Source of the DNA: a virus
Lineage: Duplodnaviria > Caudoviricetes
Length of the DNA stretch: 64,000 bases
Reading direction: 5' to 3' (one strand)
IMG/VR virus record: IMGVR_UViG_3300032329_000245
Span: 1,091 to 65,090 of that record
Shown: one piece after another, positions 1 to 64,000 of the stretch
Numbering within the stretch: position 1 is the stretch's first letter
Layout of the letters: every line of letters begins with the position of its first letter
Program-made: the position numbers and the translations under genes
The notes under the pieces: model-generated
What the model was told of the DNA's origin: nothing
What the model saw: only the letters and a program-made list of their open reading frames with translations
The model's database searches: none

Positions 1-1044
1 TTAGGTGCATACTTACAAGCGCAAAACGTAATGTATAAGACTATAAGTGGTAAGGGTATATCTCCTAGCGAGAAGTCGGCTGCGCAAAAAACTTTATTAG
101 CTACTACGGCTAAAGTTATGGCATTGATGTTTGTATATACTGCTATTGCTAGTGATGACGATGACTATCAAAATATGGACCCAGCGATTCGTGATAGGCA
201 TTTGATGATTCCGGGTACTGGGTTTATGTTGCCACTGCGTAGTGATTTAAGCTTATTACCTAAACTTGTTGCGGAATATAGTTATCTAAGTATGACCGAC
301 AATGGATTTACTGATGGTAAAAAAGTTCGCCGTGCTATGAGCGATGCAGTTGTTAATGCTATTTCTAGTCCAACCCTAGTACCTCAAGCAGTTAAGCCGT
401 TACTAGAAACTATGGTTAACTATGACTTCTTTAGTGGCAGACCAATTATTGGTACAGGTATGGAAAACTTACCCACAGCACAACAGTATTCTGCTAATAC
501 ATCTGAGTTTGCTAAGTTTTTAGGTTCTTCAGGATTTATGTCCCCTATGAATGTAGATCATTTAATTAAAGGTATGCTTGGTACTACTGGGGGGTTTGGG
601 ATAATGTTGACTAATGCGGTGGCTCATGCAGGTAGTAATGTACCTGCGCCTGAAAAGTCATTTCAAGATGCAGTCGCATCTATACCCGGTGCTAGTGCTT
701 TTGTAATGCGTGAGAATGGTAACGCCATGAAGAATGATTATTATGAGTTACGAGATGAAGTTGATAAGACAGTTAATGGATTTAACCGTTTAGTTAAGCA
801 AGGTAAAACTGAGGAAGCTAAAGAGTTTTATGAGGAGCGTCAGGATTTATTTAAAGTTAAAACTCAGGTTAATAATATTGATAACCAACTAACTAAAATA
901 CGTGCATATCAAAATTATATTTATGAGTTACCCGAAAGCAAAATGAACAGTGAGCAAAAAGGTGCGGAACTTAAAAGGCTAAAAGAAATGGAAAACGCTA
1001 TGCTTAAGAACGTACATATGTTAAGGCAAACCGCAGGATATTAA
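1..1044 (+). CDS. 3' end of a large virion/polyvalent protein (LPD38-like C-terminus), 5'-truncated by the window edge
   Basis: Frame is open from base 1. The sequence pattern (LLPKLVAEY..., PQAVKPLLETMVNYDFFSGRPII, SPMNVDHLIKGMLGT) resembles, from memory, the C-terminal domain of giant phage polyvalent proteins. Probably the tail of the ORF starting at 60528. Confidence 0.6.
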   Translation, partial: LGAYLQAQNVMYKTISGKGISPSEKSAAQKTLLATTAKVMALMFVYTAIASDDDDYQNMDPAIRDRHLMIPGTGFMLPLRSDLSLLPKLVAEYSYLSMTDNGFTDGKKVRRAMSDAVVNAISSPTLVPQAVKPLLETMVNYDFFSGRPIIGTGMENLPTAQQYSANTSEFAKFLGSSGFMSPMNVDHLIKGMLGTTGGFGIMLTNAVAHAGSNVPAPEKSFQDAVASIPGASAFVMRENGNAMKNDYYELRDEVDKTVNGFNRLVKQGKTEEAKEFYEERQDLFKVKTQVNNIDNQLTKIRAYQNYIYELPESKMNSEQKGAELKRLKEMENAMLKNVHMLRQTAGY

Positions 1045-1069
1045 AAAAGACCCCGCACTCAGGCGGGGT
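1043..1069 (-). terminator. Intrinsic terminator between converging arms
   Basis: Stem ACCCCGC/GCGGGGT (1050-1069) with an A6 tract at 1043-1048 (U-tract on the minus strand). Confidence 0.75.
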
Positions 1070-1107
1070 TAAGTCCTTATAGATAAGGAGAAGAGGTTTA
1101 CAGTATA

Positions 1108-1308
1108 TCACTTAACCCTCCAAACTCGCAAACCGAATACTCCTTTTTCTACAACATACTTACAAACTATTGTATATCCCCAGCGTTTTGCTTCCGTAGT
1201 TAGCGTTTTTGTATGTCTTCTATGATCAAAGCAGGGTATGAATACAGACATACCCGGTTCAAATTTAGCCCACGGAATCAGAAAGATTTGGTTCAGTATT
1301 TGGAGCAT
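1108..1308 (-). CDS. Small hypothetical phage protein
   Basis: 66-aa ORF overlapping the primase stop, last gene before the terminator. Confidence 0.55.
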   Translation of the reverse strand: MLQILNQIFLIPWAKFEPGMSVFIPCFDHRRHTKTLTTEAKRWGYTIVCKYVVEKGVFGLRVWRVK

Positions 1309-4126
1309 TTAAGAATTTATCTTCACGGAAAAAGTCAAGCTTAGTAGAATCAAATACAAGTGCTGGTACGTTAATCTCTGCACCCATAACAGTACCTGCC
1401 GTCATACGCTTGCGTTTAGTTCCAACATACGCACCGCTTTTTATATGCATAGCCAACGACTCATCAAAGTTTAACTTGCCTTTATTACATTCAATCCTAT
1501 ATTCTTTTGCCACTACAAATAATAGTTTAGTATCAGGTTCGTAACGGATTGTTAATGCGCCTCTTGGCTCACGAATCGGACCATATTCAAGCCCTGTCCT
1601 ATTATCCTTACCGCCATTAATAATTAACATCTCATGGAACTTACGGTTAATAAACCCACCCAAGAAGTCACTACTTTCTAACATCAGTATTTTGTTTTCG
1701 GTTTTGGATGCCATAATATGTTTTGTAATATATTGCATTACCGGTTTGTGGTCGATATCATGTAGCCCAAGATTCCTAGAAATAATACCCCCTGCAAGAG
1801 CAAGCGCAGGTATAGCCGACCAATATCTTTCAGATGAAGATAGCCCTGTTATTCTATCTAATTTAGCTTGTAGATCATTTACAAACTTAACTACCTGTGG
1901 AAGATTAGCAAGTACGTATTGCAAAAAAGGTAAAGCCGCATGTCCGTAGTTATCATATAACCTACCAAAATGTGCCCTAGCTTTAATTGGGTCATCGTTA
2001 GAATCTTGATAAAAAGGCAATGCAACAATACGATTTAATTCACCATCAGGCATTGATTTAATAGAAAGTAAGTCGTCTCGTAATGATCGGTTTGTTGTAG
2101 TAATAATGCCTGTACACCAACTCGTGGAATTTACACGTTCCGTATTTGCTTGTGATGTCATACGGTTTTTAGCCCTGCCTTCTGTTATGTCATATACTAA
2201 GCTTGATTTATGTTCAGCAGGTAAGTTAGTCATCTCATCAAATAAGATTGGCAAGTGTTGCATTGCACCGATACGGTTTAGTTTTTGATTGTACGTATCT
2301 TTAGTTAACATCATTTGTTGTTTAGGTGCGCCGTATATACTTGCAATAATATGCAGGATTGTTGACTTACCTGTACCTGAACCTTGAGATTCCAAACTTA
2401 ATATGTATCCATATAACTCAGGCTTAATATATTTAAGTAGCACATTACCAAAACCCATAAAGAACGCAAAAGCTTTAGCTTCCATTGCTGGTTGGCTATA
2501 GATATTCACAACATCTTTCCAAATATGAAAATCACCTTTCTCTCTAAATACTGGGACTAATGGTAGCGTTGCTGATGTTGGAGGACTATATAAAACTTCA
2601 GTAGCCCTAATCTCTTTATCACCTAAAATAAATGAAGAGTCGTCATCAGTCCAACCAAATTGTTTTCGAGCCTTTTCTGCTTCTCCCAGTGCTTGCAATT
2701 CTTCCACCCACTTTCCTATATAGTTCATCAAAACCTCCTGTTTCTTTCCTAATACTAATACCCCATACGAGGACACTGCGCTAATAAATTTTTCTTTAGA
2801 TGCAACCGATGTTAAAGGCACAATAAATTCCCGTACACCATCTTTTGGAAGGTGTAGACGCAGTAAAATTACTTCGCCCAAGTCAGGGTCAATCATGCGT
2901 TTAACTACATAAAAGTCATAAGGATAGATTAGTATTTCTTCTTCCTCATCGGTTTCAGGGTTTTTAGACCGAACGTAGATACCGCCTACCTTGCCCCTAA
3001 AGTATGGGAATGGGTACTTTGGTATTTTAAATTGAGTTTTTTCTTTACTGCTTGTGCTTACTTCCTGAACTATATTATCTTCTTCAGTAGCCTCGACTAT
3101 CTCCTTACCTAATTGGATTGGAGATGATATATTTTGTTTGCAACCTTGACAACCTTCTGCAAACAACTTTCTAAATGTAGCGCAAGTATATGGACCTTTT
3201 GTTTGATTAGCTTTTTTCTCAGTGTCCTGTGCATTATATTGTGGGTGTTGATCGGATATCTTGTGAATCGCTTTATCCCTGTCCACACAATTATTGGCAA
3301 TACTTAACCCTCCTCTCCACAGTGGTTCATCTATAATATCTTGGTTTTGGTATATACGCAACAACTGCGCACACCCTTCTCCATTAAGGCTTTTAATAAG
3401 AATTGTTTTAAATCTAGACTGACTGTTACCCATAAGGGCTAATGTCATTGCATCCATCTCTTTAGGTACAAACGGTTTGCCTGACATCTGTTCAAAGACA
3501 TCACCACCGTCTAACTTATTTAAAACATCTTGTATAACAGAGATATCTATGGGTCCTTCATTGTTTCTTATAACAGTAACAGGCAAAGGGTTGTTAATAT
3601 CTTTATAGTTTAACGTCTCAGGAATTCTTAAAACCCTAGCCGTGTCAGCAGTTACAGAAGTATCAGCGTGTAGCTTTTCCTGTGCGCAAAGAGCCTTAAG
3701 CTTCTCAGCTAGGGGCTTCCATATAAACGAAGGTAGTGGCTCAGATAAAGCCCAATACGCATGGATACCGTTACCTGAATTAACTACAATAGGTTTTGGC
3801 ATTCCTGTATCTTTAATAAACTTTTTAAGCGCAGTTAATCCATCGGCTTTATCTGCGTATGCCTTGCCTATGCCACAATCTAAATCTATAAAGAACGATT
3901 TTAAATGGGATGAGTTGTCAGTCTTTCTTCCACCTTTTGGATTAGTAAAAGTAGATAATGCGAAATAAGAATTAAACCCTGCATGTACTAACTGATCGGA
4001 TAATTCAATTACTTTGTCTATGCTATCTACGAACTTCTGTTTGGGTGTCGTATTTTCTTTTAACCCTACTACGCAATAGTTACCCTCTGAAGGCAGTACT
4101 GCTGATAGAAATGCTTGTGTGTTCAA
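1265..4126 (-). CDS. Primase-helicase (AEP/RepB-like primase N-terminus, DUF927/Cch-like helicase C-terminus)
   Basis: FFIDLD and VNSGNGIHAYW primase motifs; Cys cluster (GCAQL...CATF...CQGC); Walker A SQGSGTGKST and Walker B LFDEM. TTG start. Confidence 0.8.
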   Translation of the reverse strand: MNTQAFLSAVLPSEGNYCVVGLKENTTPKQKFVDSIDKVIELSDQLVHAGFNSYFALSTFTNPKGGRKTDNSSHLKSFFIDLDCGIGKAYADKADGLTALKKFIKDTGMPKPIVVNSGNGIHAYWALSEPLPSFIWKPLAEKLKALCAQEKLHADTSVTADTARVLRIPETLNYKDINNPLPVTVIRNNEGPIDISVIQDVLNKLDGGDVFEQMSGKPFVPKEMDAMTLALMGNSQSRFKTILIKSLNGEGCAQLLRIYQNQDIIDEPLWRGGLSIANNCVDRDKAIHKISDQHPQYNAQDTEKKANQTKGPYTCATFRKLFAEGCQGCKQNISSPIQLGKEIVEATEEDNIVQEVSTSSKEKTQFKIPKYPFPYFRGKVGGIYVRSKNPETDEEEEILIYPYDFYVVKRMIDPDLGEVILLRLHLPKDGVREFIVPLTSVASKEKFISAVSSYGVLVLGKKQEVLMNYIGKWVEELQALGEAEKARKQFGWTDDDSSFILGDKEIRATEVLYSPPTSATLPLVPVFREKGDFHIWKDVVNIYSQPAMEAKAFAFFMGFGNVLLKYIKPELYGYILSLESQGSGTGKSTILHIIASIYGAPKQQMMLTKDTYNQKLNRIGAMQHLPILFDEMTNLPAEHKSSLVYDITEGRAKNRMTSQANTERVNSTSWCTGIITTTNRSLRDDLLSIKSMPDGELNRIVALPFYQDSNDDPIKARAHFGRLYDNYGHAALPFLQYVLANLPQVVKFVNDLQAKLDRITGLSSSERYWSAIPALALAGGIISRNLGLHDIDHKPVMQYITKHIMASKTENKILMLESSDFLGGFINRKFHEMLIINGGKDNRTGLEYGPIREPRGALTIRYEPDTKLLFVVAKEYRIECNKGKLNFDESLAMHIKSGAYVGTKRKRMTAGTVMGAEINVPALVFDSTKLDFFREDKFLNAPNTEPNLSDSVG

Positions 4127-4231
4127 AATAAGCCGCCTTTAACCGTCAGTAAAAAAGTGGGCAGGGATGTGACGGCGTACATCCTTTTCGGTAGCTAACC
4201 TAGCCCCCTTACACTACATGAACTTTAAATA

Positions 4232-5107
4232 TTACTCGTCATCCCAAGTTTCTAAGATTTTAGTTAAGTCTTTCTTAGGAGTAGGTTCTTCTTTCTTGGT
4301 AGCACGTACAACAGGCTCATCTACTTGAGCAGGTGCTTCTTCATGGGATTCCCCCTTTGGTGCTTCTAATTTAGGAGTATCTTTAACACCATCTGCCTGA
4401 GCAACAGTCATCGTAATAGCCTTAAGTGCAGTGGGGGTTTTACCCTGTGCAATAGCCTTTTTAATTTCTGCTTCTTCCAAATAGCGTACAGGCTTAAATA
4501 CAACTTTTGGTGTAGAACTTGCAGTATCAAAACGCATTTCAGTTACCACCGCAGTAATAGGTACTCCTCTACTTGCAACCATCTTAGCATACACTTGTAG
4601 AGGCCATTTTCCTGATTCACCTTCACCAAAAATAGATGTAGATGGAAGCGTTAACTGATATACCTTACCACCAATATCATTGTCTAATACAACAGCAAGA
4701 CGTTGAGAGAATCGGCAAGCACGACCTTCGCCCTGTCCTGAACCTTTAATATTCTGTGGACATGTTGCGCAAGACTTAGACTGCGGGTCTTTTGCACTTG
4801 CATCGGGTATATCACCGTTAGCTGACCAACAATCAGGTGAAGAGGTCTGACCTTTTTTGTATGTACCTGCATAGAATGTACGAGATACTTTTTCAGAAGC
4901 CGCCACAATTACTACATTAAGATGACGTTCTTCTCTTTGTGCAACTTCTTTACCATTAGACAATAAACGCCATACGCTACCGTCAATAGAAATACGATCA
5001 ACTCCACCACCACTACCACCCATCAGTGCCTTAGTAGTAGCATCTAATTCAAAACTTCTTAAGTGTGCGGGTAACGCACTATCAAACATCGTTAAATCAT
5101 TACTCAT
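4232..5107 (-). CDS. Putative single-stranded DNA-binding/annealing protein
   Basis: Located in the replication module; Cys motif PDCWS...CATCPQN...RAC; acidic aromatic C-terminus (ETWDDE). Confidence 0.5.
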   Translation of the reverse strand: MSNDLTMFDSALPAHLRSFELDATTKALMGGSGGGVDRISIDGSVWRLLSNGKEVAQREERHLNVVIVAASEKVSRTFYAGTYKKGQTSSPDCWSANGDIPDASAKDPQSKSCATCPQNIKGSGQGEGRACRFSQRLAVVLDNDIGGKVYQLTLPSTSIFGEGESGKWPLQVYAKMVASRGVPITAVVTEMRFDTASSTPKVVFKPVRYLEEAEIKKAIAQGKTPTALKAITMTVAQADGVKDTPKLEAPKGESHEEAPAQVDEPVVRATKKEEPTPKKDLTKILETWDDE

Positions 5108-5118
5108 ATCTTCTCCTA

Positions 5119-5499
5119 TTAGGATTTACGTTTAACAGTTACTGCATATGTTGCATCCGAATTTAACCCCTGCGGATGTAAGTCAGGGTTTTCAGCCAAG
5201 AACGCATCTACGTTCGCAGTGGAAATTCTTTGGTGTAAAAAATGAAAAGCATCGTGTTCCTTAATAAATGCATATAACGATTCCCAATCATTTGTCCAAT
5301 ATCTTTTGGATATTCTTTTAGTAACAGTTCCAACTGGGGTACGTAGTATATCAGTACCTGCGTCTTTACAGATTTCTAAAAGCTTCTCTTGTACAACACC
5401 TAATTGCTCTTCTAACTCAGCATCTTGCTTTGCGAGTTCGTTGCGTTTGTCTCTGATTTTAATATAAATCTTTACTAGCCTTTCTGCGGTTATATCCAT
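5119..5499 (-). CDS. Hypothetical replication-module protein (N-terminal coiled coil)
   Basis: 126-aa ORF with SD AGGAGAAG and a promoter just upstream. Confidence 0.6.
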   Translation of the reverse strand: MDITAERLVKIYIKIRDKRNELAKQDAELEEQLGVVQEKLLEICKDAGTDILRTPVGTVTKRISKRYWTNDWESLYAFIKEHDAFHFLHQRISTANVDAFLAENPDLHPQGLNSDATYAVTVKRKS

Positions 5500-5528
5500 T
5501 CTCTTCTCCTTTTTAGAAATACATATAC

Positions 5529-5557
5529 ATTTTAATACTAAACTTTAAAAATATCAA
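5529..5557 (-). promoter_or_regulatory. sigma70-type promoter
   Basis: TTGATA-17bp-TAAAAT on the minus strand, upstream of the 5499 start. Confidence 0.6.
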
Positions 5558-7104
5558 GCTTCATCCTCTAAAATGTTTTTATACAAATCAATCATCTTAG
5601 TATGGATATCAACTTTTGATTCCAACATCTTGTACATCTTCTTCTCTACTGGTGAACCTTGTAAATGCACAACAGTACATGGGTTATGTTGTCCTGCTCT
5701 ATGTACCCTAGCGTTAGCTTGCAGGTAAGTCTCGACAGATGTAATTGGGGAAAACCATACTACAATGTTCGCCGCCGTTAGTGTAACTCCATGAGCCGCC
5801 GCTTGAGGTTGTATCACAAGAACTTTAGGATTAGGCTCGGTTTGGAATCTTGCAAAGATATCTGTACGCTTACTAGCACTAACTGCACCATTAATAATCT
5901 CAGCCGTTATCCCTGCATCTTGAAGTGCTTGTGTGACTATGTGTATAGCATGACGATACGGAACAAAAACTAAAACTTTGTTTGATGCTTCTTCTATAAC
6001 TTCTTTTAAAGCATTGATACGATTGCTGGCATCAAACTCAACTACCTCTCCAGTATCCGAATAGACTGCGCCACATGACAACTGCAATAGTTTATTAAGA
6101 TTAGCCGCCGCATTTACTGTGGTTATTTCTTCACCTGCCGCAACTACTAGCATATCTCTGCGTATCAATTCGTAATATTTTTCTTGTTGTGTAGTAAGTG
6201 GTACATGTCTGCTTGTGTAAGTCATTTCAGGCAAATCTAAACATTCTTCTTTCGTAAAACGTATTGCAGGTTGAAGTGCATTGTGGACAATCTTTTCTGA
6301 CTCAGGTTTTGGAATCCATTTGAACTGTGTAATCTTAAACATAACTGTGTCTCGGAATGCCCCAAAGAATTTAGGTATGCTTGTAGGATTAACCAATTTA
6401 GCCAAGCCGTATGCATCAGTAGGTGACTGAGATGCAGGTGTTCCTGTTAACATCCATAACCATGTTTTAGGTTTAAGTATTTGCACTAGGGTTTTATATC
6501 TTCTAGTACCCACCGTCTTATATGCGTTTGCTTCGTCTATAACTATTAAGTCAAACTCATTCTCTATTATGGTATCTTTTATTATGTTAAGCCCATCGTA
6601 ATTAACAATCACAAACTCAGCACCGCTATTAACTGCTTGTATTCTTTTTTCCTTTGCGTAACTATGGGCTATTGCCGTTGTCCTGTGCATAGCAAACTTA
6701 AACAAATCATTCTGCCAAGCCGATTGCATTATAGATAATGGACAAATAACTAAGACACGTTTGATCGCACCGATAGTCATTAGATAATCACAAGCCCATA
6801 TAACCGAGCCTGTCTTTCCTGTACCCTGCTCATTAAAACAAAATGCTCTACGGTGTAAGGTTAGGAATGATGCAGTAGCCTTTTGATGTTCAAACGGTTT
6901 GTAGTATCCGGGGAATGTGTAATTTGCAAGTATGGGACTAGGTACGTTTTTAATCTTTAAGTTTTTAAGTACCTGCGCTTCTTCTAACCCCCATTTAACT
7001 AGCACCTCGCCTGAGTCTAGCATCTTGCTCTTTGGTATAACCGTTGTAATACGGTTAGGGTTTTTTACTTTTAGTAGTAGTGCTTTGTTATCTATTATTT
7101 GCAT
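5554..7104 (-). CDS. SNF2-family (superfamily 2) helicase
   Basis: Walker A EQGTGKT, DEANA, motif III LTGTP, motif VI QANARVHRAGQ. Confidence 0.88.
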   Translation of the reverse strand: MQIIDNKALLLKVKNPNRITTVIPKSKMLDSGEVLVKWGLEEAQVLKNLKIKNVPSPILANYTFPGYYKPFEHQKATASFLTLHRRAFCFNEQGTGKTGSVIWACDYLMTIGAIKRVLVICPLSIMQSAWQNDLFKFAMHRTTAIAHSYAKEKRIQAVNSGAEFVIVNYDGLNIIKDTIIENEFDLIVIDEANAYKTVGTRRYKTLVQILKPKTWLWMLTGTPASQSPTDAYGLAKLVNPTSIPKFFGAFRDTVMFKITQFKWIPKPESEKIVHNALQPAIRFTKEECLDLPEMTYTSRHVPLTTQQEKYYELIRRDMLVVAAGEEITTVNAAANLNKLLQLSCGAVYSDTGEVVEFDASNRINALKEVIEEASNKVLVFVPYRHAIHIVTQALQDAGITAEIINGAVSASKRTDIFARFQTEPNPKVLVIQPQAAAHGVTLTAANIVVWFSPITSVETYLQANARVHRAGQHNPCTVVHLQGSPVEKKMYKMLESKVDIHTKMIDLYKNILEDEA

Positions 7105-7113
7105 CTCTTCTCT

Positions 7114-7302
7114 CTATACACTTATAAGTTCTTGAAAAACTTTTTTGGCATCCAAATAGGCTTTTGTTCTTTTATTAAAACCATACGACTCATAATTTAA
7201 ACCATATACTGTCAGACAGTATCCCCACCCATCAGTAAACAATGTAATCCGTAAATCACCATCCATAAGCACCAACAACCCTTTAAACTCTTCTTTCTTC
7301 AT
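7114..7302 (-). CDS. Small hypothetical protein containing an operator palindrome
   Basis: 62-aa ORF with SD; the palindrome is read as YCLTV. Confidence 0.5.
   Translation of the reverse strand: MKKEEFKGLLVLMDGDLRITLFTDGWGYCLTVYGLNYESYGFNKRTKAYLDAKKVFQELISV
7207..7221. promoter_or_regulatory. Palindrome TACTGTC-A-GACAGTA (copy 1)
   Basis: Exact 7-1-7 inverted repeat, intragenic, ~100 bp upstream of the helicase start. Confidence 0.85.
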
Positions 7303-7323
7303 CTCTTCCCCGATGGCAAAGCC

Positions 7324-7459
7324 TTCAAAATCACTGTTTTGAATTTTTATTACACCTTACGGGTGTTATTCGGTTAGTTCCCTACGAACAAAGGATACTC
7401 GTGTGAAGGAGGAAAAACATAGTAACTAACTGACATGGTTATTATAACCCACTCATGCC
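7324..7459 (-). ncRNA. Candidate structured intergenic RNA
   Basis: Four stems in ~135 nt: TTCAAAA/TTTTGAA, ACACC/GGTGT, GTTAGTT/AACTAAC, GGCATG/CATGTC. Confidence 0.4.
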
Positions 7460-7477
7460 TTGGGGAGAAGCACTAAA

Positions 7478-7810
7478 TTACTTTTTCTTTTTTACAACTT
7501 TACGTTCTTTCTTGCTAACTTCTGAAACTAAGTTACCTTTTGAATCTCTTTTAAACGATCTGTTTTTAGCTTTACTTTGAACAGTATATCCGTCTTTATT
7601 ACTACCGCCTTTATCCAATGCTTTCTTGTGCGCTAAGTCTTTACCTTCACGACTCTCAGCAATCTTATCTTTATCTAATGGGCTATCAGGGTGTGTCTTA
7701 TCATAAGCCCTTCTTAAGCGTTGACGTTCCGCACGTCTATCATTTTCGTTACGCTTCTTTTGCATCTCGTATTCGTGAGCATATGGTCTAGGTGATTTAG
7801 TATATGGCAT
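7478..7810 (-). CDS. HNH-like basic protein (likely start ATG 7810)
   Basis: GKDLAHKKALDKGGSN...SKAKNRSF resembles a degenerate HNH core; Lys-rich. Confidence 0.5.
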   Translation of the reverse strand: MPYTKSPRPYAHEYEMQKKRNENDRRAERQRLRRAYDKTHPDSPLDKDKIAESREGKDLAHKKALDKGGSNKDGYTVQSKAKNRSFKRDSKGNLVSEVSKKERKVVKKKK

Positions 7811-7812
7811 GT

Positions 7813-8475
7813 TTATTTTCCGTTGTGATAGCAGTCTTTTACTGGACACCAACTACCGCAAGTAAAGTTTGGTTTAGGATTCCATACTTGTAATTCTATC
7901 GCTTTTTCAAGCTTTTTGGTATCCTCTAACCACCTAACCCAAGTCTTTTCATGTTCCTCACGAACGTATGCTGACTTAATAAAGTCCTTTGCAACTACAA
8001 AAAGCAAGCCAGCCTTTATCCTTTGTATTTCGGGGAAGTGTTTAAATATGGCTAGAGCAAGTAAATCTAATTGCTTTACATCCGCATACTTGGATGACTT
8101 TCCTGTCTTGTAATCAATAAGATGAGCCTTATCCCCATTAATAATCAATAAGTCAGGTATACCTCTCCACCACACATCTGCATCAAAGAACCCACATGGT
8201 TCTAGATTCTCGGTTAATCCCATTCGGTGTTCACAAAGACGTTGTCCTTCTATCTTAGAAAGTGGCTCAAGTAGCTCACGCATAAACGCAAACTTTTCAG
8301 GTATTGGTATATCCTTTAGAAAGTAATCTTCGGCGGCTTTATGTACTTCCTTACCATAACGCATGGGTTCGGACTCAGGCTCAACGATATCCTTTGCTAT
8401 TTTAAGTCTGTAATATTTGTGCGGACATTGTTTAAACATATCCAAGCTTGAGTACGACCACGCATATTTAGGCAT
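7813..8475 (-). CDS. PD-(D/E)XK (RecB/Cas4-like) exonuclease
   Basis: SYSSLDMFKQCPHKY, G..VH, GIPDLL...IDYKTGK, QL.L.AL, C-terminal C..CP..DC. Confidence 0.85.
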   Translation of the reverse strand: MPKYAWSYSSLDMFKQCPHKYYRLKIAKDIVEPESEPMRYGKEVHKAAEDYFLKDIPIPEKFAFMRELLEPLSKIEGQRLCEHRMGLTENLEPCGFFDADVWWRGIPDLLIINGDKAHLIDYKTGKSSKYADVKQLDLLALAIFKHFPEIQRIKAGLLFVVAKDFIKSAYVREEHEKTWVRWLEDTKKLEKAIELQVWNPKPNFTCGSWCPVKDCYHNGK

Positions 8476-10289
8476 TAACAGTCTCCATAACTTTCACCTA
8501 TTCCTGATTCACAATCTAATGGTAATGTACTAGCCCATTCGGGTCTCCAACGCATACATTCCTCTACGTATTTCTGCGCTTCTTCCGCTTCTTCTTTCGG
8601 TGCTATGCAAGCTACTGCATCATGCACTGTCAATACTACTGAGTACTTACTGCCGATTTTTAACATCTGCTCAGCAATTACACACCGAGCGATAGCCTGA
8701 CATAAGTTCTCTACGACTTTTCCACCATATATTTTAACACTACCTTTACGAGTATCATAGACATATTGATACCCATCCTTCTTTAAATTAGGATAGTTTA
8801 GGTGAAGCCCACTAGGTAGTAGGAAGCCTGATGTTGTAAGGCTAAGTGCTTGTGGTTGATACCCAACATCGTAAGTCTTTTTATTTAAGAGCGAGCCTAA
8901 TGCGCTATTGGCATCATCCCATAACTCAGGTATTTTAGGATATGTTTCACGATAGACTTTAATGATACGGTCCGCTTCTTCTTCCTCAATATCTGTCCCA
9001 AAAGTTTTTAATTGTATTTGGAATTTCTTGCTACCCATGCCATAACCTGCGCCTAGAATCGTTGTCTTTCCTACAAACCGTTCTTCGGGAGTAACTTCTG
9101 ATATATCTTTTTGGTATATACTGCTTGCCATAATCTTGTACACGTCTTCTTTTCTTTCAAACGCATCTACCAAGTCGGTTTGACCTGCCAACCAAGCAAC
9201 AGTTCTAGCTTCGATCTGACTAGAATCGGCATCTATAATTACATAACCTTCAGGGGGTATGATAGCCCTCTTTAACTTGTTCTTATGGTTTCCCCTACTA
9301 GGCAGGTTTTGTAGGTTAATCTTGTCATCGCCACCCCATCTGCCAGTATGCGCTGCGTAATATTTTATGGGTACAGGTAGTTTCCCACGCTTGGCTATGT
9401 CAATGAATCTTTGGGTTCTTGTTTCTTCTAAAGTTGTTTTTGTACCAAGCCTCGCCGACACTAATGCTTGTACTTTTGGATTAGGATGAGTCGCCAGTTC
9501 CTTGAAAGCCTCATCGGTTTTGGCAAATGCCCATGCTTCCTTACTTGTACGTAAGGAGGTTTTCTTGGGGGGTTCTACACCTAGCGACATAAGCAATTCT
9601 GCAAACTTGTCGTTGGACATAAGCGTATCTTTATCCGCTACACATGCTTGTAATAAAGCTTCTTTTTTATCTTTAACATCTTCAAGATGTTGTTCTAACA
9701 ATGGTAGATTAAACTCTAGTTGGGGTTCTACAAACATCTTTAGAGTTGTGTTTATGACTTTAAGTTCCTTGTCAGGAAACCCTGCATTAATAAATATGTT
9801 AAACAACTTGTAGGTTAGGTCTACGTCATTCTTACAGTACTCACCATACTTTTCTAACTCATCATCTAAAAAGTCTAGTCTACGTTTACCTTTAGCATCT
9901 TCTACTTCTGTACCCTTGACACCGATCTCGTATCTTTCAGCCAATGTAGCCAAGCTACCACCTGCATCCACCCCATGTAAAGCACGAGCCATGCACAGTG
10001 TATCAAGATAGCCACGAGGCTTAATGCCAAAGTACCAATTAAGAATAGCACCATCGAACTGAGTGTTGTGAGCAAGTACCAAAGAATTTGTAAAATCATG
10101 GTTGTTCCTTAAAAACTCCTTTGTGTTTTTCTTGTCACCGCTATACCAAACGGTGTCCTTGTCATTGACTTTTATGCCAACACCTATAACTTCAAACTTA
10201 TCATCTCTGATGTACTCCTCTGTTGTATGGCTTCGCAAACCATATTCTTTACTGTAATACGTTTCAAAGTCTATTGTTATTATGTTCAT
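8475..10289 (-). CDS. polA: DNA polymerase family A with 3'-5' exonuclease domain
   Basis: IDFET exo I; HTGRW, NLQNLP, DSSQIEAR (motif A), KTTILGAGYG (motif B), VHD (motif C). Confidence 0.93.
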   Translation of the reverse strand: MNIITIDFETYYSKEYGLRSHTTEEYIRDDKFEVIGVGIKVNDKDTVWYSGDKKNTKEFLRNNHDFTNSLVLAHNTQFDGAILNWYFGIKPRGYLDTLCMARALHGVDAGGSLATLAERYEIGVKGTEVEDAKGKRRLDFLDDELEKYGEYCKNDVDLTYKLFNIFINAGFPDKELKVINTTLKMFVEPQLEFNLPLLEQHLEDVKDKKEALLQACVADKDTLMSNDKFAELLMSLGVEPPKKTSLRTSKEAWAFAKTDEAFKELATHPNPKVQALVSARLGTKTTLEETRTQRFIDIAKRGKLPVPIKYYAAHTGRWGGDDKINLQNLPSRGNHKNKLKRAIIPPEGYVIIDADSSQIEARTVAWLAGQTDLVDAFERKEDVYKIMASSIYQKDISEVTPEERFVGKTTILGAGYGMGSKKFQIQLKTFGTDIEEEEADRIIKVYRETYPKIPELWDDANSALGSLLNKKTYDVGYQPQALSLTTSGFLLPSGLHLNYPNLKKDGYQYVYDTRKGSVKIYGGKVVENLCQAIARCVIAEQMLKIGSKYSVVLTVHDAVACIAPKEEAEEAQKYVEECMRWRPEWASTLPLDCESGIGESYGDC

Positions 10290-10795
10290 ATATTTTTAAA
10301 GTCCTTAATTATTTCCCAATACTCTCTTATAATACTTTTTCTTTTCGGAGGGGGGTCGTCAAATACTTTTAACTTCAATGCTGTATCCAAAGCTTGTCGC
10401 TGTTGTAATATTGCTTGTTCTAAGCTATTTGTTGTAGTAGTCCACCAAGTAGCACCTGTACCTCCGTTAGGGACTGCCAAAGACGGTGCGAGGGTCTGAC
10501 CACCCATAGCCGTACCTTGTATTGGATGCCGACCCATGAGTAAGGACTTTCCCTCGTCACTCGCTTCATCCTCTACTAATAAAGCTTGCATAACCCTAGC
10601 AGTAAATGAGTTTCTATGCTTTTCTCTAAGTTCTTTTTTAATGGCATCTTTTTCCTCAGAAGTAAAATCCTCACTATTTAAAACCATATTCAAAAGGTTA
10701 GACCATTTACTTGAAAGACCCATATTTATATCGTAGCTAAAATCTTCAGGGTTAGTCTTCAACCGTTCTATTAAAATCTTAACTCCTTCGTTCAT
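10286..10795 (-). CDS. Hypothetical protein
   Basis: 169-aa ORF, translationally coupled to its neighbours. Confidence 0.6.
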   Translation of the reverse strand: MNEGVKILIERLKTNPEDFSYDINMGLSSKWSNLLNMVLNSEDFTSEEKDAIKKELREKHRNSFTARVMQALLVEDEASDEGKSLLMGRHPIQGTAMGGQTLAPSLAVPNGGTGATWWTTTTNSLEQAILQQRQALDTALKLKVFDDPPPKRKSIIREYWEIIKDFKNI

Positions 10796-11121
10796 TTAAA
10801 CTCCTCCAAAAACTTAACAAGTTTTTTAAACTTAATACCTTCTGTAATGTATTTAACTCTAGCATCTTTTTTATCAGCGACTAGTTTAATTAGTTTCAAA
10901 TCTACAAGATGTTTTGTAATTCGTTTATGTACATTAGCAGGTGAGGCAATGTCGCTAAATTCTTTTATTGCATCCATGACTTTAAACATACGGTCTTCAG
11001 GATGGTAACTTGCCCAAACTATCTGCAACCTACCTAGCATGATTAAGTCTTTACCATCTATATTAAATTTATGTGCAACGTCTTCTATTACTATTGCTAA
11101 CTCGGCTACAATGCTATTCAT
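10792..11121 (-). CDS. Putative winged-helix (MarR-like) DNA-binding protein
   Basis: SPANVHKRITKHLVDLKLIKLVADKKDARVKYI matches a MarR wing pattern (D.R.K). Confidence 0.6.
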   Translation of the reverse strand: MNSIVAELAIVIEDVAHKFNIDGKDLIMLGRLQIVWASYHPEDRMFKVMDAIKEFSDIASPANVHKRITKHLVDLKLIKLVADKKDARVKYITEGIKFKKLVKFLEEFK

Positions 11122-11332
11122 TTTCTTTCCTTAATGGTACGTAGTACCTCTGTGGTTTAGTTTTATTTTTATATAACTTTATCTTCTTTGCTTCATACAA
11201 CTCGTTTACATAATCCCTTGCTGTCATGTAGTGTACCTGCATTTCCTTAGACAACTCCTTTATGGTCTTTGGTTTACCATGCACCCTACGCATCAAGTCG
11301 GCATAACGTATTCGGCGAGGTTCAGTCTTCAT
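11114..11332 (-). CDS. Small winged-HTH DNA-binding protein
   Basis: KTIKELSKEMQVHYMTARDYVNELYEAKKI is an HTH pattern; ATG lies 1 nt from a palindrome. Confidence 0.65.
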   Translation of the reverse strand: MKTEPRRIRYADLMRRVHGKPKTIKELSKEMQVHYMTARDYVNELYEAKKIKLYKNKTKPQRYYVPLRKENE

Positions 11333-11622
11333 GTACTGTCAGACAGTATTTGCTTCACACTATTTACTGTCTCCTCGTTAACCCATAAAGCCACACCCCC
11401 TGACTTCTCAATATCTGCCAAAGCTTTGTACTGAAGAGCCGTAGGTTTGTTATCCCCTGCCTTACACTCGATACCATAAAACTTACCTTTATGACAAGCC
11501 ACAAGATCAGGCACACCTGATTTACCATAACCACCTGTTGCGGGCATGAAGTAGTATGCTCCAACTTCTTTTAAAATCTTCTTTACTTTCTCTTTTACTT
11601 TTGCTTCGGGAGTCATTAGCAC
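11329..11622 (-). CDS. VRR-NUC / Holliday-junction-resolvase-like nuclease
   Basis: TPEAKVK, GVPDLVAC, GIECKA, PTALQ pattern. Confidence 0.8.
   Translation of the reverse strand: MLMTPEAKVKEKVKKILKEVGAYYFMPATGGYGKSGVPDLVACHKGKFYGIECKAGDNKPTALQYKALADIEKSGGVALWVNEETVNSVKQILSDST
11334..11348. promoter_or_regulatory. Palindrome TACTGTC-A-GACAGTA (copy 2)
   Basis: Exact; encodes LSDS at the end of VRR-NUC and occupies the RBS position of the wHTH gene. Confidence 0.85.
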
Positions 11623-11804
11623 CTGCCATCATCTATGTCATCTATTTCTTTTTTTAATTTCAAAGTATTGTGCAGTTCAATTAATTGATATTTTAAGTCT
11701 TGGTTAGTCCTGACCGTATCATCTAATAGGGCTTTTAATTTCCTTAGTTCCGCTTGTAGGAATTTGTTTTCCGCTAATATCATGCGTATGTGTTCTTCCG
11801 TCAT
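11616..11804 (-). CDS. Small coiled-coil hypothetical protein
   Basis: Heptad-rich 62-aa ORF. Confidence 0.5.
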   Translation of the reverse strand: MTEEHIRMILAENKFLQAELRKLKALLDDTVRTNQDLKYQLIELHNTLKLKKEIDDIDDGRC

Positions 11805-11937
11805 TTAACTTCTGCCTTTCTATTGATCGTTTAATTAACTCTTTCACAACTTCTTTAAAATCTCTGTCATCATATCCATAAGGTATATGCGAGGTATCCC
11901 AAGGGTTTATTTCAAGTTCTTCTTCAGGGGTTTCCAT
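11719..11937 (-). CDS. Hypothetical protein
   Basis: 72-aa ORF with an 86-nt overlap with the downstream ORF; uncertain. Confidence 0.35.
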   Translation of the reverse strand: METPEEELEINPWDTSHIPYGYDDRDFKEVVKELIKRSIERQKLNDGRTHTHDISGKQIPTSGTKEIKSPIR

Positions 11938-12124
11938 GCTTCTGTAACAATTTAACTAACTGTTTAAGTTCCAGTATTTCAGTATTACGTTCATCTATCT
12001 TACGCATGAGACTGTCTAAGGTTTTATGTAGGATTACGTTGTCAGATGTGCGTTGCCTGTGGTCTGCCAACATCATTTCATAGAGACGGTTTGCTATATC
12101 AATTTGTTTTTCTATTGGGTTCAT
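11924..12124 (-). CDS. Small coiled-coil hypothetical protein
   Basis: Coupled ORF, 66 aa. Confidence 0.5.
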   Translation of the reverse strand: MNPIEKQIDIANRLYEMMLADHRQRTSDNVILHKTLDSLMRKIDERNTEILELKQLVKLLQKHGNP

Positions 12125-12444
12125 TTCTTTTTCCCTTTTGTTGCTTTAATGGCTACAGGCGGTGCTTGTTCGGCAACTTTTTTTGCTTCTCTATGCATCT
12201 CCATTGCTTCTGCGGATAGTGATTCTAACTTCTCTATGTATATGTCAAGCATCTCAGCACAACCCCATAATGCATTACCATGATGATTGTCACTAACACC
12301 CTCTGCAATTACTTCGATCATTGACTTAATTGAATCAATCCTAAAACCAATTGTTTCAATATCATTTGCTAACTTCCATATACTCATACTTCCTCCTATT
12401 TTGACTTTGTCTACAACATCCCAGTTAATCCAGTACTTTTCCAT
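12121..12444 (-). CDS. Hypothetical protein
   Basis: 107-aa ORF with SD AAGGAAG. Confidence 0.55.
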   Translation of the reverse strand: MEKYWINWDVVDKVKIGGSMSIWKLANDIETIGFRIDSIKSMIEVIAEGVSDNHHGNALWGCAEMLDIYIEKLESLSAEAMEMHREAKKVAEQAPPVAIKATKGKKK

Positions 12445-12503
12445 ACTTCTTCCTTAAAATGTTTAACAAACCACACATTTATTCAAAATTCAAGAATACC
12501 GAA

Positions 12504-12573
12504 CGGTAAACTTTTTCGTACACTCATACACTTTTTCATACAAAATTACCTATCGGTAAACTTTTTCGTACAC
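12504..12573. repeat. 20-bp direct repeat CGGTAAACTTTTTCGTACAC x2 with a partial third copy between
   Basis: Copies at 12504-12523 and 12554-12573; ACTTTTTCATACA at 12530-12542. Confidence 0.8.
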
Positions 12574-12589
12574 CATTGCATCTGCTAAT

Positions 12590-12781
12590 TCATTTGCAAT
12601 CATCTTCATCCCCCACAACAAAGTCCAAGTGTCCTTCAAACACAAACCCACAGCCACGCAAGAAGTCTTCAAAATGTAATACAACTTCACCTAATTCAGC
12701 AGTCTCAAACTCCATGCCAAAGTTAGCATGATGTTCTTCATATACTGTGTTGTTACGTTCTTTTGCAAATGTAAATATCAT
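12590..12781 (-). CDS. Small hypothetical phage protein
   Basis: 63-aa coupled ORF (FEDFLRGCGF motif). Confidence 0.55.
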   Translation of the reverse strand: MIFTFAKERNNTVYEEHHANFGMEFETAELGEVVLHFEDFLRGCGFVFEGHLDFVVGDEDDCK

Positions 12782-12966
12782 TTCTCACTCGCTTTCTTTA
12801 GTATTGCTCTTGCAAATTCATGTTTATCAACCACCCAATTTTGTAAATCACAATAAGGTCTTGCTACTTCTTCTATTTCTTCATCTGTTAGTTCACGATG
12901 ATAAGGATTTTGTTCGCCACAATTTTTACAAAAAGTTAATGTTCCATATGGTACAAAACTAGTCAT
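12778..12966 (-). CDS. Small protein, ELTD..I...FARAILKKASEK family (copy A)
   Basis: Last 39 nt identical to the end of the upstream gene. Confidence 0.6.
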   Translation of the reverse strand: MTSFVPYGTLTFCKNCGEQNPYHRELTDEEIEEVARPYCDLQNWVVDKHEFARAILKKASEK

Positions 12967-13262
12967 TTCTCACTCGCTTTCTTTAGTATTGCTCTTGCAA
13001 AAACAGAAATATCATCATTGCAATGTATAACCCATAGTTTGTATATTTCTTGGTCTGTTAGTTCACGCAATTTCAACGCTTCTATTTCAGCTTGTTGTTT
13101 AAAATGTCCAGTTTTCCACATTTCCAAATTTTCGTTTAATCGTTGATATTGGTCTAACAAATTTTCTATTTTTTGGGCTTGTTGACGTAGCATGGCAGAA
13201 ACTTGTTTACTATGAGCACAACAAGACCATTCATTTAAATCTGCTAGTTCATTCGCCGTCAT
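12963..13262 (-). CDS. Small protein, ELTD..I...FARAILKKASEK family (copy B; likely start 13262)
   Basis: Coiled coil plus the same C-terminal module. Confidence 0.6.
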   Translation of the reverse strand: MTANELADLNEWSCCAHSKQVSAMLRQQAQKIENLLDQYQRLNENLEMWKTGHFKQQAEIEALKLRELTDQEIYKLWVIHCNDDISVFARAILKKASEK

Positions 13263-13362
13263 TTCCCCACCCTTCAACCATATAAAGAATACCAAAAATT
13301 AAAATTAACCAGCAAACAACAAAGCCAAACATGCCAATAAAAAACCACAAAACGTCATTCAT
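13249..13362 (-). CDS. 37-aa membrane peptide (not in ORF track)
   Basis: MNDVLWFFIGMFGFVVCWLILIFGILYMVEGWGNDGE; SD GAGGAAG, coupled to neighbours. Confidence 0.45.
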   Translation of the reverse strand: MNDVLWFFIGMFGFVVCWLILIFGILYMVEGWGNDGE

Positions 13363-13532
13363 TTCTTCCTCATCTTTCTGCAATCTGCTTTCTCTTGTGG
13401 TGTGAAGTCAGGGCTAATCTCCGATAGTTCACAGTTCTTAATAATCCAATGAGTCTGCTTATCAGGTAACGATGCAAGCACCATCACAAACAGACATATA
13501 AATAAAGAAAATAAAAATGCAAATGTTTTCAT
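13359..13532 (-). CDS. 57-aa protein with N-terminal TM/signal segment (not in ORF track)
   Basis: MKTFAFLFSLFICLFVMVLASLPDK...CELSEISPDF...C; overlaps both neighbours by 4 nt. Confidence 0.5.
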   Translation of the reverse strand: MKTFAFLFSLFICLFVMVLASLPDKQTHWIIKNCELSEISPDFTPQEKADCRKMRKK

Positions 13533-13711
13533 AGCATTGCTTCCTCCATGTTCTTTAAAACATCTTTTTCCTTTTGTTGTTTAACATTCTTAAAAAATTT
13601 CATTGTCCAACCGTAAAACTTAACAAAGTGTTCTGCTTCTTCTTTGCGTTTAACTACACGCATATAACATCCTTCCTCGTCATATAGTCTGTACACATTC
13701 TTTCTCCTCAA
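13529..13711 (-). CDS. Small hypothetical protein
   Basis: 60-aa coupled ORF. Confidence 0.5.
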   Translation of the reverse strand: MRRKNVYRLYDEEGCYMRVVKRKEEAEHFVKFYGWTMKFFKNVKQQKEKDVLKNMEEAML

Positions 13712-13982
13712 TAAGTATTGGATTAGGTTTAGTTATATCAATTGTTGACCAACCCTGTGCATTGGTTATCTGCTTGTTAGATGCAATAGCTATCGCTTTC
13801 ATACGAGTATCAGCTTGCCATACATCAACAATTCTAGTAGCCGCATTGATTGCAACTTTTGCATTTTCTAAATTAACTTCGTTATTAATAGCAGAAGCCA
13901 TAATCCTTGACAACATCTCTATTAACTCTTGTGCGTTTTGAGGCGCATTAACTCTATTTTCTTGAAATCCTAACTTTGCCAT
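13680..13982 (-). CDS. Hypothetical helical protein
   Basis: 100-aa ORF in the operon. Confidence 0.55.
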   Translation of the reverse strand: MAKLGFQENRVNAPQNAQELIEMLSRIMASAINNEVNLENAKVAINAATRIVDVWQADTRMKAIAIASNKQITNAQGWSTIDITKPNPILIEEKECVQTI

Positions 13983-14451
13983 TTAAAACCCCTTTCATCT
14001 CTTCTGTTAAAATTTTTAATGTCCGTGCTTCACCTTTTAATTTTTTAAAGGTTTCTGTTTCCATATACTCACTTCTTTTATTAGAGCCTGATATCATCAA
14101 ACTTTTAAAATCGTCATACTCTAATCCACTTTTTTGTTGCGCCGTATAGAACGGTGTTTCCCAAGCGTTATCACTTACTTCTACAAACCCAACACCTAAC
14201 CTTCCATCAATACAAAAATTACCCTTAGTTCTATATTTACGAATAAACTTTGCGTTTACTACATTTAAATCTGCGTACAACGTCTTGTATATCTTTAAGT
14301 ATCTCCAGTAAATATGCTCAGCATATTCGTGTGGGCTTGCGCCTCTAAACACAACACGTTCTTCAGACAACAACTTCTCTATTTTGCTTTCTCCTTTTTT
14401 AACTTGTACTTGCCTCAATATATACCATAAAGGTATGCCCGTATGGTTCAT
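13954..14451 (-). CDS. Hypothetical protein
   Basis: 165-aa coupled ORF. Confidence 0.55.
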   Translation of the reverse strand: MNHTGIPLWYILRQVQVKKGESKIEKLLSEERVVFRGASPHEYAEHIYWRYLKIYKTLYADLNVVNAKFIRKYRTKGNFCIDGRLGVGFVEVSDNAWETPFYTAQQKSGLEYDDFKSLMISGSNKRSEYMETETFKKLKGEARTLKILTEEMKGVLNGKVRISRK

Positions 14452-14642
14452 AACAAATCCTCTTTCTTATACTTCCTTGCCAACTTATTTTTTATCTTAC
14501 GTAATGCTAACTTCTCAATATTATTTACTGTCTGCCTTTTCATACCTAAAGCTACTGCAACTTCTTCCTGCGTCATACCATCACTAGTCCATCTTTCTTG
14601 TTGGTTTCTTTTTTCTGATCCCTGCGATACCTTTTTCGGCAT
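14448..14642 (-). CDS. Sigma70 region-4-like HTH protein
   Basis: MTQEEVAVALGMKRQTVNNIEKLALRKIK. Confidence 0.7.
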   Translation of the reverse strand: MPKKVSQGSEKRNQQERWTSDGMTQEEVAVALGMKRQTVNNIEKLALRKIKNKLARKYKKEDLL

Positions 14643-14787
14643 AATTTTCCTTTTTGTTTCTTGTTACTAACATGGCATCGGCTACTAAATATGCCTCTTC
14701 CGACAGTTCACCATAATCTTGACTAATTATCAACCCCATCATGGCAAACCCCGCAAACAAATCTCTTAAATATTTTTCGTCATCCAT
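14584..14787 (-). CDS. Small hypothetical phage protein
   Basis: LRDLFAGFAM...AY.VADAML, a pattern common in small phage ORFs. Confidence 0.5.
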   Translation of the reverse strand: MDDEKYLRDLFAGFAMMGLIISQDYGELSEEAYLVADAMLVTRNKKENYAEKGIAGIRKKKPTRKMD

Positions 14788-15071
14788 CCTTCAATTTCCT
14801 CTAATTTAGGTAATACATAATTTCCAAGTGTCGCCAGTTTCTGCCATTCTGATAACGTAAGCCCAATGTGGTAAGAATCATTAAGCATTTTTTTACCTAA
14901 GTTTTTAACCTCGTGACCTGTACCTACCACATTTAAAAGCATTATTTTATCTTTCAGGAACTTTGGCATCTCGTTTAGCCATAGACATTGGGGCTTGTGT
15001 TTAAGCCCACCAACTAGACAGACACCACCGTTGTCTTGTATTTCAACTCTTGTAGAGTATAGTTTATTCAA
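14766..15071 (-). CDS. Hypothetical protein
   Basis: 101-aa ORF with TTG start, SD AGGAG and an upstream promoter. Confidence 0.55.
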   Translation of the reverse strand: MNKLYSTRVEIQDNGGVCLVGGLKHKPQCLWLNEMPKFLKDKIMLLNVVGTGHEVKNLGKKMLNDSYHIGLTLSEWQKLATLGNYVLPKLEEIEGWMTKNI

Positions 15072-15109
15072 TTCTCTTACTCCTAAATATTGTATTTATA
15101 TTTAAAACT

Positions 15110-15139
15110 ATTATAAATCTAACAATATTTAACTGTCAA
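15110..15139 (-). promoter_or_regulatory. sigma70 promoter
   Basis: TTGACA-18bp-TATAAT on the minus strand. Confidence 0.7.
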
Positions 15140-15956
15140 TGTAAATGAAAAAAGAATCTAACTTTCTAAACCCAACTTCAGGTATAAAAAATTCATCGCC
15201 ACCCATACGCAATAAAGCCATGCGTTGTTGTTGAGTTTCTGTCAACTCGTTTACAGAATTGAGTTCTTTGTACTCGCTATCTTTGAATCCCTTATACAGT
15301 ATCTTATCTTTAAAGAAATACACAACATCATAGGTAGGTTCTTTCTTACTTTTCTCCTGATGCTCAGCGTATAACTTCATATTGTCTACTGCTTTTATAA
15401 ACGCACTTGTTTTAAATACAACATTTTGAGAAACAAGATTACATAACTCTTCATATACATCTTGATAATCTAATCTAAAACTAGCAGTTGCATGTGAAAA
15501 TTCGTGCGACCAAGCCTTGTGCCTATCTTGTGCTAGTTCTTTATTTGAATGTAATAGTTCACTCCAATCAAATGGTTTTATTTTATCTACTGCTATCTTA
15601 ATAATGTTTTCCATCTTCTTGCTTGAGTTGGAATGATGGTCTGATCTTGACCACTGACTATATTTGGCATTGGTAATTAACCTTGAAAAAACATTGTAGG
15701 TAGTCTCCTTCCTGTAACCCCTGCTATATGAAACAGAACCTGTAACAGTATTTTTGTATGTACTACCTGTATACAGAAGCCGTTCATCATGGAAGTCTAG
15801 TAACCATCTACCCACATCTGCGTTTTTAAGTTCCTTACCTTTTACTACTAAGGTAAACGGTATAGTGCTATGCTTTAACTGAAACTTCTTTAGAAACTCA
15901 GCCATCTCAGGGTTTAACTTACTTACATCTAAATCATCACTTATCTTTAACATCAT
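15129..15956 (-). CDS. Hypothetical protein (likely start 15956, MMLKIS)
   Basis: ~275-aa ORF with SD AAGGAG before 15956. Confidence 0.65.
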   Translation of the reverse strand: MMLKISDDLDVSKLNPEMAEFLKKFQLKHSTIPFTLVVKGKELKNADVGRWLLDFHDERLLYTGSTYKNTVTGSVSYSRGYRKETTYNVFSRLITNAKYSQWSRSDHHSNSSKKMENIIKIAVDKIKPFDWSELLHSNKELAQDRHKAWSHEFSHATASFRLDYQDVYEELCNLVSQNVVFKTSAFIKAVDNMKLYAEHQEKSKKEPTYDVVYFFKDKILYKGFKDSEYKELNSVNELTETQQQRMALLRMGGDEFFIPEVGFRKLDSFFIYIDS

Positions 15957-16200
15957 CTTCTCCTTGTAGGTGTATTGTATATAAACCATCTTTAAACTTA
16001 ATACTGTCGGACAGTATTTTGCATATGGGTTCGGGTAGTTTGGTTAGGTTTTTTCTTGTCCTCCATGTTTTTTCAGTAATGCCGTCTTCTTTAACTCTTT
16101 GGAGGTCATATAAACCACCTTTATTACCATGCTTACCGATTGCCCAAACTTCCCCACGTTCATCTTTTACCCAATCGCCATATTTCAGTGCTTTCATCAA
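15937..16200 (-). CDS. Small SH3/KOW-like protein (paralog of 18595..18843)
   Basis: GDWV...LTKLP...ILSDSI shared with 18595..18843. Confidence 0.55.
   Translation of the reverse strand: MMKALKYGDWVKDERGEVWAIGKHGNKGGLYDLQRVKEDGITEKTWRTRKNLTKLPEPICKILSDSIKFKDGLYTIHLQGEDDVKDK
16002..16016. promoter_or_regulatory. Palindrome TACTGTC-G-GACAGTA (copy 3)
   Basis: Exact; intragenic, 45 bp before the 15956 start. Confidence 0.85.
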
Positions 16201-17036
16201 AACATATCCAAGATAGCATCTACCTTAGACTTCACGCTTGATCGAATAGCCTCTGAATCACGAACATGACTAGGCTCAATACCTTTCAATGCTTCTTCTA
16301 ACTTAACTCTAGCCAACTCCAACTTAGGGTCTTTGGTAATATTAAGTCCACTCAACAGAGATGTAAGTTCAGTAGCGTTGGTTATAGTGCTATCCCAAAA
16401 CTTCTTCTTAGACTCATCTGTGTAATCTAACCTCTCACTGATATGCGTAAGTACAGTATGCAACCTATCCCATGCATCGGACATAGCGTTGTTAAGTTTC
16501 TCGTTGTAATACTGTTCGTATTGTTGTTGTAGTTCACGCTTAGACTCTTCCTCAACATCTATTCTGAAATCACCCATCTCAGGTACAGGGATAAATGCGT
16601 ACTTGAATTTAAACTTGGAAGTCAAATCCTCAGCAGTAGGGTACTCACCTCGGTCAAACAAATCCCCTAATGTAAATGCCGATGATGATACAAGCGTTGG
16701 GTATTCAGTAATAAAATCAGTTACAGCATTACTAAATTGATTCTCAAAGTTGTTGAGAGTTTGCTTGTACTCAAAGAAGTTCTTCATAGGTAATAACCGT
16801 GAGCCACCATCTGACCAAGGTAAGGTTTGTGAATAGTGCCAAGTGCGTAAAGCCGTAACGATCTTTTGAATCTGCTCTAGTTTGTCCGACCCTGCCAACA
16901 ACTTCTTGTTGTAGTTACCTGCCTTTGCACGAGTACCCTTTGATGCATCAATCTCTTCGGATACCTTCTTGTCTAACTTACGACCTGTCCATACAGATAG
17001 GTTCAAATCTACTAACATCGCATTGCTTCCAATCAT
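16197..17036 (-). CDS. Helical protein of the AAA+/vWA module (DUF3150-like, tentative)
   Basis: LVDLNLSVWTGRKLDK...LPWSDGGSRLLP...FRID pattern; sits beside vWA and AAA+ genes. Family assignment from memory. Confidence 0.5.
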   Translation of the reverse strand: MIGSNAMLVDLNLSVWTGRKLDKKVSEEIDASKGTRAKAGNYNKKLLAGSDKLEQIQKIVTALRTWHYSQTLPWSDGGSRLLPMKNFFEYKQTLNNFENQFSNAVTDFITEYPTLVSSSAFTLGDLFDRGEYPTAEDLTSKFKFKYAFIPVPEMGDFRIDVEEESKRELQQQYEQYYNEKLNNAMSDAWDRLHTVLTHISERLDYTDESKKKFWDSTITNATELTSLLSGLNITKDPKLELARVKLEEALKGIEPSHVRDSEAIRSSVKSKVDAILDMF

Positions 17037-17070
17037 GGTAATTCTCCTTCGTTTTTGGTTAAGTTAAAAA

Positions 17071-17232
17071 TCAAATACTGTCTGACAGTATTTTGTTACA
17101 CATCATTTCTAATGCTTGTGAATGGGTTAGTGCGAACCCCATCTGTTGTTCCAACTTCTTCTTTGCTTCTCTAAACTTGTTTTTAGTTTCTACACGCAAC
17201 ATTAGCGTTTCAAATCCATTAGCAACTGCCAT
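17071..17232 (-). CDS. 53-aa putative ribbon-helix-helix DNA-binding protein (not in ORF track)
   Basis: MAVANGFETLMLRVETKNKFREAKKKLEQQMGFALTHSQALEMMCNKILSDSI; SD GGGGAG; strand-helix-helix pattern. Confidence 0.55.
   Translation of the reverse strand: MAVANGFETLMLRVETKNKFREAKKKLEQQMGFALTHSQALEMMCNKILSDSI
17076..17090. promoter_or_regulatory. Palindrome TACTGTC-T-GACAGTA (copy 4)
   Basis: Exact, extended to 21 bp by AAA/TTT flanks; 39 bp before the 17036 start. Confidence 0.85.
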
Positions 17233-17443
17233 AATCATCTCCCATTAATTTAACTAATCCTTTTGCTTCAGAGTAAAGTAAGTCTTTAGAAACAACTTGA
17301 TAGAACTCATCAATCCTCTCGTTAAAAGAATTTGGGATAGCCGAGATAAAGAACTTACCTGTCTTACCTTTGATTACCCCAAACCGTTTGCCCATTTTTT
17401 CTTTTAGTTGGGCATCTAAATCAAACACGCTAGTCTCCGACAT
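17219..17443 (-). CDS. Small hypothetical protein
   Basis: 74-aa coupled ORF. Confidence 0.5.
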   Translation of the reverse strand: MSETSVFDLDAQLKEKMGKRFGVIKGKTGKFFISAIPNSFNERIDEFYQVVSKDLLYSEAKGLVKLMGDDYGSC

Positions 17444-18605
17444 ACACGCTTACCCCACAGTCGGCAGTAATACCCTTAGATGTAATACCCCAAAAGACAG
17501 GGTGTCGCCAGTTTCCCCAAGACCCTACATAACCATCGGTTAGAACGATTACACATTCTGGGTTCATCTTGTGTTTCTCAAGATATTTAGGAATAGATGT
17601 AGGGTCAGTACCCCCACCCCCTGCAGGTTTAGTGCTAGACATCAAGGCTTCATACTCGTCTCGGTCATACTTCTCATGCTGACATACTTCAGTATCCCAA
17701 TACAATAAGTCCACTCCTTCAGGTTGCACATGATTACAGATAGACATCAACTCACCTAAGAACTGCCCAATCTCTTCTTGTCCGATCGAACCTGATGTAT
17801 CAATAGCGATACAGATTCTACCAACTGCTTCACCGATAAGACTAGGCATATAGACATCTTGACTTACCCACCTACGGTTTGGTCTACGCCATGTAGAATT
17901 ATCTTTATCTGCACAGATACTATTAACAAAGTCTCGCAATACTTCTCGCCAATCAACTCTAGACTCCATCGCTTCGGCTACCTCACGAGGTACATTACCT
18001 GACAACTTACCTGCAAGAATCGCACCTTGTCTTAACGCTTGGTCAATATCTCTAGCAAGTCCTTGCTTTTCTTCCTCTGACATTTCATCGGCACTCTCCC
18101 AATCATGCTCGTCAAAGCCCTCGCTGATTTCACCTTGCCCCTTGTTACCACCACCATTCTTTCCATATTTCTTCTCCAATAGTCTGTATACTGCACCTGA
18201 GTCCAAGCCACGATATTTCTCATCAAAGCACCCACCACTAGGCAATGCTACCTCTGTACCTTGTGGGTCTGAATCGTGAATCATTAAGTTAATCACATAG
18301 TCACACGCTACATTTGCATAGGTTGGATTCTCTTTGTAAAGATGTTTCCAAGTAGTAGTATGTCTAAATGCTTTGTGTAAGTTCTCATGTAAGATAAGCC
18401 CTTTGAGTTCTTGGTCTGTCAACTTAGATATAAACTCTCTACCATAGAAAATGTCTCGACCATTCGTACAAGCCGTTGGTGTTTTATCACATACCTCTAC
18501 CTTACCTAGCATAAAGATACCTGAATACAAACAATACTTGGGATTGTTCATCAATGCTACATGAGCCTTCTGAACTCGTTGTTCTTGTGTTAATTTACTT
18601 GCCAT
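17430..18605 (-). CDS. Metallopeptidase-like (HEXXH) plus vWA domain protein (DUF2201-type)
   Basis: TACTNG, LHENLH (HEXXH), NVACDYVIN; MIDAS IDTSGS, GGGTD, LTDGY. Confidence 0.85.
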   Translation of the reverse strand: MASKLTQEQRVQKAHVALMNNPKYCLYSGIFMLGKVEVCDKTPTACTNGRDIFYGREFISKLTDQELKGLILHENLHKAFRHTTTWKHLYKENPTYANVACDYVINLMIHDSDPQGTEVALPSGGCFDEKYRGLDSGAVYRLLEKKYGKNGGGNKGQGEISEGFDEHDWESADEMSEEEKQGLARDIDQALRQGAILAGKLSGNVPREVAEAMESRVDWREVLRDFVNSICADKDNSTWRRPNRRWVSQDVYMPSLIGEAVGRICIAIDTSGSIGQEEIGQFLGELMSICNHVQPEGVDLLYWDTEVCQHEKYDRDEYEALMSSTKPAGGGGTDPTSIPKYLEKHKMNPECVIVLTDGYVGSWGNWRHPVFWGITSKGITADCGVSVYVGD

Positions 18606-18843
18606 GCTCTTCTCCTTTTAAAATTGAAATACTGTCTGACAGTATTGGGTATAACTCTTTGGGTAGTAGGGTTAGTTGATGTCTTCTATATGGGTTTTCC
18701 TCGGATACTCCATACCACTTTTGAGAATCATATTTACCATTAACTATACCCCCCTGAATAAGCCGTATACGAGCAACCGTATTATTACTAGTCAGTACCC
18801 AATCCCCTACATTTAAAACAACCACTGATTCTCGGTCGCCCAT
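18595..18843 (-). CDS. Small SH3/KOW-like protein (paralog of 15937..16200)
   Basis: GDWV...LTLLP...ILSDSI. Confidence 0.55.
   Translation of the reverse strand: MGDRESVVVLNVGDWVLTSNNTVARIRLIQGGIVNGKYDSQKWYGVSEENPYRRHQLTLLPKELYPILSDSISILKGEEHGK
18630..18644. promoter_or_regulatory. Palindrome TACTGTC-T-GACAGTA (copy 5)
   Basis: Exact; intragenic, 24 bp before the vWA start. Confidence 0.85.
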
Positions 18844-19916
18844 TTGACAAACTCCTTGTTAGATACTGCCATCGCTTGCTTACTTGATGACTTGACTAGA
18901 CTACGAGCAAACAACGCTTGCAACTCTTTATCTAATCTCTCTGCATACTTGAGCCACTTGGGTAATGTCTCCTTGTCCACCTTAGTAATAGCCGAGAACA
19001 CTAGAATACATTTAGCAACTGCATCATCAGGTAACTTGGCTTTCTCAGGTGTACGGATAATATCTTCCCATGTAGGTAACTTGTCCACCACCGTAAAGAA
19101 CGCTTGCATATCACGAGCCGCACTCTCACCGATAGTACCTGCCAATGCACTGATAGTCACACCCTCACCCAATAACAAACGCTTCTTAGCAATGTGACTT
19201 GCTTTCTCTAGACTACGAGGTGTAACGAAAGCCGTCTGACCTGCCTTAGTAGGATTGAAGATGTATGGATTATCTTTCTGTGACTTGTCTGTGTATGATG
19301 CTAACGAATGATCGAACTGTTTAACCCAAGCAAGAATCTCAGGTGCAATATCATTCTCCAAAGCCCAAGCACCCCATGAGTCTGCATCTACCGAACCATC
19401 TGCGTTAAACCCTGCGTGTGGTTTGCGTACTGTTACAAAGCAAACACGATTACGAGCATGAGCCTCAAGACTGTCACCCACCCCATCTGTTGCTAAGTTT
19501 GTTGTACCAAAGACTATCGAACCTTCAGGCAATCTCATATCACCAATACGCTTTTCTAACATGAGAGTAAGCAATACATTCTTGACTGACTTCATAGCCT
19601 TACCAATCTCATCTAGCATAACGATGACAGGCTTACCTGATTGGAATTTAAATCTAGCGTTAGGTGCGAACCGAGTTACCTTTAAGTCCTCGCTGATTGT
19701 TTCTGTGTATGGTAAAGCAAAGTCACCCAAGTCTAGCAATGTACAATCTATATATGCCAACTCATAACTAGGGAATCTCTTAGCCAATACACCTAGCATA
19801 GATGACTTACCTATGCCCGGCTCACCTTGACCAATTACCGTTACATCAGAACCAACTGTTGCGATTGTGTTTGCAAACTCGTTGAGGGATAAAGAACTAC
19901 CGAACTGAATACTCAT
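18813..19916 (-). CDS. MoxR/dynein-related AAA+ ATPase
   Basis: Walker A GEPGIGKS, Walker B MLDEIG, TTN sensor, ARNR finger, TPRS. Confidence 0.85.
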   Translation of the reverse strand: MSIQFGSSLSLNEFANTIATVGSDVTVIGQGEPGIGKSSMLGVLAKRFPSYELAYIDCTLLDLGDFALPYTETISEDLKVTRFAPNARFKFQSGKPVIVMLDEIGKAMKSVKNVLLTLMLEKRIGDMRLPEGSIVFGTTNLATDGVGDSLEAHARNRVCFVTVRKPHAGFNADGSVDADSWGAWALENDIAPEILAWVKQFDHSLASYTDKSQKDNPYIFNPTKAGQTAFVTPRSLEKASHIAKKRLLLGEGVTISALAGTIGESAARDMQAFFTVVDKLPTWEDIIRTPEKAKLPDDAVAKCILVFSAITKVDKETLPKWLKYAERLDKELQALFARSLVKSSSKQAMAVSNKEFVKWATENQWLF

Positions 19917-19938
19917 ATAATACTCCTTTGTTGTTGTG

Positions 19939-19953
19939 TACTGTCTGACAGTA
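19939..19953. promoter_or_regulatory. Palindrome TACTGTC-T-GACAGTA (copy 6)
   Basis: Exact; lies between a consensus promoter and the AAA+ RBS. Confidence 0.88.
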
Positions 19954-19985
19954 CGATTGATTAAATACTTCTACTTATTAATACT

Positions 19986-20014
19986 ATTATACTACTTATA
20001 TACATCTATGTCAA
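19986..20014 (-). promoter_or_regulatory. Perfect sigma70 promoter
   Basis: TTGACA-17bp-TATAAT. Confidence 0.85.
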
Positions 20015-20019
20015 TGCTA

Positions 20020-20982
20020 TCATCTAACATTACTTCTTGGTTTATCACCAACTACAACTTCTCTTGATGTTGTTATTTCATCTTTGTTTGCTTTATCAAT
20101 GATGTAGTCTATCCTACGAACTACTGACTGATAGTTGTATCTACACTCATAAATATCTTCTGTGTATTTAGTTTCCGTACCATCTCCATATTTACGAGTG
20201 CGTTCTTCGGTTCTTATCTTTTGTCTATCTAAATCCTGTGTACCTGAACAAATCATGCATAACGCATTTAAGAATCTATCAATCTTTTCATCAATATCTT
20301 CATCAGGTCTATTAGTAATGTATTCATAAACCATCTTAGCCGTTGCTTCACTCATCTGATAACCCATGTTGTATCTTGTGACAGAATTAGCACCAACCTC
20401 AAAATACTCGTTACTCCAAGCGTTATCATTGTATTTCTTGTACTTGCCTACAACTTCTTCACGCAACCAACCATCAGCAAGTTTAATCATGTTACGAGCA
20501 TAGTCTCTGAACTCACTAACTGCACTACGAAACTCTTTAGACTTGCTACGATCTTTTACTTTCTGTGTAACTGTATTGGACTCGTTTGTGTAGTAAGAAT
20601 CTGTGGCTTTGTTATACTTGACTACGAATGTTTGACTTGCTTGGATTGGATATACCTTACCGTCTTTCATCTCAACCCATATCTTAGAATATCTTTTATA
20701 ACAATGTACACCCCAAGGGCTATGTATAGAAATAAACTGAGCAGATGATACGCTTTCCCAACTTCCAATGTTTAGGTGTACATCACCGTTTTCAGCATAC
20801 ATAACGCAGTCGGTTTGATACAGATGAGCCCCATACATGATGCCAGTTTCTGTTTCTCTACGAACTACTTGTTCCCAATCTCTGCGTCTATCACCCAATG
20901 GTCTGATGTCATCTACACGACCACGAATAGGTTTAGTGTTTTCATATCTTTCTTTGTATCTGTTGTAATATTCAATGCTCAT
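20020..20982 (-). CDS. Hypothetical early protein
   Basis: 320-aa ORF with SD AAAGGAG. Confidence 0.75.
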   Translation of the reverse strand: MSIEYYNRYKERYENTKPIRGRVDDIRPLGDRRRDWEQVVRRETETGIMYGAHLYQTDCVMYAENGDVHLNIGSWESVSSAQFISIHSPWGVHCYKRYSKIWVEMKDGKVYPIQASQTFVVKYNKATDSYYTNESNTVTQKVKDRSKSKEFRSAVSEFRDYARNMIKLADGWLREEVVGKYKKYNDNAWSNEYFEVGANSVTRYNMGYQMSEATAKMVYEYITNRPDEDIDEKIDRFLNALCMICSGTQDLDRQKIRTEERTRKYGDGTETKYTEDIYECRYNYQSVVRRIDYIIDKANKDEITTSREVVVGDKPRSNVR

Positions 20983-21014
20983 GGTAATACTCCTTTGTTG
21001 TTTAGTTGATTAAA

Positions 21015-21029
21015 TACTGTCTGACAGTA
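21015..21029. promoter_or_regulatory. Palindrome TACTGTC-T-GACAGTA (copy 7)
   Basis: Exact; intergenic, 32 bp before the 20982 start. Confidence 0.88.
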
Positions 21030-21038
21030 TGTTGTTAG

Positions 21039-21467
21039 TTACTCTTTCCAATCTACTTCTCTACCTTCTACTTCTGCCATGCTTTTAAAATCTGATTTAC
21101 TGAATGGTGTTTCGAACGAACTATATGTATAGAAGCCGTCATCAGGTACAAACTCACCACCACTATCATCATTTTGTATATCACCTTCTTCCTCACCTAT
21201 ACGGATAAACCTCCAACCTGACCTATCCTCATAGTGTTCTTCTGCAAACTGCATTAACTGATGGTGTGCATCAACATCTTTGTACCCGTCATACCATTTA
21301 GTGTGGTCTGCATAGAATTCTATCGTTGTATGTCCATCTAGTATTTGACACTCTTGCAATGCGTTGTACAAATTACCACCATGCGTTTTAACCATAGCAA
21401 CAAACTCATCACGAGTTTCCTCACCATCAAAGTTAATAATGTATGCTACTTCGCTTCTATATCCCAT
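21039..21467 (-). CDS. Hypothetical early protein
   Basis: 142 aa, MGYRSEV...RFIRIGEEEGD. Confidence 0.7.
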   Translation of the reverse strand: MGYRSEVAYIINFDGEETRDEFVAMVKTHGGNLYNALQECQILDGHTTIEFYADHTKWYDGYKDVDAHHQLMQFAEEHYEDRSGWRFIRIGEEEGDIQNDDSGGEFVPDDGFYTYSSFETPFSKSDFKSMAEVEGREVDWKE

Positions 21468-21651
21468 TTCGTTTCTCCTTTAACATTCTTAATACATGAC
21501 GATATGCACTCCTATCTTCGTTGTCTAAATCATCTATGCAGTTCTCCATACACGCAAGTGCTTCTTCGATTGTGAAATACCCTTGTGTATATTGGTAGTC
21601 TTTGACTGTTGCTAGTGCTGATTCATCTGTGTGATAAAACGGTGTTCCCAT
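21457..21651 (-). CDS. Small hypothetical early protein
   Basis: 64 aa with SD AGGAG. Confidence 0.55.
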   Translation of the reverse strand: MGTPFYHTDESALATVKDYQYTQGYFTIEEALACMENCIDDLDNEDRSAYRHVLRMLKEKRNGI

Positions 21652-21654
21652 TAT

Positions 21655-21882
21655 TTATTCTCCTTTATAAACAACAAAGCATTGAATAATACGATATGTA
21701 TCCGGTCTATCGCTTTCGTTAGCGTATGCCTGTGCTTCTTCCAATGTGCTGAATGTGTCCTCTGTTACCCAACCTGCATCATCTTCGTCACCCCAATACA
21801 TCTGTGCTTCAAACCACGGTTTGCTTACATTCATCATCTCACTCTCCTTCAAAAGTTTTAATCCATTCAACATGCACCTCAC
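21655..21882 (-). CDS. Small hypothetical early protein (true start probably near 21837)
   Basis: FSTLEEAQAY motif; SD GAAGGAGAG upstream of an internal ATG. Confidence 0.5.
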   Translation of the reverse strand: MRCMLNGLKLLKESEMMNVSKPWFEAQMYWGDEDDAGWVTEDTFSTLEEAQAYANESDRPDTYRIIQCFVVYKGE

Positions 21883-22021
21883 TCGGTGCTACCCATTTTG
21901 CTTCACGCTTCCAATCAGGTTTATCTATTGGATAGTTCACGAGCATTCCCCACTCACCCAAGCGTACCAACTTCATAAACTCAGGCTTGTCAGGCTTACG
22001 GTACAACTTCACTACTCTCAT
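21839..22021 (-). CDS. Small hypothetical early protein (likely start 22021, MRVVKL)
   Basis: SD GGGGTG; palindrome 14 bp upstream. Confidence 0.55.
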   Translation of the reverse strand: MRVVKLYRKPDKPEFMKLVRLGEWGMLVNYPIDKPDWKREAKWVAPSEVHVEWIKTFEGE

Positions 22022-22022
22022 A

Positions 22023-22196
22023 TCACACCCCCAAATACTGTCGGACAGTATCAATAGCAGTTACAGGACACTCGGCACTTACTATCATCTTTCGATCGAC
22101 ACCTGCGACAACATAACTTACCTCATGCAATACACGCTTCTTGGTATCATCTTGCTCGATACACTTGGCTTGGAAATACTCAGGTATTGGATTCAT
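22023..22196 (-). CDS. 57-aa hypothetical protein (not in ORF track)
   Basis: MNPIPEYFQAKC...AIDTVRQYLGV; coupled to the upstream stop; the palindrome is read as TVRQY. Confidence 0.5.
   Translation of the reverse strand: MNPIPEYFQAKCIEQDDTKKRVLHEVSYVVAGVDRKMIVSAECPVTAIDTVRQYLGV
22036..22050. promoter_or_regulatory. Palindrome TACTGTC-G-GACAGTA (copy 8)
   Basis: Exact. Confidence 0.85.
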
Positions 22197-22450
22197 TTAA
22201 GCCCCCTTATGATTAATAGTGCTATACATAGTGCGATTGCGATTAGTGGTATACCCCAACAAATAAACTCAGAGATAAACCTATGTAAGTCAGTCCATTC
22301 ATCATCACCCTCTATCCATGACGCATACAATGGGTCGGTATCTTTAAATGCTTCACTAGAAGTTCTGTGAAACTTGTTGTCATTTACAAAGTCTTTGATG
22401 TCATCACCTTCGTATGGTATTGCTCGTTTAATTAGTTTGTGTTGTTGCAT
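22193..22450 (-). CDS. Small protein with C-terminal TM helix
   Basis: FICWGIPLIAIALCIALLIIRGLK. Confidence 0.55.
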   Translation of the reverse strand: MQQHKLIKRAIPYEGDDIKDFVNDNKFHRTSSEAFKDTDPLYASWIEGDDEWTDLHRFISEFICWGIPLIAIALCIALLIIRGLK

Positions 22451-22718
22451 CTTGCTTCTCCTTCTTTGGTTGTGGTTTAGGTGTTAATAAATAAAAGTAT
22501 GGATTGAACTCTCGTATTGTTTCTATCTTCTCAGCCAATGTAGCACCTGAAAGTAGTCGGCTAAGTGTATTGCGTTTGTAATCATCTGCTATCTTTTGCT
22601 TTAGTTTCTCCTCCTCTTTAAGTTGTTTAGCAAGTAGTTGCTCAGGTGTTAATTCAGGCTTAGGCTTTTTAGTCCGTACCATTGTTGTTACCTTGTCTAG
22701 TGAGTATTTCGATTTCAT
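22428..22718 (-). CDS. Small hypothetical early protein
   Basis: 96 aa, coupled. Confidence 0.55.
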   Translation of the reverse strand: MKSKYSLDKVTTMVRTKKPKPELTPEQLLAKQLKEEEKLKQKIADDYKRNTLSRLLSGATLAEKIETIREFNPYFYLLTPKPQPKKEKQDATTQTN

Positions 22719-22930
22719 GTTGTCCTCTTGGGGTTAAGTTGTTTAAGTGCTTCTAGGTCTGTGATTAGCATGTAGTTGCTTTTATTTATTGGTGCTATTG
22801 TGTATGTCTTTCGCTTTGCCAACTTTTCACCACATGCTAGGCAGGTATTGTATCCTAAGTTTTTACGGCTTTTCAAGTAGTACTCTGTGCAGTCATCGCT
22901 GACCATTGCTGTGCATAAATATTTCATCAT
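22715..22930 (-). CDS. Small Zn-finger-like early protein
   Basis: C-x6-C...CLAC; SD AAAGGAG. Confidence 0.6.
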   Translation of the reverse strand: MMKYLCTAMVSDDCTEYYLKSRKNLGYNTCLACGEKLAKRKTYTIAPINKSNYMLITDLEALKQLNPKRTT

Positions 22931-23138
22931 CTTCTCCTTTGTGTTGGTACTGCATTAAAAAACTTAAGCGAAGAGCCTGACAAATCAAGCCCTCCTATAA
23001 ATCTTCTACGCTAGTTGTGAAATTATTGATACGACCCTCTGCTATTTAGGCAGTTCTTGTCGGAGGTTAGGGGTCTTGGTGTATATGTACTGCGTGGCAT
23101 AAGTGGTTTAGGGCTATCAGGGTTTTGCTCATATCTGA

Positions 23139-23153
23139 TACTGTCAGACAGTA
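23139..23153. promoter_or_regulatory. Palindrome TACTGTC-A-GACAGTA (copy 9)
   Basis: Exact; noncoding. Confidence 0.85.
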
Positions 23154-23521
23154 TTGCTACCTAAAGGGAATATATAAACTCTAAACATCTTCTACAATAC
23201 ATATATACATAGGGATACTACTTAGTTCACATAACTACTTTTGATTTTCGTCATGCATAGTGTTGGATTTTTTGACTCTAACGTGCTTGCTATTTATATT
23301 GATTCTTGATGCTTTCGTGTATATACAATGTATATACTTTACTTACACTTCATCATTGTCGGCTATATCACATGAGCATAACCCATGCTTCAACCATTCT
23401 CACGCTTCTTACTTATAGTGGTCTGTTTCCCACAGTCGTTACCTCTACCATACGAACCTACACCTACCCTATACCTAGTGCGTTATGACTAGGACATTTA
23501 AACAAGTTTTTAAAGAACGAA

Positions 23522-23536
23522 TACTGTCGGACAGTA
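23522..23536. promoter_or_regulatory. Palindrome TACTGTC-G-GACAGTA (copy 10)
   Basis: Exact; ~45 bp downstream of a perfect -10. Confidence 0.85.
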
Positions 23537-23580
23537 TTTGAGTGGCACGACCAATCTCGCTTTACCCACTCTATACATCT

Positions 23581-23609
23581 ATTATAACATTATGTTAGTC
23601 CTGTGTCAA
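23581..23609 (-). promoter_or_regulatory. Perfect sigma70 promoter
   Basis: TTGACA-17bp-TATAAT, bracketed by palindromes 10 and 11. Confidence 0.85.
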
Positions 23610-23652
23610 GCCCTTTGGTTTTGTGAGGCATGATGCATTGGGCTTGGGTTCG

Positions 23653-23667
23653 TACTGTCTGACAGTA
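23653..23667. promoter_or_regulatory. Palindrome TACTGTC-T-GACAGTA (copy 11)
   Basis: Exact; 43 bp upstream of the -35. Confidence 0.85.
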
Positions 23668-23685
23668 TGTGCATCTCTTTCGGCT

Positions 23686-24087
23686 TTATGGGGTTTTCTT
23701 TTCGAGACGCTTTATTACGGACTCAACTGCTTGCAAAATAAAGTCGCCAGTTCCCAACTCAAAGTCATTAGCCCATTTCTTTATTGCATCTAATTTATCG
23801 TCAGGTATGTTTAGGGTTACTTCATTGGGATTGGCTACTATGTTCTCGTTTGATGCATCTTGCTTCTTATATTTACCTGCGTTCAGTCGTTGGGTTGAGA
23901 TTAGGTCTGTACCTCGTTTGCCCCTTGTATATCTTCTATATAGTGTTTCGTATGGAATGTCGTGCATCTTTGCCCATTCGTGCAATGGTTTTCTTTCACC
24001 GTTGATGGTTTCGCATATGTAATGCTTCTCATCTTTCTCACGCTTGCGTTCTTCGAATGTATTATCAATCATACCAATTCCTTTCAT
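23686..24087 (-). CDS. Putative transcription regulator (HTH-like N-part plus RHH-like C-part)
   Basis: INGERKPLHEWAKMHDIPYETLYRRYTRG; VTLNIPDDKLDAIKKWAN..G.GDFILQAV. Confidence 0.6.
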   Translation of the reverse strand: MKGIGMIDNTFEERKREKDEKHYICETINGERKPLHEWAKMHDIPYETLYRRYTRGKRGTDLISTQRLNAGKYKKQDASNENIVANPNEVTLNIPDDKLDAIKKWANDFELGTGDFILQAVESVIKRLEKKTP

Positions 24088-24105
24088 AGTTAAGTTGGTT
24101 TGTTA

Positions 24106-24114
24106 AGTATAGCA
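24106..24114 (-). promoter_or_regulatory. Extended -10 promoter
   Basis: TGC-TATACT on the minus strand; the -35 position is overlapped by palindrome 12. Confidence 0.5.
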
Positions 24115-24122
24115 TGATTAAA

Positions 24123-24137
24123 TACTGTCTGACAGTA
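24123..24137. promoter_or_regulatory. Palindrome TACTGTC-T-GACAGTA (copy 12)
   Basis: Exact; 35 bp before the regulator start. Confidence 0.85.
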
Positions 24138-24173
24138 TTCTTGTTTGGTTGTTTGTTCAGCCGTTCCTGCCGT

Positions 24174-24480
24174 GTTCACTGATAGAAGAACGAGGTTGAA
24201 GCCAGTTTTTACAAGCCTTGCAGGGATAAATGACTAATTTGTTCACTAGTGAACGCCAAATACACGCCCCTAAAAAACTTACTAAGCAGTACTGTCAGAC
24301 AGTATTTTATTTAAGAGTTGTTCTGTTGTTAGTACAGTAAAAAAAGATAGGCTTATATATTATTTTTGAGTGAACTTGTGAACACTATAATGAACATGAA
24401 CCTGAGAGCCTTATGCCTAAAGGGAAATTAAGTTCATTCTTCTGTTCACTGATGAGTGAACACGCTTGGAACGAGTGAAC
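24174..24480. repeat. Cluster of GTTCACT/AGTGAAC heptamers
   Basis: Copies at 24174, 24241, 24248, 24369, 24444, 24455 and 24474, plus near-matches; two pairs form inverted repeats. Confidence 0.7.
24290..24304. promoter_or_regulatory. Palindrome TACTGTC-A-GACAGTA (copy 13)
   Basis: Exact; noncoding. Confidence 0.85.
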
Positions 24481-24621
24481 GAACAAACTCACTTACTTTC
24501 ACCCACTCGCCTACCTGCCAAGAAGTTTTATTTTGTCTCGTGCGTGTCATGCGTTTAAAGGCTTTTGTTAAGTCGGCTTCGCCGACCTAGATGACACCAG
24601 TTCCCTAAAAAATTTTAGGCG

Positions 24622-24672
24622 AAAAAAAAGACCTCATAAAGAGGTCTTGAATGATAAGGGGCTTTCGCCCCT
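24622..24672 (-). terminator. Tandem hairpins / intrinsic terminator after 24676..25170
   Basis: AGGGGC-GAAA-GCCCCT, then AAGACCTC/GAGGTCTT followed by a U-run on the minus strand. Confidence 0.7.
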
Positions 24673-24675
24673 CGT

Positions 24676-25170
24676 TTAGTTCCCTTCGAACTCGTCGATT
24701 GCGTCAATCAGGAAAGCCACTAATTCGGCGTATTGTTCACGCTTGCCCTCTAGTACATCACGCAAACCCTTTGCAAAATCTTCAACACTTGTATCCTTAG
24801 CGATAGTGAGTTTAACTGCAGAATCTTTGCCGTCATCTGATTTAGTAGTGTTCGCACCCTTTTTCTTAGAATCACGATAAGCGTTCATAGAGAAAGCGAC
24901 ACCCTCATTAACGGCACGACGGAAAGCAGTCGCATAATTCTTAATGGTTTGCTCGGCTTTACCATGTGACGCAAGGGTTTCAGTAAAGCGAATCATAACG
25001 GCACAACCTGATTTTACTGTACCGAGTTTTGCACCCTTAAGCAGTTTGTGTAATGCTTGGCAATTAGAATCAATACCTGCCTGTGCCGAACCTACTGCGA
25101 TAATACTCTCGGCTGTTTCGATTGCTAATTGTTCTTGCTTAGTTACTTTGTTGTTTGACTTTGTAGTCAT
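24676..25170 (-). CDS. Stand-alone immediate-early protein of unknown function (likely start 25170, MTTKSN)
   Basis: Has its own promoter, SD AAAGGAG and terminator. Confidence 0.7.
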   Translation of the reverse strand: MTTKSNNKVTKQEQLAIETAESIIAVGSAQAGIDSNCQALHKLLKGAKLGTVKSGCAVMIRFTETLASHGKAEQTIKNYATAFRRAVNEGVAFSMNAYRDSKKKGANTTKSDDGKDSAVKLTIAKDTSVEDFAKGLRDVLEGKREQYAELVAFLIDAIDEFEGN

Positions 25171-25231
25171 GATAAAACTCCTTTGTTTAAGGTATTGTCG
25201 TAGAGCGTTGTTGTCCCGAACCAATAACTAC

Positions 25232-25260
25232 ATTATTACATAGGTTTATGTTAATGTCAA
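25232..25260 (-). promoter_or_regulatory. sigma70 promoter
   Basis: TTGACA-17bp-AATAAT with a TG extension. Confidence 0.7.
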
Positions 25261-25275
25261 GTACCCCTATTAAAA

Positions 25276-25290
25276 TACTGTCAGACAGTA
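25276..25290. promoter_or_regulatory. Palindrome TACTGTC-A-GACAGTA (copy 14)
   Basis: Exact; 15 bp upstream of the -35; last copy before the late arm. Confidence 0.85.
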
Positions 25291-25573
25291 TATCGAACCC
25301 CATACACCCCTTTTTGGCTTGATGGGACCCGCTCGCACTTCGTGCTGTATTTTGCACAGTACATTACATATTTTTAAATTTACTATACATGTTCAGTTGT
25401 TCATGTATACAAAACACAATAATTTATATATGACCCCACCCCCCTTCAATTTGCGCTAGCCGGTTAACGCAAAAAATATACAAAATACCCCCCGGCATTA
25501 AACAAAAAGAATCCTACCCCCATATAATATTTTTTATGCTATACTTCACGTAACCCCACAAAAAGGTTATAAG

Positions 25574-26197
25574 ATGCCAATAGTCTTACAAACAGAAATA
25601 GGAATACCGTTCCCATTTGATACCCAACCGGAAGAAATTACGGTGTGGCGTGACCGAGCTGCGACAGCAGTAGAAACTATTAAAGAAATTATTAGGCTTG
25701 GTGGCGAAGTTACAATAAAAGAAGATGATAAACAACAAGCACGTGACGTTGCTACAGGTGGTGCTCCCCTAGTTATAAAAGAAAGTAATGCTGGTGCCCT
25801 TGTGCATCTAGAATCCATACTCAGCGAATATGATAAAAGCCTACTTAATGCCGCCGCTAGGTTAAGATCCTACGTAACAAACAAACTCCTACTAGAAACA
25901 ATTGATGAAGATGCTAAGGTGCGTATTAAAGCTCTTGAATTGCTTGGTAAAATTAGTAACGTTGGTTTGTTCAGTGAACGCATTGATATAAATGTAACCC
26001 ATAGAACTGTTGATGAGATAGACGAAGAATTAGATTCTGTACTTGAACAATATTTAGGTCCTGTAGAACGTGTAGAGAAAGCAAAAGAAGAAGACTTAGA
26101 TTTATTGCTTGGTATGACGGATGAAGATCTTGGTATAACAGATGTAGAGTTTAATTTGGAACCGGCAGAAGAACCGGCAAAAAACAATGCCTCTTAG
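25574..26197 (+). CDS. Probable terminase small subunit
   Basis: Directly upstream of and overlapping TerL; VRIKALELLGK...GLFSERIDI pattern. Confidence 0.6.
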   Translation: MPIVLQTEIGIPFPFDTQPEEITVWRDRAATAVETIKEIIRLGGEVTIKEDDKQQARDVATGGAPLVIKESNAGALVHLESILSEYDKSLLNAAARLRSYVTNKLLLETIDEDAKVRIKALELLGKISNVGLFSERIDINVTHRTVDEIDEELDSVLEQYLGPVERVEKAKEEDLDLLLGMTDEDLGITDVEFNLEPAEEPAKNNAS

Positions 26198-27707
26198 TCC
26201 TGAACGCATTGCCCAGCTTAAAAGAAATAAGCATAAGTTACCGGCAGAAGTTAGGGCTAAGGTAAATTACTTATTAGAAGAACGAGTAGACGTTGAACAA
26301 ACTAAACTAGCCAAAGATAACTTCCTGTCTTATGTAAATTATGTATGGCCCGGTTTTATTCATGGCAGACATCATGCAAAGATGGCAGCGGCTTTTGAAA
26401 GAGTAGCTAATGGAACCTGTAAAAGACTTATTATCAACATGCCTCCACGGCATACTAAGAGTGAATTTGCTTCTTACTTGCTTCCTGCTTGGTTCTTGGG
26501 TAAGTTTCCAGAGAAAAAGATTATCCAAACATCCCATACTGCGGAGCTTGCTGTTGGATTTGGACGAAAAGTCCGTAACTTGGTCGACTCAGATGCGTAT
26601 AAACAGATATTCCCAACTGTTGGATTGCAATCTGATTCAAAAGCAGCTGGACGGTGGGCGACTAACAAAGGCGGAGACTATTTTGCTATTGGTATTGGGG
26701 GTGCTGTAACGGGAAAGGGTGCGGATTTGCTCATTATTGACGATCCACACTCGGAACAAGAAGCAACTTTAGCTGAAGTAAACCCAGAAATCTACGATAA
26801 AACCCACGAATGGTACACATCAGGACCACGTCAGCGTCTACAACCGGGTGGGGCTATTGTAATTGTTATGACAAGATGGTCTAAAAAAGACTTGACTGGT
26901 CAGGTTATCAAAAGTGCACAACAAAGAGATGGAGAACAGTGGGAAGTTATTGAATTTCCTGCAATTTTACCTAATAATCAACCACTTTGGCCTGAGTTTT
27001 GGCCTTTAGAACAGTTAGAAGCCCTAAAAAAAGAACTTCCTAGCGGTAAATGGATGGCTCAGTACATGCAGAAGCCAACTTCGGACGTATCTGCGATCAT
27101 AAAACGAGAATGGTGGAAGATTTGGGAAGAAGATGAGCCACCAGAATGTGAATTTGTTATTCAGTCTTGGGATACTGCGTTCTTAAAAACACAAAGGGCT
27201 GACTATTCAGCTTGTACGACATGGGGAGTGTTTTATACATACAACTCAATTACAAAAGCACAAACTGCTAACATTATTCTGCTAAACTCCTATAAGGAGC
27301 GTCTAGAGTTTCCGGAATTAAAACAAAAAGCATTAGAAGAATGGAAAGAATGGGAGCCAGATTCGTTAATCATTGAAGCAAAAGCTGCGGGATCTCCACT
27401 TATTTTTGAGCTTAGGGCTATGGGTATACCCGTACAGGACTTCTCGCCAACTAAAGGTAATGATAAAATTTCTAGACTGAATGCGGTTTCAGATATATTT
27501 GCAAGTGGTAGGGTATGGGTGCCAAGAACAGCTTGGGCAGAAGAGTTAGTTGATGAAGTTGCGTCATTTCCTTCTGGTGAACATGATGACTTGGTGGATT
27601 CGACATCTCAAGCGATAATGAGGTTTAGGCGGGGTGGGTTTATTCGTTTGGATTCAGATGAGCCAGAGGAACAGAAGTATTTTAGACGTAAGAAAGCTTA
27701 CTATTAA
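26187..27707 (+). CDS. terL: Terminase large subunit
   Basis: INMPPRHTKS (Walker A), LLIIDDPH (Walker B), QSWDTA...DYSA...HDDLVDS RNase H motifs. Confidence 0.95.
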   Translation: MPLSPERIAQLKRNKHKLPAEVRAKVNYLLEERVDVEQTKLAKDNFLSYVNYVWPGFIHGRHHAKMAAAFERVANGTCKRLIINMPPRHTKSEFASYLLPAWFLGKFPEKKIIQTSHTAELAVGFGRKVRNLVDSDAYKQIFPTVGLQSDSKAAGRWATNKGGDYFAIGIGGAVTGKGADLLIIDDPHSEQEATLAEVNPEIYDKTHEWYTSGPRQRLQPGGAIVIVMTRWSKKDLTGQVIKSAQQRDGEQWEVIEFPAILPNNQPLWPEFWPLEQLEALKKELPSGKWMAQYMQKPTSDVSAIIKREWWKIWEEDEPPECEFVIQSWDTAFLKTQRADYSACTTWGVFYTYNSITKAQTANIILLNSYKERLEFPELKQKALEEWKEWEPDSLIIEAKAAGSPLIFELRAMGIPVQDFSPTKGNDKISRLNAVSDIFASGRVWVPRTAWAEELVDEVASFPSGEHDDLVDSTSQAIMRFRRGGFIRLDSDEPEEQKYFRRKKAYY

Positions 27708-27717
27708 GGAATAAATT

Positions 27718-30273
27718 ATGGCAATAGATAAATCGTTAAATCGGGCCCCACAGGGATTAGATAGTTTATTAGAGGACGAGGCGGCAGCTGGTCCGGATAT
27801 TGAGATAGAAATTGAAGATCCAGAGGCAGTAGAGATTGGTGTTGATGGTAAGCCTATATTAAGAGTAGAAAAAGGCGAAGAAGAGGAAGAAGGCTTTGGT
27901 GATAACTTAGCTGAGTATTTAGATGAGGCAATATTGCAAGATATTGCTAGTCAGTTGACAGAAGAGTTTGATGAAGACGTTGCTTCCCGTAAAGATTGGA
28001 TACAAACGTACGTTGATGGCTTAGAGTTACTAGGTCTTAAGATTGAAGAAAGAAGTGAGCCGTGGGAAGGTGCTTGTGGTGTGTACCACCCCATCCTAGC
28101 AGAAGCTGTTGTTAAGTTCCAAGCAGAGACTATGATGTCAATGTTCCCAGCAGCTGGTCCAGTAAAGACTCAGATTATTGGTAAAGAAACCCCAGAGAAA
28201 AAAGAAGCTGCTATTCGTGTTCAAGATGATATGAACTATCAGTTAATGGATGTTATGAAAGAGTACCGCCCTGAGCATGAGAGAATGTTATGGGGATTAG
28301 GGCTTGCTGGTAATGCGTTCAAGAAAGTATATTATGATGAGCACCTGCAACGTCAGGTTAGTATGTTCATACCTGCGGAAGATTTAGTTGTTCCTTACGG
28401 TGCTTCTAACTTAGAAAGCGCTCCTCGTGTAACGCATGTGATGCGTAAGAGCGAGAATGAGATGCGTAGACTTCAAGTATCTGGGTTTTATTTAGATATT
28501 GATCTAGGGGCTCCGGCTAATACTCTGGATGAAGTAGAAAAGAAGATCGCTGAAAAAATGGGCTTTAGAGCTACAACAGATGATCGCTTTAAGTTACTAG
28601 AAATGCATGTAGACCTAGATATTCCGGGGTTTGAGCATGAAGATGAAGACGGTAAGCCAACAGGGATTGCGCTTCCTTATGTTGTGACTATCGAGAAAGG
28701 GACTAATAATGTTTTATCTATTAGACGAAATTGGAAAGAAGACGATGAGAATTATCAAAAGCGTCAACACTTTGTTCACTACGGTTACATTCCGGGATTT
28801 GGGTTCTATTATTTCGGTCTTATTCATCTTATTGGTGCTTTTGCCAAGTCTGGCACTTCCCTTATTCGTCAATTGGTCGACGCTGGGACGCTATCTAACT
28901 TGCCCGGTGGTTTCAAGACACGTGGTTTGCGAGTTAAAGGAGATGACACACCGATAGCTCCGGGAGAATTTAGAGACGTTGATGTACCTAGTGGGTCTAT
29001 TAAAGATAACTTATTGCCACTACCATATAAAGAACCTTCACAAGTATTGATGGCTTTGCTTGGACAAATTGTGGAAGAAGGGAGACGCTTTGCAAATACA
29101 GCAGACTTACAAGTGTCAGACATGTCGGCAGCCGCACCTGTGGGAACTACTCTGGCTATCTTGGAACGTACACTTAAGGTTATGTCCGCAGTACAGGCTA
29201 GAATCTACTACTCAATGCAACAAGAATTGGGATTGCTCAAAGAGATAATTGCCGAGTACACACCAGAAGAATATAACTACGAACCAGAATCAGGTGGTAG
29301 AAAAGCTAAGCAGTCTGACTACCACAACGTTGATGTTATTCCGGTCAGTGATCCTAACGCTGCTACTATGGCACAAAAGATTACTCAATACCAAGCAGTC
29401 TTGCAATTGGCTCAGTCAGCACCACAGCTTTACAACATGCCATTACTCCATCGTCAGATGCTTGATGTGTTGGGAGTTAAGAATGCACAAAAACTTATCC
29501 CTCTTGATGAAGATCAGAAACCGACTGATCCAGTTACAGAAAACCAGAATGTGCTAATGATGAAGCCGGTTAAAGCGTTCCAATATCAAAACCATCAGGC
29601 GCATATTCAAGTTCATATGTCCGCTATGCATGATCCTAAGATTATGCAGTTGTTGCAAAACAACCCAATGGCTCCGCAATTACAAGCGGCTATGATGGCA
29701 CACGTTAATGAGCATTTAGGGTTTGAGTATAGGATTCAGATTGAACAGCAGCTTGGGATGACATTACCTCCGCAAAAAGATGAATCTGGCGAAGATATTC
29801 CTATGGACCCACAAGTTGAATCTAGGTTGGCTCCGTTGTTGGCTCAAGCTTCTCAACAGCTCTTACAGAAGAATCAATCTGAAATTGCACAACAGAAAGT
29901 TCAACAGCAGCAACAAGATCCAATTATTCAAATGCAACAACAAGAATTGGCGATTAAACAAGCTGAGCAAAAACGCAAGGCTGATAAAGACGCAGCTGAT
30001 ATTGCACTCAAGAAATCGCAACAAGATATTGAGCGCAAGCGTATCGGTGCCCAAACAGCAATGGAAACATTAAAAACCAAAGCTAATATGGACAAAGAAA
30101 AACTGCAAATGGGTATGGAGCTAGTGCATAAGATTTCTGATCAGCACCACGAACATGCTAAGCAAAGTAAAGACCACGCCCATGATCAAATAAACAAAGG
30201 GCGAGATCGGCTAAATCAGCTACATGATTTGGCTAACAAACCAGAAGTACCCCCAAAAACTAAAGGAGAATAA
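27718..30273 (+). CDS. Portal protein (P22-like)
   Basis: 851 aa after TerL; GNAFKKVYYD, GFYYFGLIHL; Gln-rich coiled-coil barrel at the C-terminus. Confidence 0.88.
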   Translation: MAIDKSLNRAPQGLDSLLEDEAAAGPDIEIEIEDPEAVEIGVDGKPILRVEKGEEEEEGFGDNLAEYLDEAILQDIASQLTEEFDEDVASRKDWIQTYVDGLELLGLKIEERSEPWEGACGVYHPILAEAVVKFQAETMMSMFPAAGPVKTQIIGKETPEKKEAAIRVQDDMNYQLMDVMKEYRPEHERMLWGLGLAGNAFKKVYYDEHLQRQVSMFIPAEDLVVPYGASNLESAPRVTHVMRKSENEMRRLQVSGFYLDIDLGAPANTLDEVEKKIAEKMGFRATTDDRFKLLEMHVDLDIPGFEHEDEDGKPTGIALPYVVTIEKGTNNVLSIRRNWKEDDENYQKRQHFVHYGYIPGFGFYYFGLIHLIGAFAKSGTSLIRQLVDAGTLSNLPGGFKTRGLRVKGDDTPIAPGEFRDVDVPSGSIKDNLLPLPYKEPSQVLMALLGQIVEEGRRFANTADLQVSDMSAAAPVGTTLAILERTLKVMSAVQARIYYSMQQELGLLKEIIAEYTPEEYNYEPESGGRKAKQSDYHNVDVIPVSDPNAATMAQKITQYQAVLQLAQSAPQLYNMPLLHRQMLDVLGVKNAQKLIPLDEDQKPTDPVTENQNVLMMKPVKAFQYQNHQAHIQVHMSAMHDPKIMQLLQNNPMAPQLQAAMMAHVNEHLGFEYRIQIEQQLGMTLPPQKDESGEDIPMDPQVESRLAPLLAQASQQLLQKNQSEIAQQKVQQQQQDPIIQMQQQELAIKQAEQKRKADKDAADIALKKSQQDIERKRIGAQTAMETLKTKANMDKEKLQMGMELVHKISDQHHEHAKQSKDHAHDQINKGRDRLNQLHDLANKPEVPPKTKGE

Positions 30274-30464
30274 TGGATAACACCCTAGATTATTTGTTAC
30301 GAGAGTACAAAGACCGCATGACTATGCTACAAGATGCAGTGTTGCGTGGTAATTGTCCAACTATCGAAGAATATCGTTACATATGTGGTCAGCTACGAGG
30401 TCTCGAAGCCGCATGTGCCGTAATTGAAGACCTCACAAAAAGAATGGAGAACTCGGATGAGTGA
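30273..30464 (+). CDS. Small hypothetical protein
   Basis: EEYRYICGQLRGL motif; coupled to the portal gene. Confidence 0.65.
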   Translation: MDNTLDYLLREYKDRMTMLQDAVLRGNCPTIEEYRYICGQLRGLEAACAVIEDLTKRMENSDE

Positions 30465-30876
30465 AATCCTTATTGGTTCAAACCCCAATAACCCAGAAGT
30501 AGTAGGTGTAGTAAATTTCGAAGCTTCAGACGCAGAGAAAGCAAAGCAACTTCCAAAGCCATCAGGATACAGAATCTTATGTGCAATACCAGAAGTTGAA
30601 AAGGAATATGATAGCGGTCTTTTAAAAGCTGATCAGACTATGCATTACGAAGAATTGTTAACCACAGTACTCTTTGTAGTGGATTTAGGACCAGATTGTT
30701 ATAAAGACCTAACTCGTTTTCCTAGTGGGCCTTGGTGCAAGCAAGGCGATTTTATCTTAGTTAGACCAAATGCGGGTACAAGACTAGTTATTCACGGTAA
30801 AGAATTCAGAATTATTAATGATGATTCTGTTGAAGCCGTAGTCGATGACCCGCGTGGTATTAAACGCAAATCTTAA
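30457..30876 (+). CDS. groES: GroES-like co-chaperonin (likely start MSEILI)
   Basis: PKPSGYRIL, GLL, VVDLGPD, GDFIL...GT...GKEFRIINDDSVEAVV. Confidence 0.8.
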   Translation: MSEILIGSNPNNPEVVGVVNFEASDAEKAKQLPKPSGYRILCAIPEVEKEYDSGLLKADQTMHYEELLTTVLFVVDLGPDCYKDLTRFPSGPWCKQGDFILVRPNAGTRLVIHGKEFRIINDDSVEAVVDDPRGIKRKS

Positions 30877-30888
30877 GGAGCCTTCAAA

Positions 30889-31836
30889 ATGGCAAATGAT
30901 TCATTTAAATTTCCAGACGAGCTGGAAGAAGACAACACAGTAGCTATTAGTAAAGCAAACGATAATTTTGATATTGATATTGAAATTGAGGACGATACTC
31001 CACCAGAGGACCGTAACCGCCAACCAATGCCAAAAGAAATTGTTGAGTCGCTGGATAAAGACGAACTTGATAAGTATGATGAAGAAGTACAAGAAAAACT
31101 TAAACAAGCTCGTAAAATCTACCACGATGAACGTAGAGAGAAAGAACAAGCTAGTAGAGAACGACAGGCAGCAATAGACTATGCTAAACAAGTAGCTGAA
31201 GAAAATAAACGTTTAAAATCAACACTTTATTCCGGTGAAAAAGAATACGTAGAAAGTATTCAAACTACCGCTGGCTTAGAAGTCCAGATGGCTAAACGTG
31301 CTTATAAAGAAGCTTATGATGCAGGTGATTCTGATGCTTTGTTGGAGGCTCAACAAAACTTAATGGATGCGCAGTTAAAACTTGACAGAGCAAAAAACTT
31401 TAAGCTACCCCCTTTACAAAAGGAAGAATTTAGTGTACAACGTGAAATAGAGCCGCAGGTACAAGTAGCAACACCTGATAACCGTGCAAGAGTGTGGCAA
31501 GAGCGCAATTCATGGTTTGGTCAAGATGAAGAAATGACAGCAACAGCGTTGGGTTTACATGAAAAACTTAGACGCAACGGGGTTGTAGTTGGTTCAGATG
31601 AGTATTATTCTACATTGGACAAGACAATGAGGAAGAGGTTTCCAGAACAGTTTGAGGAACCTGAAGAAGTAAAGCAAAAAGTTGAGAAACCAAAATCCTC
31701 GACAATTGTTGCTCCAGCAGTTCGAAGTACGGCATCAAACAAAATAAAGCTGAAATCGAGCCAAGTTCTAATCGCAAAAAAATTAGGGCTTACACCTGAG
31801 CAATATGCTATTGAAGCAAGAAAATTGGAGTCTTAA
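30889..31836 (+). CDS. Probable capsid scaffolding protein
   Basis: Acidic coiled coil between portal and capsid; C-terminal AKKLGLTPEQYA. Confidence 0.65.
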   Translation: MANDSFKFPDELEEDNTVAISKANDNFDIDIEIEDDTPPEDRNRQPMPKEIVESLDKDELDKYDEEVQEKLKQARKIYHDERREKEQASRERQAAIDYAKQVAEENKRLKSTLYSGEKEYVESIQTTAGLEVQMAKRAYKEAYDAGDSDALLEAQQNLMDAQLKLDRAKNFKLPPLQKEEFSVQREIEPQVQVATPDNRARVWQERNSWFGQDEEMTATALGLHEKLRRNGVVVGSDEYYSTLDKTMRKRFPEQFEEPEEVKQKVEKPKSSTIVAPAVRSTASNKIKLKSSQVLIAKKLGLTPEQYAIEARKLES

Positions 31837-32280
31837 ATGAATAAATTAGATCGTGAATTACAGAACCGTGAATTAAGTGAGCGTCCTAAACAGTGGCGTC
31901 CCCCTGAACTTCTCCCTGAGCCTGACAAACAAGCTGGTTTTGCATATCGCTGGATTCGTGTTTCAACACTAACTAATGCCGACCCAAGAAATATGTCTGC
32001 CAAATTCCGTGAGGGATGGGAACCTGTTAGTATTGAAGAACAACCAAAATTTAGACTGTTAGCCAATCAAGAAGGTCGTTTTAAAGACAATATTGAAATT
32101 GGCGGGCTATTGCTCTGCAAAACCCCAGAAGAGTTTGTTGATCAGCGTACGAAATATTATGACAATCAAACACAAGCTCAGACGGAAGCCGTAGACAATA
32201 GTTTAATGCGTCAAAGTGATCCTAGAATGCCAATCTTTAATGAGCGGAAATCTACGACCACATTTGGCAAAGGTACTTAA
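31837..32280 (+). CDS. Head-module hypothetical protein
   Basis: YRWIR...GWEPV...IGGLLLCKTP. Confidence 0.7.
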   Translation: MNKLDRELQNRELSERPKQWRPPELLPEPDKQAGFAYRWIRVSTLTNADPRNMSAKFREGWEPVSIEEQPKFRLLANQEGRFKDNIEIGGLLLCKTPEEFVDQRTKYYDNQTQAQTEAVDNSLMRQSDPRMPIFNERKSTTTFGKGT

Positions 32281-32301
32281 ACTTTTTTAATGGAGAATTA
32301 A

Positions 32302-33150
32302 ATGGCTTATCCTATCGTTAGTGCGCCTTACGGCATTAAGCCCGTTAATTTGATCGGTGGTCAAGTATTTGCTGGGTCTACACGCAATTTGCCTATAGCC
32401 TACAATTACGGAACCGCTATCTATTACGGTGATCCTGTGCAGTTATCTGCTGGTTACGTTGTTATCGCCCCGGGCGGTGCATCTTTAACTGGCGCTTCAT
32501 ATCTCAAAGCTACCGTTGGTATCTTTTTGGGATGTTATTACACCAACCCAACTACTAAGCAACGTCAATATGCTCAGTACTATCCTGGCAACGTATTAGC
32601 TGGCGATATCACTGCTATTGTTGCTGATGATCCAGATCAAGTGTTCCAAGTTGCAGTTACAAACTCAGCTTCTGGAACAACAATCTCATCAATCCCGCAA
32701 GGTATGGTTGGTAACAACTTAGCTGGTAATACTTTAACTGGCTCTGCGTCTACTGGTAACTCTTCTGCTGCTGTGATTGCTTCTGCAACTACAACTGCTA
32801 TTGGTTCAGGTGGTGTATGGCGTATTATGCAGTTAGTTCCTGATACACAAATTAGCACTTCAGCTACTTATGTTTCTGGTGCTACCACAACTTCATTGGT
32901 TGTTTCTGGTTTAACAGTAGGGCAAGTAATCCCTGTTGGTACAGATATTTTCCAATTGGTTAACGGTCAGTTACAGAGTATCGTATCAGTAGTAACAACC
33001 GCAGCAACCGTCACGACAACAGGCAGTACAACATTGACAGTTACAGCTTCATCCGTAACACCGTCAGCTAGTGCTACTCTTGTTTTAGTTCAAACCCCAG
33101 AAGTGCTCGTGAAATTCAATCAAGGTGTTCACGACTACTACTCAGCTTAA
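32302..33150 (+). CDS. Capsid-associated (decoration/cement-like) protein
   Basis: Beta-rich, strong SD, immediately before the major capsid gene. Confidence 0.55.
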   Translation: MAYPIVSAPYGIKPVNLIGGQVFAGSTRNLPIAYNYGTAIYYGDPVQLSAGYVVIAPGGASLTGASYLKATVGIFLGCYYTNPTTKQRQYAQYYPGNVLAGDITAIVADDPDQVFQVAVTNSASGTTISSIPQGMVGNNLAGNTLTGSASTGNSSAAVIASATTTAIGSGGVWRIMQLVPDTQISTSATYVSGATTTSLVVSGLTVGQVIPVGTDIFQLVNGQLQSIVSVVTTAATVTTTGSTTLTVTASSVTPSASATLVLVQTPEVLVKFNQGVHDYYSA

Positions 33151-33166
33151 TCTAGGAGATATTTAA

Positions 33167-34075
33167 ATGGCTATTTCTCGTGCACAACTACTGAAAGAGT
33201 TGCTCCCCGGATTGAATGCTTTGTTCGGTTTGGAGTATGCTCGTTATGGTGAAGAACATAAAGAGATTTATGAAACAGAAACCTCTGAGCGTTCTTTTGA
33301 AGAAGAAACAAAACTGTCTGGTTTCTCAGCAGCACCTGTTAAAAACGAAGGTCAAGCTATTCGTTACGACAATGCGCAAGAAGCATGGACAGCTCGCTAT
33401 AACCACGAAACTATTGCCCTTGGCTTTAGCTTGACTGAAGAAGCAATTGAAGATAACCTCTACGATTCTTTATCAGCTCGCTATACTAAAGGCTTGGCTC
33501 GTGCGATGGCTTACACTAAGCAAGTTAAGGCTGCTGCTGTAATTAACAACGGCTTTAACAACGGTTATCAAGGCGGTGACGGTGTTTCATTATTTAACAC
33601 TTCACATCCATTGATTAACGGTGCTACTAACGGAAACACTCCAACCACTGCTGCTGACTTGAATGAAACTTCTTTAGAGAATGCTGTTATTCAAATCGCT
33701 GCATGGACTGATGAGCGTGGATTGTTAATTGCTGCTAAACCTAAGAAGTTAATTGTTCCACCTGCACTACAGTTCGTTGCTACTCGTTTGTTAGAGACAG
33801 AACTCCGTGTTGGTACAACTGATAACGATATTAACGCTATCAAGAACAATGGTTCTATCCCTGAAGGTTACACAATCAATCACTTCTTGACCGATACAAA
33901 CGGTTGGTATTTGACTACTGATGTACCTAACGGTATGAAGCACTTTGAGCGTACTCCTTTGCAGAACAGCATGGACGGCGACTTTGATACAGGTAACGTA
34001 CGTTACAAGTCTCGTGAGCGTTATTCATTCGGCTGGTCTGATCCATTAGGTATGTACGGATCACCCGGAGCTTAA
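33167..34075 (+). CDS. Major capsid protein (HK97 fold; Mu gpT-like, from memory)
   Basis: 302 aa, high-expression codon bias, KPKKLIVPPAL, followed by a terminator. Confidence 0.8.
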   Translation: MAISRAQLLKELLPGLNALFGLEYARYGEEHKEIYETETSERSFEEETKLSGFSAAPVKNEGQAIRYDNAQEAWTARYNHETIALGFSLTEEAIEDNLYDSLSARYTKGLARAMAYTKQVKAAAVINNGFNNGYQGGDGVSLFNTSHPLINGATNGNTPTTAADLNETSLENAVIQIAAWTDERGLLIAAKPKKLIVPPALQFVATRLLETELRVGTTDNDINAIKNNGSIPEGYTINHFLTDTNGWYLTTDVPNGMKHFERTPLQNSMDGDFDTGNVRYKSRERYSFGWSDPLGMYGSPGA

Positions 34076-34094
34076 TACCTTAAGCGCCTATAAG

Positions 34095-34124
34095 AACCCG
34101 CTCACAAGGCGGGTTTTTTCTTTT
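34095..34124 (+). terminator. Intrinsic terminator after the capsid gene
   Basis: AACCCGC/GCGGGTT stem followed by a T-rich tail. Confidence 0.85.
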
Positions 34125-34153
34125 ATAAATCAAGTATTTAAAATTATTATGTA

Positions 34154-34182
34154 TTGTCATAATCTCTGAGGTATTATATAAA
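34154..34182 (+). promoter_or_regulatory. Possible sigma70 promoter for the inserted block
   Basis: TTGTCA-17bp-TATAAA. Confidence 0.45.
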
Positions 34183-34217
34183 TACAGCGTTTTGCTGGAC
34201 TAATTTTGGAGAATTTT

Positions 34218-34460
34218 ATGATTATGACATTTGAATTTAATGGTCAGCGTATTACTTTTAATCTTTTAGATTTTGAAATTTTTATTGATGGTCTAGATGA
34301 TGAAATTGAACCAGCAGAGGCAAATGAAGAAGTCGAAATGTTTGAGTTAGATGACTACGATATTAATGAGGATGAAGATGGTACTAAATGGTTTTATGAT
34401 GAAGACTACAATCTTTATGTCTATGATGAAGAGCATAATGTTTGGGTTTTAGAAGAGTAA
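34218..34460 (+). CDS. Highly acidic 80-aa protein (DNA-mimic candidate)
   Basis: 28 D/E, 1 K and 1 R; SD GGAG at 34208. Confidence 0.6.
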   Translation: MIMTFEFNGQRITFNLLDFEIFIDGLDDEIEPAEANEEVEMFELDDYDINEDEDGTKWFYDEDYNLYVYDEEHNVWVLEE

Positions 34461-34485
34461 CCGAGGCCCGCTCTGCGGGCTTTAT

Positions 34486-34830
34486 ATGCATATCACACCA
34501 AAAGTTCTAGAAGCAGTTTATATAATGCTGTGCAATGTTAAGCCTTTTAGTGGGTGGAAGTTACCTTGCCCGGAAGAAATTAAATTTACTGTAACTACAG
34601 ACGAGGATGCATTAGGCACATACATATTTAATGATGATGAAGATATGCATGAAATAACTATTAGCAAAGCTAAATGTGCGCACCTAGATACATGCATAAA
34701 AACTATGGCGCATGAGATTATCCATATGACTAGAGGAAAGACTAGTAAGTATGCAGCGCACGATGCTTGTTTTAGACGTAAAGCTATTGCTGTGGCGCTG
34801 GAGTTGGGGTTTGATCCCTTAGAGCTTTAG
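34486..34830 (+). CDS. SprT-like zincin metallopeptidase
   Basis: TMAHEIIHM (HEXXH)...HDACF. Confidence 0.65.
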   Translation: MHITPKVLEAVYIMLCNVKPFSGWKLPCPEEIKFTVTTDEDALGTYIFNDDEDMHEITISKAKCAHLDTCIKTMAHEIIHMTRGKTSKYAAHDACFRRKAIAVALELGFDPLEL

Positions 34831-35188
34831 CAGCTTTATCTTCCTCATAATGTACCTTTCTGTGGCAATTTGCACATAATACGATACACTTTTTAATTTC
34901 TTTTTTAGCCGCACCATAGTTATGAGCTTGCAATAATTTGCTTACTTTTTTGTTGTCTGGATGACGTTCAATGTGATGGAAATCAAAAGTAGCTGGATGG
35001 TCTTCACCACATTTAACACATTTAAGTGTGCTTTTAAAAGCACTCCATTCTTTTCTACGTTCTTTTTTCCTATCAGAAATACGTTTTTTAGAAGACTCTT
35101 TGTTAGCCTCGTAGTATTTAGACGAGTACTCTTTGTGTTTCTCTTTTCGAACTGCGGGGTCTTTATAGGGCATACACAAATAATACAC
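34784..35188 (-). CDS. HNH endonuclease
   Basis: CVKCG...FDFHH...CIVLCANCHRKVH. Confidence 0.85.
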   Translation of the reverse strand: MYYLCMPYKDPAVRKEKHKEYSSKYYEANKESSKKRISDRKKERRKEWSAFKSTLKCVKCGEDHPATFDFHHIERHPDNKKVSKLLQAHNYGAAKKEIKKCIVLCANCHRKVHYEEDKAAKALRDQTPTPAPQQ

Positions 35189-35232
35189 AAAAATATATTA
35201 CAATCAATTAAAAATATAGTATGATTAGTTAT

Positions 35233-35307
35233 CTGGGTAATTCCAGCTTATTAAACTGCACCCAGCAGACGATATACCGATTAGTAAGCTTAACTTGTAT
35301 ATAGGAG
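35233..35307 (+). ncRNA. Candidate cis-regulatory RNA: two hairpins with a 10-bp loop-loop pairing, abutting the RBS
   Basis: P1 CTGGGT/ACCCAG; P2 ATATAC/GTATAT; loops AGCTTATTAA / TTAGTAAGCT; AGGAG follows directly. Confidence 0.6.
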
Positions 35308-35314
35308 AATCCTC

Positions 35315-35806
35315 ATGGGTTTAGCTTCACACTTAGGTCCTTGGCTATTAGGTACCGTTAAAAACACAACTGGCACTACTGCTGGAACATTACGTAATAT
35401 GGGTGCAACTGTTGTAGCTCAATCTGTTGCTATTGCTTATACAGACATTACTGCTGGCACATACGCATTTACTATTCCTGCTGGTTCACAAATTTTAGAA
35501 GCTACGTTAAATACAACTGTTGCTTACGCAACTACTACCCCTACATATGCATTGTTTGCAAATGGTACAGCTATTAATACAGCAGCTAATGGTAGCGTAT
35601 TTACTAATACAGGTATTGTTAACATCGCTCTTGGCAATAACAACGCAGCTGGCGCAGTATTGTGCTCTAACGTAGGTACAACTGATGCACTTATTACATT
35701 TACTCAAGCTAACGTAACAGCTACTTCTGGTGCTGCTATATTGACTTTAAGATATGTAGTTCGTCAAGCTGATGGTACGTACGCTCCTACCGCACAACAG
35801 GCTTAA
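35315..35806 (+). CDS. Virion structural protein (beta-rich)
   Basis: Thr/Ala-rich, late arm, strong SD. Confidence 0.6.
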   Translation: MGLASHLGPWLLGTVKNTTGTTAGTLRNMGATVVAQSVAIAYTDITAGTYAFTIPAGSQILEATLNTTVAYATTTPTYALFANGTAINTAANGSVFTNTGIVNIALGNNNAAGAVLCSNVGTTDALITFTQANVTATSGAAILTLRYVVRQADGTYAPTAQQA

Positions 35807-35814
35807 TTAATCTA

Positions 35815-35830
35815 GGGGACTACGGTCCCC
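35815..35830 (+). other. Intergenic cUACGg tetraloop hairpin without a U-tract
   Basis: GGGGAC-TACG-GTCCCC. Confidence 0.6.
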
Positions 35831-35852
35831 ATTAAACTTTAGGAGATTAATT

Positions 35853-36146
35853 ATGATGCAAACTGATGTCAAAACGTACCACACTGCAAGTAGTGGTGCA
35901 CAACAAGTTGTTTCTGGAAGATGCCGTTTACGTGGGTACCAAGTTGCTCCAAGCGGAACTGCTGGTCAATTAAACTTTTATGATGGCACTTCAACTTCTG
36001 ATCCGTTAGTATTGTCAATAGACATAACTACCAATACTGCAATCATTTCAACAATGATTCCTGCTGAGGGGATTGTGTTTACTAAGGGTATTTACTACGC
36101 ACCAGCAGCGTCAAATACAACAACATTCACGGTATTTTACAGTTAA
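35853..36146 (+). CDS. Small virion structural protein (beta-rich)
   Basis: 97 aa; IPAEGIVFTKGIY. Confidence 0.6.
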   Translation: MMQTDVKTYHTASSGAQQVVSGRCRLRGYQVAPSGTAGQLNFYDGTSTSDPLVLSIDITTNTAIISTMIPAEGIVFTKGIYYAPAASNTTTFTVFYS

Positions 36147-36156
36147 GGAAAAGAAT

Positions 36157-36417
36157 GTGGCTACTAAGAAGAAAGGACCCTCACTTGCAGTGGGAAGAGG
36201 CGAAAAACTACCGGTTTCTAAAGGGGCTGGACTTACTGCTAAGGGTCGTGCGAAGTATAACAGGGAAACGGGATAAAATTTAAAAGCCCCGCAACCTGAA
36301 GGTGGGTCTCGTAAGAAATCTTTTTGTGCAAGAATGAGTGGAATGCCCGGACCCATGAAAGATGAAAAAGGTAGACCCACACGCAAAGCTGCAAGTTTAG
36401 CAAGGTGGAAATGCTAA
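36157..36417 (+). pseudogene. Basic small protein (DUF6321-like, from memory) interrupted by an in-frame TAA at 36274-36276
   Basis: GTG start with SD AAGGAAA; reads ...GLTAKGRAKYNRETG*NLKAPQPEGGSRKKSFCARMSG...RWKC* in one frame. Confidence 0.6.
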
Positions 36418-36659
36418 TGGAAATGCGTGAAATATTAATGTTGTGGAATATGGGATTAACTCTTATTATGGGAGTTGTAGGCTTTTTCCTAAAGGAGAAA
36501 TTCAATGAAGTTCAGCGTCTTAGTATCTTGCTTAACAGAACCCGTGAAGAAGTGGCAGGAAACAATGTCACTAAAGCAGAGATGGAAAAACTTGTTGAGC
36601 ACATGGACTCAAGGTTTAACCGCCTTGAAGACAAAATTAATCAACTTATGGCGAGATAA
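36405..36659 (+). CDS. Small membrane/coiled-coil protein
   Basis: N-terminal TM helix plus coiled coil. Confidence 0.6.
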   Translation: MEMLMEMREILMLWNMGLTLIMGVVGFFLKEKFNEVQRLSILLNRTREEVAGNNVTKAEMEKLVEHMDSRFNRLEDKINQLMAR

Positions 36660-36661
36660 AG

Positions 36662-37072
36662 ATGCCTAGTTCAAGTAAAAAACAACATAATTTTATGGAA
36701 GCAATAGCCCATAATAAAGCTTTTGCTGAGAAGGTAGGAATCCCACAATCTGTGGGTAAAGATTTTTCAAAAGCCGATAAAGGCAAAACTTTTAAAAGGG
36801 GTGGTGAAATGAAAAAGATGAAAGAAGGCGGTAAAGCGGATATGGCTCAAGATAAAGCTATGGTTAAGAAAGCATTAAGAATGCATGATGCTCAAGAACA
36901 TAAGGGCGGAAAAGGCACAGACCTATCCAAGCTTAAAAAGGGCGGCATGGCTATGAAGAAAATGGCTGGTGGTGGTTTAGCCGCTGGACATAAGTCTGCT
37001 GATGGAATTGCTACTAAAGGTAAAACTCGTGCAATGATGCCTAAAATGTCTAAAGGCGGAAAGGCTTGCTAA
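36662..37072 (+). CDS. Lys/Met-rich basic protein
   Basis: MPSSSKKQHNFMEAIAH...; repeated xxGG. Confidence 0.65.
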   Translation: MPSSSKKQHNFMEAIAHNKAFAEKVGIPQSVGKDFSKADKGKTFKRGGEMKKMKEGGKADMAQDKAMVKKALRMHDAQEHKGGKGTDLSKLKKGGMAMKKMAGGGLAAGHKSADGIATKGKTRAMMPKMSKGGKAC

Positions 37073-37270
37073 ATGAAAATGATTAAAGAAAAAATGGAAC
37101 CAATGTCAGGACCAGATATGGTTCGTCACGATGACTTTATCTCTAAGCATGAAGAAGGAAGTCACAAGCATTTTAATAAAGACATGAAACAGCATGCCGC
37201 TGGTCATAAACACCATATGGATCATGTAGTGGCTATGTGCGGTGGTGGCTATATGAAAGGTAAGAAGTGA
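37073..37270 (+). CDS. His/Met-rich small protein
   Basis: 65 aa, coupled. Confidence 0.55.
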   Translation: MKMIKEKMEPMSGPDMVRHDDFISKHEEGSHKHFNKDMKQHAAGHKHHMDHVVAMCGGGYMKGKK

Positions 37271-37629
37271 GAGCCTCTCGTGGAATGGGTGCAATAAACC
37301 CTTCCAAAATGCCGGGCGGAAAAAAGAAAGCCCGCAGGGATGATACTGACTTTACTGAGTACGCAAGAGGTGGTAGAGTTGGCGAAGCTGCTGCAGAGAT
37401 TGTAAAAAAATCTTTGAATAAACCCGGTAAATTACGGGCAGTTGATATGTTAAAAGAAGGTGGGCATGTAAATGAAGCTGGTAATTACACAAAACCTAGT
37501 CTTAGAAAACGTATTGTATCGCAAGTAAAGTCAGCGGCAGTGCAAGGCACAGGAGCAGGACAGTGGTCAGCTCGTAAAGCTCAGTTGGTTGCTAAACGGT
37601 ATAAAGCAGCAGGTGGTGGATATAAATGA
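37267..37629 (+). CDS. Basic protein (C-terminal DUF5872-like, from memory)
   Basis: GQWSARKAQLVAKRYKAAGGGYK. Confidence 0.6.
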   Translation: MRASRGMGAINPSKMPGGKKKARRDDTDFTEYARGGRVGEAAAEIVKKSLNKPGKLRAVDMLKEGGHVNEAGNYTKPSLRKRIVSQVKSAAVQGTGAGQWSARKAQLVAKRYKAAGGGYK

Positions 37630-37877
37630 GTTCCTTAGCAAAACCCCAAAAATCATTAAAGGCTTGGGGTGATCAGAAGTGGACTACAAAATCGGGTAAA
37701 AAATCCTCCGAAACTGGAGAGCGGTATTTACCAGAGAAAGCAATTAAAGCGTTAAGCCCGCAAGAGTATGCAGCAACTACTAAGGCAAAGCGTGAAGGTA
37801 AGGCAAAAGGTAAACAATTTGTAGCACAACCTAAAAGCGTTAAAAGCAAAGTTAAACCATATAGAAAGATTACATGA
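37626..37877 (+). CDS. Basic protein (DUF5872-like, from memory)
   Basis: SLKAWGDQKWTTKSGK...GERYLP...QFVAQP. Confidence 0.6.
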   Translation: MSSLAKPQKSLKAWGDQKWTTKSGKKSSETGERYLPEKAIKALSPQEYAATTKAKREGKAKGKQFVAQPKSVKSKVKPYRKIT

Positions 37878-37918
37878 CACCTGAAAACTATCCCGGTTGT
37901 GTAGTAATAGGAGCTTAA

Positions 37919-38872
37919 ATGGCATACACGTCAGGAACCAGCGTATTTAACTTAGACCTCACCGAGTTAGCGGAAGAGGCTTTTGAGCGTTGTGGTTCAC
38001 AACTTCGTTCTGGTTATGACCTGCGTACACTTCGCCGTTCACTAAATCTACTTACTATTGATTGGGCTAATCGTGGTATTAATCTTTGGACTGTAGAAGA
38101 AACAAGCATTCAGCTGACAACTAATCAGGGTATTTATGCCGTCCCTGTTGATACAATAGATATTCTTGACCTTGAAACCCGTACTAATAATGCAAGCACT
38201 TCCAATCAAACCGATATTAATCTCAGCCGTATATCTGAGCCTACTTACGCTACTATCCCTAACAAGCTTACAACGGGAAGACCTATACAAGTTTATTTCA
38301 ATAGACAGTCAGGTAATGCGGATGTATCTGAGTATTTATTAAAGACAAGCATTAGTGCAACTGATACAACAATCACATTAAAAACTGCAACCAACGCTAA
38401 TATCGCAAACTTAAACTTGCGTTCTACTGGGTTTATTCAAATTGGCTCCGAGACTATTGCTTACACAAACATCATAGGAAACCAACTACAAAATTGTTGG
38501 AGAGGTCAGAATAATACAGTAGCTGCAACACATACAGCTGATGATGCAATCACTGTTCAGTATCTTCCTTGTTTAAATATTTGGCCCACCCCTGATGGTG
38601 GTGGAGGTCCTTATACATTGGTTTACTGGCGTATGCGTAGAATCCAAGACGCTGGTACAGGTGTAAATATTCAAGATGTACCATTTAGATTTATTAACTG
38701 TTTAGTTGCTGGCTTATCTTATTTAATGAGTGTTAAAATTCAAGGAACAGACCCTAATAGAGTGTTGTTTTTAAAACAGGACTATGAAGATCAATTTGCT
38801 TTAGCCTCTCAAGAAGACAGGGAAACAGCGCCTATACGGTTTGTACCACGCAATTTGTTTTATAGTAGGTAA
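37919..38872 (+). CDS. Head-tail adaptor/neck protein
   Basis: EEAFERCG...LRRSLNLL..DWANRGINLWT; helical adaptor pattern with an inserted beta domain. Confidence 0.65.
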   Translation: MAYTSGTSVFNLDLTELAEEAFERCGSQLRSGYDLRTLRRSLNLLTIDWANRGINLWTVEETSIQLTTNQGIYAVPVDTIDILDLETRTNNASTSNQTDINLSRISEPTYATIPNKLTTGRPIQVYFNRQSGNADVSEYLLKTSISATDTTITLKTATNANIANLNLRSTGFIQIGSETIAYTNIIGNQLQNCWRGQNNTVAATHTADDAITVQYLPCLNIWPTPDGGGGPYTLVYWRMRRIQDAGTGVNIQDVPFRFINCLVAGLSYLMSVKIQGTDPNRVLFLKQDYEDQFALASQEDRETAPIRFVPRNLFYSR

Positions 38873-38874
38873 TT

Positions 38875-39303
38875 ATGCCTAGTAATTTTGCATCAGGTAA
38901 ACACTCGATTGCCGAATGTGATCGTTGTGGGCAGCGATATAAGTTAAAAGACTTAAAAAAGTTGACGATTAAGACTAAACAAGTCAGTATTAAAGTATGT
39001 AAAGAATGTTGGGAACCAGATCAACCACAGTTGCAGTTAGGTATGTATCCTGTTAATGATCCACAAGCTGTACGGGAACCAAGACCTGATGTAAGTTATT
39101 ATGGTTCTGGATTAACTGGGTTGCAAACATTAAATGGTAATGGCACAGGCATTGATCAGAATGGTTATCCAGCTGATGGTAGTAGACAAATTCAGTGGGG
39201 ATGGTATCCTGTAGGTGGTTCTTTTGGGTTTGATAGGCAATTAACACCCAATTCTTTAGTAGGAATTGGTACAATTAATAGTGTAACTGTAACAGTAAAT
39301 TAA
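38875..39303 (+). CDS. Late protein with Cys4 Zn-finger
   Basis: ECDRCG...VCKECW...PQAVREPRPD. Confidence 0.6.
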   Translation: MPSNFASGKHSIAECDRCGQRYKLKDLKKLTIKTKQVSIKVCKECWEPDQPQLQLGMYPVNDPQAVREPRPDVSYYGSGLTGLQTLNGNGTGIDQNGYPADGSRQIQWGWYPVGGSFGFDRQLTPNSLVGIGTINSVTVTVN

Positions 39304-39313
39304 GGAGTTTAAA

Positions 39314-39502
39314 ATGGGATATAGATCAGCAGCTGACGGCATTACAAAAAAAGGAAGAACTAAGGGTAAAAATCTTGGTGATTCTGGACCTACCGTTAAA
39401 ATTGAAAACGGACCAATGAAAAAAACTGTTGGTAAAACAAATTCCAACATGAAATCCATGGGGCGTAACTTAGCTAAAGTGGCAGCTCAAAGGGGAAGAT
39501 AA
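39314..39502 (+). CDS. Small basic protein
   Basis: 62 aa, SD AAGGAG. Confidence 0.55.
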   Translation: MGYRSAADGITKKGRTKGKNLGDSGPTVKIENGPMKKTVGKTNSNMKSMGRNLAKVAAQRGR

Positions 39503-39765
39503 TGGCTAAAATTGAAAACAAACCCGCTGAAGCTTATGCTAAACCACATACTATGTCAGGTGGTAAAGTCACAGCTAATGCTAAAGAAATTGAGGTTAAA
39601 AAAGACCCGAATACTTTAAGCGCTAGTCAAGTTAGTCCACGTACTGTAGCTATGCGTGTAAGTGCTGGCAATCCCGGTGCTGACGATGTAAAAACTTCAG
39701 GCATTGAAATGCGTGGTGCCGGAGCTGCGACCAAAGGTCGTATGTCAAGAGGGCCTATGGCTTAA
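39502..39765 (+). CDS. Small basic protein
   Basis: RGAGAATKG motif. Confidence 0.55.
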   Translation: MAKIENKPAEAYAKPHTMSGGKVTANAKEIEVKKDPNTLSASQVSPRTVAMRVSAGNPGADDVKTSGIEMRGAGAATKGRMSRGPMA

Positions 39766-39785
39766 TTTTAACTAAAGAGGAAAAT

Positions 39786-39956
39786 ATGAACTTTCAATTA
39801 GAGCAAAATGAATTTGACTTTGTATGTAATGTATTAGGTGAGTTGCCTACAAAAAGTGGTGCATTTATGGTTTTACAAAAACTACAAGCTCAAGCAGCTG
39901 CTAGTAAAGTAATTGCATCTGCGCAAGAAGTACAACCAGAAGAAACTGTGCAGTAA
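39786..39956 (+). CDS. 56-aa hypothetical protein (not in ORF track)
   Basis: MNFQLEQNEFDFVCNVLGELP...; SD GAGG; stop overlaps the next ATG. Confidence 0.5.
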   Translation: MNFQLEQNEFDFVCNVLGELPTKSGAFMVLQKLQAQAAASKVIASAQEVQPEETVQ

Positions 39957-40912
39957 TGAACTACATCCAGTTATATCAAGCAATACAAGATTATGCTGAG
40001 AATACGGAAGCGCTGTTTGTAGCCAACATTCCTGTATTTGTTCAGCAAGCGGAGGAGCGTATTTTTAATACGATTAACTTCCCATCTTTGCGCAAAAATG
40101 TAACTGGATCATTAACACAAGGCAACCAGTATTTATCTTTACCAAACGACTGGTTGTCAACCTATTCAATAGCTATTTACACTTCTGACTATGCTGTTCC
40201 GTATACTTACTTAATTAACAAAGATGTTAACTTTATACGTGAAGCTTATCCAGCCCCTACAGTAGCAAATCAAGGAACGCCTAAATACTATTCTATTTTT
40301 GGACCTAACTATTCAAGTCCTAACGAACTTTCTTGTATTCTTGGACCTACTCCAGATACAAATTACAACGTAGAATTACATTATTTCTTTTACCCGCCAT
40401 CTATTGTGCAGGGTATTATTTCTAGTCTTGGAGTTATTACAGCAGGTAGTAACTATACACCGGGTACATATGTAGAAGTCCCATTATTGTATAACAGCAC
40501 CAATATAGGCGGTGGTTCTGGAGCAACTGCAAACATTACTGTAAATAGTAGTAAACAAGTTAGCTCTGTTACGTTAAGTAATGGTGGACAATTCTATAAC
40601 GTAGGGGATGTTTTAACTGTTAGTGGAACAACTATTGGTTCTTCGGGTACTGGATTTTCTATTCCAGTAACAGCTATTAATAACTCAACTGGCACTTCAT
40701 GGCTTGGGGATAACTTTGACCCCGTACTTTTATATGGCGCTATGCGTGAAGCAATGTTATTTATGAAAGGTGAACAAGACCTTGTTAAATACTATGAAGA
40801 TAAGTATCAAGAAGCGCTTGGATTAGCTAAACGTCTTGGTGATGGTCTTGAGCGTGGTGATGCATATCGTGATGGGCAAACTAAACTTAATGTTAGTGGG
40901 CAAGGTTCATGA
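39956..40912 (+). CDS. Neck/tail adaptor protein
   Basis: MNYIQLYQAIQDYAEN...FVQQAEERI...LLYGAMREA; internal Gly/Ser/Thr beta insert. Confidence 0.65.
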   Translation: MNYIQLYQAIQDYAENTEALFVANIPVFVQQAEERIFNTINFPSLRKNVTGSLTQGNQYLSLPNDWLSTYSIAIYTSDYAVPYTYLINKDVNFIREAYPAPTVANQGTPKYYSIFGPNYSSPNELSCILGPTPDTNYNVELHYFFYPPSIVQGIISSLGVITAGSNYTPGTYVEVPLLYNSTNIGGGSGATANITVNSSKQVSSVTLSNGGQFYNVGDVLTVSGTTIGSSGTGFSIPVTAINNSTGTSWLGDNFDPVLLYGAMREAMLFMKGEQDLVKYYEDKYQEALGLAKRLGDGLERGDAYRDGQTKLNVSGQGS

Positions 40913-41337
40913 GCATAGTTCAAGGACAAACTACTTTATTTAAAACTAACATACTTAGTGCGTTAGAAAACTTTGCCGTTGGAACTCCATATGTATATAA
41001 GATCGCTCTTTATAACGCTAACGCTACTCTTAATAACTCTACCACCACTTACACTTCTGTTAATGAAGCTACGGGAAGCGGATATACGGCTGGAGGTCAA
41101 GTTCTTACAATATCTTATCCACCTACTGGCGATACTTCTAACAACGTTGCTTGGATATCTTTTAATAACGTAACGTGGACTGGAGCCATTACTGCAAGGG
41201 GTGCGTTGGTTTATAATAGCACTACCGGAGCAGCGTGTTTTGTGTTAAATTTTGGTAATGATGTTACAAGTACCAATAGTTTTACCGTAACGTTCCCTAC
41301 ACCGGGGTCAACAACCGCAGTTTTAACAATTTCTTAG
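40909..41337 (+). CDS. Tail structural protein
   Basis: YKIALY...GSGYTAGG...ITARGALVYN. Confidence 0.6.
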   Translation: MSIVQGQTTLFKTNILSALENFAVGTPYVYKIALYNANATLNNSTTTYTSVNEATGSGYTAGGQVLTISYPPTGDTSNNVAWISFNNVTWTGAITARGALVYNSTTGAACFVLNFGNDVTSTNSFTVTFPTPGSTTAVLTIS

Positions 41338-41345
41338 GAGTTAAT

Positions 41346-41945
41346 ATGACAAACGAATTAGCCAGCTGCGGTGATAACGCTGTAGCAACATTACAAGCAA
41401 ACGTAGCTATTCCTGAAGGTATGGGTGTAGCAGGACATTATCATGTTGAATGCCGTGATGCAAATGGTAACTTAAAGTGGGAAGAAGAGTTTCCTAACTT
41501 AGTGGTTGCTGTTGGTAAGCAGTTAATGCTTGATACATTATTAAGAGGTTCTGCATATACCGTTGTTGGACCATTTTTAGGTTTAATTGGTAACTCAACA
41601 ACATTTGCTGCTGCCGATACAATGGGATCACATACATGGACAGAATTTATTAACTACACGGTTGGTGGTTCAGCAGTACGTGGAACAGCAGTATTTGCTG
41701 CATCTACATCATCAGGAACAACACCATCTAACGTAACGACATCAACAGCTACTTCAATTACTTATACAATTACAGGTGCTGGTGGTACAGTTTATGGATG
41801 TTTCTTAGTAACAGGTTCAGGCGCTGTAAGCACTCAATCTAGTACAGCAGGTACTTTGTATTCTGAAGGTAACTTCTCTACTGCTAAAACTACAACTGCC
41901 GGTGATACTGTTTCTGTAACATATAGCACAACCGCAACAAGTTAA
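41346..41945 (+). CDS. Tail structural protein
   Basis: NLVVAVGKQLMLD...GTLYS...GDTVSVTYS. Confidence 0.6.
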   Translation: MTNELASCGDNAVATLQANVAIPEGMGVAGHYHVECRDANGNLKWEEEFPNLVVAVGKQLMLDTLLRGSAYTVVGPFLGLIGNSTTFAAADTMGSHTWTEFINYTVGGSAVRGTAVFAASTSSGTTPSNVTTSTATSITYTITGAGGTVYGCFLVTGSGAVSTQSSTAGTLYSEGNFSTAKTTTAGDTVSVTYSTTATS

Positions 41946-41955
41946 GGAGTCCTAA

Positions 41956-44900
41956 ATGGCTCTAGTTGTTTATGACCGAGTACAACAAACGGGTACGGCT
42001 AATACTACAATTAGCTTTACCCTATCAGGCTCAGTTGCAGGATATCAATCATTCTCCGTAGTAGGTAATGGAAACACTACTTATTATGCGGCTATTGACG
42101 CTTCTGGAAACTGGGAAGTTGGTATTGGTACGTATGCAACTGGCGGAACATTAACTCGGACAACTATTTTATCTTCTAGTAACTCAGGTAGCGCAGTTAC
42201 ATTTAGCGGTACAGTTAACGTATTTGTTACTTATCCAGCAGGTAAATCTATTAACCTAGATGCTTCAGGCAATTCAACTGCATTGGGGACACCTGTTTCT
42301 TTAACGCTTACTAATGCTACGGGTCTTTCATTAACAACAGGCGTGACAGGCACACTTCCCGTAACTAGCGGTGGTACTGGAGTTACAGCGTCTTCAGGCG
42401 CTAACTCTGTTATGTTACGAGATGCCAACCAAAACGTATCTATTAATAGATTAAACCAAAGTAGCACAACAACTACGGCAGCTGCTGGTACAACGGTATT
42501 AACTGCGGCTTCTACATTTAGTCAAATATTAAGTGGTACAGGCGGGCAAACCTTTAGACTGCCAGATGCTACAACGCTGACTAATACAACTACATTTGAA
42601 TTTAACAATAACGCTACAGGTACTTTGACGATTGTTGATAATGCTTCGGGTGCTGTTGGTACCATTGCTTCTGGTGGTGCGGCTGCGATTGCTCTTTTAT
42701 CCAACGGTACAGTAGCTGGTACATGGGACGTACACGCATATATTCCTGAGAACGTACAGTGGGGTACAAACTCTTTAGCTTTAGGTTCTACTGTAATTAC
42801 AGGTGGTACATGGAATGGCGGAACAATTTCTTCAGCTTATGGCGGTACAGGCTTAACCACATTTACAGCCGCTAATAATGCTCTTTACTCAACATCAGCA
42901 GGCGCTTTAGCAGCTGGGACTTTACCTGTATTAGCAGGGGGTACAGGCGTTACGACATCTACTGGCACTGGTTCAGTTGTATTAAGTACATCACCTTCTT
43001 TAACTACGCCTGTTTTAGGAACTCCATCTGCCGGTACTTTAACTAACTGCACAGGTTACACAACGACTAACTTAAGTGGAAGTATAAATTTAACTACCCA
43101 AGTAACGGGCACACTTCCTGTGGCAAATGGTGGCACTGGCGTTACAACATCTACTGGTACAGGTTCAGTTGTATTAGGAACAAGACCAACATTAACTGTA
43201 ACAGGTGCAGGGTTTACTTTACAAGATGCTACTGATACCACTAAACAAGCAAATTTTGATTTAAGTGGTATAACAACTGGAACTACTAGAAATTATTTTT
43301 TACCAAATGCTAATAACACTAATTTAGTATGTACTGGAAATATAAATCAAACATTGACAGGTACAACATCATTTACAAATACTTTTACAGTAACAGGTAC
43401 TGGTGTTACAATAACTTTTGGTTCTACAACAGGAATATCAACAACTAATATACAAGCAGGAGCAACTACATCAGGTTCAACAAAAACAATTAATTTTGGT
43501 ACAGGTGGTGTTGCAGGCTCTACAACTACTATAACCATTGGCAGTACAACAGGAACATCAACAACTAACTTGCAAGGTGTTTTGCAATTAACTGGTTCTG
43601 CAGGAACAAGCGGACAAGTTTTAACATCACAAGGTTCAGCATCAGCTCCAGTTTGGACAACTCCAGCAACAGGTACAGTCACATCTGTTACAGGCACTTC
43701 TCCAGTCGTATCTTCAGGCGGTAATACACCTGCAATTAGTCTCGCTGCAAGTTATGGCGATACACAAAACCCATATGCATCTAAGACAGCAAACTATTTC
43801 TTGGCGGCTCCTAACGGTGCGGCAGGGGCTCCTACATTCAGAGCAATCGTAGCAGCTGACATTCCTACACTCAACCAAAACACAACAGGCTCTGCTGGAT
43901 CAGTTGCAAACTCTTTAACACTAGCAACTTCAGGTACAGGCTTATCAGGTTCTGCAACATTCAATGGTAGTTCAGCACAAACATTTACAGTAACTTCTAA
44001 CGCTACTAGTGTAAATACTGCATCCACGATTGTTGCTAGGGATGGTTCAGGAAACTTTACTGCTGGGACAATTACTGCTACTTTAAGTGGAAATGCTTCA
44101 ACTGCCACTACAGCAACTAACGCACAAGGTTTAACAGGATCTCCAAACATTACTGTTGGTACAGTTAATGGAACAGCAGGTGGATTTACTTCTTATTTTT
44201 ATGTAGGCTCTACCGCAGCGTCAACAACCGCAGGCGATATTACAGCAGCTAGGTCAGCAAGCACAGGCGTTATATATTTAGGGTCTAACGCTGCTCACTA
44301 TTTATACTTTGATGGTACAAATTACAATTTGCCGAGTGGTGCTGTAATTGCTAACAATATTACTGCCGCAGGAAATGTAACAGGTTCATCCGCTTCTTGT
44401 ACAGGTAATGCCGCTACTGCCACTTCCGCTACTACAGCTACAACAGCAACTAACGCACAAGGTTTAACAGGAACTCCTAATATTACTGTGGGTACAATTA
44501 CTGGTGGAGCAACAACTCTTAGTGGACAGTTGGCTGTTAATAATACTGTTTATTTTAATACTGGCACTGGCGTATCACAATTTAATGATTTAAATATTGG
44601 CGGAGTTGGCGGTTGGGCTGGCGGTGAAGCGCATGGAATAAATACATATTACGGAACTATTGCATCTCCAACTATTTTTTCAAGGTTTGATACTTATTGG
44701 GATGGTACAAACGCATCTTTTAGATGGAAAAATTTATATTATGGCGGACCAACAACCGCTACTGTAATGAGTTTAACAGCCACAAGTACCACAGTTGCTA
44801 ATTTAAACGTAACAGGGTCAATTACTGGTTCTTCTTTCTCAGGCGCAGGTACAGGTTTAACAGGCACAGCGTCAAGTCTTTCTATTGGTGGTAACGCTAC

Positions 44901-45534
44901 AACAGCTACATCTGCTACAACTGCGTCAAATGCAAATTTGTTAAATAGTATTTCTGCTGTAAACCTATATAACAATATGGGGCAAGCACATGGCACATCA
45001 ACATCATTTGAAGCCGCTGGAAGTGCACTTGCAAGAGACTTTGGTTATCGTTATGTTCAAGGTAGTACAAACGGTCCCGGAACAAATTCAGCCGGCCAAT
45101 ATTATTCTTGGAATATTGGTTTAGGTTCTGAATATGCTTATAATACATATGCCGCACAGTTTGCAATTCCTAGAAATGTGACTACACCTTATTTATCTGT
45201 AAGATATGAAGAAGGAAGTTCTTTAGGGGCTTGGCAAAAAATAGCGGCTGGATATGCGGATACGGCAGGTAACGGTGGAGTAACTTCTATAACTGCGGGT
45301 ACAGGTATAAGTGTTTCAGCGTCTACTGGTGGTATAACAATCACTAACTCATCACCGGGCGGTACAGCAACAGCAGTTCAATTACCTTCAACTAACCCAT
45401 TTGTGCAAAATGCAACAACATTATCTGCTAACTTAACGATTACAGGTTATAACGCTATGGCGGCTGGACCTTTGACTATTAATACTGGTGTAACCCTAAC
45501 CATTGCTACGGGTTATAGAGCGGTAATTGTCTAA
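41956..45534 (+). CDS. Long tail fibre
   Basis: 1192 aa, Thr/Gly/Ser-rich, repeated GTLPVxxGGTG units. Confidence 0.8.
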   Translation: MALVVYDRVQQTGTANTTISFTLSGSVAGYQSFSVVGNGNTTYYAAIDASGNWEVGIGTYATGGTLTRTTILSSSNSGSAVTFSGTVNVFVTYPAGKSINLDASGNSTALGTPVSLTLTNATGLSLTTGVTGTLPVTSGGTGVTASSGANSVMLRDANQNVSINRLNQSSTTTTAAAGTTVLTAASTFSQILSGTGGQTFRLPDATTLTNTTTFEFNNNATGTLTIVDNASGAVGTIASGGAAAIALLSNGTVAGTWDVHAYIPENVQWGTNSLALGSTVITGGTWNGGTISSAYGGTGLTTFTAANNALYSTSAGALAAGTLPVLAGGTGVTTSTGTGSVVLSTSPSLTTPVLGTPSAGTLTNCTGYTTTNLSGSINLTTQVTGTLPVANGGTGVTTSTGTGSVVLGTRPTLTVTGAGFTLQDATDTTKQANFDLSGITTGTTRNYFLPNANNTNLVCTGNINQTLTGTTSFTNTFTVTGTGVTITFGSTTGISTTNIQAGATTSGSTKTINFGTGGVAGSTTTITIGSTTGTSTTNLQGVLQLTGSAGTSGQVLTSQGSASAPVWTTPATGTVTSVTGTSPVVSSGGNTPAISLAASYGDTQNPYASKTANYFLAAPNGAAGAPTFRAIVAADIPTLNQNTTGSAGSVANSLTLATSGTGLSGSATFNGSSAQTFTVTSNATSVNTASTIVARDGSGNFTAGTITATLSGNASTATTATNAQGLTGSPNITVGTVNGTAGGFTSYFYVGSTAASTTAGDITAARSASTGVIYLGSNAAHYLYFDGTNYNLPSGAVIANNITAAGNVTGSSASCTGNAATATSATTATTATNAQGLTGTPNITVGTITGGATTLSGQLAVNNTVYFNTGTGVSQFNDLNIGGVGGWAGGEAHGINTYYGTIASPTIFSRFDTYWDGTNASFRWKNLYYGGPTTATVMSLTATSTTVANLNVTGSITGSSFSGAGTGLTGTASSLSIGGNATTATSATTASNANLLNSISAVNLYNNMGQAHGTSTSFEAAGSALARDFGYRYVQGSTNGPGTNSAGQYYSWNIGLGSEYAYNTYAAQFAIPRNVTTPYLSVRYEEGSSLGAWQKIAAGYADTAGNGGVTSITAGTGISVSASTGGITITNSSPGGTATAVQLPSTNPFVQNATTLSANLTITGYNAMAAGPLTINTGVTLTIATGYRAVIV

Positions 45535-46679
45535 TGTTTGGCATATCAGCTTTTGCTCAAACAACATTTGCTGGATTAGCCGGTGGTCAAAACTTTGCAT
45601 TTTCTATTATTGAAGATTCAGGTTTAGCCGACTCTAGTACGCAGTTAGATGCTTTCTTGTTTAGTTTTACCGACAACATAACCATGAACAATGGTGATCA
45701 AGAGCAACAAAACTTGTATGGTAGCGTTACAGAAAACACGGGTATAGCCGATTCAAGCTCACAACTTTCTGCTTTCTTACAAAGTTTTACAGACCCAATA
45801 ACAATGGCAGAGTCAGAGTCAATTACAGCTCAATTTGCTGTACTTAGAGCAGAGCCAACAACTATGGCGGATTCAAGTGCTCAGTACTTTGCTGCTTTAG
45901 AGTCCGATACTCAAAATGTCAATATGGCAGATGCAAGTAGTCAAGCATCTAGTTTTTTACAAAGTCAAACCGAACCTATTACTGTAGCGGAAAATGAATT
46001 TATAACTGCACAGTTTGCACAAAGCGTAACAGAAGCTACAACTATGGCGGAAGCCGAAGCAATTACAGCCCAATTTGCTCAATCTGTAGCAGAGAATATA
46101 ACGGTGGTTGATGCTCTTTCAATTATTAGTTTGTTCTTCTTGTCTATTGCCGAAAACTTTAACCCTGCTGATGTACGTACAATTACCGCTCAGTTTATAT
46201 CAAGTATTACTGAAAATTTAACTCCTGCCGATGCACCTACAGTCACAGCCCAATTTCCAATAGCCTATACAGAAGCAACAATGTTTATGTTTGACATATC
46301 AAACATTTCTGCCCAATTTGCGGCAAGTGTTGCAGAAGCAGTAACTATGGCTGATATTAAAACTATTCAAGCTTTATTTCTTTTGTCCATTAGTGAAAAT
46401 TCAGAAGTGGCATCAATTCAAGCTATAACGGCTCAATTCCTAGAAATTATTGCCGAAAACATTAATATGGCAGATTTAAGTACACAACAGTCAAATTTTC
46501 TTGATATTATTACAGAAAATATTGTTTTGTTAGCGGCTTATGTGGTTACAGGTTGGGTTAAAATTAATGATAATCAGACGGTGACTTGGGCAAATATTAA
46601 TGACAACCAATCAATAACGTGGAATAATATAAACAATACGCAATCAACGGCTTGGAACTTGATTGATGATTCTCAATAA
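45534..46679 (+). CDS. Acidic 19-aa-repeat tail protein
   Basis: Repeated ITAQFxxSxxExxxMAD units. Confidence 0.65.
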   Translation: MFGISAFAQTTFAGLAGGQNFAFSIIEDSGLADSSTQLDAFLFSFTDNITMNNGDQEQQNLYGSVTENTGIADSSSQLSAFLQSFTDPITMAESESITAQFAVLRAEPTTMADSSAQYFAALESDTQNVNMADASSQASSFLQSQTEPITVAENEFITAQFAQSVTEATTMAEAEAITAQFAQSVAENITVVDALSIISLFFLSIAENFNPADVRTITAQFISSITENLTPADAPTVTAQFPIAYTEATMFMFDISNISAQFAASVAEAVTMADIKTIQALFLLSISENSEVASIQAITAQFLEIIAENINMADLSTQQSNFLDIITENIVLLAAYVVTGWVKINDNQTVTWANINDNQSITWNNINNTQSTAWNLIDDSQ

Positions 46680-46687
46680 GGATTTCT

Positions 46688-48595
46688 ATGTCTACACCTA
46701 CAACTAGTTTACAGTTACAGCAAATTACTACTGGTGATCAGTCAGGTACATGGGGAACATCAACCAATACCAATATGCAGTTGATTGACGATTCAATTGC
46801 AGGTGTTGCAAGCATTACATTTGATGGCATAAATAACTACACATTAAGCACAATTAACTATGCTTCAGATGAAGCCCGTAAATTAGTTATTATTGCTAAC
46901 GGCAGTCCGGGAGCAGCAAACCAAATTGTTGCCCCGCTAGTTACTAAGTTTTATGTTGTTGTAAACAGAACAAATACAGCAATTGTAATAGGTGCAGCTA
47001 CAGGCACCACTGTGTCTATACCTTATACAGCAACACCATCTGCAATGCTTGTTTATTGTGATGGAACTGATTTTAAACCAGCGTCTAATTCAACATCTGG
47101 AACATTTACATCTGATATTTTTAGCGGTGCTGGAACTGGACTTACCGGAACTGCTTCGGCACTTTCCATAGGGGGTAATGCGGCAACTGCTACATTAGCA
47201 ACAAGATCTACCAATATAGCTGGCGGTGCAGCGGGCAATTTACCTTATCAGACTGGATCTAATACAACTGCTTTTTTAAGTTTAGGGACAAATGGATATT
47301 TATTAACTGCGGGCTCAACTGCTCCTCAATATACTAATCCGGCAAGTCTTTCTATAGGAACTGCAACTAATTTAGCTGGTGGTTCAGCTGGATATATACC
47401 GTATCAAACTTCTTCAGGTACTACTTCATTTTTAGCTTTAGGTACAACTAATTATGTTCTTACTGCTGGAGCTTCTGCCCCTCAGTATGTAGCCCAAAGT
47501 ACGCTATCTGTAGGAACTGCGGCAACTGCAAACGCTTTAAATACAAGCAATTCGTATACAGGCGTAAACTTTACAGCAACAGGATATTTTAGTGGCCCCG
47601 GAACAAATCTTACTGGTACGGCTTCTTCTTTAAATATTGGTGGAAATGCTGTAACTGCAACAACTGCAACCAACATAACTGGGGGTGCAATTGGATCTAT
47701 TGTCTATCAAACAGGTTCAGGAGCAACTTCAACATTAGGGTTAGGTACAACTAATTACGTTTTAACAGCGGGCGCAAGTGCTCCGCAATATGTAGCCCAA
47801 TCAACTTTATCCGTAGGAAGTGCAACAACTGCTACAAGTGCCACAACCGCTACCAATTTGGCTAGTGGGGCATCTAATCAAATACTATATCAAACAGGTT
47901 CGGGCGCTACATCATTTATTACTGCGCCAACAATAGGTGTTACTTATTTAGCTTGGAACGGATCGGCATTTTCTTGGGCAGCTGCAGGTGGTTCAAGCAC
48001 AACATATTCTGCAACATTTAATAACGGTGGCTCAGGTGCTGCTTCAGGTACAGCATTTAATAATAGTGCAAACGTAACTATTTCTTACAATACTATTGGT
48101 GCTTCACCACTTGCAGGATCAACAAGTTTAACCACTCTTGGAACAATTAATACTGGTACTTGGCAGGGTTCAGTAATTCAACCCGCATATATTGCTACAC
48201 TAAATCAAAATACTACAGGTAATGCTGCAACTGCAACCAACGCCACAAATGCTACCAACGCAACAAATGCCACTAACGCAACAAATGCTACCTATTCAAC
48301 AAACGTAGCAGGTGGTGCAGCTAATAGAATTCCCTATCAAACAGGATCAAATGCTACAAGTTTTATAACTGCCCCGACTACAGCAAGTACGGCTTTAACT
48401 TGGAACGGCTCTGCATTTGTTTGGGGTAGCACAGGTGGACCTGTAGCTGGTGGTGTTGTTTACGAAAATGGACAAACTATAACAAGTAACTATACAATGA
48501 CAACAAGTAGTAATGGCGTGTCAGCAGGGCCTATTACAGTAAATACAGGTGTAACAGTAACCATACCAACTGGCAGTAGTTGGTCAATCGTATAA
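46688..48595 (+). CDS. Second tail fibre
   Basis: 635 aa; GTWGTSTN N-terminus, YQTG repeats, NATNAT run. Confidence 0.75.
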   Translation: MSTPTTSLQLQQITTGDQSGTWGTSTNTNMQLIDDSIAGVASITFDGINNYTLSTINYASDEARKLVIIANGSPGAANQIVAPLVTKFYVVVNRTNTAIVIGAATGTTVSIPYTATPSAMLVYCDGTDFKPASNSTSGTFTSDIFSGAGTGLTGTASALSIGGNAATATLATRSTNIAGGAAGNLPYQTGSNTTAFLSLGTNGYLLTAGSTAPQYTNPASLSIGTATNLAGGSAGYIPYQTSSGTTSFLALGTTNYVLTAGASAPQYVAQSTLSVGTAATANALNTSNSYTGVNFTATGYFSGPGTNLTGTASSLNIGGNAVTATTATNITGGAIGSIVYQTGSGATSTLGLGTTNYVLTAGASAPQYVAQSTLSVGSATTATSATTATNLASGASNQILYQTGSGATSFITAPTIGVTYLAWNGSAFSWAAAGGSSTTYSATFNNGGSGAASGTAFNNSANVTISYNTIGASPLAGSTSLTTLGTINTGTWQGSVIQPAYIATLNQNTTGNAATATNATNATNATNATNATNATYSTNVAGGAANRIPYQTGSNATSFITAPTTASTALTWNGSAFVWGSTGGPVAGGVVYENGQTITSNYTMTTSSNGVSAGPITVNTGVTVTIPTGSSWSIV

Positions 48596-48604
48596 GGATA
48601 AACT

Positions 48605-49009
48605 ATGGCTGGACAATTAAAAGTAGGAACACTTGATTCAACAGTATCAAACACACCTACAATATTTAATGCTAATGGTACACAGGTTGGTACTTTGTGT
48701 AGAGCTTGGATTTATTTTGGGTATGATGGTGCAACTACAAATAACTACGCTTCATTTAATGTAAGTTCTGTATCAAGAACGGCAACTGGCAATTACACAA
48801 TTAATTTTACTAATGCTTTAAATGATGCTAATTATGCAACTGTTCTTGCTTCAGGGAGTTATAGCTCAAACGTTGGTTTAGGAATTGGTGTAACAATGCC
48901 GTCTACTACAGGAACACCAACTGATAAAACGGCATCTTCGTTAAGTATCACTGTTGCTACTAACATAGCATATGATTCAAACGCTATAAGCGTAGCAATA
49001 TTTAGGTAA
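48605..49009 (+). CDS. Fibre-tip/adhesin-like small protein, paralog 1
   Basis: RAWIYF...FNVSSV..TGNYTINF...ANY. Confidence 0.6.
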   Translation: MAGQLKVGTLDSTVSNTPTIFNANGTQVGTLCRAWIYFGYDGATTNNYASFNVSSVSRTATGNYTINFTNALNDANYATVLASGSYSSNVGLGIGVTMPSTTGTPTDKTASSLSITVATNIAYDSNAISVAIFR

Positions 49010-49018
49010 GGGTAAATA

Positions 49019-49420
49019 ATGGCTGGAACAATGGTTGTAAGCACCTTAAATAATGATACTGGAGTATTAGCTACTCAAAATGGCATGACGGGTATCTGTA
49101 AAGCATGGGTAAGATTTCAAGGTGGTAATGGTAATACTGCGGGGGTTATACTTGATTCATTTAATACAAGCTCTATTACAGTAAATGGTACGGGTGACTA
49201 TACAGTTAATTTTACAACCGCAATGGCAAATGCAAATTATTGTGCAGTAGGATGTGGTGATACTAATAATGGAGTATCTGCTCAACATATAAATGTATTT
49301 TGGAGTGTTGCTTCTAATGCAAGCGTAGCACCAACAACAACCGCTTGTAGAGTTTCAAATACATCAACTGGCGCAGGAACCAATACTGCAAATATTTGTG
49401 TAGCAATTTTTAGTTCATAA
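49019..49420 (+). CDS. Fibre-tip/adhesin-like small protein, paralog 2
   Basis: KAWVRF...FNTSSI..TGDYTVNF...ANY. Confidence 0.6.
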   Translation: MAGTMVVSTLNNDTGVLATQNGMTGICKAWVRFQGGNGNTAGVILDSFNTSSITVNGTGDYTVNFTTAMANANYCAVGCGDTNNGVSAQHINVFWSVASNASVAPTTTACRVSNTSTGAGTNTANICVAIFSS

Positions 49421-49430
49421 AGGATAAATT

Positions 49431-49823
49431 ATGGCAGGAACAATAGTCGCAGATACATTACAAAATGGTTCAAGTGTAAGCACTTCAATGGATAATGCCA
49501 TTTATGGCAGTGCAAAGGCTTGGGTTAATTTTAGTGGTGTAACATCTACATCAATTAGAGCATCATATAATGTAAGTTCAGTTACTTATAATTCAACGGG
49601 AAACTATACAGTCAACTATACAACCGCCTTTGCTGACACAAGCTACGCAACAAGTGGCATATGTAGAAGAAATGGTAGTAATAGTGATATCCATTTAGCA
49701 CTAAGAGGTTCATCGGATAGTGGTGGCGTATTATACTCAACAACTCAAACAGCCTTTACTACTACAACAGGTGGTTTTAGTTTTCAAGATTGTGACATTG
49801 TATGCTGTCAAGCATGGCGTTAA
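49431..49823 (+). CDS. Fibre-tip/adhesin-like small protein, paralog 3
   Basis: KAWVNF...YNVSSV..TGNYTVNY...TSY. Confidence 0.6.
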   Translation: MAGTIVADTLQNGSSVSTSMDNAIYGSAKAWVNFSGVTSTSIRASYNVSSVTYNSTGNYTVNYTTAFADTSYATSGICRRNGSNSDIHLALRGSSDSGGVLYSTTQTAFTTTTGGFSFQDCDIVCCQAWR

Positions 49824-49845
49824 TTAATTTTTAAAGGAGATTTAA

Positions 49846-50235
49846 ATGCAAGTAATTATTCATACAAACGACAATGGTGGAGTTTCAGTTACCGTTCCTA
49901 CAGGTGAATTAGATATTCAAGCTACTAAAATTAAAGATACACCTAGTCATTCAATTATTGTTGATGATTCTATTCTTCCTCAAGGTGCAGATGCTAAGTT
50001 TTTTGATGCTTGGGAGTTATCAGGTTCAACTGTTACAGTTAATTTAGAAAAAGCTAAAGCATTTAAACTTTCTCAATACAATGCACAAGCAACTCAAGAA
50101 GCCCAAAAAAGACAGTTAAACACATTAACAGGTATTACTAATGATGTTTCTGACGTTGACTTTATTGCTAAATTAACTTCTGATAGAACCGCTATTGCTA
50201 ACGCAACAACAACCGCTGAATTACTAGCAATTTAA
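49846..50235 (+). CDS. Tail fibre assembly/chaperone-like protein
   Basis: FFDAW...VNLEKAK...IANATTTAELLAI. Confidence 0.5.
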   Translation: MQVIIHTNDNGGVSVTVPTGELDIQATKIKDTPSHSIIVDDSILPQGADAKFFDAWELSGSTVTVNLEKAKAFKLSQYNAQATQEAQKRQLNTLTGITNDVSDVDFIAKLTSDRTAIANATTTAELLAI

Positions 50236-50245
50236 GGAGTAAGTT

Positions 50246-50791
50246 ATGGCAATGACTATAGACGGATCTAATGGGTTAACATTTCCAAATAGTAGTACAC
50301 AGACGGTAGCAGCTCCGGGTACCTTAGCCACATTACAAAATACAACTAGCGGAACAGCTATTAATTTTACTGGTATACCATCTTCTGCTAAAAGAATTAC
50401 CATGATGTTTAATGGAGTATCAACAAATGGATCAAGTATTCCTATTGTTAGGATTGGTTCGGGCTCTATAGATACTACAGGTTATTTAAGTACGGGCGTT
50501 CAATTAGTTGATGCCGCTACAGTTAATGCACTTACAGACACAACAGGATTTCAAATTAGATATGCAAATGCGTCATTATTTATTAACGGTTCTATTATTT
50601 TAACAACAATGGGCGGTAACATTTGGGTTGTTCAGGGGTGTATGTCTAACTCAGTAGCCGGCACAGGTTATGCTTATATGACTTCAGGTGCAAAAACACT
50701 TTCTGGAGCTCTTGATAGAGTACAGCTTACAACTGTTGGTGGAACTGACACTTTTGATGCTGGTTCAATGAATATTTTGTACGAGTATTAA
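50246..50791 (+). CDS. Tail-associated beta-rich protein
   Basis: INFTGIPSSAKRI...LDRVQLTT...FDAGS. Confidence 0.55.
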   Translation: MAMTIDGSNGLTFPNSSTQTVAAPGTLATLQNTTSGTAINFTGIPSSAKRITMMFNGVSTNGSSIPIVRIGSGSIDTTGYLSTGVQLVDAATVNALTDTTGFQIRYANASLFINGSIILTTMGGNIWVVQGCMSNSVAGTGYAYMTSGAKTLSGALDRVQLTTVGGTDTFDAGSMNILYEY

Positions 50792-50807
50792 GGTAAAAAC
50801 TAAGTGA

Positions 50808-51260
50808 ATGCCAGACATCAATCCGATTGCCGAAGGTGCAAAGTCTTTAGCTGAAAGCCTTAACCAAAGTCGTGAGGCAGGGAAAAGTCTTACCAAAAGC
50901 ATTCAGAACATACAGCATGACGGTGTAGAAGTTGCGCAAGAGCAGTTAGCATCAAGAGATAAACATAGGCAACATGAAGAGGCGATACAAAACTCCATGT
51001 TGTTTAAAGCGGTAAAGGAATATGAAAAGCAAAGCTCTATTATTAAAGCCGAAAATAAAGCTGAAGCAGAATTTAAAGCTAAATATGGTGATAAAGAGTG
51101 GGCTAAAGTTTTAGAATTAAAAGCAGTCGTAGAAAAAGAACACAAAGAAAACGCTAGTTATTATGGGCATAAACTGCGTGATGTTAAGCGTGTTCAGATG
51201 TATTGTTTTTTAGCGGCATTTTTTATAACTTGCTTGTTGTATTATTACGGGCTTGTATGA
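50808..51260 (+). CDS. Coiled-coil protein with C-terminal TM helix
   Basis: 150 aa, upstream of the lysis genes. Confidence 0.55.
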   Translation: MPDINPIAEGAKSLAESLNQSREAGKSLTKSIQNIQHDGVEVAQEQLASRDKHRQHEEAIQNSMLFKAVKEYEKQSSIIKAENKAEAEFKAKYGDKEWAKVLELKAVVEKEHKENASYYGHKLRDVKRVQMYCFLAAFFITCLLYYYGLV

Positions 51261-51424
51261 TATGGATAACGATTTGGTTCATTGTTTACAATATAGAACT
51301 TTTTTTATGGGCGTACATTGTGTACTTGCATTTTGAAGAAAAGATATTGAGGAAGTCTAAAATGAATTTTCCAAAACAAACTAAAGTTGTAGTGCGAACC
51401 AAGAAGGATATTGTCCGTGGATGA
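51257..51424 (+). CDS. Small membrane protein
   Basis: MIWITIWFIVYN...; overlaps the upstream stop. Confidence 0.4.
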   Translation: MIWITIWFIVYNIELFLWAYIVYLHFEEKILRKSKMNFPKQTKVVVRTKKDIVRG

Positions 51425-51495
51425 AGATGTGTTCCGTTGGTGGACAATGTTTGCATTACTTTGTATGATGGCTATTATACTTTTAAAGGAATAGT

Positions 51496-51894
51496 ATGTT
51501 TGGTATAGACGATATTGTTGGCGTAGGGATGAAAATCCTAGATAAAGTTATTCCTGACCCCGCACAAAAAGCACAAGCTGCTTTAGACCTACAAAAGTTA
51601 GCGCAAGACGGACACCTTGCTGACTTGCAAGCCGACATGAATGAACAGAATAACGTTTCAGATCGTTGGAAAGCAGATTTGGGTTCTGACTCTTGGCTTT
51701 CTAAAAACATTCGCCCAATGACTTTGATATTTATTCTGGGTGTTTACACTACCTTTGCAGGATTCTCTGCGTTTAATGTTAATGTTAATCAAGCGTATGT
51801 TGAATTGCTTGGGCAGTGGGGTATGTTAATTATGTCTGCCTATTTTGGTGGTAGAACACTTGAAAAGATTATGGCTAAGAAAGGTGATAAATGA
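51496..51894 (+). CDS. Holin (3TM / GTA-holin-like)
   Basis: KVIPDP..KA.A...DSWLSKNIRP...AYFGGRTLEK. Confidence 0.75.
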   Translation: MFGIDDIVGVGMKILDKVIPDPAQKAQAALDLQKLAQDGHLADLQADMNEQNNVSDRWKADLGSDSWLSKNIRPMTLIFILGVYTTFAGFSAFNVNVNQAYVELLGQWGMLIMSAYFGGRTLEKIMAKKGDK

Positions 51895-52106
51895 ATACTA
51901 AAGAACATGTAATGATAATTGCAGCTTGGTCATTGGTCGCAGTTATTATTGGTATGCTACTTATGTTTGCATATGCGGTGATTGATCCTAACTTTGACAC
52001 AGATAAAGTATTTCAGATTATTGGACCAGCATTTCAAACCGTCATTGGTGGATTTATTGGATTAATTACAGGGATTAAAATAGGAAGCGATGATGATAAC
52101 AAGTGA
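51891..52106 (+). CDS. Two-TM membrane protein in the lysis cassette
   Basis: Two hydrophobic helices; GPAFQTVIGGFIG. Confidence 0.55.
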   Translation: MNTKEHVMIIAAWSLVAVIIGMLLMFAYAVIDPNFDTDKVFQIIGPAFQTVIGGFIGLITGIKIGSDDDNK

Positions 52107-52692
52107 ACAGTTAACTAAGTTAGGCATTGATACCAAATGGTTAGAGCCACTAAATGATACTTTTGCTAAGTTTGAAATCAACACACCTGCAAGAATGGCT
52201 AGTTTTATTGGGCAATGCAAACATGAGTCAGGTAACTTTAATCATTTAGAAGAAAACCTTAACTATTCTGCCATTAGATTAACTCAAGTATTCCCAGCTC
52301 GTTTTACGCTTGCTAAAGCACAAGATGCAGTTGCTAAAGGTAAGGCAGCTATTGCCGAGGGGATGTATGGTAAACGTGCTGATTTAGGCAATACTAAAGA
52401 CGGTGATGGTGGTTTATTTTTTGGAAGAGGTTTGATCCAATTGACTGGTCGTGCTAACTATACTTCTTTTGCTACTGCCATTGGTAAGCCTGAAATTATT
52501 GAACATCCTGAATTGGTGGCAACACCCGAATATGCTTGCTTAAGTGCTGGTTGGTTTTGGTCTACAAGAAAGCTAAATGCTCTTGCAGATAGCGCAGACT
52601 ATACAACAATGACTAAACGTATCAATGGTGGTACATTAGGACTTGCGGAACGTGAAGCAAACATTAAAAAAGTATTAGCCGTGTTAGGGTAA
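52090..52692 (+). CDS. Glycoside hydrolase family 19 endolysin
   Basis: FIGQCKHESG, GRGLIQLTGRANY, SAGWFW, INGG. Confidence 0.9.
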   Translation: MMITSEQLTKLGIDTKWLEPLNDTFAKFEINTPARMASFIGQCKHESGNFNHLEENLNYSAIRLTQVFPARFTLAKAQDAVAKGKAAIAEGMYGKRADLGNTKDGDGGLFFGRGLIQLTGRANYTSFATAIGKPEIIEHPELVATPEYACLSAGWFWSTRKLNALADSADYTTMTKRINGGTLGLAEREANIKKVLAVLG

Positions 52693-52695
52693 ACC

Positions 52696-55071
52696 ATGCC
52701 ATTACAGAAGTTACAATTTCGTTCCGGACTTAACCGAGAAGGTACTGACTACTCAAACGAGGGTGGTTGGTATGATGGGGATAAAATTCGTTTTCGTTCT
52801 GGATTTCCTGAAAAAATTGGTGGTTGGACTCAACAATCTCCTAATCAGTTTTTAGGTTTGTGTCGCTCACTTTGGAGCTGGATTGATTTAAATGGTAACT
52901 ATTATTTAGGTGTTGGCACTAGCGTTAAGTATTATATTTCTGCTGGTGGATACTATAACGACATAACACCATTTTCTACCGTCACGACTACGGCAACTGC
53001 ATCAACTGGGTATTCTACTTTAAACGGCACAATTACTGCTATTGCAACATCCTTAACCGTAACATCTGGAGCATCGTTTGCTTCCTCTGGTGTAATTTTA
53101 ATTGGTACAGAAAAGATAGCGTATGGCGCTAAAGCAGGTAATGTTTTATCAGGGTTAACCCGTGGATACGGTGGAACAACAGCAGCGCCACATACTACAG
53201 GTGCAGTTGTTGCTTCTTATACTATTTTAATTACTGACGCATCATATAATCCCAATCAAGGAGATTATCTTTGTTTTTACAATGCCTCTAGCGCTATTAC
53301 AGTAGGTGGTATTACTTTAGCCACTGCGGGACAATATGTTGAATATCTTGTAGTTACTGTACCGACTACATCAACTTATACAATCTTAGCCACAACGCCA
53401 GCAACATCTGCGACAACATCTGCGGCAATTACAAGTACGTATTATGAGTTTCCTGCCGGCGCAAATACTTACGTTCCGGGTACTGGATGGGGTGTAGGTC
53501 CTTGGGGTCGTGGCGGTTGGGGTAGTGGATATACTTCAGGCGTAACTCAAACATTGCGTTTATGGTCTAACGATAATTTTGGACAAGACTTAGTTATTGC
53601 CCCTCGTGGTGGTCCTATTTTCTATTGGCAAGATGCTAATGGCGTATTTGTTAGAGCTCAATACTTATCTTCTTTGGCTAACACAACAACACTATTAACG
53701 CTTACAGCAACTACAGATATATCTTTTGCTTCAGGTGCTACTTCTATTACTGTAAGCGCTTTATTTGCTCCTAGTATTTACCCTAATATGTATATTACTG
53801 GAACCGGCATACCGGCAAATACTAAAGTTTCACAGGCGTATATTACTGGTTCAACAACCGTGCCGTTAACATTTACTTCTCCAGCAACAGCTACTACGGC
53901 AATAGGCTCAGGAAGTTACAATTTTTCTTATGCTGGTGCGTATGTTCCTATTGAGACTTTGCAGGTAATCTCTTCCTCTATTCAGCAATTTATTATTGCA
54001 TTTGGAGCTAATTCATACAGTGCAAGTAATGCTAATACTACATTTAATCCCATGCTTGTACGCTGGTCGGATCAAGCCAATCCATACCAGTGGATACCAC
54101 AAGTAACAAACCAATCAGGTGAATTTACTTTAACCAACGGTTCTTACATTTTGGCTGCACGTACAACCCGTCAGGAGATTCTTGTTTGGACTGATTCAGC
54201 TCTTTATTCTATGCAGTATCTTGGACCTCCTTACATCTGGGGTTTCCAAGTCTTAATGGACAACATATCTGTTATATCACCAAACTGTATGGTGACAGTC
54301 AATAACGTAACGTATTGGATGGGTAAAGAGAAGTTCTATATTTACTCCGGTACAGTGCAAACTTTACCATGTTCTTTGCGTCAGTACATTTTTGATGATA
54401 TTAACCAAGCGCAGTCTTATCAAATATTTTGCGGTGCCAATGAAGGCTACAACGAAGTATGGTGGTTTTATCCTAGCCTTAGTGGCGGGGGTCAAACCGT
54501 AGACAAATATGTCATTTATAACTATTTAGATCAGGTATGGTATTACGGCAGTATGTCTCGTACCGCTTGGTTAGAAACAGGTATTTACAACTACCCAATT
54601 GCTGCCGACTACAACAGTAGATTGCTTTACCACGAGAATGGAGTAGATGATGTCGCTACAGGAACTTCGTTGCCTATTGATGCTTATATTCAGTCTTCCG
54701 ATTTTGATATTGGTGATGGACACAATTTTGGATTTATATGGAGAATTTTACCGGACGTAAACTTTAACGGGTCTAATAATGGCTATCCTGTTGTTACTAT
54801 GACCGTAGCACCAAGACAAAACTCAGGTTCTGCATACGGCCCAGCCGATAATCCATCCGTAAATTCTTTAGGTGGAACAAATACGTTTAGAGGTGCACCG
54901 CAACCCTATAGCCCAACCAATCAGGTATATACAATCCAAGAGTTTGATGGTCAGGTTTATACACGACTACGTGGTAGACAAATGTCGTTTAGGATTGAAT
55001 CAAATACTGTAGGAACTACATGGCAGTTAGGTAGCCCACGAATTGATATTAGACCAGACGGGCGTAGATAA
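52696..55071 (+). CDS. Tail nozzle/stabilisation protein (P22 gp10 / tubular-B-like)
   Basis: 791-aa beta-propeller-like sequence; MLVRWSDQ, FNEVWWFYP-like segment, precedes the ejection genes. Confidence 0.7.
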   Translation: MPLQKLQFRSGLNREGTDYSNEGGWYDGDKIRFRSGFPEKIGGWTQQSPNQFLGLCRSLWSWIDLNGNYYLGVGTSVKYYISAGGYYNDITPFSTVTTTATASTGYSTLNGTITAIATSLTVTSGASFASSGVILIGTEKIAYGAKAGNVLSGLTRGYGGTTAAPHTTGAVVASYTILITDASYNPNQGDYLCFYNASSAITVGGITLATAGQYVEYLVVTVPTTSTYTILATTPATSATTSAAITSTYYEFPAGANTYVPGTGWGVGPWGRGGWGSGYTSGVTQTLRLWSNDNFGQDLVIAPRGGPIFYWQDANGVFVRAQYLSSLANTTTLLTLTATTDISFASGATSITVSALFAPSIYPNMYITGTGIPANTKVSQAYITGSTTVPLTFTSPATATTAIGSGSYNFSYAGAYVPIETLQVISSSIQQFIIAFGANSYSASNANTTFNPMLVRWSDQANPYQWIPQVTNQSGEFTLTNGSYILAARTTRQEILVWTDSALYSMQYLGPPYIWGFQVLMDNISVISPNCMVTVNNVTYWMGKEKFYIYSGTVQTLPCSLRQYIFDDINQAQSYQIFCGANEGYNEVWWFYPSLSGGGQTVDKYVIYNYLDQVWYYGSMSRTAWLETGIYNYPIAADYNSRLLYHENGVDDVATGTSLPIDAYIQSSDFDIGDGHNFGFIWRILPDVNFNGSNNGYPVVTMTVAPRQNSGSAYGPADNPSVNSLGGTNTFRGAPQPYSPTNQVYTIQEFDGQVYTRLRGRQMSFRIESNTVGTTWQLGSPRIDIRPDGRR

Positions 55072-55373
55072 TGGCTACAGTTAAAAATACACCAATACGT
55101 CCATCAAAAGCTCCTAACTTACCTGTTGCTCCGACAACGTATACCCAACAATACCAAGATCAAATTTTAAATGTATTACGTCTTTATTTTAACCAAGTAG
55201 ATAATTTTTCTCAAAGTATAGCAATACCTGATTCTGGAACAACTGCAAATAGACCAATAAATAATGTACAAACACCGTTGTCTGTAGGGCAATTTTATTT
55301 TGATACAACGCTTGGAATTCCTATTTGGTACAACGGAACTGTGTGGAAAAATGCTAGTGGAACTACGGTTTAA
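55071..55373 (+). CDS. Small tail protein
   Basis: GTTANRP...GQFYFDTTLGIPIWYNGTVW. Confidence 0.55.
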   Translation: MATVKNTPIRPSKAPNLPVAPTTYTQQYQDQILNVLRLYFNQVDNFSQSIAIPDSGTTANRPINNVQTPLSVGQFYFDTTLGIPIWYNGTVWKNASGTTV

Positions 55374-55407
55374 ATGTTATTATATGAGAAATTAAGAGAG
55401 GTGTAAT

Positions 55408-56601
55408 ATGGCTGGTGGAAATAACGACCAAATGTTAAATATGGGGCTTATGATAGCCGCCGGTGTAGCTGCGCCTGAACTTGCGCCTTTTCTTATGGAA
55501 GGTGGTGCCGGTGCTGCTGCATTAGGTATAGAAGGTGGTCTAGGAGCCACAGCCGCTACGGGCATTACTGGGGCTGCTTTAGGGGGAACTGCTGGCGCAC
55601 TTACTGGACAAGATGTTGCTAAATCTGCTGCTATGGGTGGACTTGGTGGTGCAGCTGCTGGCTACTTTGGTGGAGTAAATGCTGCTGATCCGGGTTCTAT
55701 GTTAGCGCAAGGACCAACAGTTTCCGGTGCTAGTTTAAATACAGTGCCAACTGCTATACCTTCTTCTACCGTTGGGATGGATGCTGCTGGGTTAATGCAA
55801 GAACCAACAGCGCTTTATTCTCCAGATCAAGCTAAAAATATTGTAAGTGGTATGCAACCAACAACTTTGTCTGGGTCAAGTCCACAATCAATAACAGGAC
55901 AGGCTTTACCTTCAACTCCAACCGCATCTTCTGGCATAGCAAGCAATTTTGATAAAGCAAACATGATTGGTGGTGGGGTTGCTGGTATTAACGCATTGTT
56001 AAGTGCTCCCCCCAATGCTGCGTATACACCTCCCGGTGCTGTTTATAAAGGTGGTAATCTACAAAAATTTAAATACGATCCTGATTTATACAAACCTGAC
56101 ATAGTCATACCTCCAAACCCTAAATATAGAGCTCAATATGCAGAAGGCGGTATTACGTCTTTAGCTATGGGAGGTCAGCCTAATCAAATGTACCCAATGA
56201 GTCAGCAAGAACATACAAACTTTATGGACCCGACTCAATTACCATCTAGCGCTATGGAAGTAAGAAATTTTGAACCTGCTACAAACCCAATGACAGGTAC
56301 GCCTACTCAGCCAATGCGTGAAGGTGGTATTGCTCAACTAGCTGTGGGGGGTAAGTTATTAAGAGGTGATGGCGATGGCATGAGTGACGACATTAAAGCT
56401 AATATTAGCGGTAGACAAGAAGCTCGTTTAGCGGATGGTGAGTTTGTAATTCCAGCAGATGTTGTGTCTCATTTAGGTAATGGCTCTACAGATGCTGGCG
56501 CTAAGCATTTATATTCTATGATGGATAAAGTTCGTCAGGCTAGAGTAGGTACTAAAAAGCAAGGTAGACAGATTAACCCAAATAGATATTTACAGGTTTA
56601 G
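55408..56601 (+). CDS. Internal virion/ejection protein
   Basis: Gly/Ala-rich hydrophobic N-terminus; C-terminal GDGMSDDI.A...RLADGEFVIPADVV domain. Confidence 0.6.
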   Translation: MAGGNNDQMLNMGLMIAAGVAAPELAPFLMEGGAGAAALGIEGGLGATAATGITGAALGGTAGALTGQDVAKSAAMGGLGGAAAGYFGGVNAADPGSMLAQGPTVSGASLNTVPTAIPSSTVGMDAAGLMQEPTALYSPDQAKNIVSGMQPTTLSGSSPQSITGQALPSTPTASSGIASNFDKANMIGGGVAGINALLSAPPNAAYTPPGAVYKGGNLQKFKYDPDLYKPDIVIPPNPKYRAQYAEGGITSLAMGGQPNQMYPMSQQEHTNFMDPTQLPSSAMEVRNFEPATNPMTGTPTQPMREGGIAQLAVGGKLLRGDGDGMSDDIKANISGRQEARLADGEFVIPADVVSHLGNGSTDAGAKHLYSMMDKVRQARVGTKKQGRQINPNRYLQV

Positions 56602-56609
56602 GAGAATAT

Positions 56610-57146
56610 ATGGCGGGCGGCGGACAAGTGGCAACGGCAACACAGGCACCAGCATTTTCTTCTGGGCAGACTTATGGGGGTATGCCTATTGGGAATGCTT
56701 ATGCACAACAGCAACCACAACAGATGCCGCAACAGATGCCGCAACAGATGCCACAATCAATGCAACAAGTGCAGCAGATGGCGCAGCAGAGACCTCATAA
56801 CAGAGGGGCTTTTAGTGATCAAAGTATGGATGATGGCATGATGTCTAGTTCTGTATATAACCCACAACCACAAACCCCATTAGGAATTGCTGGGCTGCAA
56901 AACAACTTGCCTTCGTCTGTTGGTATGGGCGGTATGGGCGGTATGGGTGGTATGGGTGGTATGGGTGGTATGGGCGGCACGGATGTTATTGTTCATGGTA
57001 TGCCTGTTAATAATGGAATGCAACAAAACGGTTTAGGAGATATGCAAAAAGCTCAACAAGGTATGGATGCGTTAAGCCAACAACTAAGGGGACAGCAACA
57101 AACAACGGAACAGCGGTATAAGACAACTCCGGAATTTTTGGTTTGA
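56610..57146 (+). CDS. Low-complexity Gln/Met/Gly protein
   Basis: QQMP x3 and GGM x5 tracts. Confidence 0.5.
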   Translation: MAGGGQVATATQAPAFSSGQTYGGMPIGNAYAQQQPQQMPQQMPQQMPQSMQQVQQMAQQRPHNRGAFSDQSMDDGMMSSSVYNPQPQTPLGIAGLQNNLPSSVGMGGMGGMGGMGGMGGMGGTDVIVHGMPVNNGMQQNGLGDMQKAQQGMDALSQQLRGQQQTTEQRYKTTPEFLV

Positions 57147-57544
57147 TTGTTCAATTTGTAGAACCTCGTTTTATTGTAGGTATATGGGATCAAATTAAAC
57201 CATATATAGAAAGTGCGTTAAAACATACAGATGACTATAACGCTGACCAAGTCAAAGTATTTTTAACAAACGGTAGTTGGAGTTTGTTTATCACAACAGA
57301 AGATAATGTTTTATATGGTGTAGCTACAGTAACATTAGAAAACGGGGTTAACCATAGAACCGCAATGATTACTACAATTAGTGGTAAAGGAATTATTAAT
57401 AAGGAAGCAATGGAACAACTAATCAATATATTAAAAACATTTGGTGTAACTCGTATACACGGGTATGCCAGAGATTCTTTGGTTAGGTTATACCAACGTT
57501 TTGGGTTAGAAAAGAAAGCCAATTTAGTGGAGTTTAAATTATGA
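57143..57544 (+). CDS. GNAT-like acetyltransferase-fold protein
   Basis: beta/alpha pattern ending in RLYQRFGL; position among ejection genes. Confidence 0.5.
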   Translation: MIVQFVEPRFIVGIWDQIKPYIESALKHTDDYNADQVKVFLTNGSWSLFITTEDNVLYGVATVTLENGVNHRTAMITTISGKGIINKEAMEQLINILKTFGVTRIHGYARDSLVRLYQRFGLEKKANLVEFKL

Positions 57545-58839
57545 GATATGACCATTTTAGTATGCTCCCTGAAAGAGCTTTTCAAAAGAAACTAGGTACC
57601 CATGCTCCTGCAACTTTAGAAGGCGGAGGCGGAGGCGGTCCAGCTCCAGCAGCACAACCAACAACATCTACAGTAACTAATACAAACATTCCAGACTATG
57701 CACAGCCATATGTAGAAACTATGTTAGGTGCAACGCAACAACAATTATTTAACACCACACAAAATGCTGATGGTACAACACAAATTACTGGGGTTAAGCC
57801 GTATACACCATATAGTACTAACCCACAAGATTACTTTGCCGGATTTAGCCCGCTTCAACAACAAGCCCAACAAGGCGTTGCCAATATGCAAATGCCCGGT
57901 CAATATAATACAGCAACTGGATTAGCATCTGCTTCGGGTATGGGTGCTCTTGGAACTACAGGTCAAGCTGGAATGTACGGGCAGCAAGGTGCACAAGCTG
58001 GACAACAAGGTGCTCGTATGTCAAACGCATATGGTGGCATGGGTGCTATGCAAGGACAACAAGGAGCAAATATAGGCGCTTCATTAGGACAGATGGCACA
58101 AGACCCTAATGTAGTACAGGGATATATGAATCCTTATTTACAGGCTAGTTTAAATCCACAGCTTGCTGAAGCACAACGTCAATATGATATTACTGGACAG
58201 CAACAACAAGGCGCAGCTACTAAGTCAGGTGCTTTTGGTGGAAGTCGTGAAGCATTAATGGCGGCTGAGAATCAGCGTAATGCTAATATGGCAAAGAACC
58301 AAATGATTGGTCAGGGGTATAACACTGCGTTCCAAAATGCTCAACAGCAAATGCAAGCCGCTAATCAAGCAGCTTTGGCTGGAAATCAACAAGCTATGCA
58401 AGGTTATGGCATGGGTTTACAAGGTGCTGGGCAAGCCGGGCAATTAGGTATTCAGGGCGCTCAAGCTGGCTTGGCTGGTGTTGGCGCACAACAAGCTGGA
58501 TATGGTCAGGCTGGTCAAGCAGCAAGTAATTTAGCTAATATTGGCGGGCAACAGTTACAAGCGCAACAAGGTATTTACGGGTTACAGAATAATATTGGTG
58601 CACAGCAACAAGCTCATCAACAAGACATTATTAATCAGCAAATTCAAAATTACGCTGTTGCACAGCAGTACCCACAACAACAACTTGCGTTTATGAATGC
58701 AATGCTACGTGGACTTCCAATGCAAGCTGGAAGCACCCAAATGTATCAAGCACAACCTAGCGCTGTTTCACAGGCTGCTGGTTTAGGTACTGCCGGTATT
58801 GCTGGGTTAGGTTTGTATAATACAATGAATAGACCTTAA
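57541..58839 (+). CDS. Ejection (DNA-transfer) protein
   Basis: Gln/Gly-rich; YMNPYLQ..., GAFGGSREAL. Confidence 0.65.
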   Translation: MRYDHFSMLPERAFQKKLGTHAPATLEGGGGGGPAPAAQPTTSTVTNTNIPDYAQPYVETMLGATQQQLFNTTQNADGTTQITGVKPYTPYSTNPQDYFAGFSPLQQQAQQGVANMQMPGQYNTATGLASASGMGALGTTGQAGMYGQQGAQAGQQGARMSNAYGGMGAMQGQQGANIGASLGQMAQDPNVVQGYMNPYLQASLNPQLAEAQRQYDITGQQQQGAATKSGAFGGSREALMAAENQRNANMAKNQMIGQGYNTAFQNAQQQMQAANQAALAGNQQAMQGYGMGLQGAGQAGQLGIQGAQAGLAGVGAQQAGYGQAGQAASNLANIGGQQLQAQQGIYGLQNNIGAQQQAHQQDIINQQIQNYAVAQQYPQQQLAFMNAMLRGLPMQAGSTQMYQAQPSAVSQAAGLGTAGIAGLGLYNTMNRP

Positions 58840-58848
58840 GGAATTAAT

Positions 58849-60525
58849 ATGAGTATTCAACAAAATATTGCTTCTGATTATTATGCAATGGCTAACCACG
58901 CTCAGACCCCTGAGCAAATTAATGCTGTACGCCAACATATAGCACAAACAATTCAAAACGGTGGATTAGAAGCATATAAAGGCATTCCTATTCTTAATGA
59001 GTTAAATGGAAAACTTACAGCACTGCAAAGCGCTGATCAGATGAAAGCTGGGTTGTTACCACAGAAACCACCTATTGCACAACAAGTATTAAGCCAAGCA
59101 ACACAACCGCAGCAAGCACCACAGCCTATGCAGCCTGAACCTATGCCAACAGAGAGTAGGTCAAGTGGTGTTGATGAGTTACCCTCTAGACTTCCTACTG
59201 AAATGGCAGAGGGTGGGATTGTTCCTAGATTTAGTGGGCCGTTTGGTAGCCAAGTAAGTTCTTCATTATTGCAACCGGGATTCGGGGAAATGTTTAATGG
59301 TCCTGTGAATGAGATGAACCGTAACCCAAATAAACCATATACGATGGAAGAAATTCAAAAGAATTTAAGGGAAGGTAGAGCAGCGGAAGCAGCTAGAAAT
59401 GCTCATAAGATTGGTCCTCCAGCACCTCCATCAGCACCTATAAGTATTTCGGAAGTTATGAAAAAATTTGGCGGTTCGTCAGATGCTAACGTGTTTCCTA
59501 ATATGCCTAACACTGGGGGTATTGCTGACTTAAATTATTTTAATCAATTACAGACTGAATTAAAAAAAGACCCATCAAATCAAACTTTTAAAGATGAAAT
59601 TAATAAGCTATTACGTAACAATCCAAAACTTGAAAGTCAGTCTTTACAGTTAACACCATCTAAATTAGGTAGCAATCCATATGACGTTGAAGATGCGCAA
59701 CTTGGTATTTCACAAAAAGGACCAGCTGATCTTCCAAAAAATGTTCAAGAAACATTAGATAAATACAATACATCAAAAAAACAAGAAACAAAAGAAATTA
59801 AAAAATTATCTAATAAACCTATAGATACAATTAAAAAAGAAGTGGCAGATGAAATTGTAAAAGGCGAAGTTGGTCCACCTAAAGATTTAATGACGGCTGA
59901 AACTACTACACCTAAAGAAGATGCTTTAAGTAAATACGAGCAGATGCTTACACAATCTCCTGAAGCAAGACAAAAAGAAAGAGACTTAGATTTTTATACT
60001 CGTTTATTCCAAGCAGGTATTGGAGTTGCTAGTGGTAGTTCTAGAAATGCTCTTGAAAATCTTAAGGAAGCACAACCTGCTATTGCTGGGTTTGCATCTG
60101 ATATTGCTAAGCAACGTGAAGAAGACCGTAGCCGAATTAAAGACCTTGCTGCTCTTGGACTTAAGCGTGAAGAGTTTGGTATGGAACTTAAAAAGCTTGG
60201 ACTTACTGAAAAACAAATTAATGCGGTTAGCAAACACTATGAAGATTGGAACCGTCATAATATAGCAATGGAAGGTCTTGAAAAGCAAAAAATTGGGGTG
60301 CATCAACAACAACTTGCTTTATCTAAACTTCAAGGTAATGATATAAAAACTACTAGAGAAATAGATAATATGTTTAAGACTTTATCAGCAAACCCGAAAA
60401 ATATGACTAAATCCGAAGACGAAATATATGCAATGGCAAAAAGGTTAGTGACGGGACAAGGTGGTGTTAGTGGACCTGTTGGATCTTGGACACCCCAAGG
60501 TGGATACGTAGCAAATAAAGGATAG
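58849..60525 (+). CDS. Ejection/internal virion protein
   Basis: 558 aa, helical/low-complexity, in the ejection cluster. Confidence 0.55.
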   Translation: MSIQQNIASDYYAMANHAQTPEQINAVRQHIAQTIQNGGLEAYKGIPILNELNGKLTALQSADQMKAGLLPQKPPIAQQVLSQATQPQQAPQPMQPEPMPTESRSSGVDELPSRLPTEMAEGGIVPRFSGPFGSQVSSSLLQPGFGEMFNGPVNEMNRNPNKPYTMEEIQKNLREGRAAEAARNAHKIGPPAPPSAPISISEVMKKFGGSSDANVFPNMPNTGGIADLNYFNQLQTELKKDPSNQTFKDEINKLLRNNPKLESQSLQLTPSKLGSNPYDVEDAQLGISQKGPADLPKNVQETLDKYNTSKKQETKEIKKLSNKPIDTIKKEVADEIVKGEVGPPKDLMTAETTTPKEDALSKYEQMLTQSPEARQKERDLDFYTRLFQAGIGVASGSSRNALENLKEAQPAIAGFASDIAKQREEDRSRIKDLAALGLKREEFGMELKKLGLTEKQINAVSKHYEDWNRHNIAMEGLEKQKIGVHQQQLALSKLQGNDIKTTREIDNMFKTLSANPKNMTKSEDEIYAMAKRLVTGQGGVSGPVGSWTPQGGYVANKG

Positions 60526-60527
60526 AT

Positions 60528-63500
60528 ATGCCTTTAGTAAATGTGCAGGGGGTAGGGTTAATTAATTTTCCTGAAGGTATGTCCGGAGAAGAAATTAATT
60601 CGGCTATTCGTAAAGATATACTTCCAAATTATCCTGACGTAGCCTCTAAAACTAAGCGTAGTTGGGGGGAAGCTGCTACTGATATAGGTGGTGGACTTTT
60701 AAGTACTGTTGGGCAACTTGCTCAATTACCGGGACAAATTAGTGACCTTGCTGGGTTAACTACACCTGAGAAAAAACCTACAGGGTTACAAGGACTAGGT
60801 TCTGAACTAGAACAATACGGACAAAGTTTAAAGTCTCCTACATTAGTAGGTAAAGAAATAATGCGTGGTCGTAAGATTGCAGAAGCTTCTGAAAAAGGTA
60901 TGTTGCCTGAATTCACAACTGCAATTAAAGAAACACTCAAAGATCCTGCGTTGTTGACATCATTTTTTGCTGAGCAAATACCTAACCTAGTTGGTTCTTG
61001 GGGTGGTGGGTTGTTGGCTAAAGGTGCAACTAAAGCAGTGATGTATGCGGCTACGGAAGAGGCGTTGGCTAAAGCGTTACCTAAAGCTGGGTTACGTGGT
61101 GCTATTGGTACGGGTGCTATACAACAAGGTGCCGATATTGGGCACGATACATACAAAGTTATATACGACAAGTTAATTGATCAAGGTATGAGTGATCACG
61201 ATGCTAATGCAATTGCATTGTCTAAGGGTCGTATAGCGGCGATTGAGGCGGCTGGTATTTCATTAGGTACGGCTAAACTTCCGGGCGGTGCTTCTATTGA
61301 ACGTGCATTGGCAGGAAAGGGATTACCCGGAGCTGGTGGGTTCCTTAAAGGTGCATTGGGTGAAGCCGCTAGTGAGGCTATTGAAGAAGGTGGCGGTAAG
61401 TTTGCATCTAACGTAGGGGTTAAAGAAGTATTCCCTGAGACAAGCCTATCTCAAGGTGTTGGTTCAGCAGCAGGTATGGGTGCATTGGGGGGTGCGTTAT
61501 TTGGTGGTCCCGCCGGTGCAGTTAATGCTAGATATGAAGCAAAGCAACAACAAGCAATAGATACTCAAAATGCTTTAAATATTGCCAACCAACAAGCCCA
61601 AGCACAGGCGGCTCAGCAAGAACAAGCAGCACAGCAACAACAAATACAAGCGGCTCAAGAAGCGATAAAAGCTGAGGCTGAGCAAAGAGATTTAGAAATT
61701 GCTTTAGCCCGTACACCATTTACAGACTCACAAGCATACGCTGATTTATCGGCTCAAGTTGAAAAAGCAAAAGCAAAAACAATAGCAGCAAATGAAAAAG
61801 CAGATAAAGCAAAACAAGCTTATAAAGAATCAGCTTTTCATACAGCAAAACAAGATGAATTTGGTAATATATTACCGGAAGAATTTCAACCTAGACTTAT
61901 TGGGCAAGATACATTTAAAGAAATAGGTATTGGTGGCGGTCCGAATATTAAAATAAAACAACAGTTGCTTGGTAAAGATTTAAGAGATCCTGTACAAGTG
62001 GCGGAAGTGAAGTCTATACTAGAAGACTATGCAAATGGTAAAAATCGTAGTGCTAATATAATTAAAGGTGTAGAAACATTTCTACAAAGACCTGAGTTTA
62101 AGAATATTGAACAAGGAGAGATCAATGCAGGGATCAGTGGAATTAACGGTGAAACAGATAGAGGTAGCGTTAGCGTACTTGGACAGACCGGAGCCAAGCC
62201 TGCCGCCGAAGGAATTACCGCCCCTAACGGAATACCAATGGGTGGAGTTAATGCACCTACTAAAAAACCTAAAGTTCGAAAAGCAAATGTCCAGCCTACA
62301 CTAACAGAACAAGAACAAGCCGATATACAAGCTGAGCTAGACGCTGAGTTGGAACAAGGCACACCTGCCAATATGATGCCAGTTACCGAGCAAGAGCAAC
62401 CCGTTGCGCAACAAACTGCAACTCCGACAACTAACCCGATGCAACAGATGACGCAACAACTTGCGCCTGAAGAGCAACAACAAGAAGTAGTAGAGCAGCC
62501 GCCATTAAAACCTATGGCGGAAGATTTGGTGTCGCAAGAAATACCTTATACAAAAGCTGAAGACGATTACGCAAGTTTAAAAGACCAAATTGACTTCCTT
62601 ACTCCAATGTTGGCGACTTCAGACCCAAAAGAACGTGCGGATACACTAAAACAAATAAAAGATTTACAAAATAAAATAGTTGAATTACAACAAGCCAAGC
62701 CTACTAAAAAAGGTAAAGGACTTAAAAAAGCTAAGCTAGAAACTACAACCGGTGTTACTAGTGAAAAACTAACTGCTCATCTAAATAACGGTGATTTAAC
62801 TCGTGCATTAAGAGAAATTGCGGACAATACAAAAGACTTTACACCTATTGAAAACTTAGTAGCAAATCGTCTTTTAAGTAATAAGATGTTTAAAATGCCT
62901 AAGTTTCAGTTAGTTGATAGAAGTCAAATAGAAGGTGCGCCGGGGATGTATGCCCCTAGACTAGATACGGTTTATATTGCTAAAGACGCAACTGATTCCC
63001 ATACTGTATTGCATGAAACAACTCATGCTTTTTTACATGCGGCTATACATGAATTTGAAGAAGGCAATATAGAAAACAAAGCCCTTACTGATTTAAAAGG
63101 AATATACGAACATGTTCTTAAAGTAGCGCCTGAATTACAAAGCGCATACGGTATGAAGAATCTTAGCGAGTTTGCGTCTGAGGTGATGTCTAATAGAGAC
63201 TTCCAAGAAAAACTTAAACAGATCCCATACAGACGTGAAAATATATTTATTGCATTTGCTCGTGATGTAATGCGTATTCTTGGATTGGCAGATACTGACA
63301 TTGTTAATTCGTTCGGTGCGTCATTAATAACAATCGAACGTGCGTTAAATGCGGGTCGTAATATTCAAGAAACACAAATTACAGGTAAGGGAGAAACACC
63401 TAATGCTAACCTTGCTAATAAAGCCGATTTAGACTCTTTGCTTAACGCTACTGGGTATAAAGAAAAACCTGCTGAAGTAAAAGGTTTAGGTGCCGCCTTC

Positions 63501-64000
63501 CAAAATATTAAAGCAATGGATGAAGCCAAAGCTAAGAGCGAACTTAAAAACTATCTTAGTAAGTTTCAAACAATGTACTTCTCTAGTGATGCAGGGTTAA
63601 GTAATCGTATCCAAGAAGAACTTAATAAGAACGGCACTGATTGGGAAACCGTAAAAGACCTAATGTATCAAGTAAGTACATCACAGGCACTTCATGCAGA
63701 TGCGGTGGCTAATCAGTTTTTAGAAAAGGGTGATTTAGAATACGACCCCAAGACCTACAAATTCTATGCCAAAGACAGCGATAATAGTTGGCGTAACATT
63801 ATTAAAAAGATAGATGATATATCTAAGCAAACTGGGATACCTGCGGAAGATATTAATAAGTACGCTAACCAAGCATTAATTGCTGAGCGTTTGAATGGTT
63901 TGTCTAAGTCTAATCAAGAAGTATATAGCCACATGAGCCCTGAGCAAATAAAGGCAGGTTTAGAGTTGTTTAATAAACTGCCTCAGCTCCGTGAAGTGCA
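60528..64000 (+). CDS. Giant virion/polyvalent protein, 3'-truncated, with zincin metallopeptidase motif
   Basis: ATG 60528. Absent from the ORF track, which is consistent with no stop before the window end (>1150 aa). In-frame HETTH at 63012-63026 followed by NLSEFASE. Confidence 0.7.
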   Translation, partial: MPLVNVQGVGLINFPEGMSGEEINSAIRKDILPNYPDVASKTKRSWGEAATDIGGGLLSTVGQLAQLPGQISDLAGLTTPEKKPTGLQGLGSELEQYGQSLKSPTLVGKEIMRGRKIAEASEKGMLPEFTTAIKETLKDPALLTSFFAEQIPNLVGSWGGGLLAKGATKAVMYAATEEALAKALPKAGLRGAIGTGAIQQGADIGHDTYKVIYDKLIDQGMSDHDANAIALSKGRIAAIEAAGISLGTAKLPGGASIERALAGKGLPGAGGFLKGALGEAASEAIEEGGGKFASNVGVKEVFPETSLSQGVGSAAGMGALGGALFGGPAGAVNARYEAKQQQAIDTQNALNIANQQAQAQAAQQEQAAQQQQIQAAQEAIKAEAEQRDLEIALARTPFTDSQAYADLSAQVEKAKAKTIAANEKADKAKQAYKESAFHTAKQDEFGNILPEEFQPRLIGQDTFKEIGIGGGPNIKIKQQLLGKDLRDPVQVAEVKSILEDYANGKNRSANIIKGVETFLQRPEFKNIEQGEINAGISGINGETDRGSVSVLGQTGAKPAAEGITAPNGIPMGGVNAPTKKPKVRKANVQPTLTEQEQADIQAELDAELEQGTPANMMPVTEQEQPVAQQTATPTTNPMQQMTQQLAPEEQQQEVVEQPPLKPMAEDLVSQEIPYTKAEDDYASLKDQIDFLTPMLATSDPKERADTLKQIKDLQNKIVELQQAKPTKKGKGLKKAKLETTTGVTSEKLTAHLNNGDLTRALREIADNTKDFTPIENLVANRLLSNKMFKMPKFQLVDRSQIEGAPGMYAPRLDTVYIAKDATDSHTVLHETTHAFLHAAIHEFEEGNIENKALTDLKGIYEHVLKVAPELQSAYGMKNLSEFASEVMSNRDFQEKLKQIPYRRENIFIAFARDVMRILGLADTDIVNSFGASLITIERALNAGRNIQETQITGKGETPNANLANKADLDSLLNATGYKEKPAEVKGLGAAFQNIKAMDEAKAKSELKNYLSKFQTMYFSSDAGLSNRIQEELNKNGTDWETVKDLMYQVSTSQALHADAVANQFLEKGDLEYDPKTYKFYAKDSDNSWRNIIKKIDDISKQTGIPAEDINKYANQALIAERLNGLSKSNQEVYSHMSPEQIKAGLELFNKLPQLREV

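Follow-up and report, generated by a model that had tools for sequence, protein, structure and literature searches.

The window, as we call the whole 64,000-nt stretch that was analysed (positions 1,091-65,090 of IMG/VR record IMGVR_UViG_3300032329_000245, an uncultivated phage of 65 kb), carries an early arm on the minus strand (1265-25170) and late genes on the plus strand from 25574. A pattern search for the palindrome TACTGTCNGACAGTA (TACTGTC-N-GACAGTA) returned exactly 14 matches, all of them in the minus-strand early arm (Table 1) and at the very coordinates listed in an earlier, sequence-only reading of this DNA. The mix of centre bases given there (A five times, T six and G three, on the plus strand) and the invariant stem were recovered as well, and the palindrome is usually longer, extending to ATACTGTCNGACAGTAT in 10 of the 14 copies. 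Permitting up to two mismatches brought up no additional site in the whole 64 kb, and the 39-kb late arm, described earlier as free of copies, is without any site even at this tolerance; the full 65,090-bp record holds no copy beyond the same 14, and orphan half-sites number just two. With 0 matches in 100 dinucleotide shuffles, the palindromes are real and non-random, and chance is excluded. Ten of the copies fall between genes, three extend into the final 2-5 codons of the upstream ORF and one is contained in a 62-aa ORF of doubtful status. Their reported crowding toward the arm divergence holds, eight of the 14 lying at 22.0-25.3 kb. Sites also adjoin likely start codons, as had been proposed, but the count is nine (1-39 nt before the start) rather than seven (1-45 bp).

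Table 1. Palindromes, promoters and associated features of the early arm, in the order of minus-strand transcription
Feature	Position	Strand	Remarks
Palindrome	25276..25290		15 nt upstream of P1 -35, centre ~-58; apparently untranscribed
Early promoter P1, TTGACA-17-AATAAT, 11/12, TG-extended	25232..25260	-	Drives candidate reader gene
First early gene, 164 aa, candidate reader	24676..25170	-	Specificity follows N-terminal part
Strong intrinsic terminator	24628..24648	-	Closes one-gene P1 unit
Palindrome	24290..24304		Non-coding DNA beyond terminator
Palindrome	24123..24137		35 nt ahead of start of non-conserved 133-aa ORF
Palindrome	23653..23667		43 nt upstream of P2 -35
Early promoter P2, 12/12 consensus, TG-extended	23581..23609	-	Conserved in five relatives
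Palindrome	23522..23536		~+38..+52 of P2
Palindrome	23139..23153		Within ~640-nt non-coding leader of P2 unit
Palindrome	22036..22050		Overlaps last codons of 57-aa ORF; ATG 14 nt further
Palindrome	21015..21029		Between 142-aa and 320-aa genes, 32 nt to start; same junction in relatives G001 and G005
Early promoter P3, 12/12 consensus	19986..20014	-	Precedes AAA ATPase gene
Palindrome	19939..19953		~+26..+40 of P3, 22 nt to AAA gene start
Palindrome	18630..18644		Precedes DUF2201 (metallopeptidase/VWA) gene
Palindrome	17076..17090		Precedes DUF3150 gene; overlaps end of conserved 55-aa ORF
Palindrome	16002..16016		Precedes 286-aa gene
Early promoter P4, 12/12 consensus	15110..15139	-	No adjoining palindrome
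Palindrome	11334..11348		1 nt to ATG; in last codons of conserved 97-aa ORF (ATGA overlap)
Palindrome, most distal	7207..7221		~100 nt upstream of SNF2 helicase gene

Four promoters match the sigma70 consensus at 11-12 of 12 positions; each belongs to the early arm and lies on its minus strand, and a scan of the late arm returned none of this grade. Palindromes flank three of these promoters, much as the earlier reading had noted, with sites upstream of P1 and downstream of P2 and P3 (Table 1). The distance from the end of the P2 -10 element to the palindrome is 45-48 nt in five of five relatives. The palindrome upstream of P1 likewise has a counterpart in each of the five relatives compared, an exact one in three and one with a single mismatch in two, and the 60 nt around the terminator of the P1 unit are 87-88% identical in relatives.

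Relatives with ~69-74% DNA identity in alignable genes carry the identical 15-mer in 5-11 copies each, all within ~10 kb of the early-arm start. Positional conservation had been named beforehand as a test of the proposed site system, and the copies do lie at the same junctions. More distant relatives have different perfect palindromes at orthologous junctions, each multi-copy in its own genome (TAATGTC-N-GACATTA, TATAGTC-N-GACTATA, TCAAGTC-N-GACTTGA and ATTAACA-NN-TGTTAAT). Across 80 AAA-anchored loci every lineage has its own multi-copy perfect palindrome at orthologous junctions, in ~12 classes; at the junction orthologous to the 18630 site, surveyed in 79 relatives, the palindrome, where present, is the lineage's own. 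Comparison of these genomes shows the palindrome sequence to be lineage-specific and to change in step with one phage protein. Stem bases are invariant and the centre is free, with no consistent strand preference, a pattern that suits a dimer in the major groove rather than an RNA binder that reads a loop. In some classes the half-site spacing varies within genomes (TATAGTC with N0 eight times and N1 13 times; ATTAAC with N3 13 times, N4 102 times and N5 three times), which is unusual for a rigid dimer.

Two natural recombinant pairs, with 85-95% identical backbone DNA, have every site converted in place. L190 and L198 share DNA at 85-94% identity and an AAA protein at 97.6%, and carry eight TCAAGTC-type versus seven TATAGTC-type sites in near-identical flanks; the site upstream of P1 is also converted to the local palindrome. 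Only two of their shared proteins are strongly diverged, the first early protein (52% identity) and a zinc-ribbon protein (60%). In the second pair, L154 and L182, the DNA is 95% identical from ~4.9 kb on, and the first ~3.6 kb of the L154 early arm, including the first early gene, has been replaced. The zinc-ribbon protein is excluded as the reader of the sites, since it is 94% identical in this pair despite their different palindromes, which leaves the first early gene as the candidate. In the first pair the swap is limited to the N-terminal ~110 residues of the first early protein: the N-terminal part of L190 shares 79.5% identity with that of L194, which has the same palindrome and an AAA protein only 74% identical, and 40% with that of L198, whereas in the C-terminal 51 aa L190 and L198 are 92% identical. 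Among 28 distinct first early proteins, pairs with different palindromes reach at most 48% identity in the N-terminal part and up to 92% in the C-terminal part. These comparisons locate specificity at the left end of the early arm and, within the first early protein, in its N-terminal part; they amount to two events and cover the genes of the compared loci, and genes elsewhere may contribute. Two reader families (c34 and c19) pair broadly with two motif families, a link confounded by descent because it reflects a single split on the AAA tree. Residue covariation in helix 73-89 is imperfect, as Thr is retained in L496 alongside TAATGTC and T-K-A-N is found with two different palindromes.

The candidate reader, modelled by AF2 with a pLDDT of 81, has an N-terminal helical domain (residues ~11-99), then a disordered linker rich in Lys and Gly, and finally a small C-terminal domain that is conserved and bears an acidic tail. 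No Pfam domain was detected across 341 homologues, and Pfam and structure comparison revealed no HTH or other recognised nucleic-acid-binding fold. Its best structural matches (Z 6.0-6.4) are three-helix chorismate-mutase-like bundles, at noise level for helical proteins, and the sole hint is a sub-threshold match to the integrase SAM-like DNA-binding domain in nine of 77 homologues (best E 0.044). The ORFs adjoining sites within 11114-24137 are poor candidates, the best lying outside that interval at 24676-25170; the 133-aa HTH-like ORF at 23686-24087 is missing from relatives that retain the motif.

On balance, we favour the reading that the palindromes are operators for the predicted reader, through which it would regulate early-arm transcription, probably by autoregulation and roadblocks. 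The joint change of palindrome and first early protein among relatives speaks for a regulator encoded by the phage, together with its network of sites. The reader probably binds the sites directly, as DNA rather than RNA, and its effect is presumably repression. Host RNA polymerase would initiate at the four consensus sigma70 promoters, and the reader would be made first, from a self-contained promoter-gene-terminator unit. Its variable N-terminal domain may read one 7-bp half-site, while the conserved C-terminal domain, on its flexible linker, could bring two copies together or engage a conserved partner. Through the site just ahead of the P1 -35 the reader could regulate its own gene; it may then occupy double-stranded sites 26-52 nt past the other strong promoters, as well as those at gene junctions, and would throttle or shut off early-arm transcription by a stoperator-like roadblock. 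The sequence-only reading had inferred a phage-encoded dimeric protein that coats the early arm; a phage-encoded, probably dimeric protein with sequence specificity is the best fit to sites that are non-random and conserved in position.

The analogy it drew with stoperators is apt. In Cluster A mycobacteriophages (L5 gp71, Bxb1 gp69), tens of copies of a short site are dispersed in short intergenic regions, most of them outside promoters; binding blocks elongation, and the consensus is lineage-specific and co-varies with the phage-encoded protein (PMC6550527). The present sites share the dispersal and the co-variation. Stoperators are 13-bp, asymmetric and oriented with transcription, whereas here we find perfect 15-19-bp palindromes in the early arm only; stoperators also serve the HTH immunity repressor of temperate phages, whereas the candidate reader is without a recognisable HTH. 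The comparison points to a stoperator-like system built from new parts. Unlike in stoperator phages, no integrase, resolvase or prophage relatives were found, in keeping with the earlier remark that no integrase is visible. In a phage without lysogeny genes it would be odd for the first product to be a repressor that can block replication genes.

We consider it unlikely, though deserving of weight, that the sites act instead as hairpins in early RNA (6-bp stem, 3-4-nt loop) bound by the same phage protein; possible roles are nut/boxB-like antitermination loading, translational control near ribosome-binding sites as an operator, or a signal for RNA processing or stability. Almost every copy is transcribed and precedes a start codon by 1-39 nt, loop length varies while the stem is kept, and spacing variation is natural for hairpins. 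In the ATTAAC class the centre of the palindrome holds a Shine-Dalgarno AGGAG 7 nt ahead of the ATG, which makes a role at the RNA level possible. Phage lambda offers a parallel, with nutL downstream of PL as the copy at +38..+52 is fixed past a consensus promoter in five relatives, with N as a first early product like the candidate reader, with a 15-nt dyad a few tens of nt past early promoters, and with pairings that are lineage-specific. Lambda has two sites versus 14 here, however, and its loop is conserved and read, whereas here it is free. The hairpins are weak (-3.5 to -7.5 kcal/mol). Copies from one genome never differ in the stem, show neither G-U pairs nor compensatory changes, and vary freely in the loop, the opposite of boxB and coat-protein operators. 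The centre-base strand preference in G002 is opposite to that in G001 and G005. Lastly, in contrast to lambda nut, a copy that is both conserved and co-converted precedes the first promoter, in a stretch not expected to appear in any early transcript, which argues for recognition of DNA.

Readings of the sites as terminators, N4-type hairpin promoters, DNA-organising elements or LexA sites are not supported. It is improbable that they are reader-independent structures, such as weak terminators, pause sites, mRNA 3'-end stabilisers or recombination micro-homologies at module boundaries, as the T4 PeSL cassettes are. Sites do occur directly after stop codons, often with a short T run, and two copies bound the replaced L154 segment, but none of the 14 is terminator-like in a terminator scan and the folding energies are low. 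Nor can such structures explain identical sequences in 14 of 14 copies, their identity across 70%-identical relatives or the concerted swap of all copies to a different exact palindrome.

We give little credence to N4-type hairpin promoters, which supercoiling would extrude from the DNA for use by an injected virion RNA polymerase. There is a likeness of form: in the early region of N4, a podovirus with a giant virion protein, the promoters are likewise short and perfect inverted repeats, similar in size and centred at -11 (PMC4496689). An 1827-aa virion protein spanning the record ends matches the N-terminal part of a 'virion RNA polymerase' PHROG (E 1e-20), but only over profile positions 191-538 of 3406, outside the polymerase domain; Pfam gave LPD38 only, and PDB sequences no match. 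The promoters of N4 number three and have in common a conserved GC-rich centre (PMC4496689), whereas here the centre is free, the stem AT-rich, no polymerase domain was found and consensus sigma70 promoters already serve the arm. The Shine-Dalgarno inside the palindrome of relatives and the window copy 1 nt from a stop-overlapping ATG place the palindromes inside translated mRNAs, which must begin upstream of them, unlike in N4. Specificity, moreover, maps to the first early gene and not to the virion protein.

Equally slight is the probability of replication-origin iterons or partition/condensation sites. Five copies crowd into ~1.7 kb, mostly non-coding, at the point where the arms diverge and the cumulative GC skew turns, but the remaining ones follow individual gene junctions over 18 kb, conserved junction by junction, and the early proteins scanned included no ParB-like gene. 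The chromosome-organising or packaging role of parS/matS type suggested earlier is not supported, since it is gene junctions, ribosome-binding sites and promoters that the sites follow.

That a host regulator, LexA-like or other, binds the sites and makes early genes answer to host physiology is hardly credible: TACTGT equals the E. coli-type LexA half-site, a resemblance noted in the earlier reading, but the spacing is CTGT-N3-ACAG instead of N8, and closely related phages with 98% identical neighbouring genes differ in the palindrome. The bacterial genomes searched showed no enrichment of the motif; in 185,579 of them the extended motif occurs as seven singletons only, about the chance number by our estimate, and no relatives of the phage were found there.

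Two further systems invite comparison. The conserved inverted repeats of phiC31 are bound by c repressor isoforms, and P1 has C1 operators; both phages have many copies of a ~17-bp site across the early region for one phage repressor, palindromic in phiC31, as here. Unlike the present phage, both are temperate with known repressor families, and we know of no lineage-by-lineage site replacement with a domain-swapped reader in either. The start-associated sequences of Cluster K mycobacteriophages are a repeated short motif directly upstream of many start codons, like the palindromes before starts, which in ATTAAC-class relatives themselves carry the Shine-Dalgarno. Those sequences are asymmetric and tied to translation starts, whereas several copies here are far from starts and one is upstream of a promoter.

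The 14 copies of TACTGTC-N-GACAGTA that a sequence-only reading had counted in the early arm were recovered in full: TACTGTCNGACAGTA matched 14 times in the window, each time exactly where a copy had been placed, and the entire 65,090-bp IMG/VR virus record, which has a 123-bp terminal repeat and of which the window spans bases 1091–65090, holds the same 14 and no more. The pattern gave no match in 100 dinucleotide-preserving shuffles, allowing two mismatches yielded no additional site in the 64 kb, and only two orphan half-sites were found. Ten of the 14 copies share an extended 17-mer form (ATACTGTCNGACAGTAT), and the 19-bp duplex form of the site is AATACTGTCAGACAGTATT. Ten copies are intergenic; of the other four, three run into the last 2–5 codons of the ORF ahead of them and one falls within a small, doubtful ORF. 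The proposed placement shortly before start codons also held, with a corrected count: nine copies, rather than seven at 1–45 bp, end 1–39 nt before a likely start, and one copy ends 1 nt before an ATG that overlaps the upstream stop codon. With respect to the sigma70 consensus promoters P1–P4, P1 has a copy that ends 15 nt upstream of its -35, P2 (12/12 consensus positions) has a copy at about +38 to +52 and another 43 nt upstream of its -35, and P3 has a copy at about +26 to +40; none of the 14 overlaps a -35 or -10 hexamer of the four promoters. All sites are perfect palindromes with an AT-rich stem and a free centre base (A, T, G or C) that has no consistent strand preference across genomes. 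Over 138 sites the flank signal is weak apart from a symmetric A-rich/T-rich extension, and no position beyond ±3 nt exceeds 0.25 bits; the palindrome is therefore not half of a composite promoter. A -10 or -35 partner at fixed distance, sought around the same 138 sites, was not found.

Scanning IMG/VR for the exact pattern returned many multi-copy contigs. Four near-complete relatives, syntenic with the window, carry 11, 10, 9 and 5 copies, confined to ~10 kb where the early arm begins. Their shared early proteins are 30–88% identical, and the exact palindrome stands at the same places despite a DNA identity of only 69–74% within alignable blocks. It is kept at the junctions before the AAA, DUF2201, DUF3150 and 320-aa genes; the P2 copy lies 45–48 nt after the -10 in all five genomes, and the copy upstream of the P1 -35 is exact in three genomes and has one mismatch in two.

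Location of the main features (window coordinates unless a locus or residues are named)
Feature	Location	Strand	Observation
Early genes	1265–25170	-	DUF927 primase-helicase, SNF2 helicase, PD-(D/E)XK nuclease, family A polymerase; DUF3150 / DUF2201-VWA / AAA module
64-aa protein	14448–14642	-	HTH_3 above cut-off
P4	15110–15139	-
DUF3150 / DUF2201 / AAA_5 module	16197–19916	-	DUF2201: metallopeptidase + VWA; AAA_5: ATPase
P3	19986–20014	-
71-aa zinc-ribbon protein	22715–22930	-	four cysteines
P2 leader	22931–23574	-	~640 nt without credible ORF
Terminator-like hairpin in P2 leader	22970–22995
P2	23581–23609	-
133-aa ORF	23686–24087	-	palindrome on either side
Strong terminator of the P1 unit	24628–24648
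164-aa candidate reader	24676–25170	-	first early protein
N-terminal domain of candidate reader	residues 11–89		three helices, AlphaFold pLDDT about 90
Linker of candidate reader	residues 101–116		Lys/Gly-rich, disordered (AlphaFold)
C-terminal domain of candidate reader			small, two helices, acidic tail at end (AlphaFold)
P1	25232–25260	-
G-rich element	~25291–25330		GGGG runs 1–3 nt apart
Late genes	from 25574	+	terminase, portal, capsid, tail
1827-aa ORF	60528–64000, through record start, to 1–1044	+	closes late arm across record ends
Replaced segment of L154	L154:1300–4920		palindrome copies on both sides (1346, 4902)
In-gene palindromes of L155	L155:3819–3833 and 4250–4265		within first early gene

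We gathered 80 loci through the conserved AAA protein (67–89% identity) and scanned them de novo for palindromes. About 12 classes were found, multi-copy and perfect in each lineage: TACTGTC-N-GACAGTA, TAATGTC-N-GACATTA, TACCGTC-N-GACGGTA, TATAGTC-N-GACTATA, TCAAGTC-N-GACTTGA, TTAAGTA-N-TACTTAA, ATTAACA-NN-TGTTAAT, GTTATCA-NN-TGATAAC, TAAAAAC-GTTTTTA and CCCGTA-N-TACGGG, among others; a later comparison gave TTCACAC-N-GTGTGAA. At the orthologous junction behind the AAA gene, the interval from the stop codon to the following ribosome-binding site holds the lineage's own palindrome in most cases. Copies are thus identical within a genome and diverged between genomes, and we therefore regard the palindrome as a cis-site that co-evolves with its own specific reader, a pattern that neither structure by itself nor a host factor accounts for. 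IMG/VR scans for the TAATGTC- and TACCGTC-type palindromes, which serve as a background control only, gave almost exclusively singletons among the matches listed.

Two pairs of loci act as natural experiments on where specificity maps. In pair A (L154 versus L182) the DNA is ~95% identical from ~4.9 kb to the locus end and the AAA proteins are 95% identical; L154 has ten TAAAAACGTTTTTA sites versus TACTAAAC-N-GTTTAGTA-type sites in L182, and at two orthologous junctions within the 95%-identical part the palindrome alone has been exchanged. Over its first ~3.6 kb the L154 early arm shows no relation to L182, and this replaced segment carries eight of the L154 sites together with a different first early gene. 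In pair B (L190 versus L198; DNA 85–94% and AAA 97.6% identical), eight TCAAGTC-type sites face seven TATAGTC-type sites, converted in place between near-identical flanks, and the conversion extends to the site upstream of P1. Strong divergence among the shared proteins of this pair is limited to the homologue of the window's 164-aa first early protein (52% identity) and the zinc ribbon (60%). The latter is not the determinant, because the palindromes of pair A differ yet their zinc ribbons are 94% identical; the first early protein is different in each of the two pairs. In L190 this protein is a chimera: its N-terminal part has 79.5% identity with the protein of L194, a distant locus (AAA 74%) that uses the same palindrome, against 40% with L198, whereas the last 51 residues match L198 at 92%. 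Among 28 distinct family proteins, pairs with different palindromes reach at most 48% identity in the N-part and up to 92% in the C-part. Taken with the chimera, this comparison leads us to conclude that specificity tracks the first early protein's N-terminal domain, on the basis of two events within the loci, genes outside these being other possible carriers. The L154 segment is flanked by palindromes (see table), and the sites may additionally be recombination junctions between modules.

Two families of first early proteins, c34 and c19, unrelated to each other (hhalign probability 0.2), associate perfectly with two motif families (43/43), although this is not independent evidence since it reflects a single split on the AAA tree. 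At residue level, covariation in helix 73–89 is suggestive but imperfect. A Thr75-to-Val change as the sole specificity switch looked good at n=2, was weakened by locus L496 and by a helix motif common to two different palindromes, and was set aside. In five c19 loci of the ATTAAC class (L155, L157, L169, L178 and L180) the first early gene itself contains the lineage palindrome twice, once in the codons of a conserved I-N-T-V-N-K-W and once at the last codons, so that the site is overprinted on the coding sequence of the presumed reader gene.

The window's own first early protein, our 164-aa candidate reader, belongs to no Pfam or PHROG family, and its metagenome homologues (at least 341) all lack Pfam domains and informative names. 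An AlphaFold model from 77 sequences (mean pLDDT 81) resolves three parts (see table). Fold searches with two AF2 models gave nothing over helical-bundle noise (best Z 6.0–6.4) and no recombinase among the listed fold matches, and an ESM Atlas search returned unnamed viral clusters only. The one pointer towards an established DNA-binding domain was a recurrent match to the integrase SAM-like (core-binding) profile Phage_int_SAM_4, over residues ~61–86 in 9 of the 77 homologues, with a best E of 0.044 that is below the curated cut-off. With fold matches at noise level and the SAM-like match sub-threshold, the fold neither supports nor refutes nucleic-acid binding.

Other early proteins were considered as reader and rejected. 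The 133-aa ORF has weak HTH_psq and HNH-endonuclease DNA-binding-like matches, resembling the DNA-binding portion of HNH endonucleases from phages (PHROG 3377, E 2e-6), and is absent from four relatives that keep the motif (G001, G002, G003 and G005); because close relatives lack it, it looks like an inserted moron. The zinc-ribbon protein, present in 58 of the 80 loci and the second most diverged in pair B, is conserved across every palindrome class without class-specific columns, and its near-identity in pair A removes it as specificity determinant; it may be the reader's partner or a general transcription factor. The recognition helix of the 64-aa protein varies widely among genomes with an identical palindrome. 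This protein, conserved in relatives from several palindrome classes, reads like sigma70 region 4.2 alone (..TQEEVA..LG..RQTV..IEK.ALRKIK..) and could be either a free-standing mimic of sigma region 4 or one half of a split late-gene sigma. In the 97-aa, 286-aa, 320-aa, AAA, DUF2201 and DUF3150 proteins, class-discriminating columns are absent or conservative only.

On balance we favour the sites being DNA operators bound by the candidate. First, the stem is invariant and the centre free, with no wobble or compensatory variants. Second, the centre-base strand bias is opposite in different genomes. Lastly, the copy upstream of P1 lies outside the inferred transcript, is kept in every lineage and is co-converted with the rest. 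A flexible linker joining the specificity and pairing domains would tolerate ±1 bp of spacing. That the palindrome acts instead as an RNA or hairpin element seems improbable to us, with predicted RNA hairpins that are weak (-3.5 to -7.5 kcal/mol), although sites adjoin ribosome-binding sites, a nut-like +38 position is occupied by one of them, and half-site spacing varies inside one genome in some classes (N0/N1; N3/N4/N5). In the ATTAAC class, moreover, the centre is often AGGA with an ATG 2–4 nt past the palindrome, which is therefore part of a translated mRNA; with other centres a separate SD usually lies downstream. Were the RNA reading true, it would amount to an unusually large nut-like or translational-operator regulon. 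As with lambda nut/boxB sites, a hairpin-forming copy follows an early promoter closely, 45–48 nt after the P2 -10 in five genomes; in contrast to nut sites, whose loop bases are conserved and read and which are all transcribed, the loop here is variable, and the copy conserved ahead of the P1 -35 would escape transcription.

In phage N4 hairpin promoters the loop region is GC-rich and conserved, and transcription begins about 11 nt downstream of it (PMC4496689), unlike the free centre and AT-rich stem found here. The SD inside the palindrome in relatives and the window copy that immediately precedes an ATG also argue against N4-like promoters with a downstream start. The likeness to a LexA half-site, remarked on in the sequence-only reading, does not extend to the operator, spacing being CTGT-N3-ACAG and not CTGT-N8-ACAG in all 14 copies. 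Intrinsic terminators are dismissed by a terminator scan that called none of the 14 sites and by a stem with two G-C among six pairs. LexA boxes, intrinsic terminators, N4 promoters and nut sites thus each fail at least one tested defining feature.

The palindromes form a genuine cis-regulatory network under strong selection, with a rapidly re-specified phage-encoded candidate reader that maps to the first early gene. Dispersed single-repressor networks are known mainly from temperate actinophages (L5/Bxb1, phiC31) and phage P1, and the conserved inverted repeats of phiC31 and the C1 operators of P1 follow a similar logic. Cluster A stoperators are many dispersed intergenic sites, mostly outside promoters, at which elongation is blocked and whose consensus co-evolves with a phage protein (PMC6550527). 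The analogy to them drawn from sequence alone stands for dispersed, lineage-specific, protein-linked sites: one short site in 14 copies avoids promoter hexamers and lies between genes or at ORF ends, and across lineages it falls into about a dozen classes, with in-place conversion accompanying an N-terminal domain swap of the first early protein. It does not stand for membership of the stoperator family. Stoperators are asymmetric and oriented, whereas the present sites are perfect, unoriented palindromes; stoperators are read by the HTH immunity repressor of a temperate phage, whereas our candidate has no recognisable HTH and the phage has no integrase or resolvase and no lysogeny functions shown. 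By its features, the network would be most like Cluster A stoperators in its working without being one of them.

We tentatively postulate, with somewhat less than even confidence, that an apparently virulent, uncultivated ~65-kb phage family possesses a stoperator-like early network of perfect palindromes with an undescribed modular DNA-binding reader (a new specificity fold, a flexible linker and a conserved partner domain) whose specificity changed repeatedly, in some cases through N-domain exchange followed by concerted conversion of all sites. If true, this would be a site network in a different, uncultivated family without sign of lysogeny, with palindromic sites and a family-less reader, and a natural library of orthogonal protein–operator pairs. 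The comparative series comprises at least 12 exact site variants and two near-isogenic pairs with all sites switched, in one of which the N-terminal domain of one protein alone is swapped; it makes testable the long-standing question of how a regulator and tens of sites shift specificity together, and offers short orthogonal protein–operator pairs to synthetic biology.

All four promoters (11–12/12 sigma70 consensus) are minus-strand promoters of the early arm, and a scan of the late arm found none of this quality. P1, the 164-aa gene and its terminator form a self-contained unit. No integrase was found, in line with the sequence-only reading, and no resolvase. Relatives of the AAA gene were absent from 185,579 bacterial and archaeal genomes, in which the 19-mer site occurs as seven singletons in unrelated taxa, about the chance expectation by our own estimate; sigma70 consensus promoters and AGGAG ribosome-binding sites fit many bacteria. 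By terminase (54% identity) the nearest cultured phages are the pelagiphages HTVC023P/027P and 023Pt_psg01. The early-gene layout of HTVC023P and 023Pt_psg01 differs from that of the window, and their first 17–18 kb (the replication-gene stretch) lacks multi-copy palindromes. Neither megablast nor tblastn searches with the reader and the virion protein matched any cultured phage.

Several further features were observed. The DUF3150/DUF2201/AAA_5 genes are the family's most conserved early module, with AAA identities of up to 89%. The P2 leader, ahead of the zinc-ribbon gene, holds two palindromes besides its hairpin and is a long leader or a non-coding RNA of no known family, with no Rfam match. 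Rfam and tRNA scans of the non-coding cluster matched nothing. Over its own N-terminal region the 1827-aa virion protein matches an N4-type 'virion RNA polymerase' PHROG (E 1e-20) only in that PHROG's N-terminal, non-polymerase part; Pfam gives LPD38 only, at the C-terminus, and no PDB sequence matched. A PF00940 search gave no match, the controls likewise being without one. The 1827-aa product looks like a polyvalent injected protein; ~1000 of its central residues are unassigned. The G-rich element, just outside the P1-upstream palindrome and between the arms, is also present in G001, G002, G003, G005, L190 and L198, kept even where flanks differ; it might serve as late promoter, origin or packaging signal.
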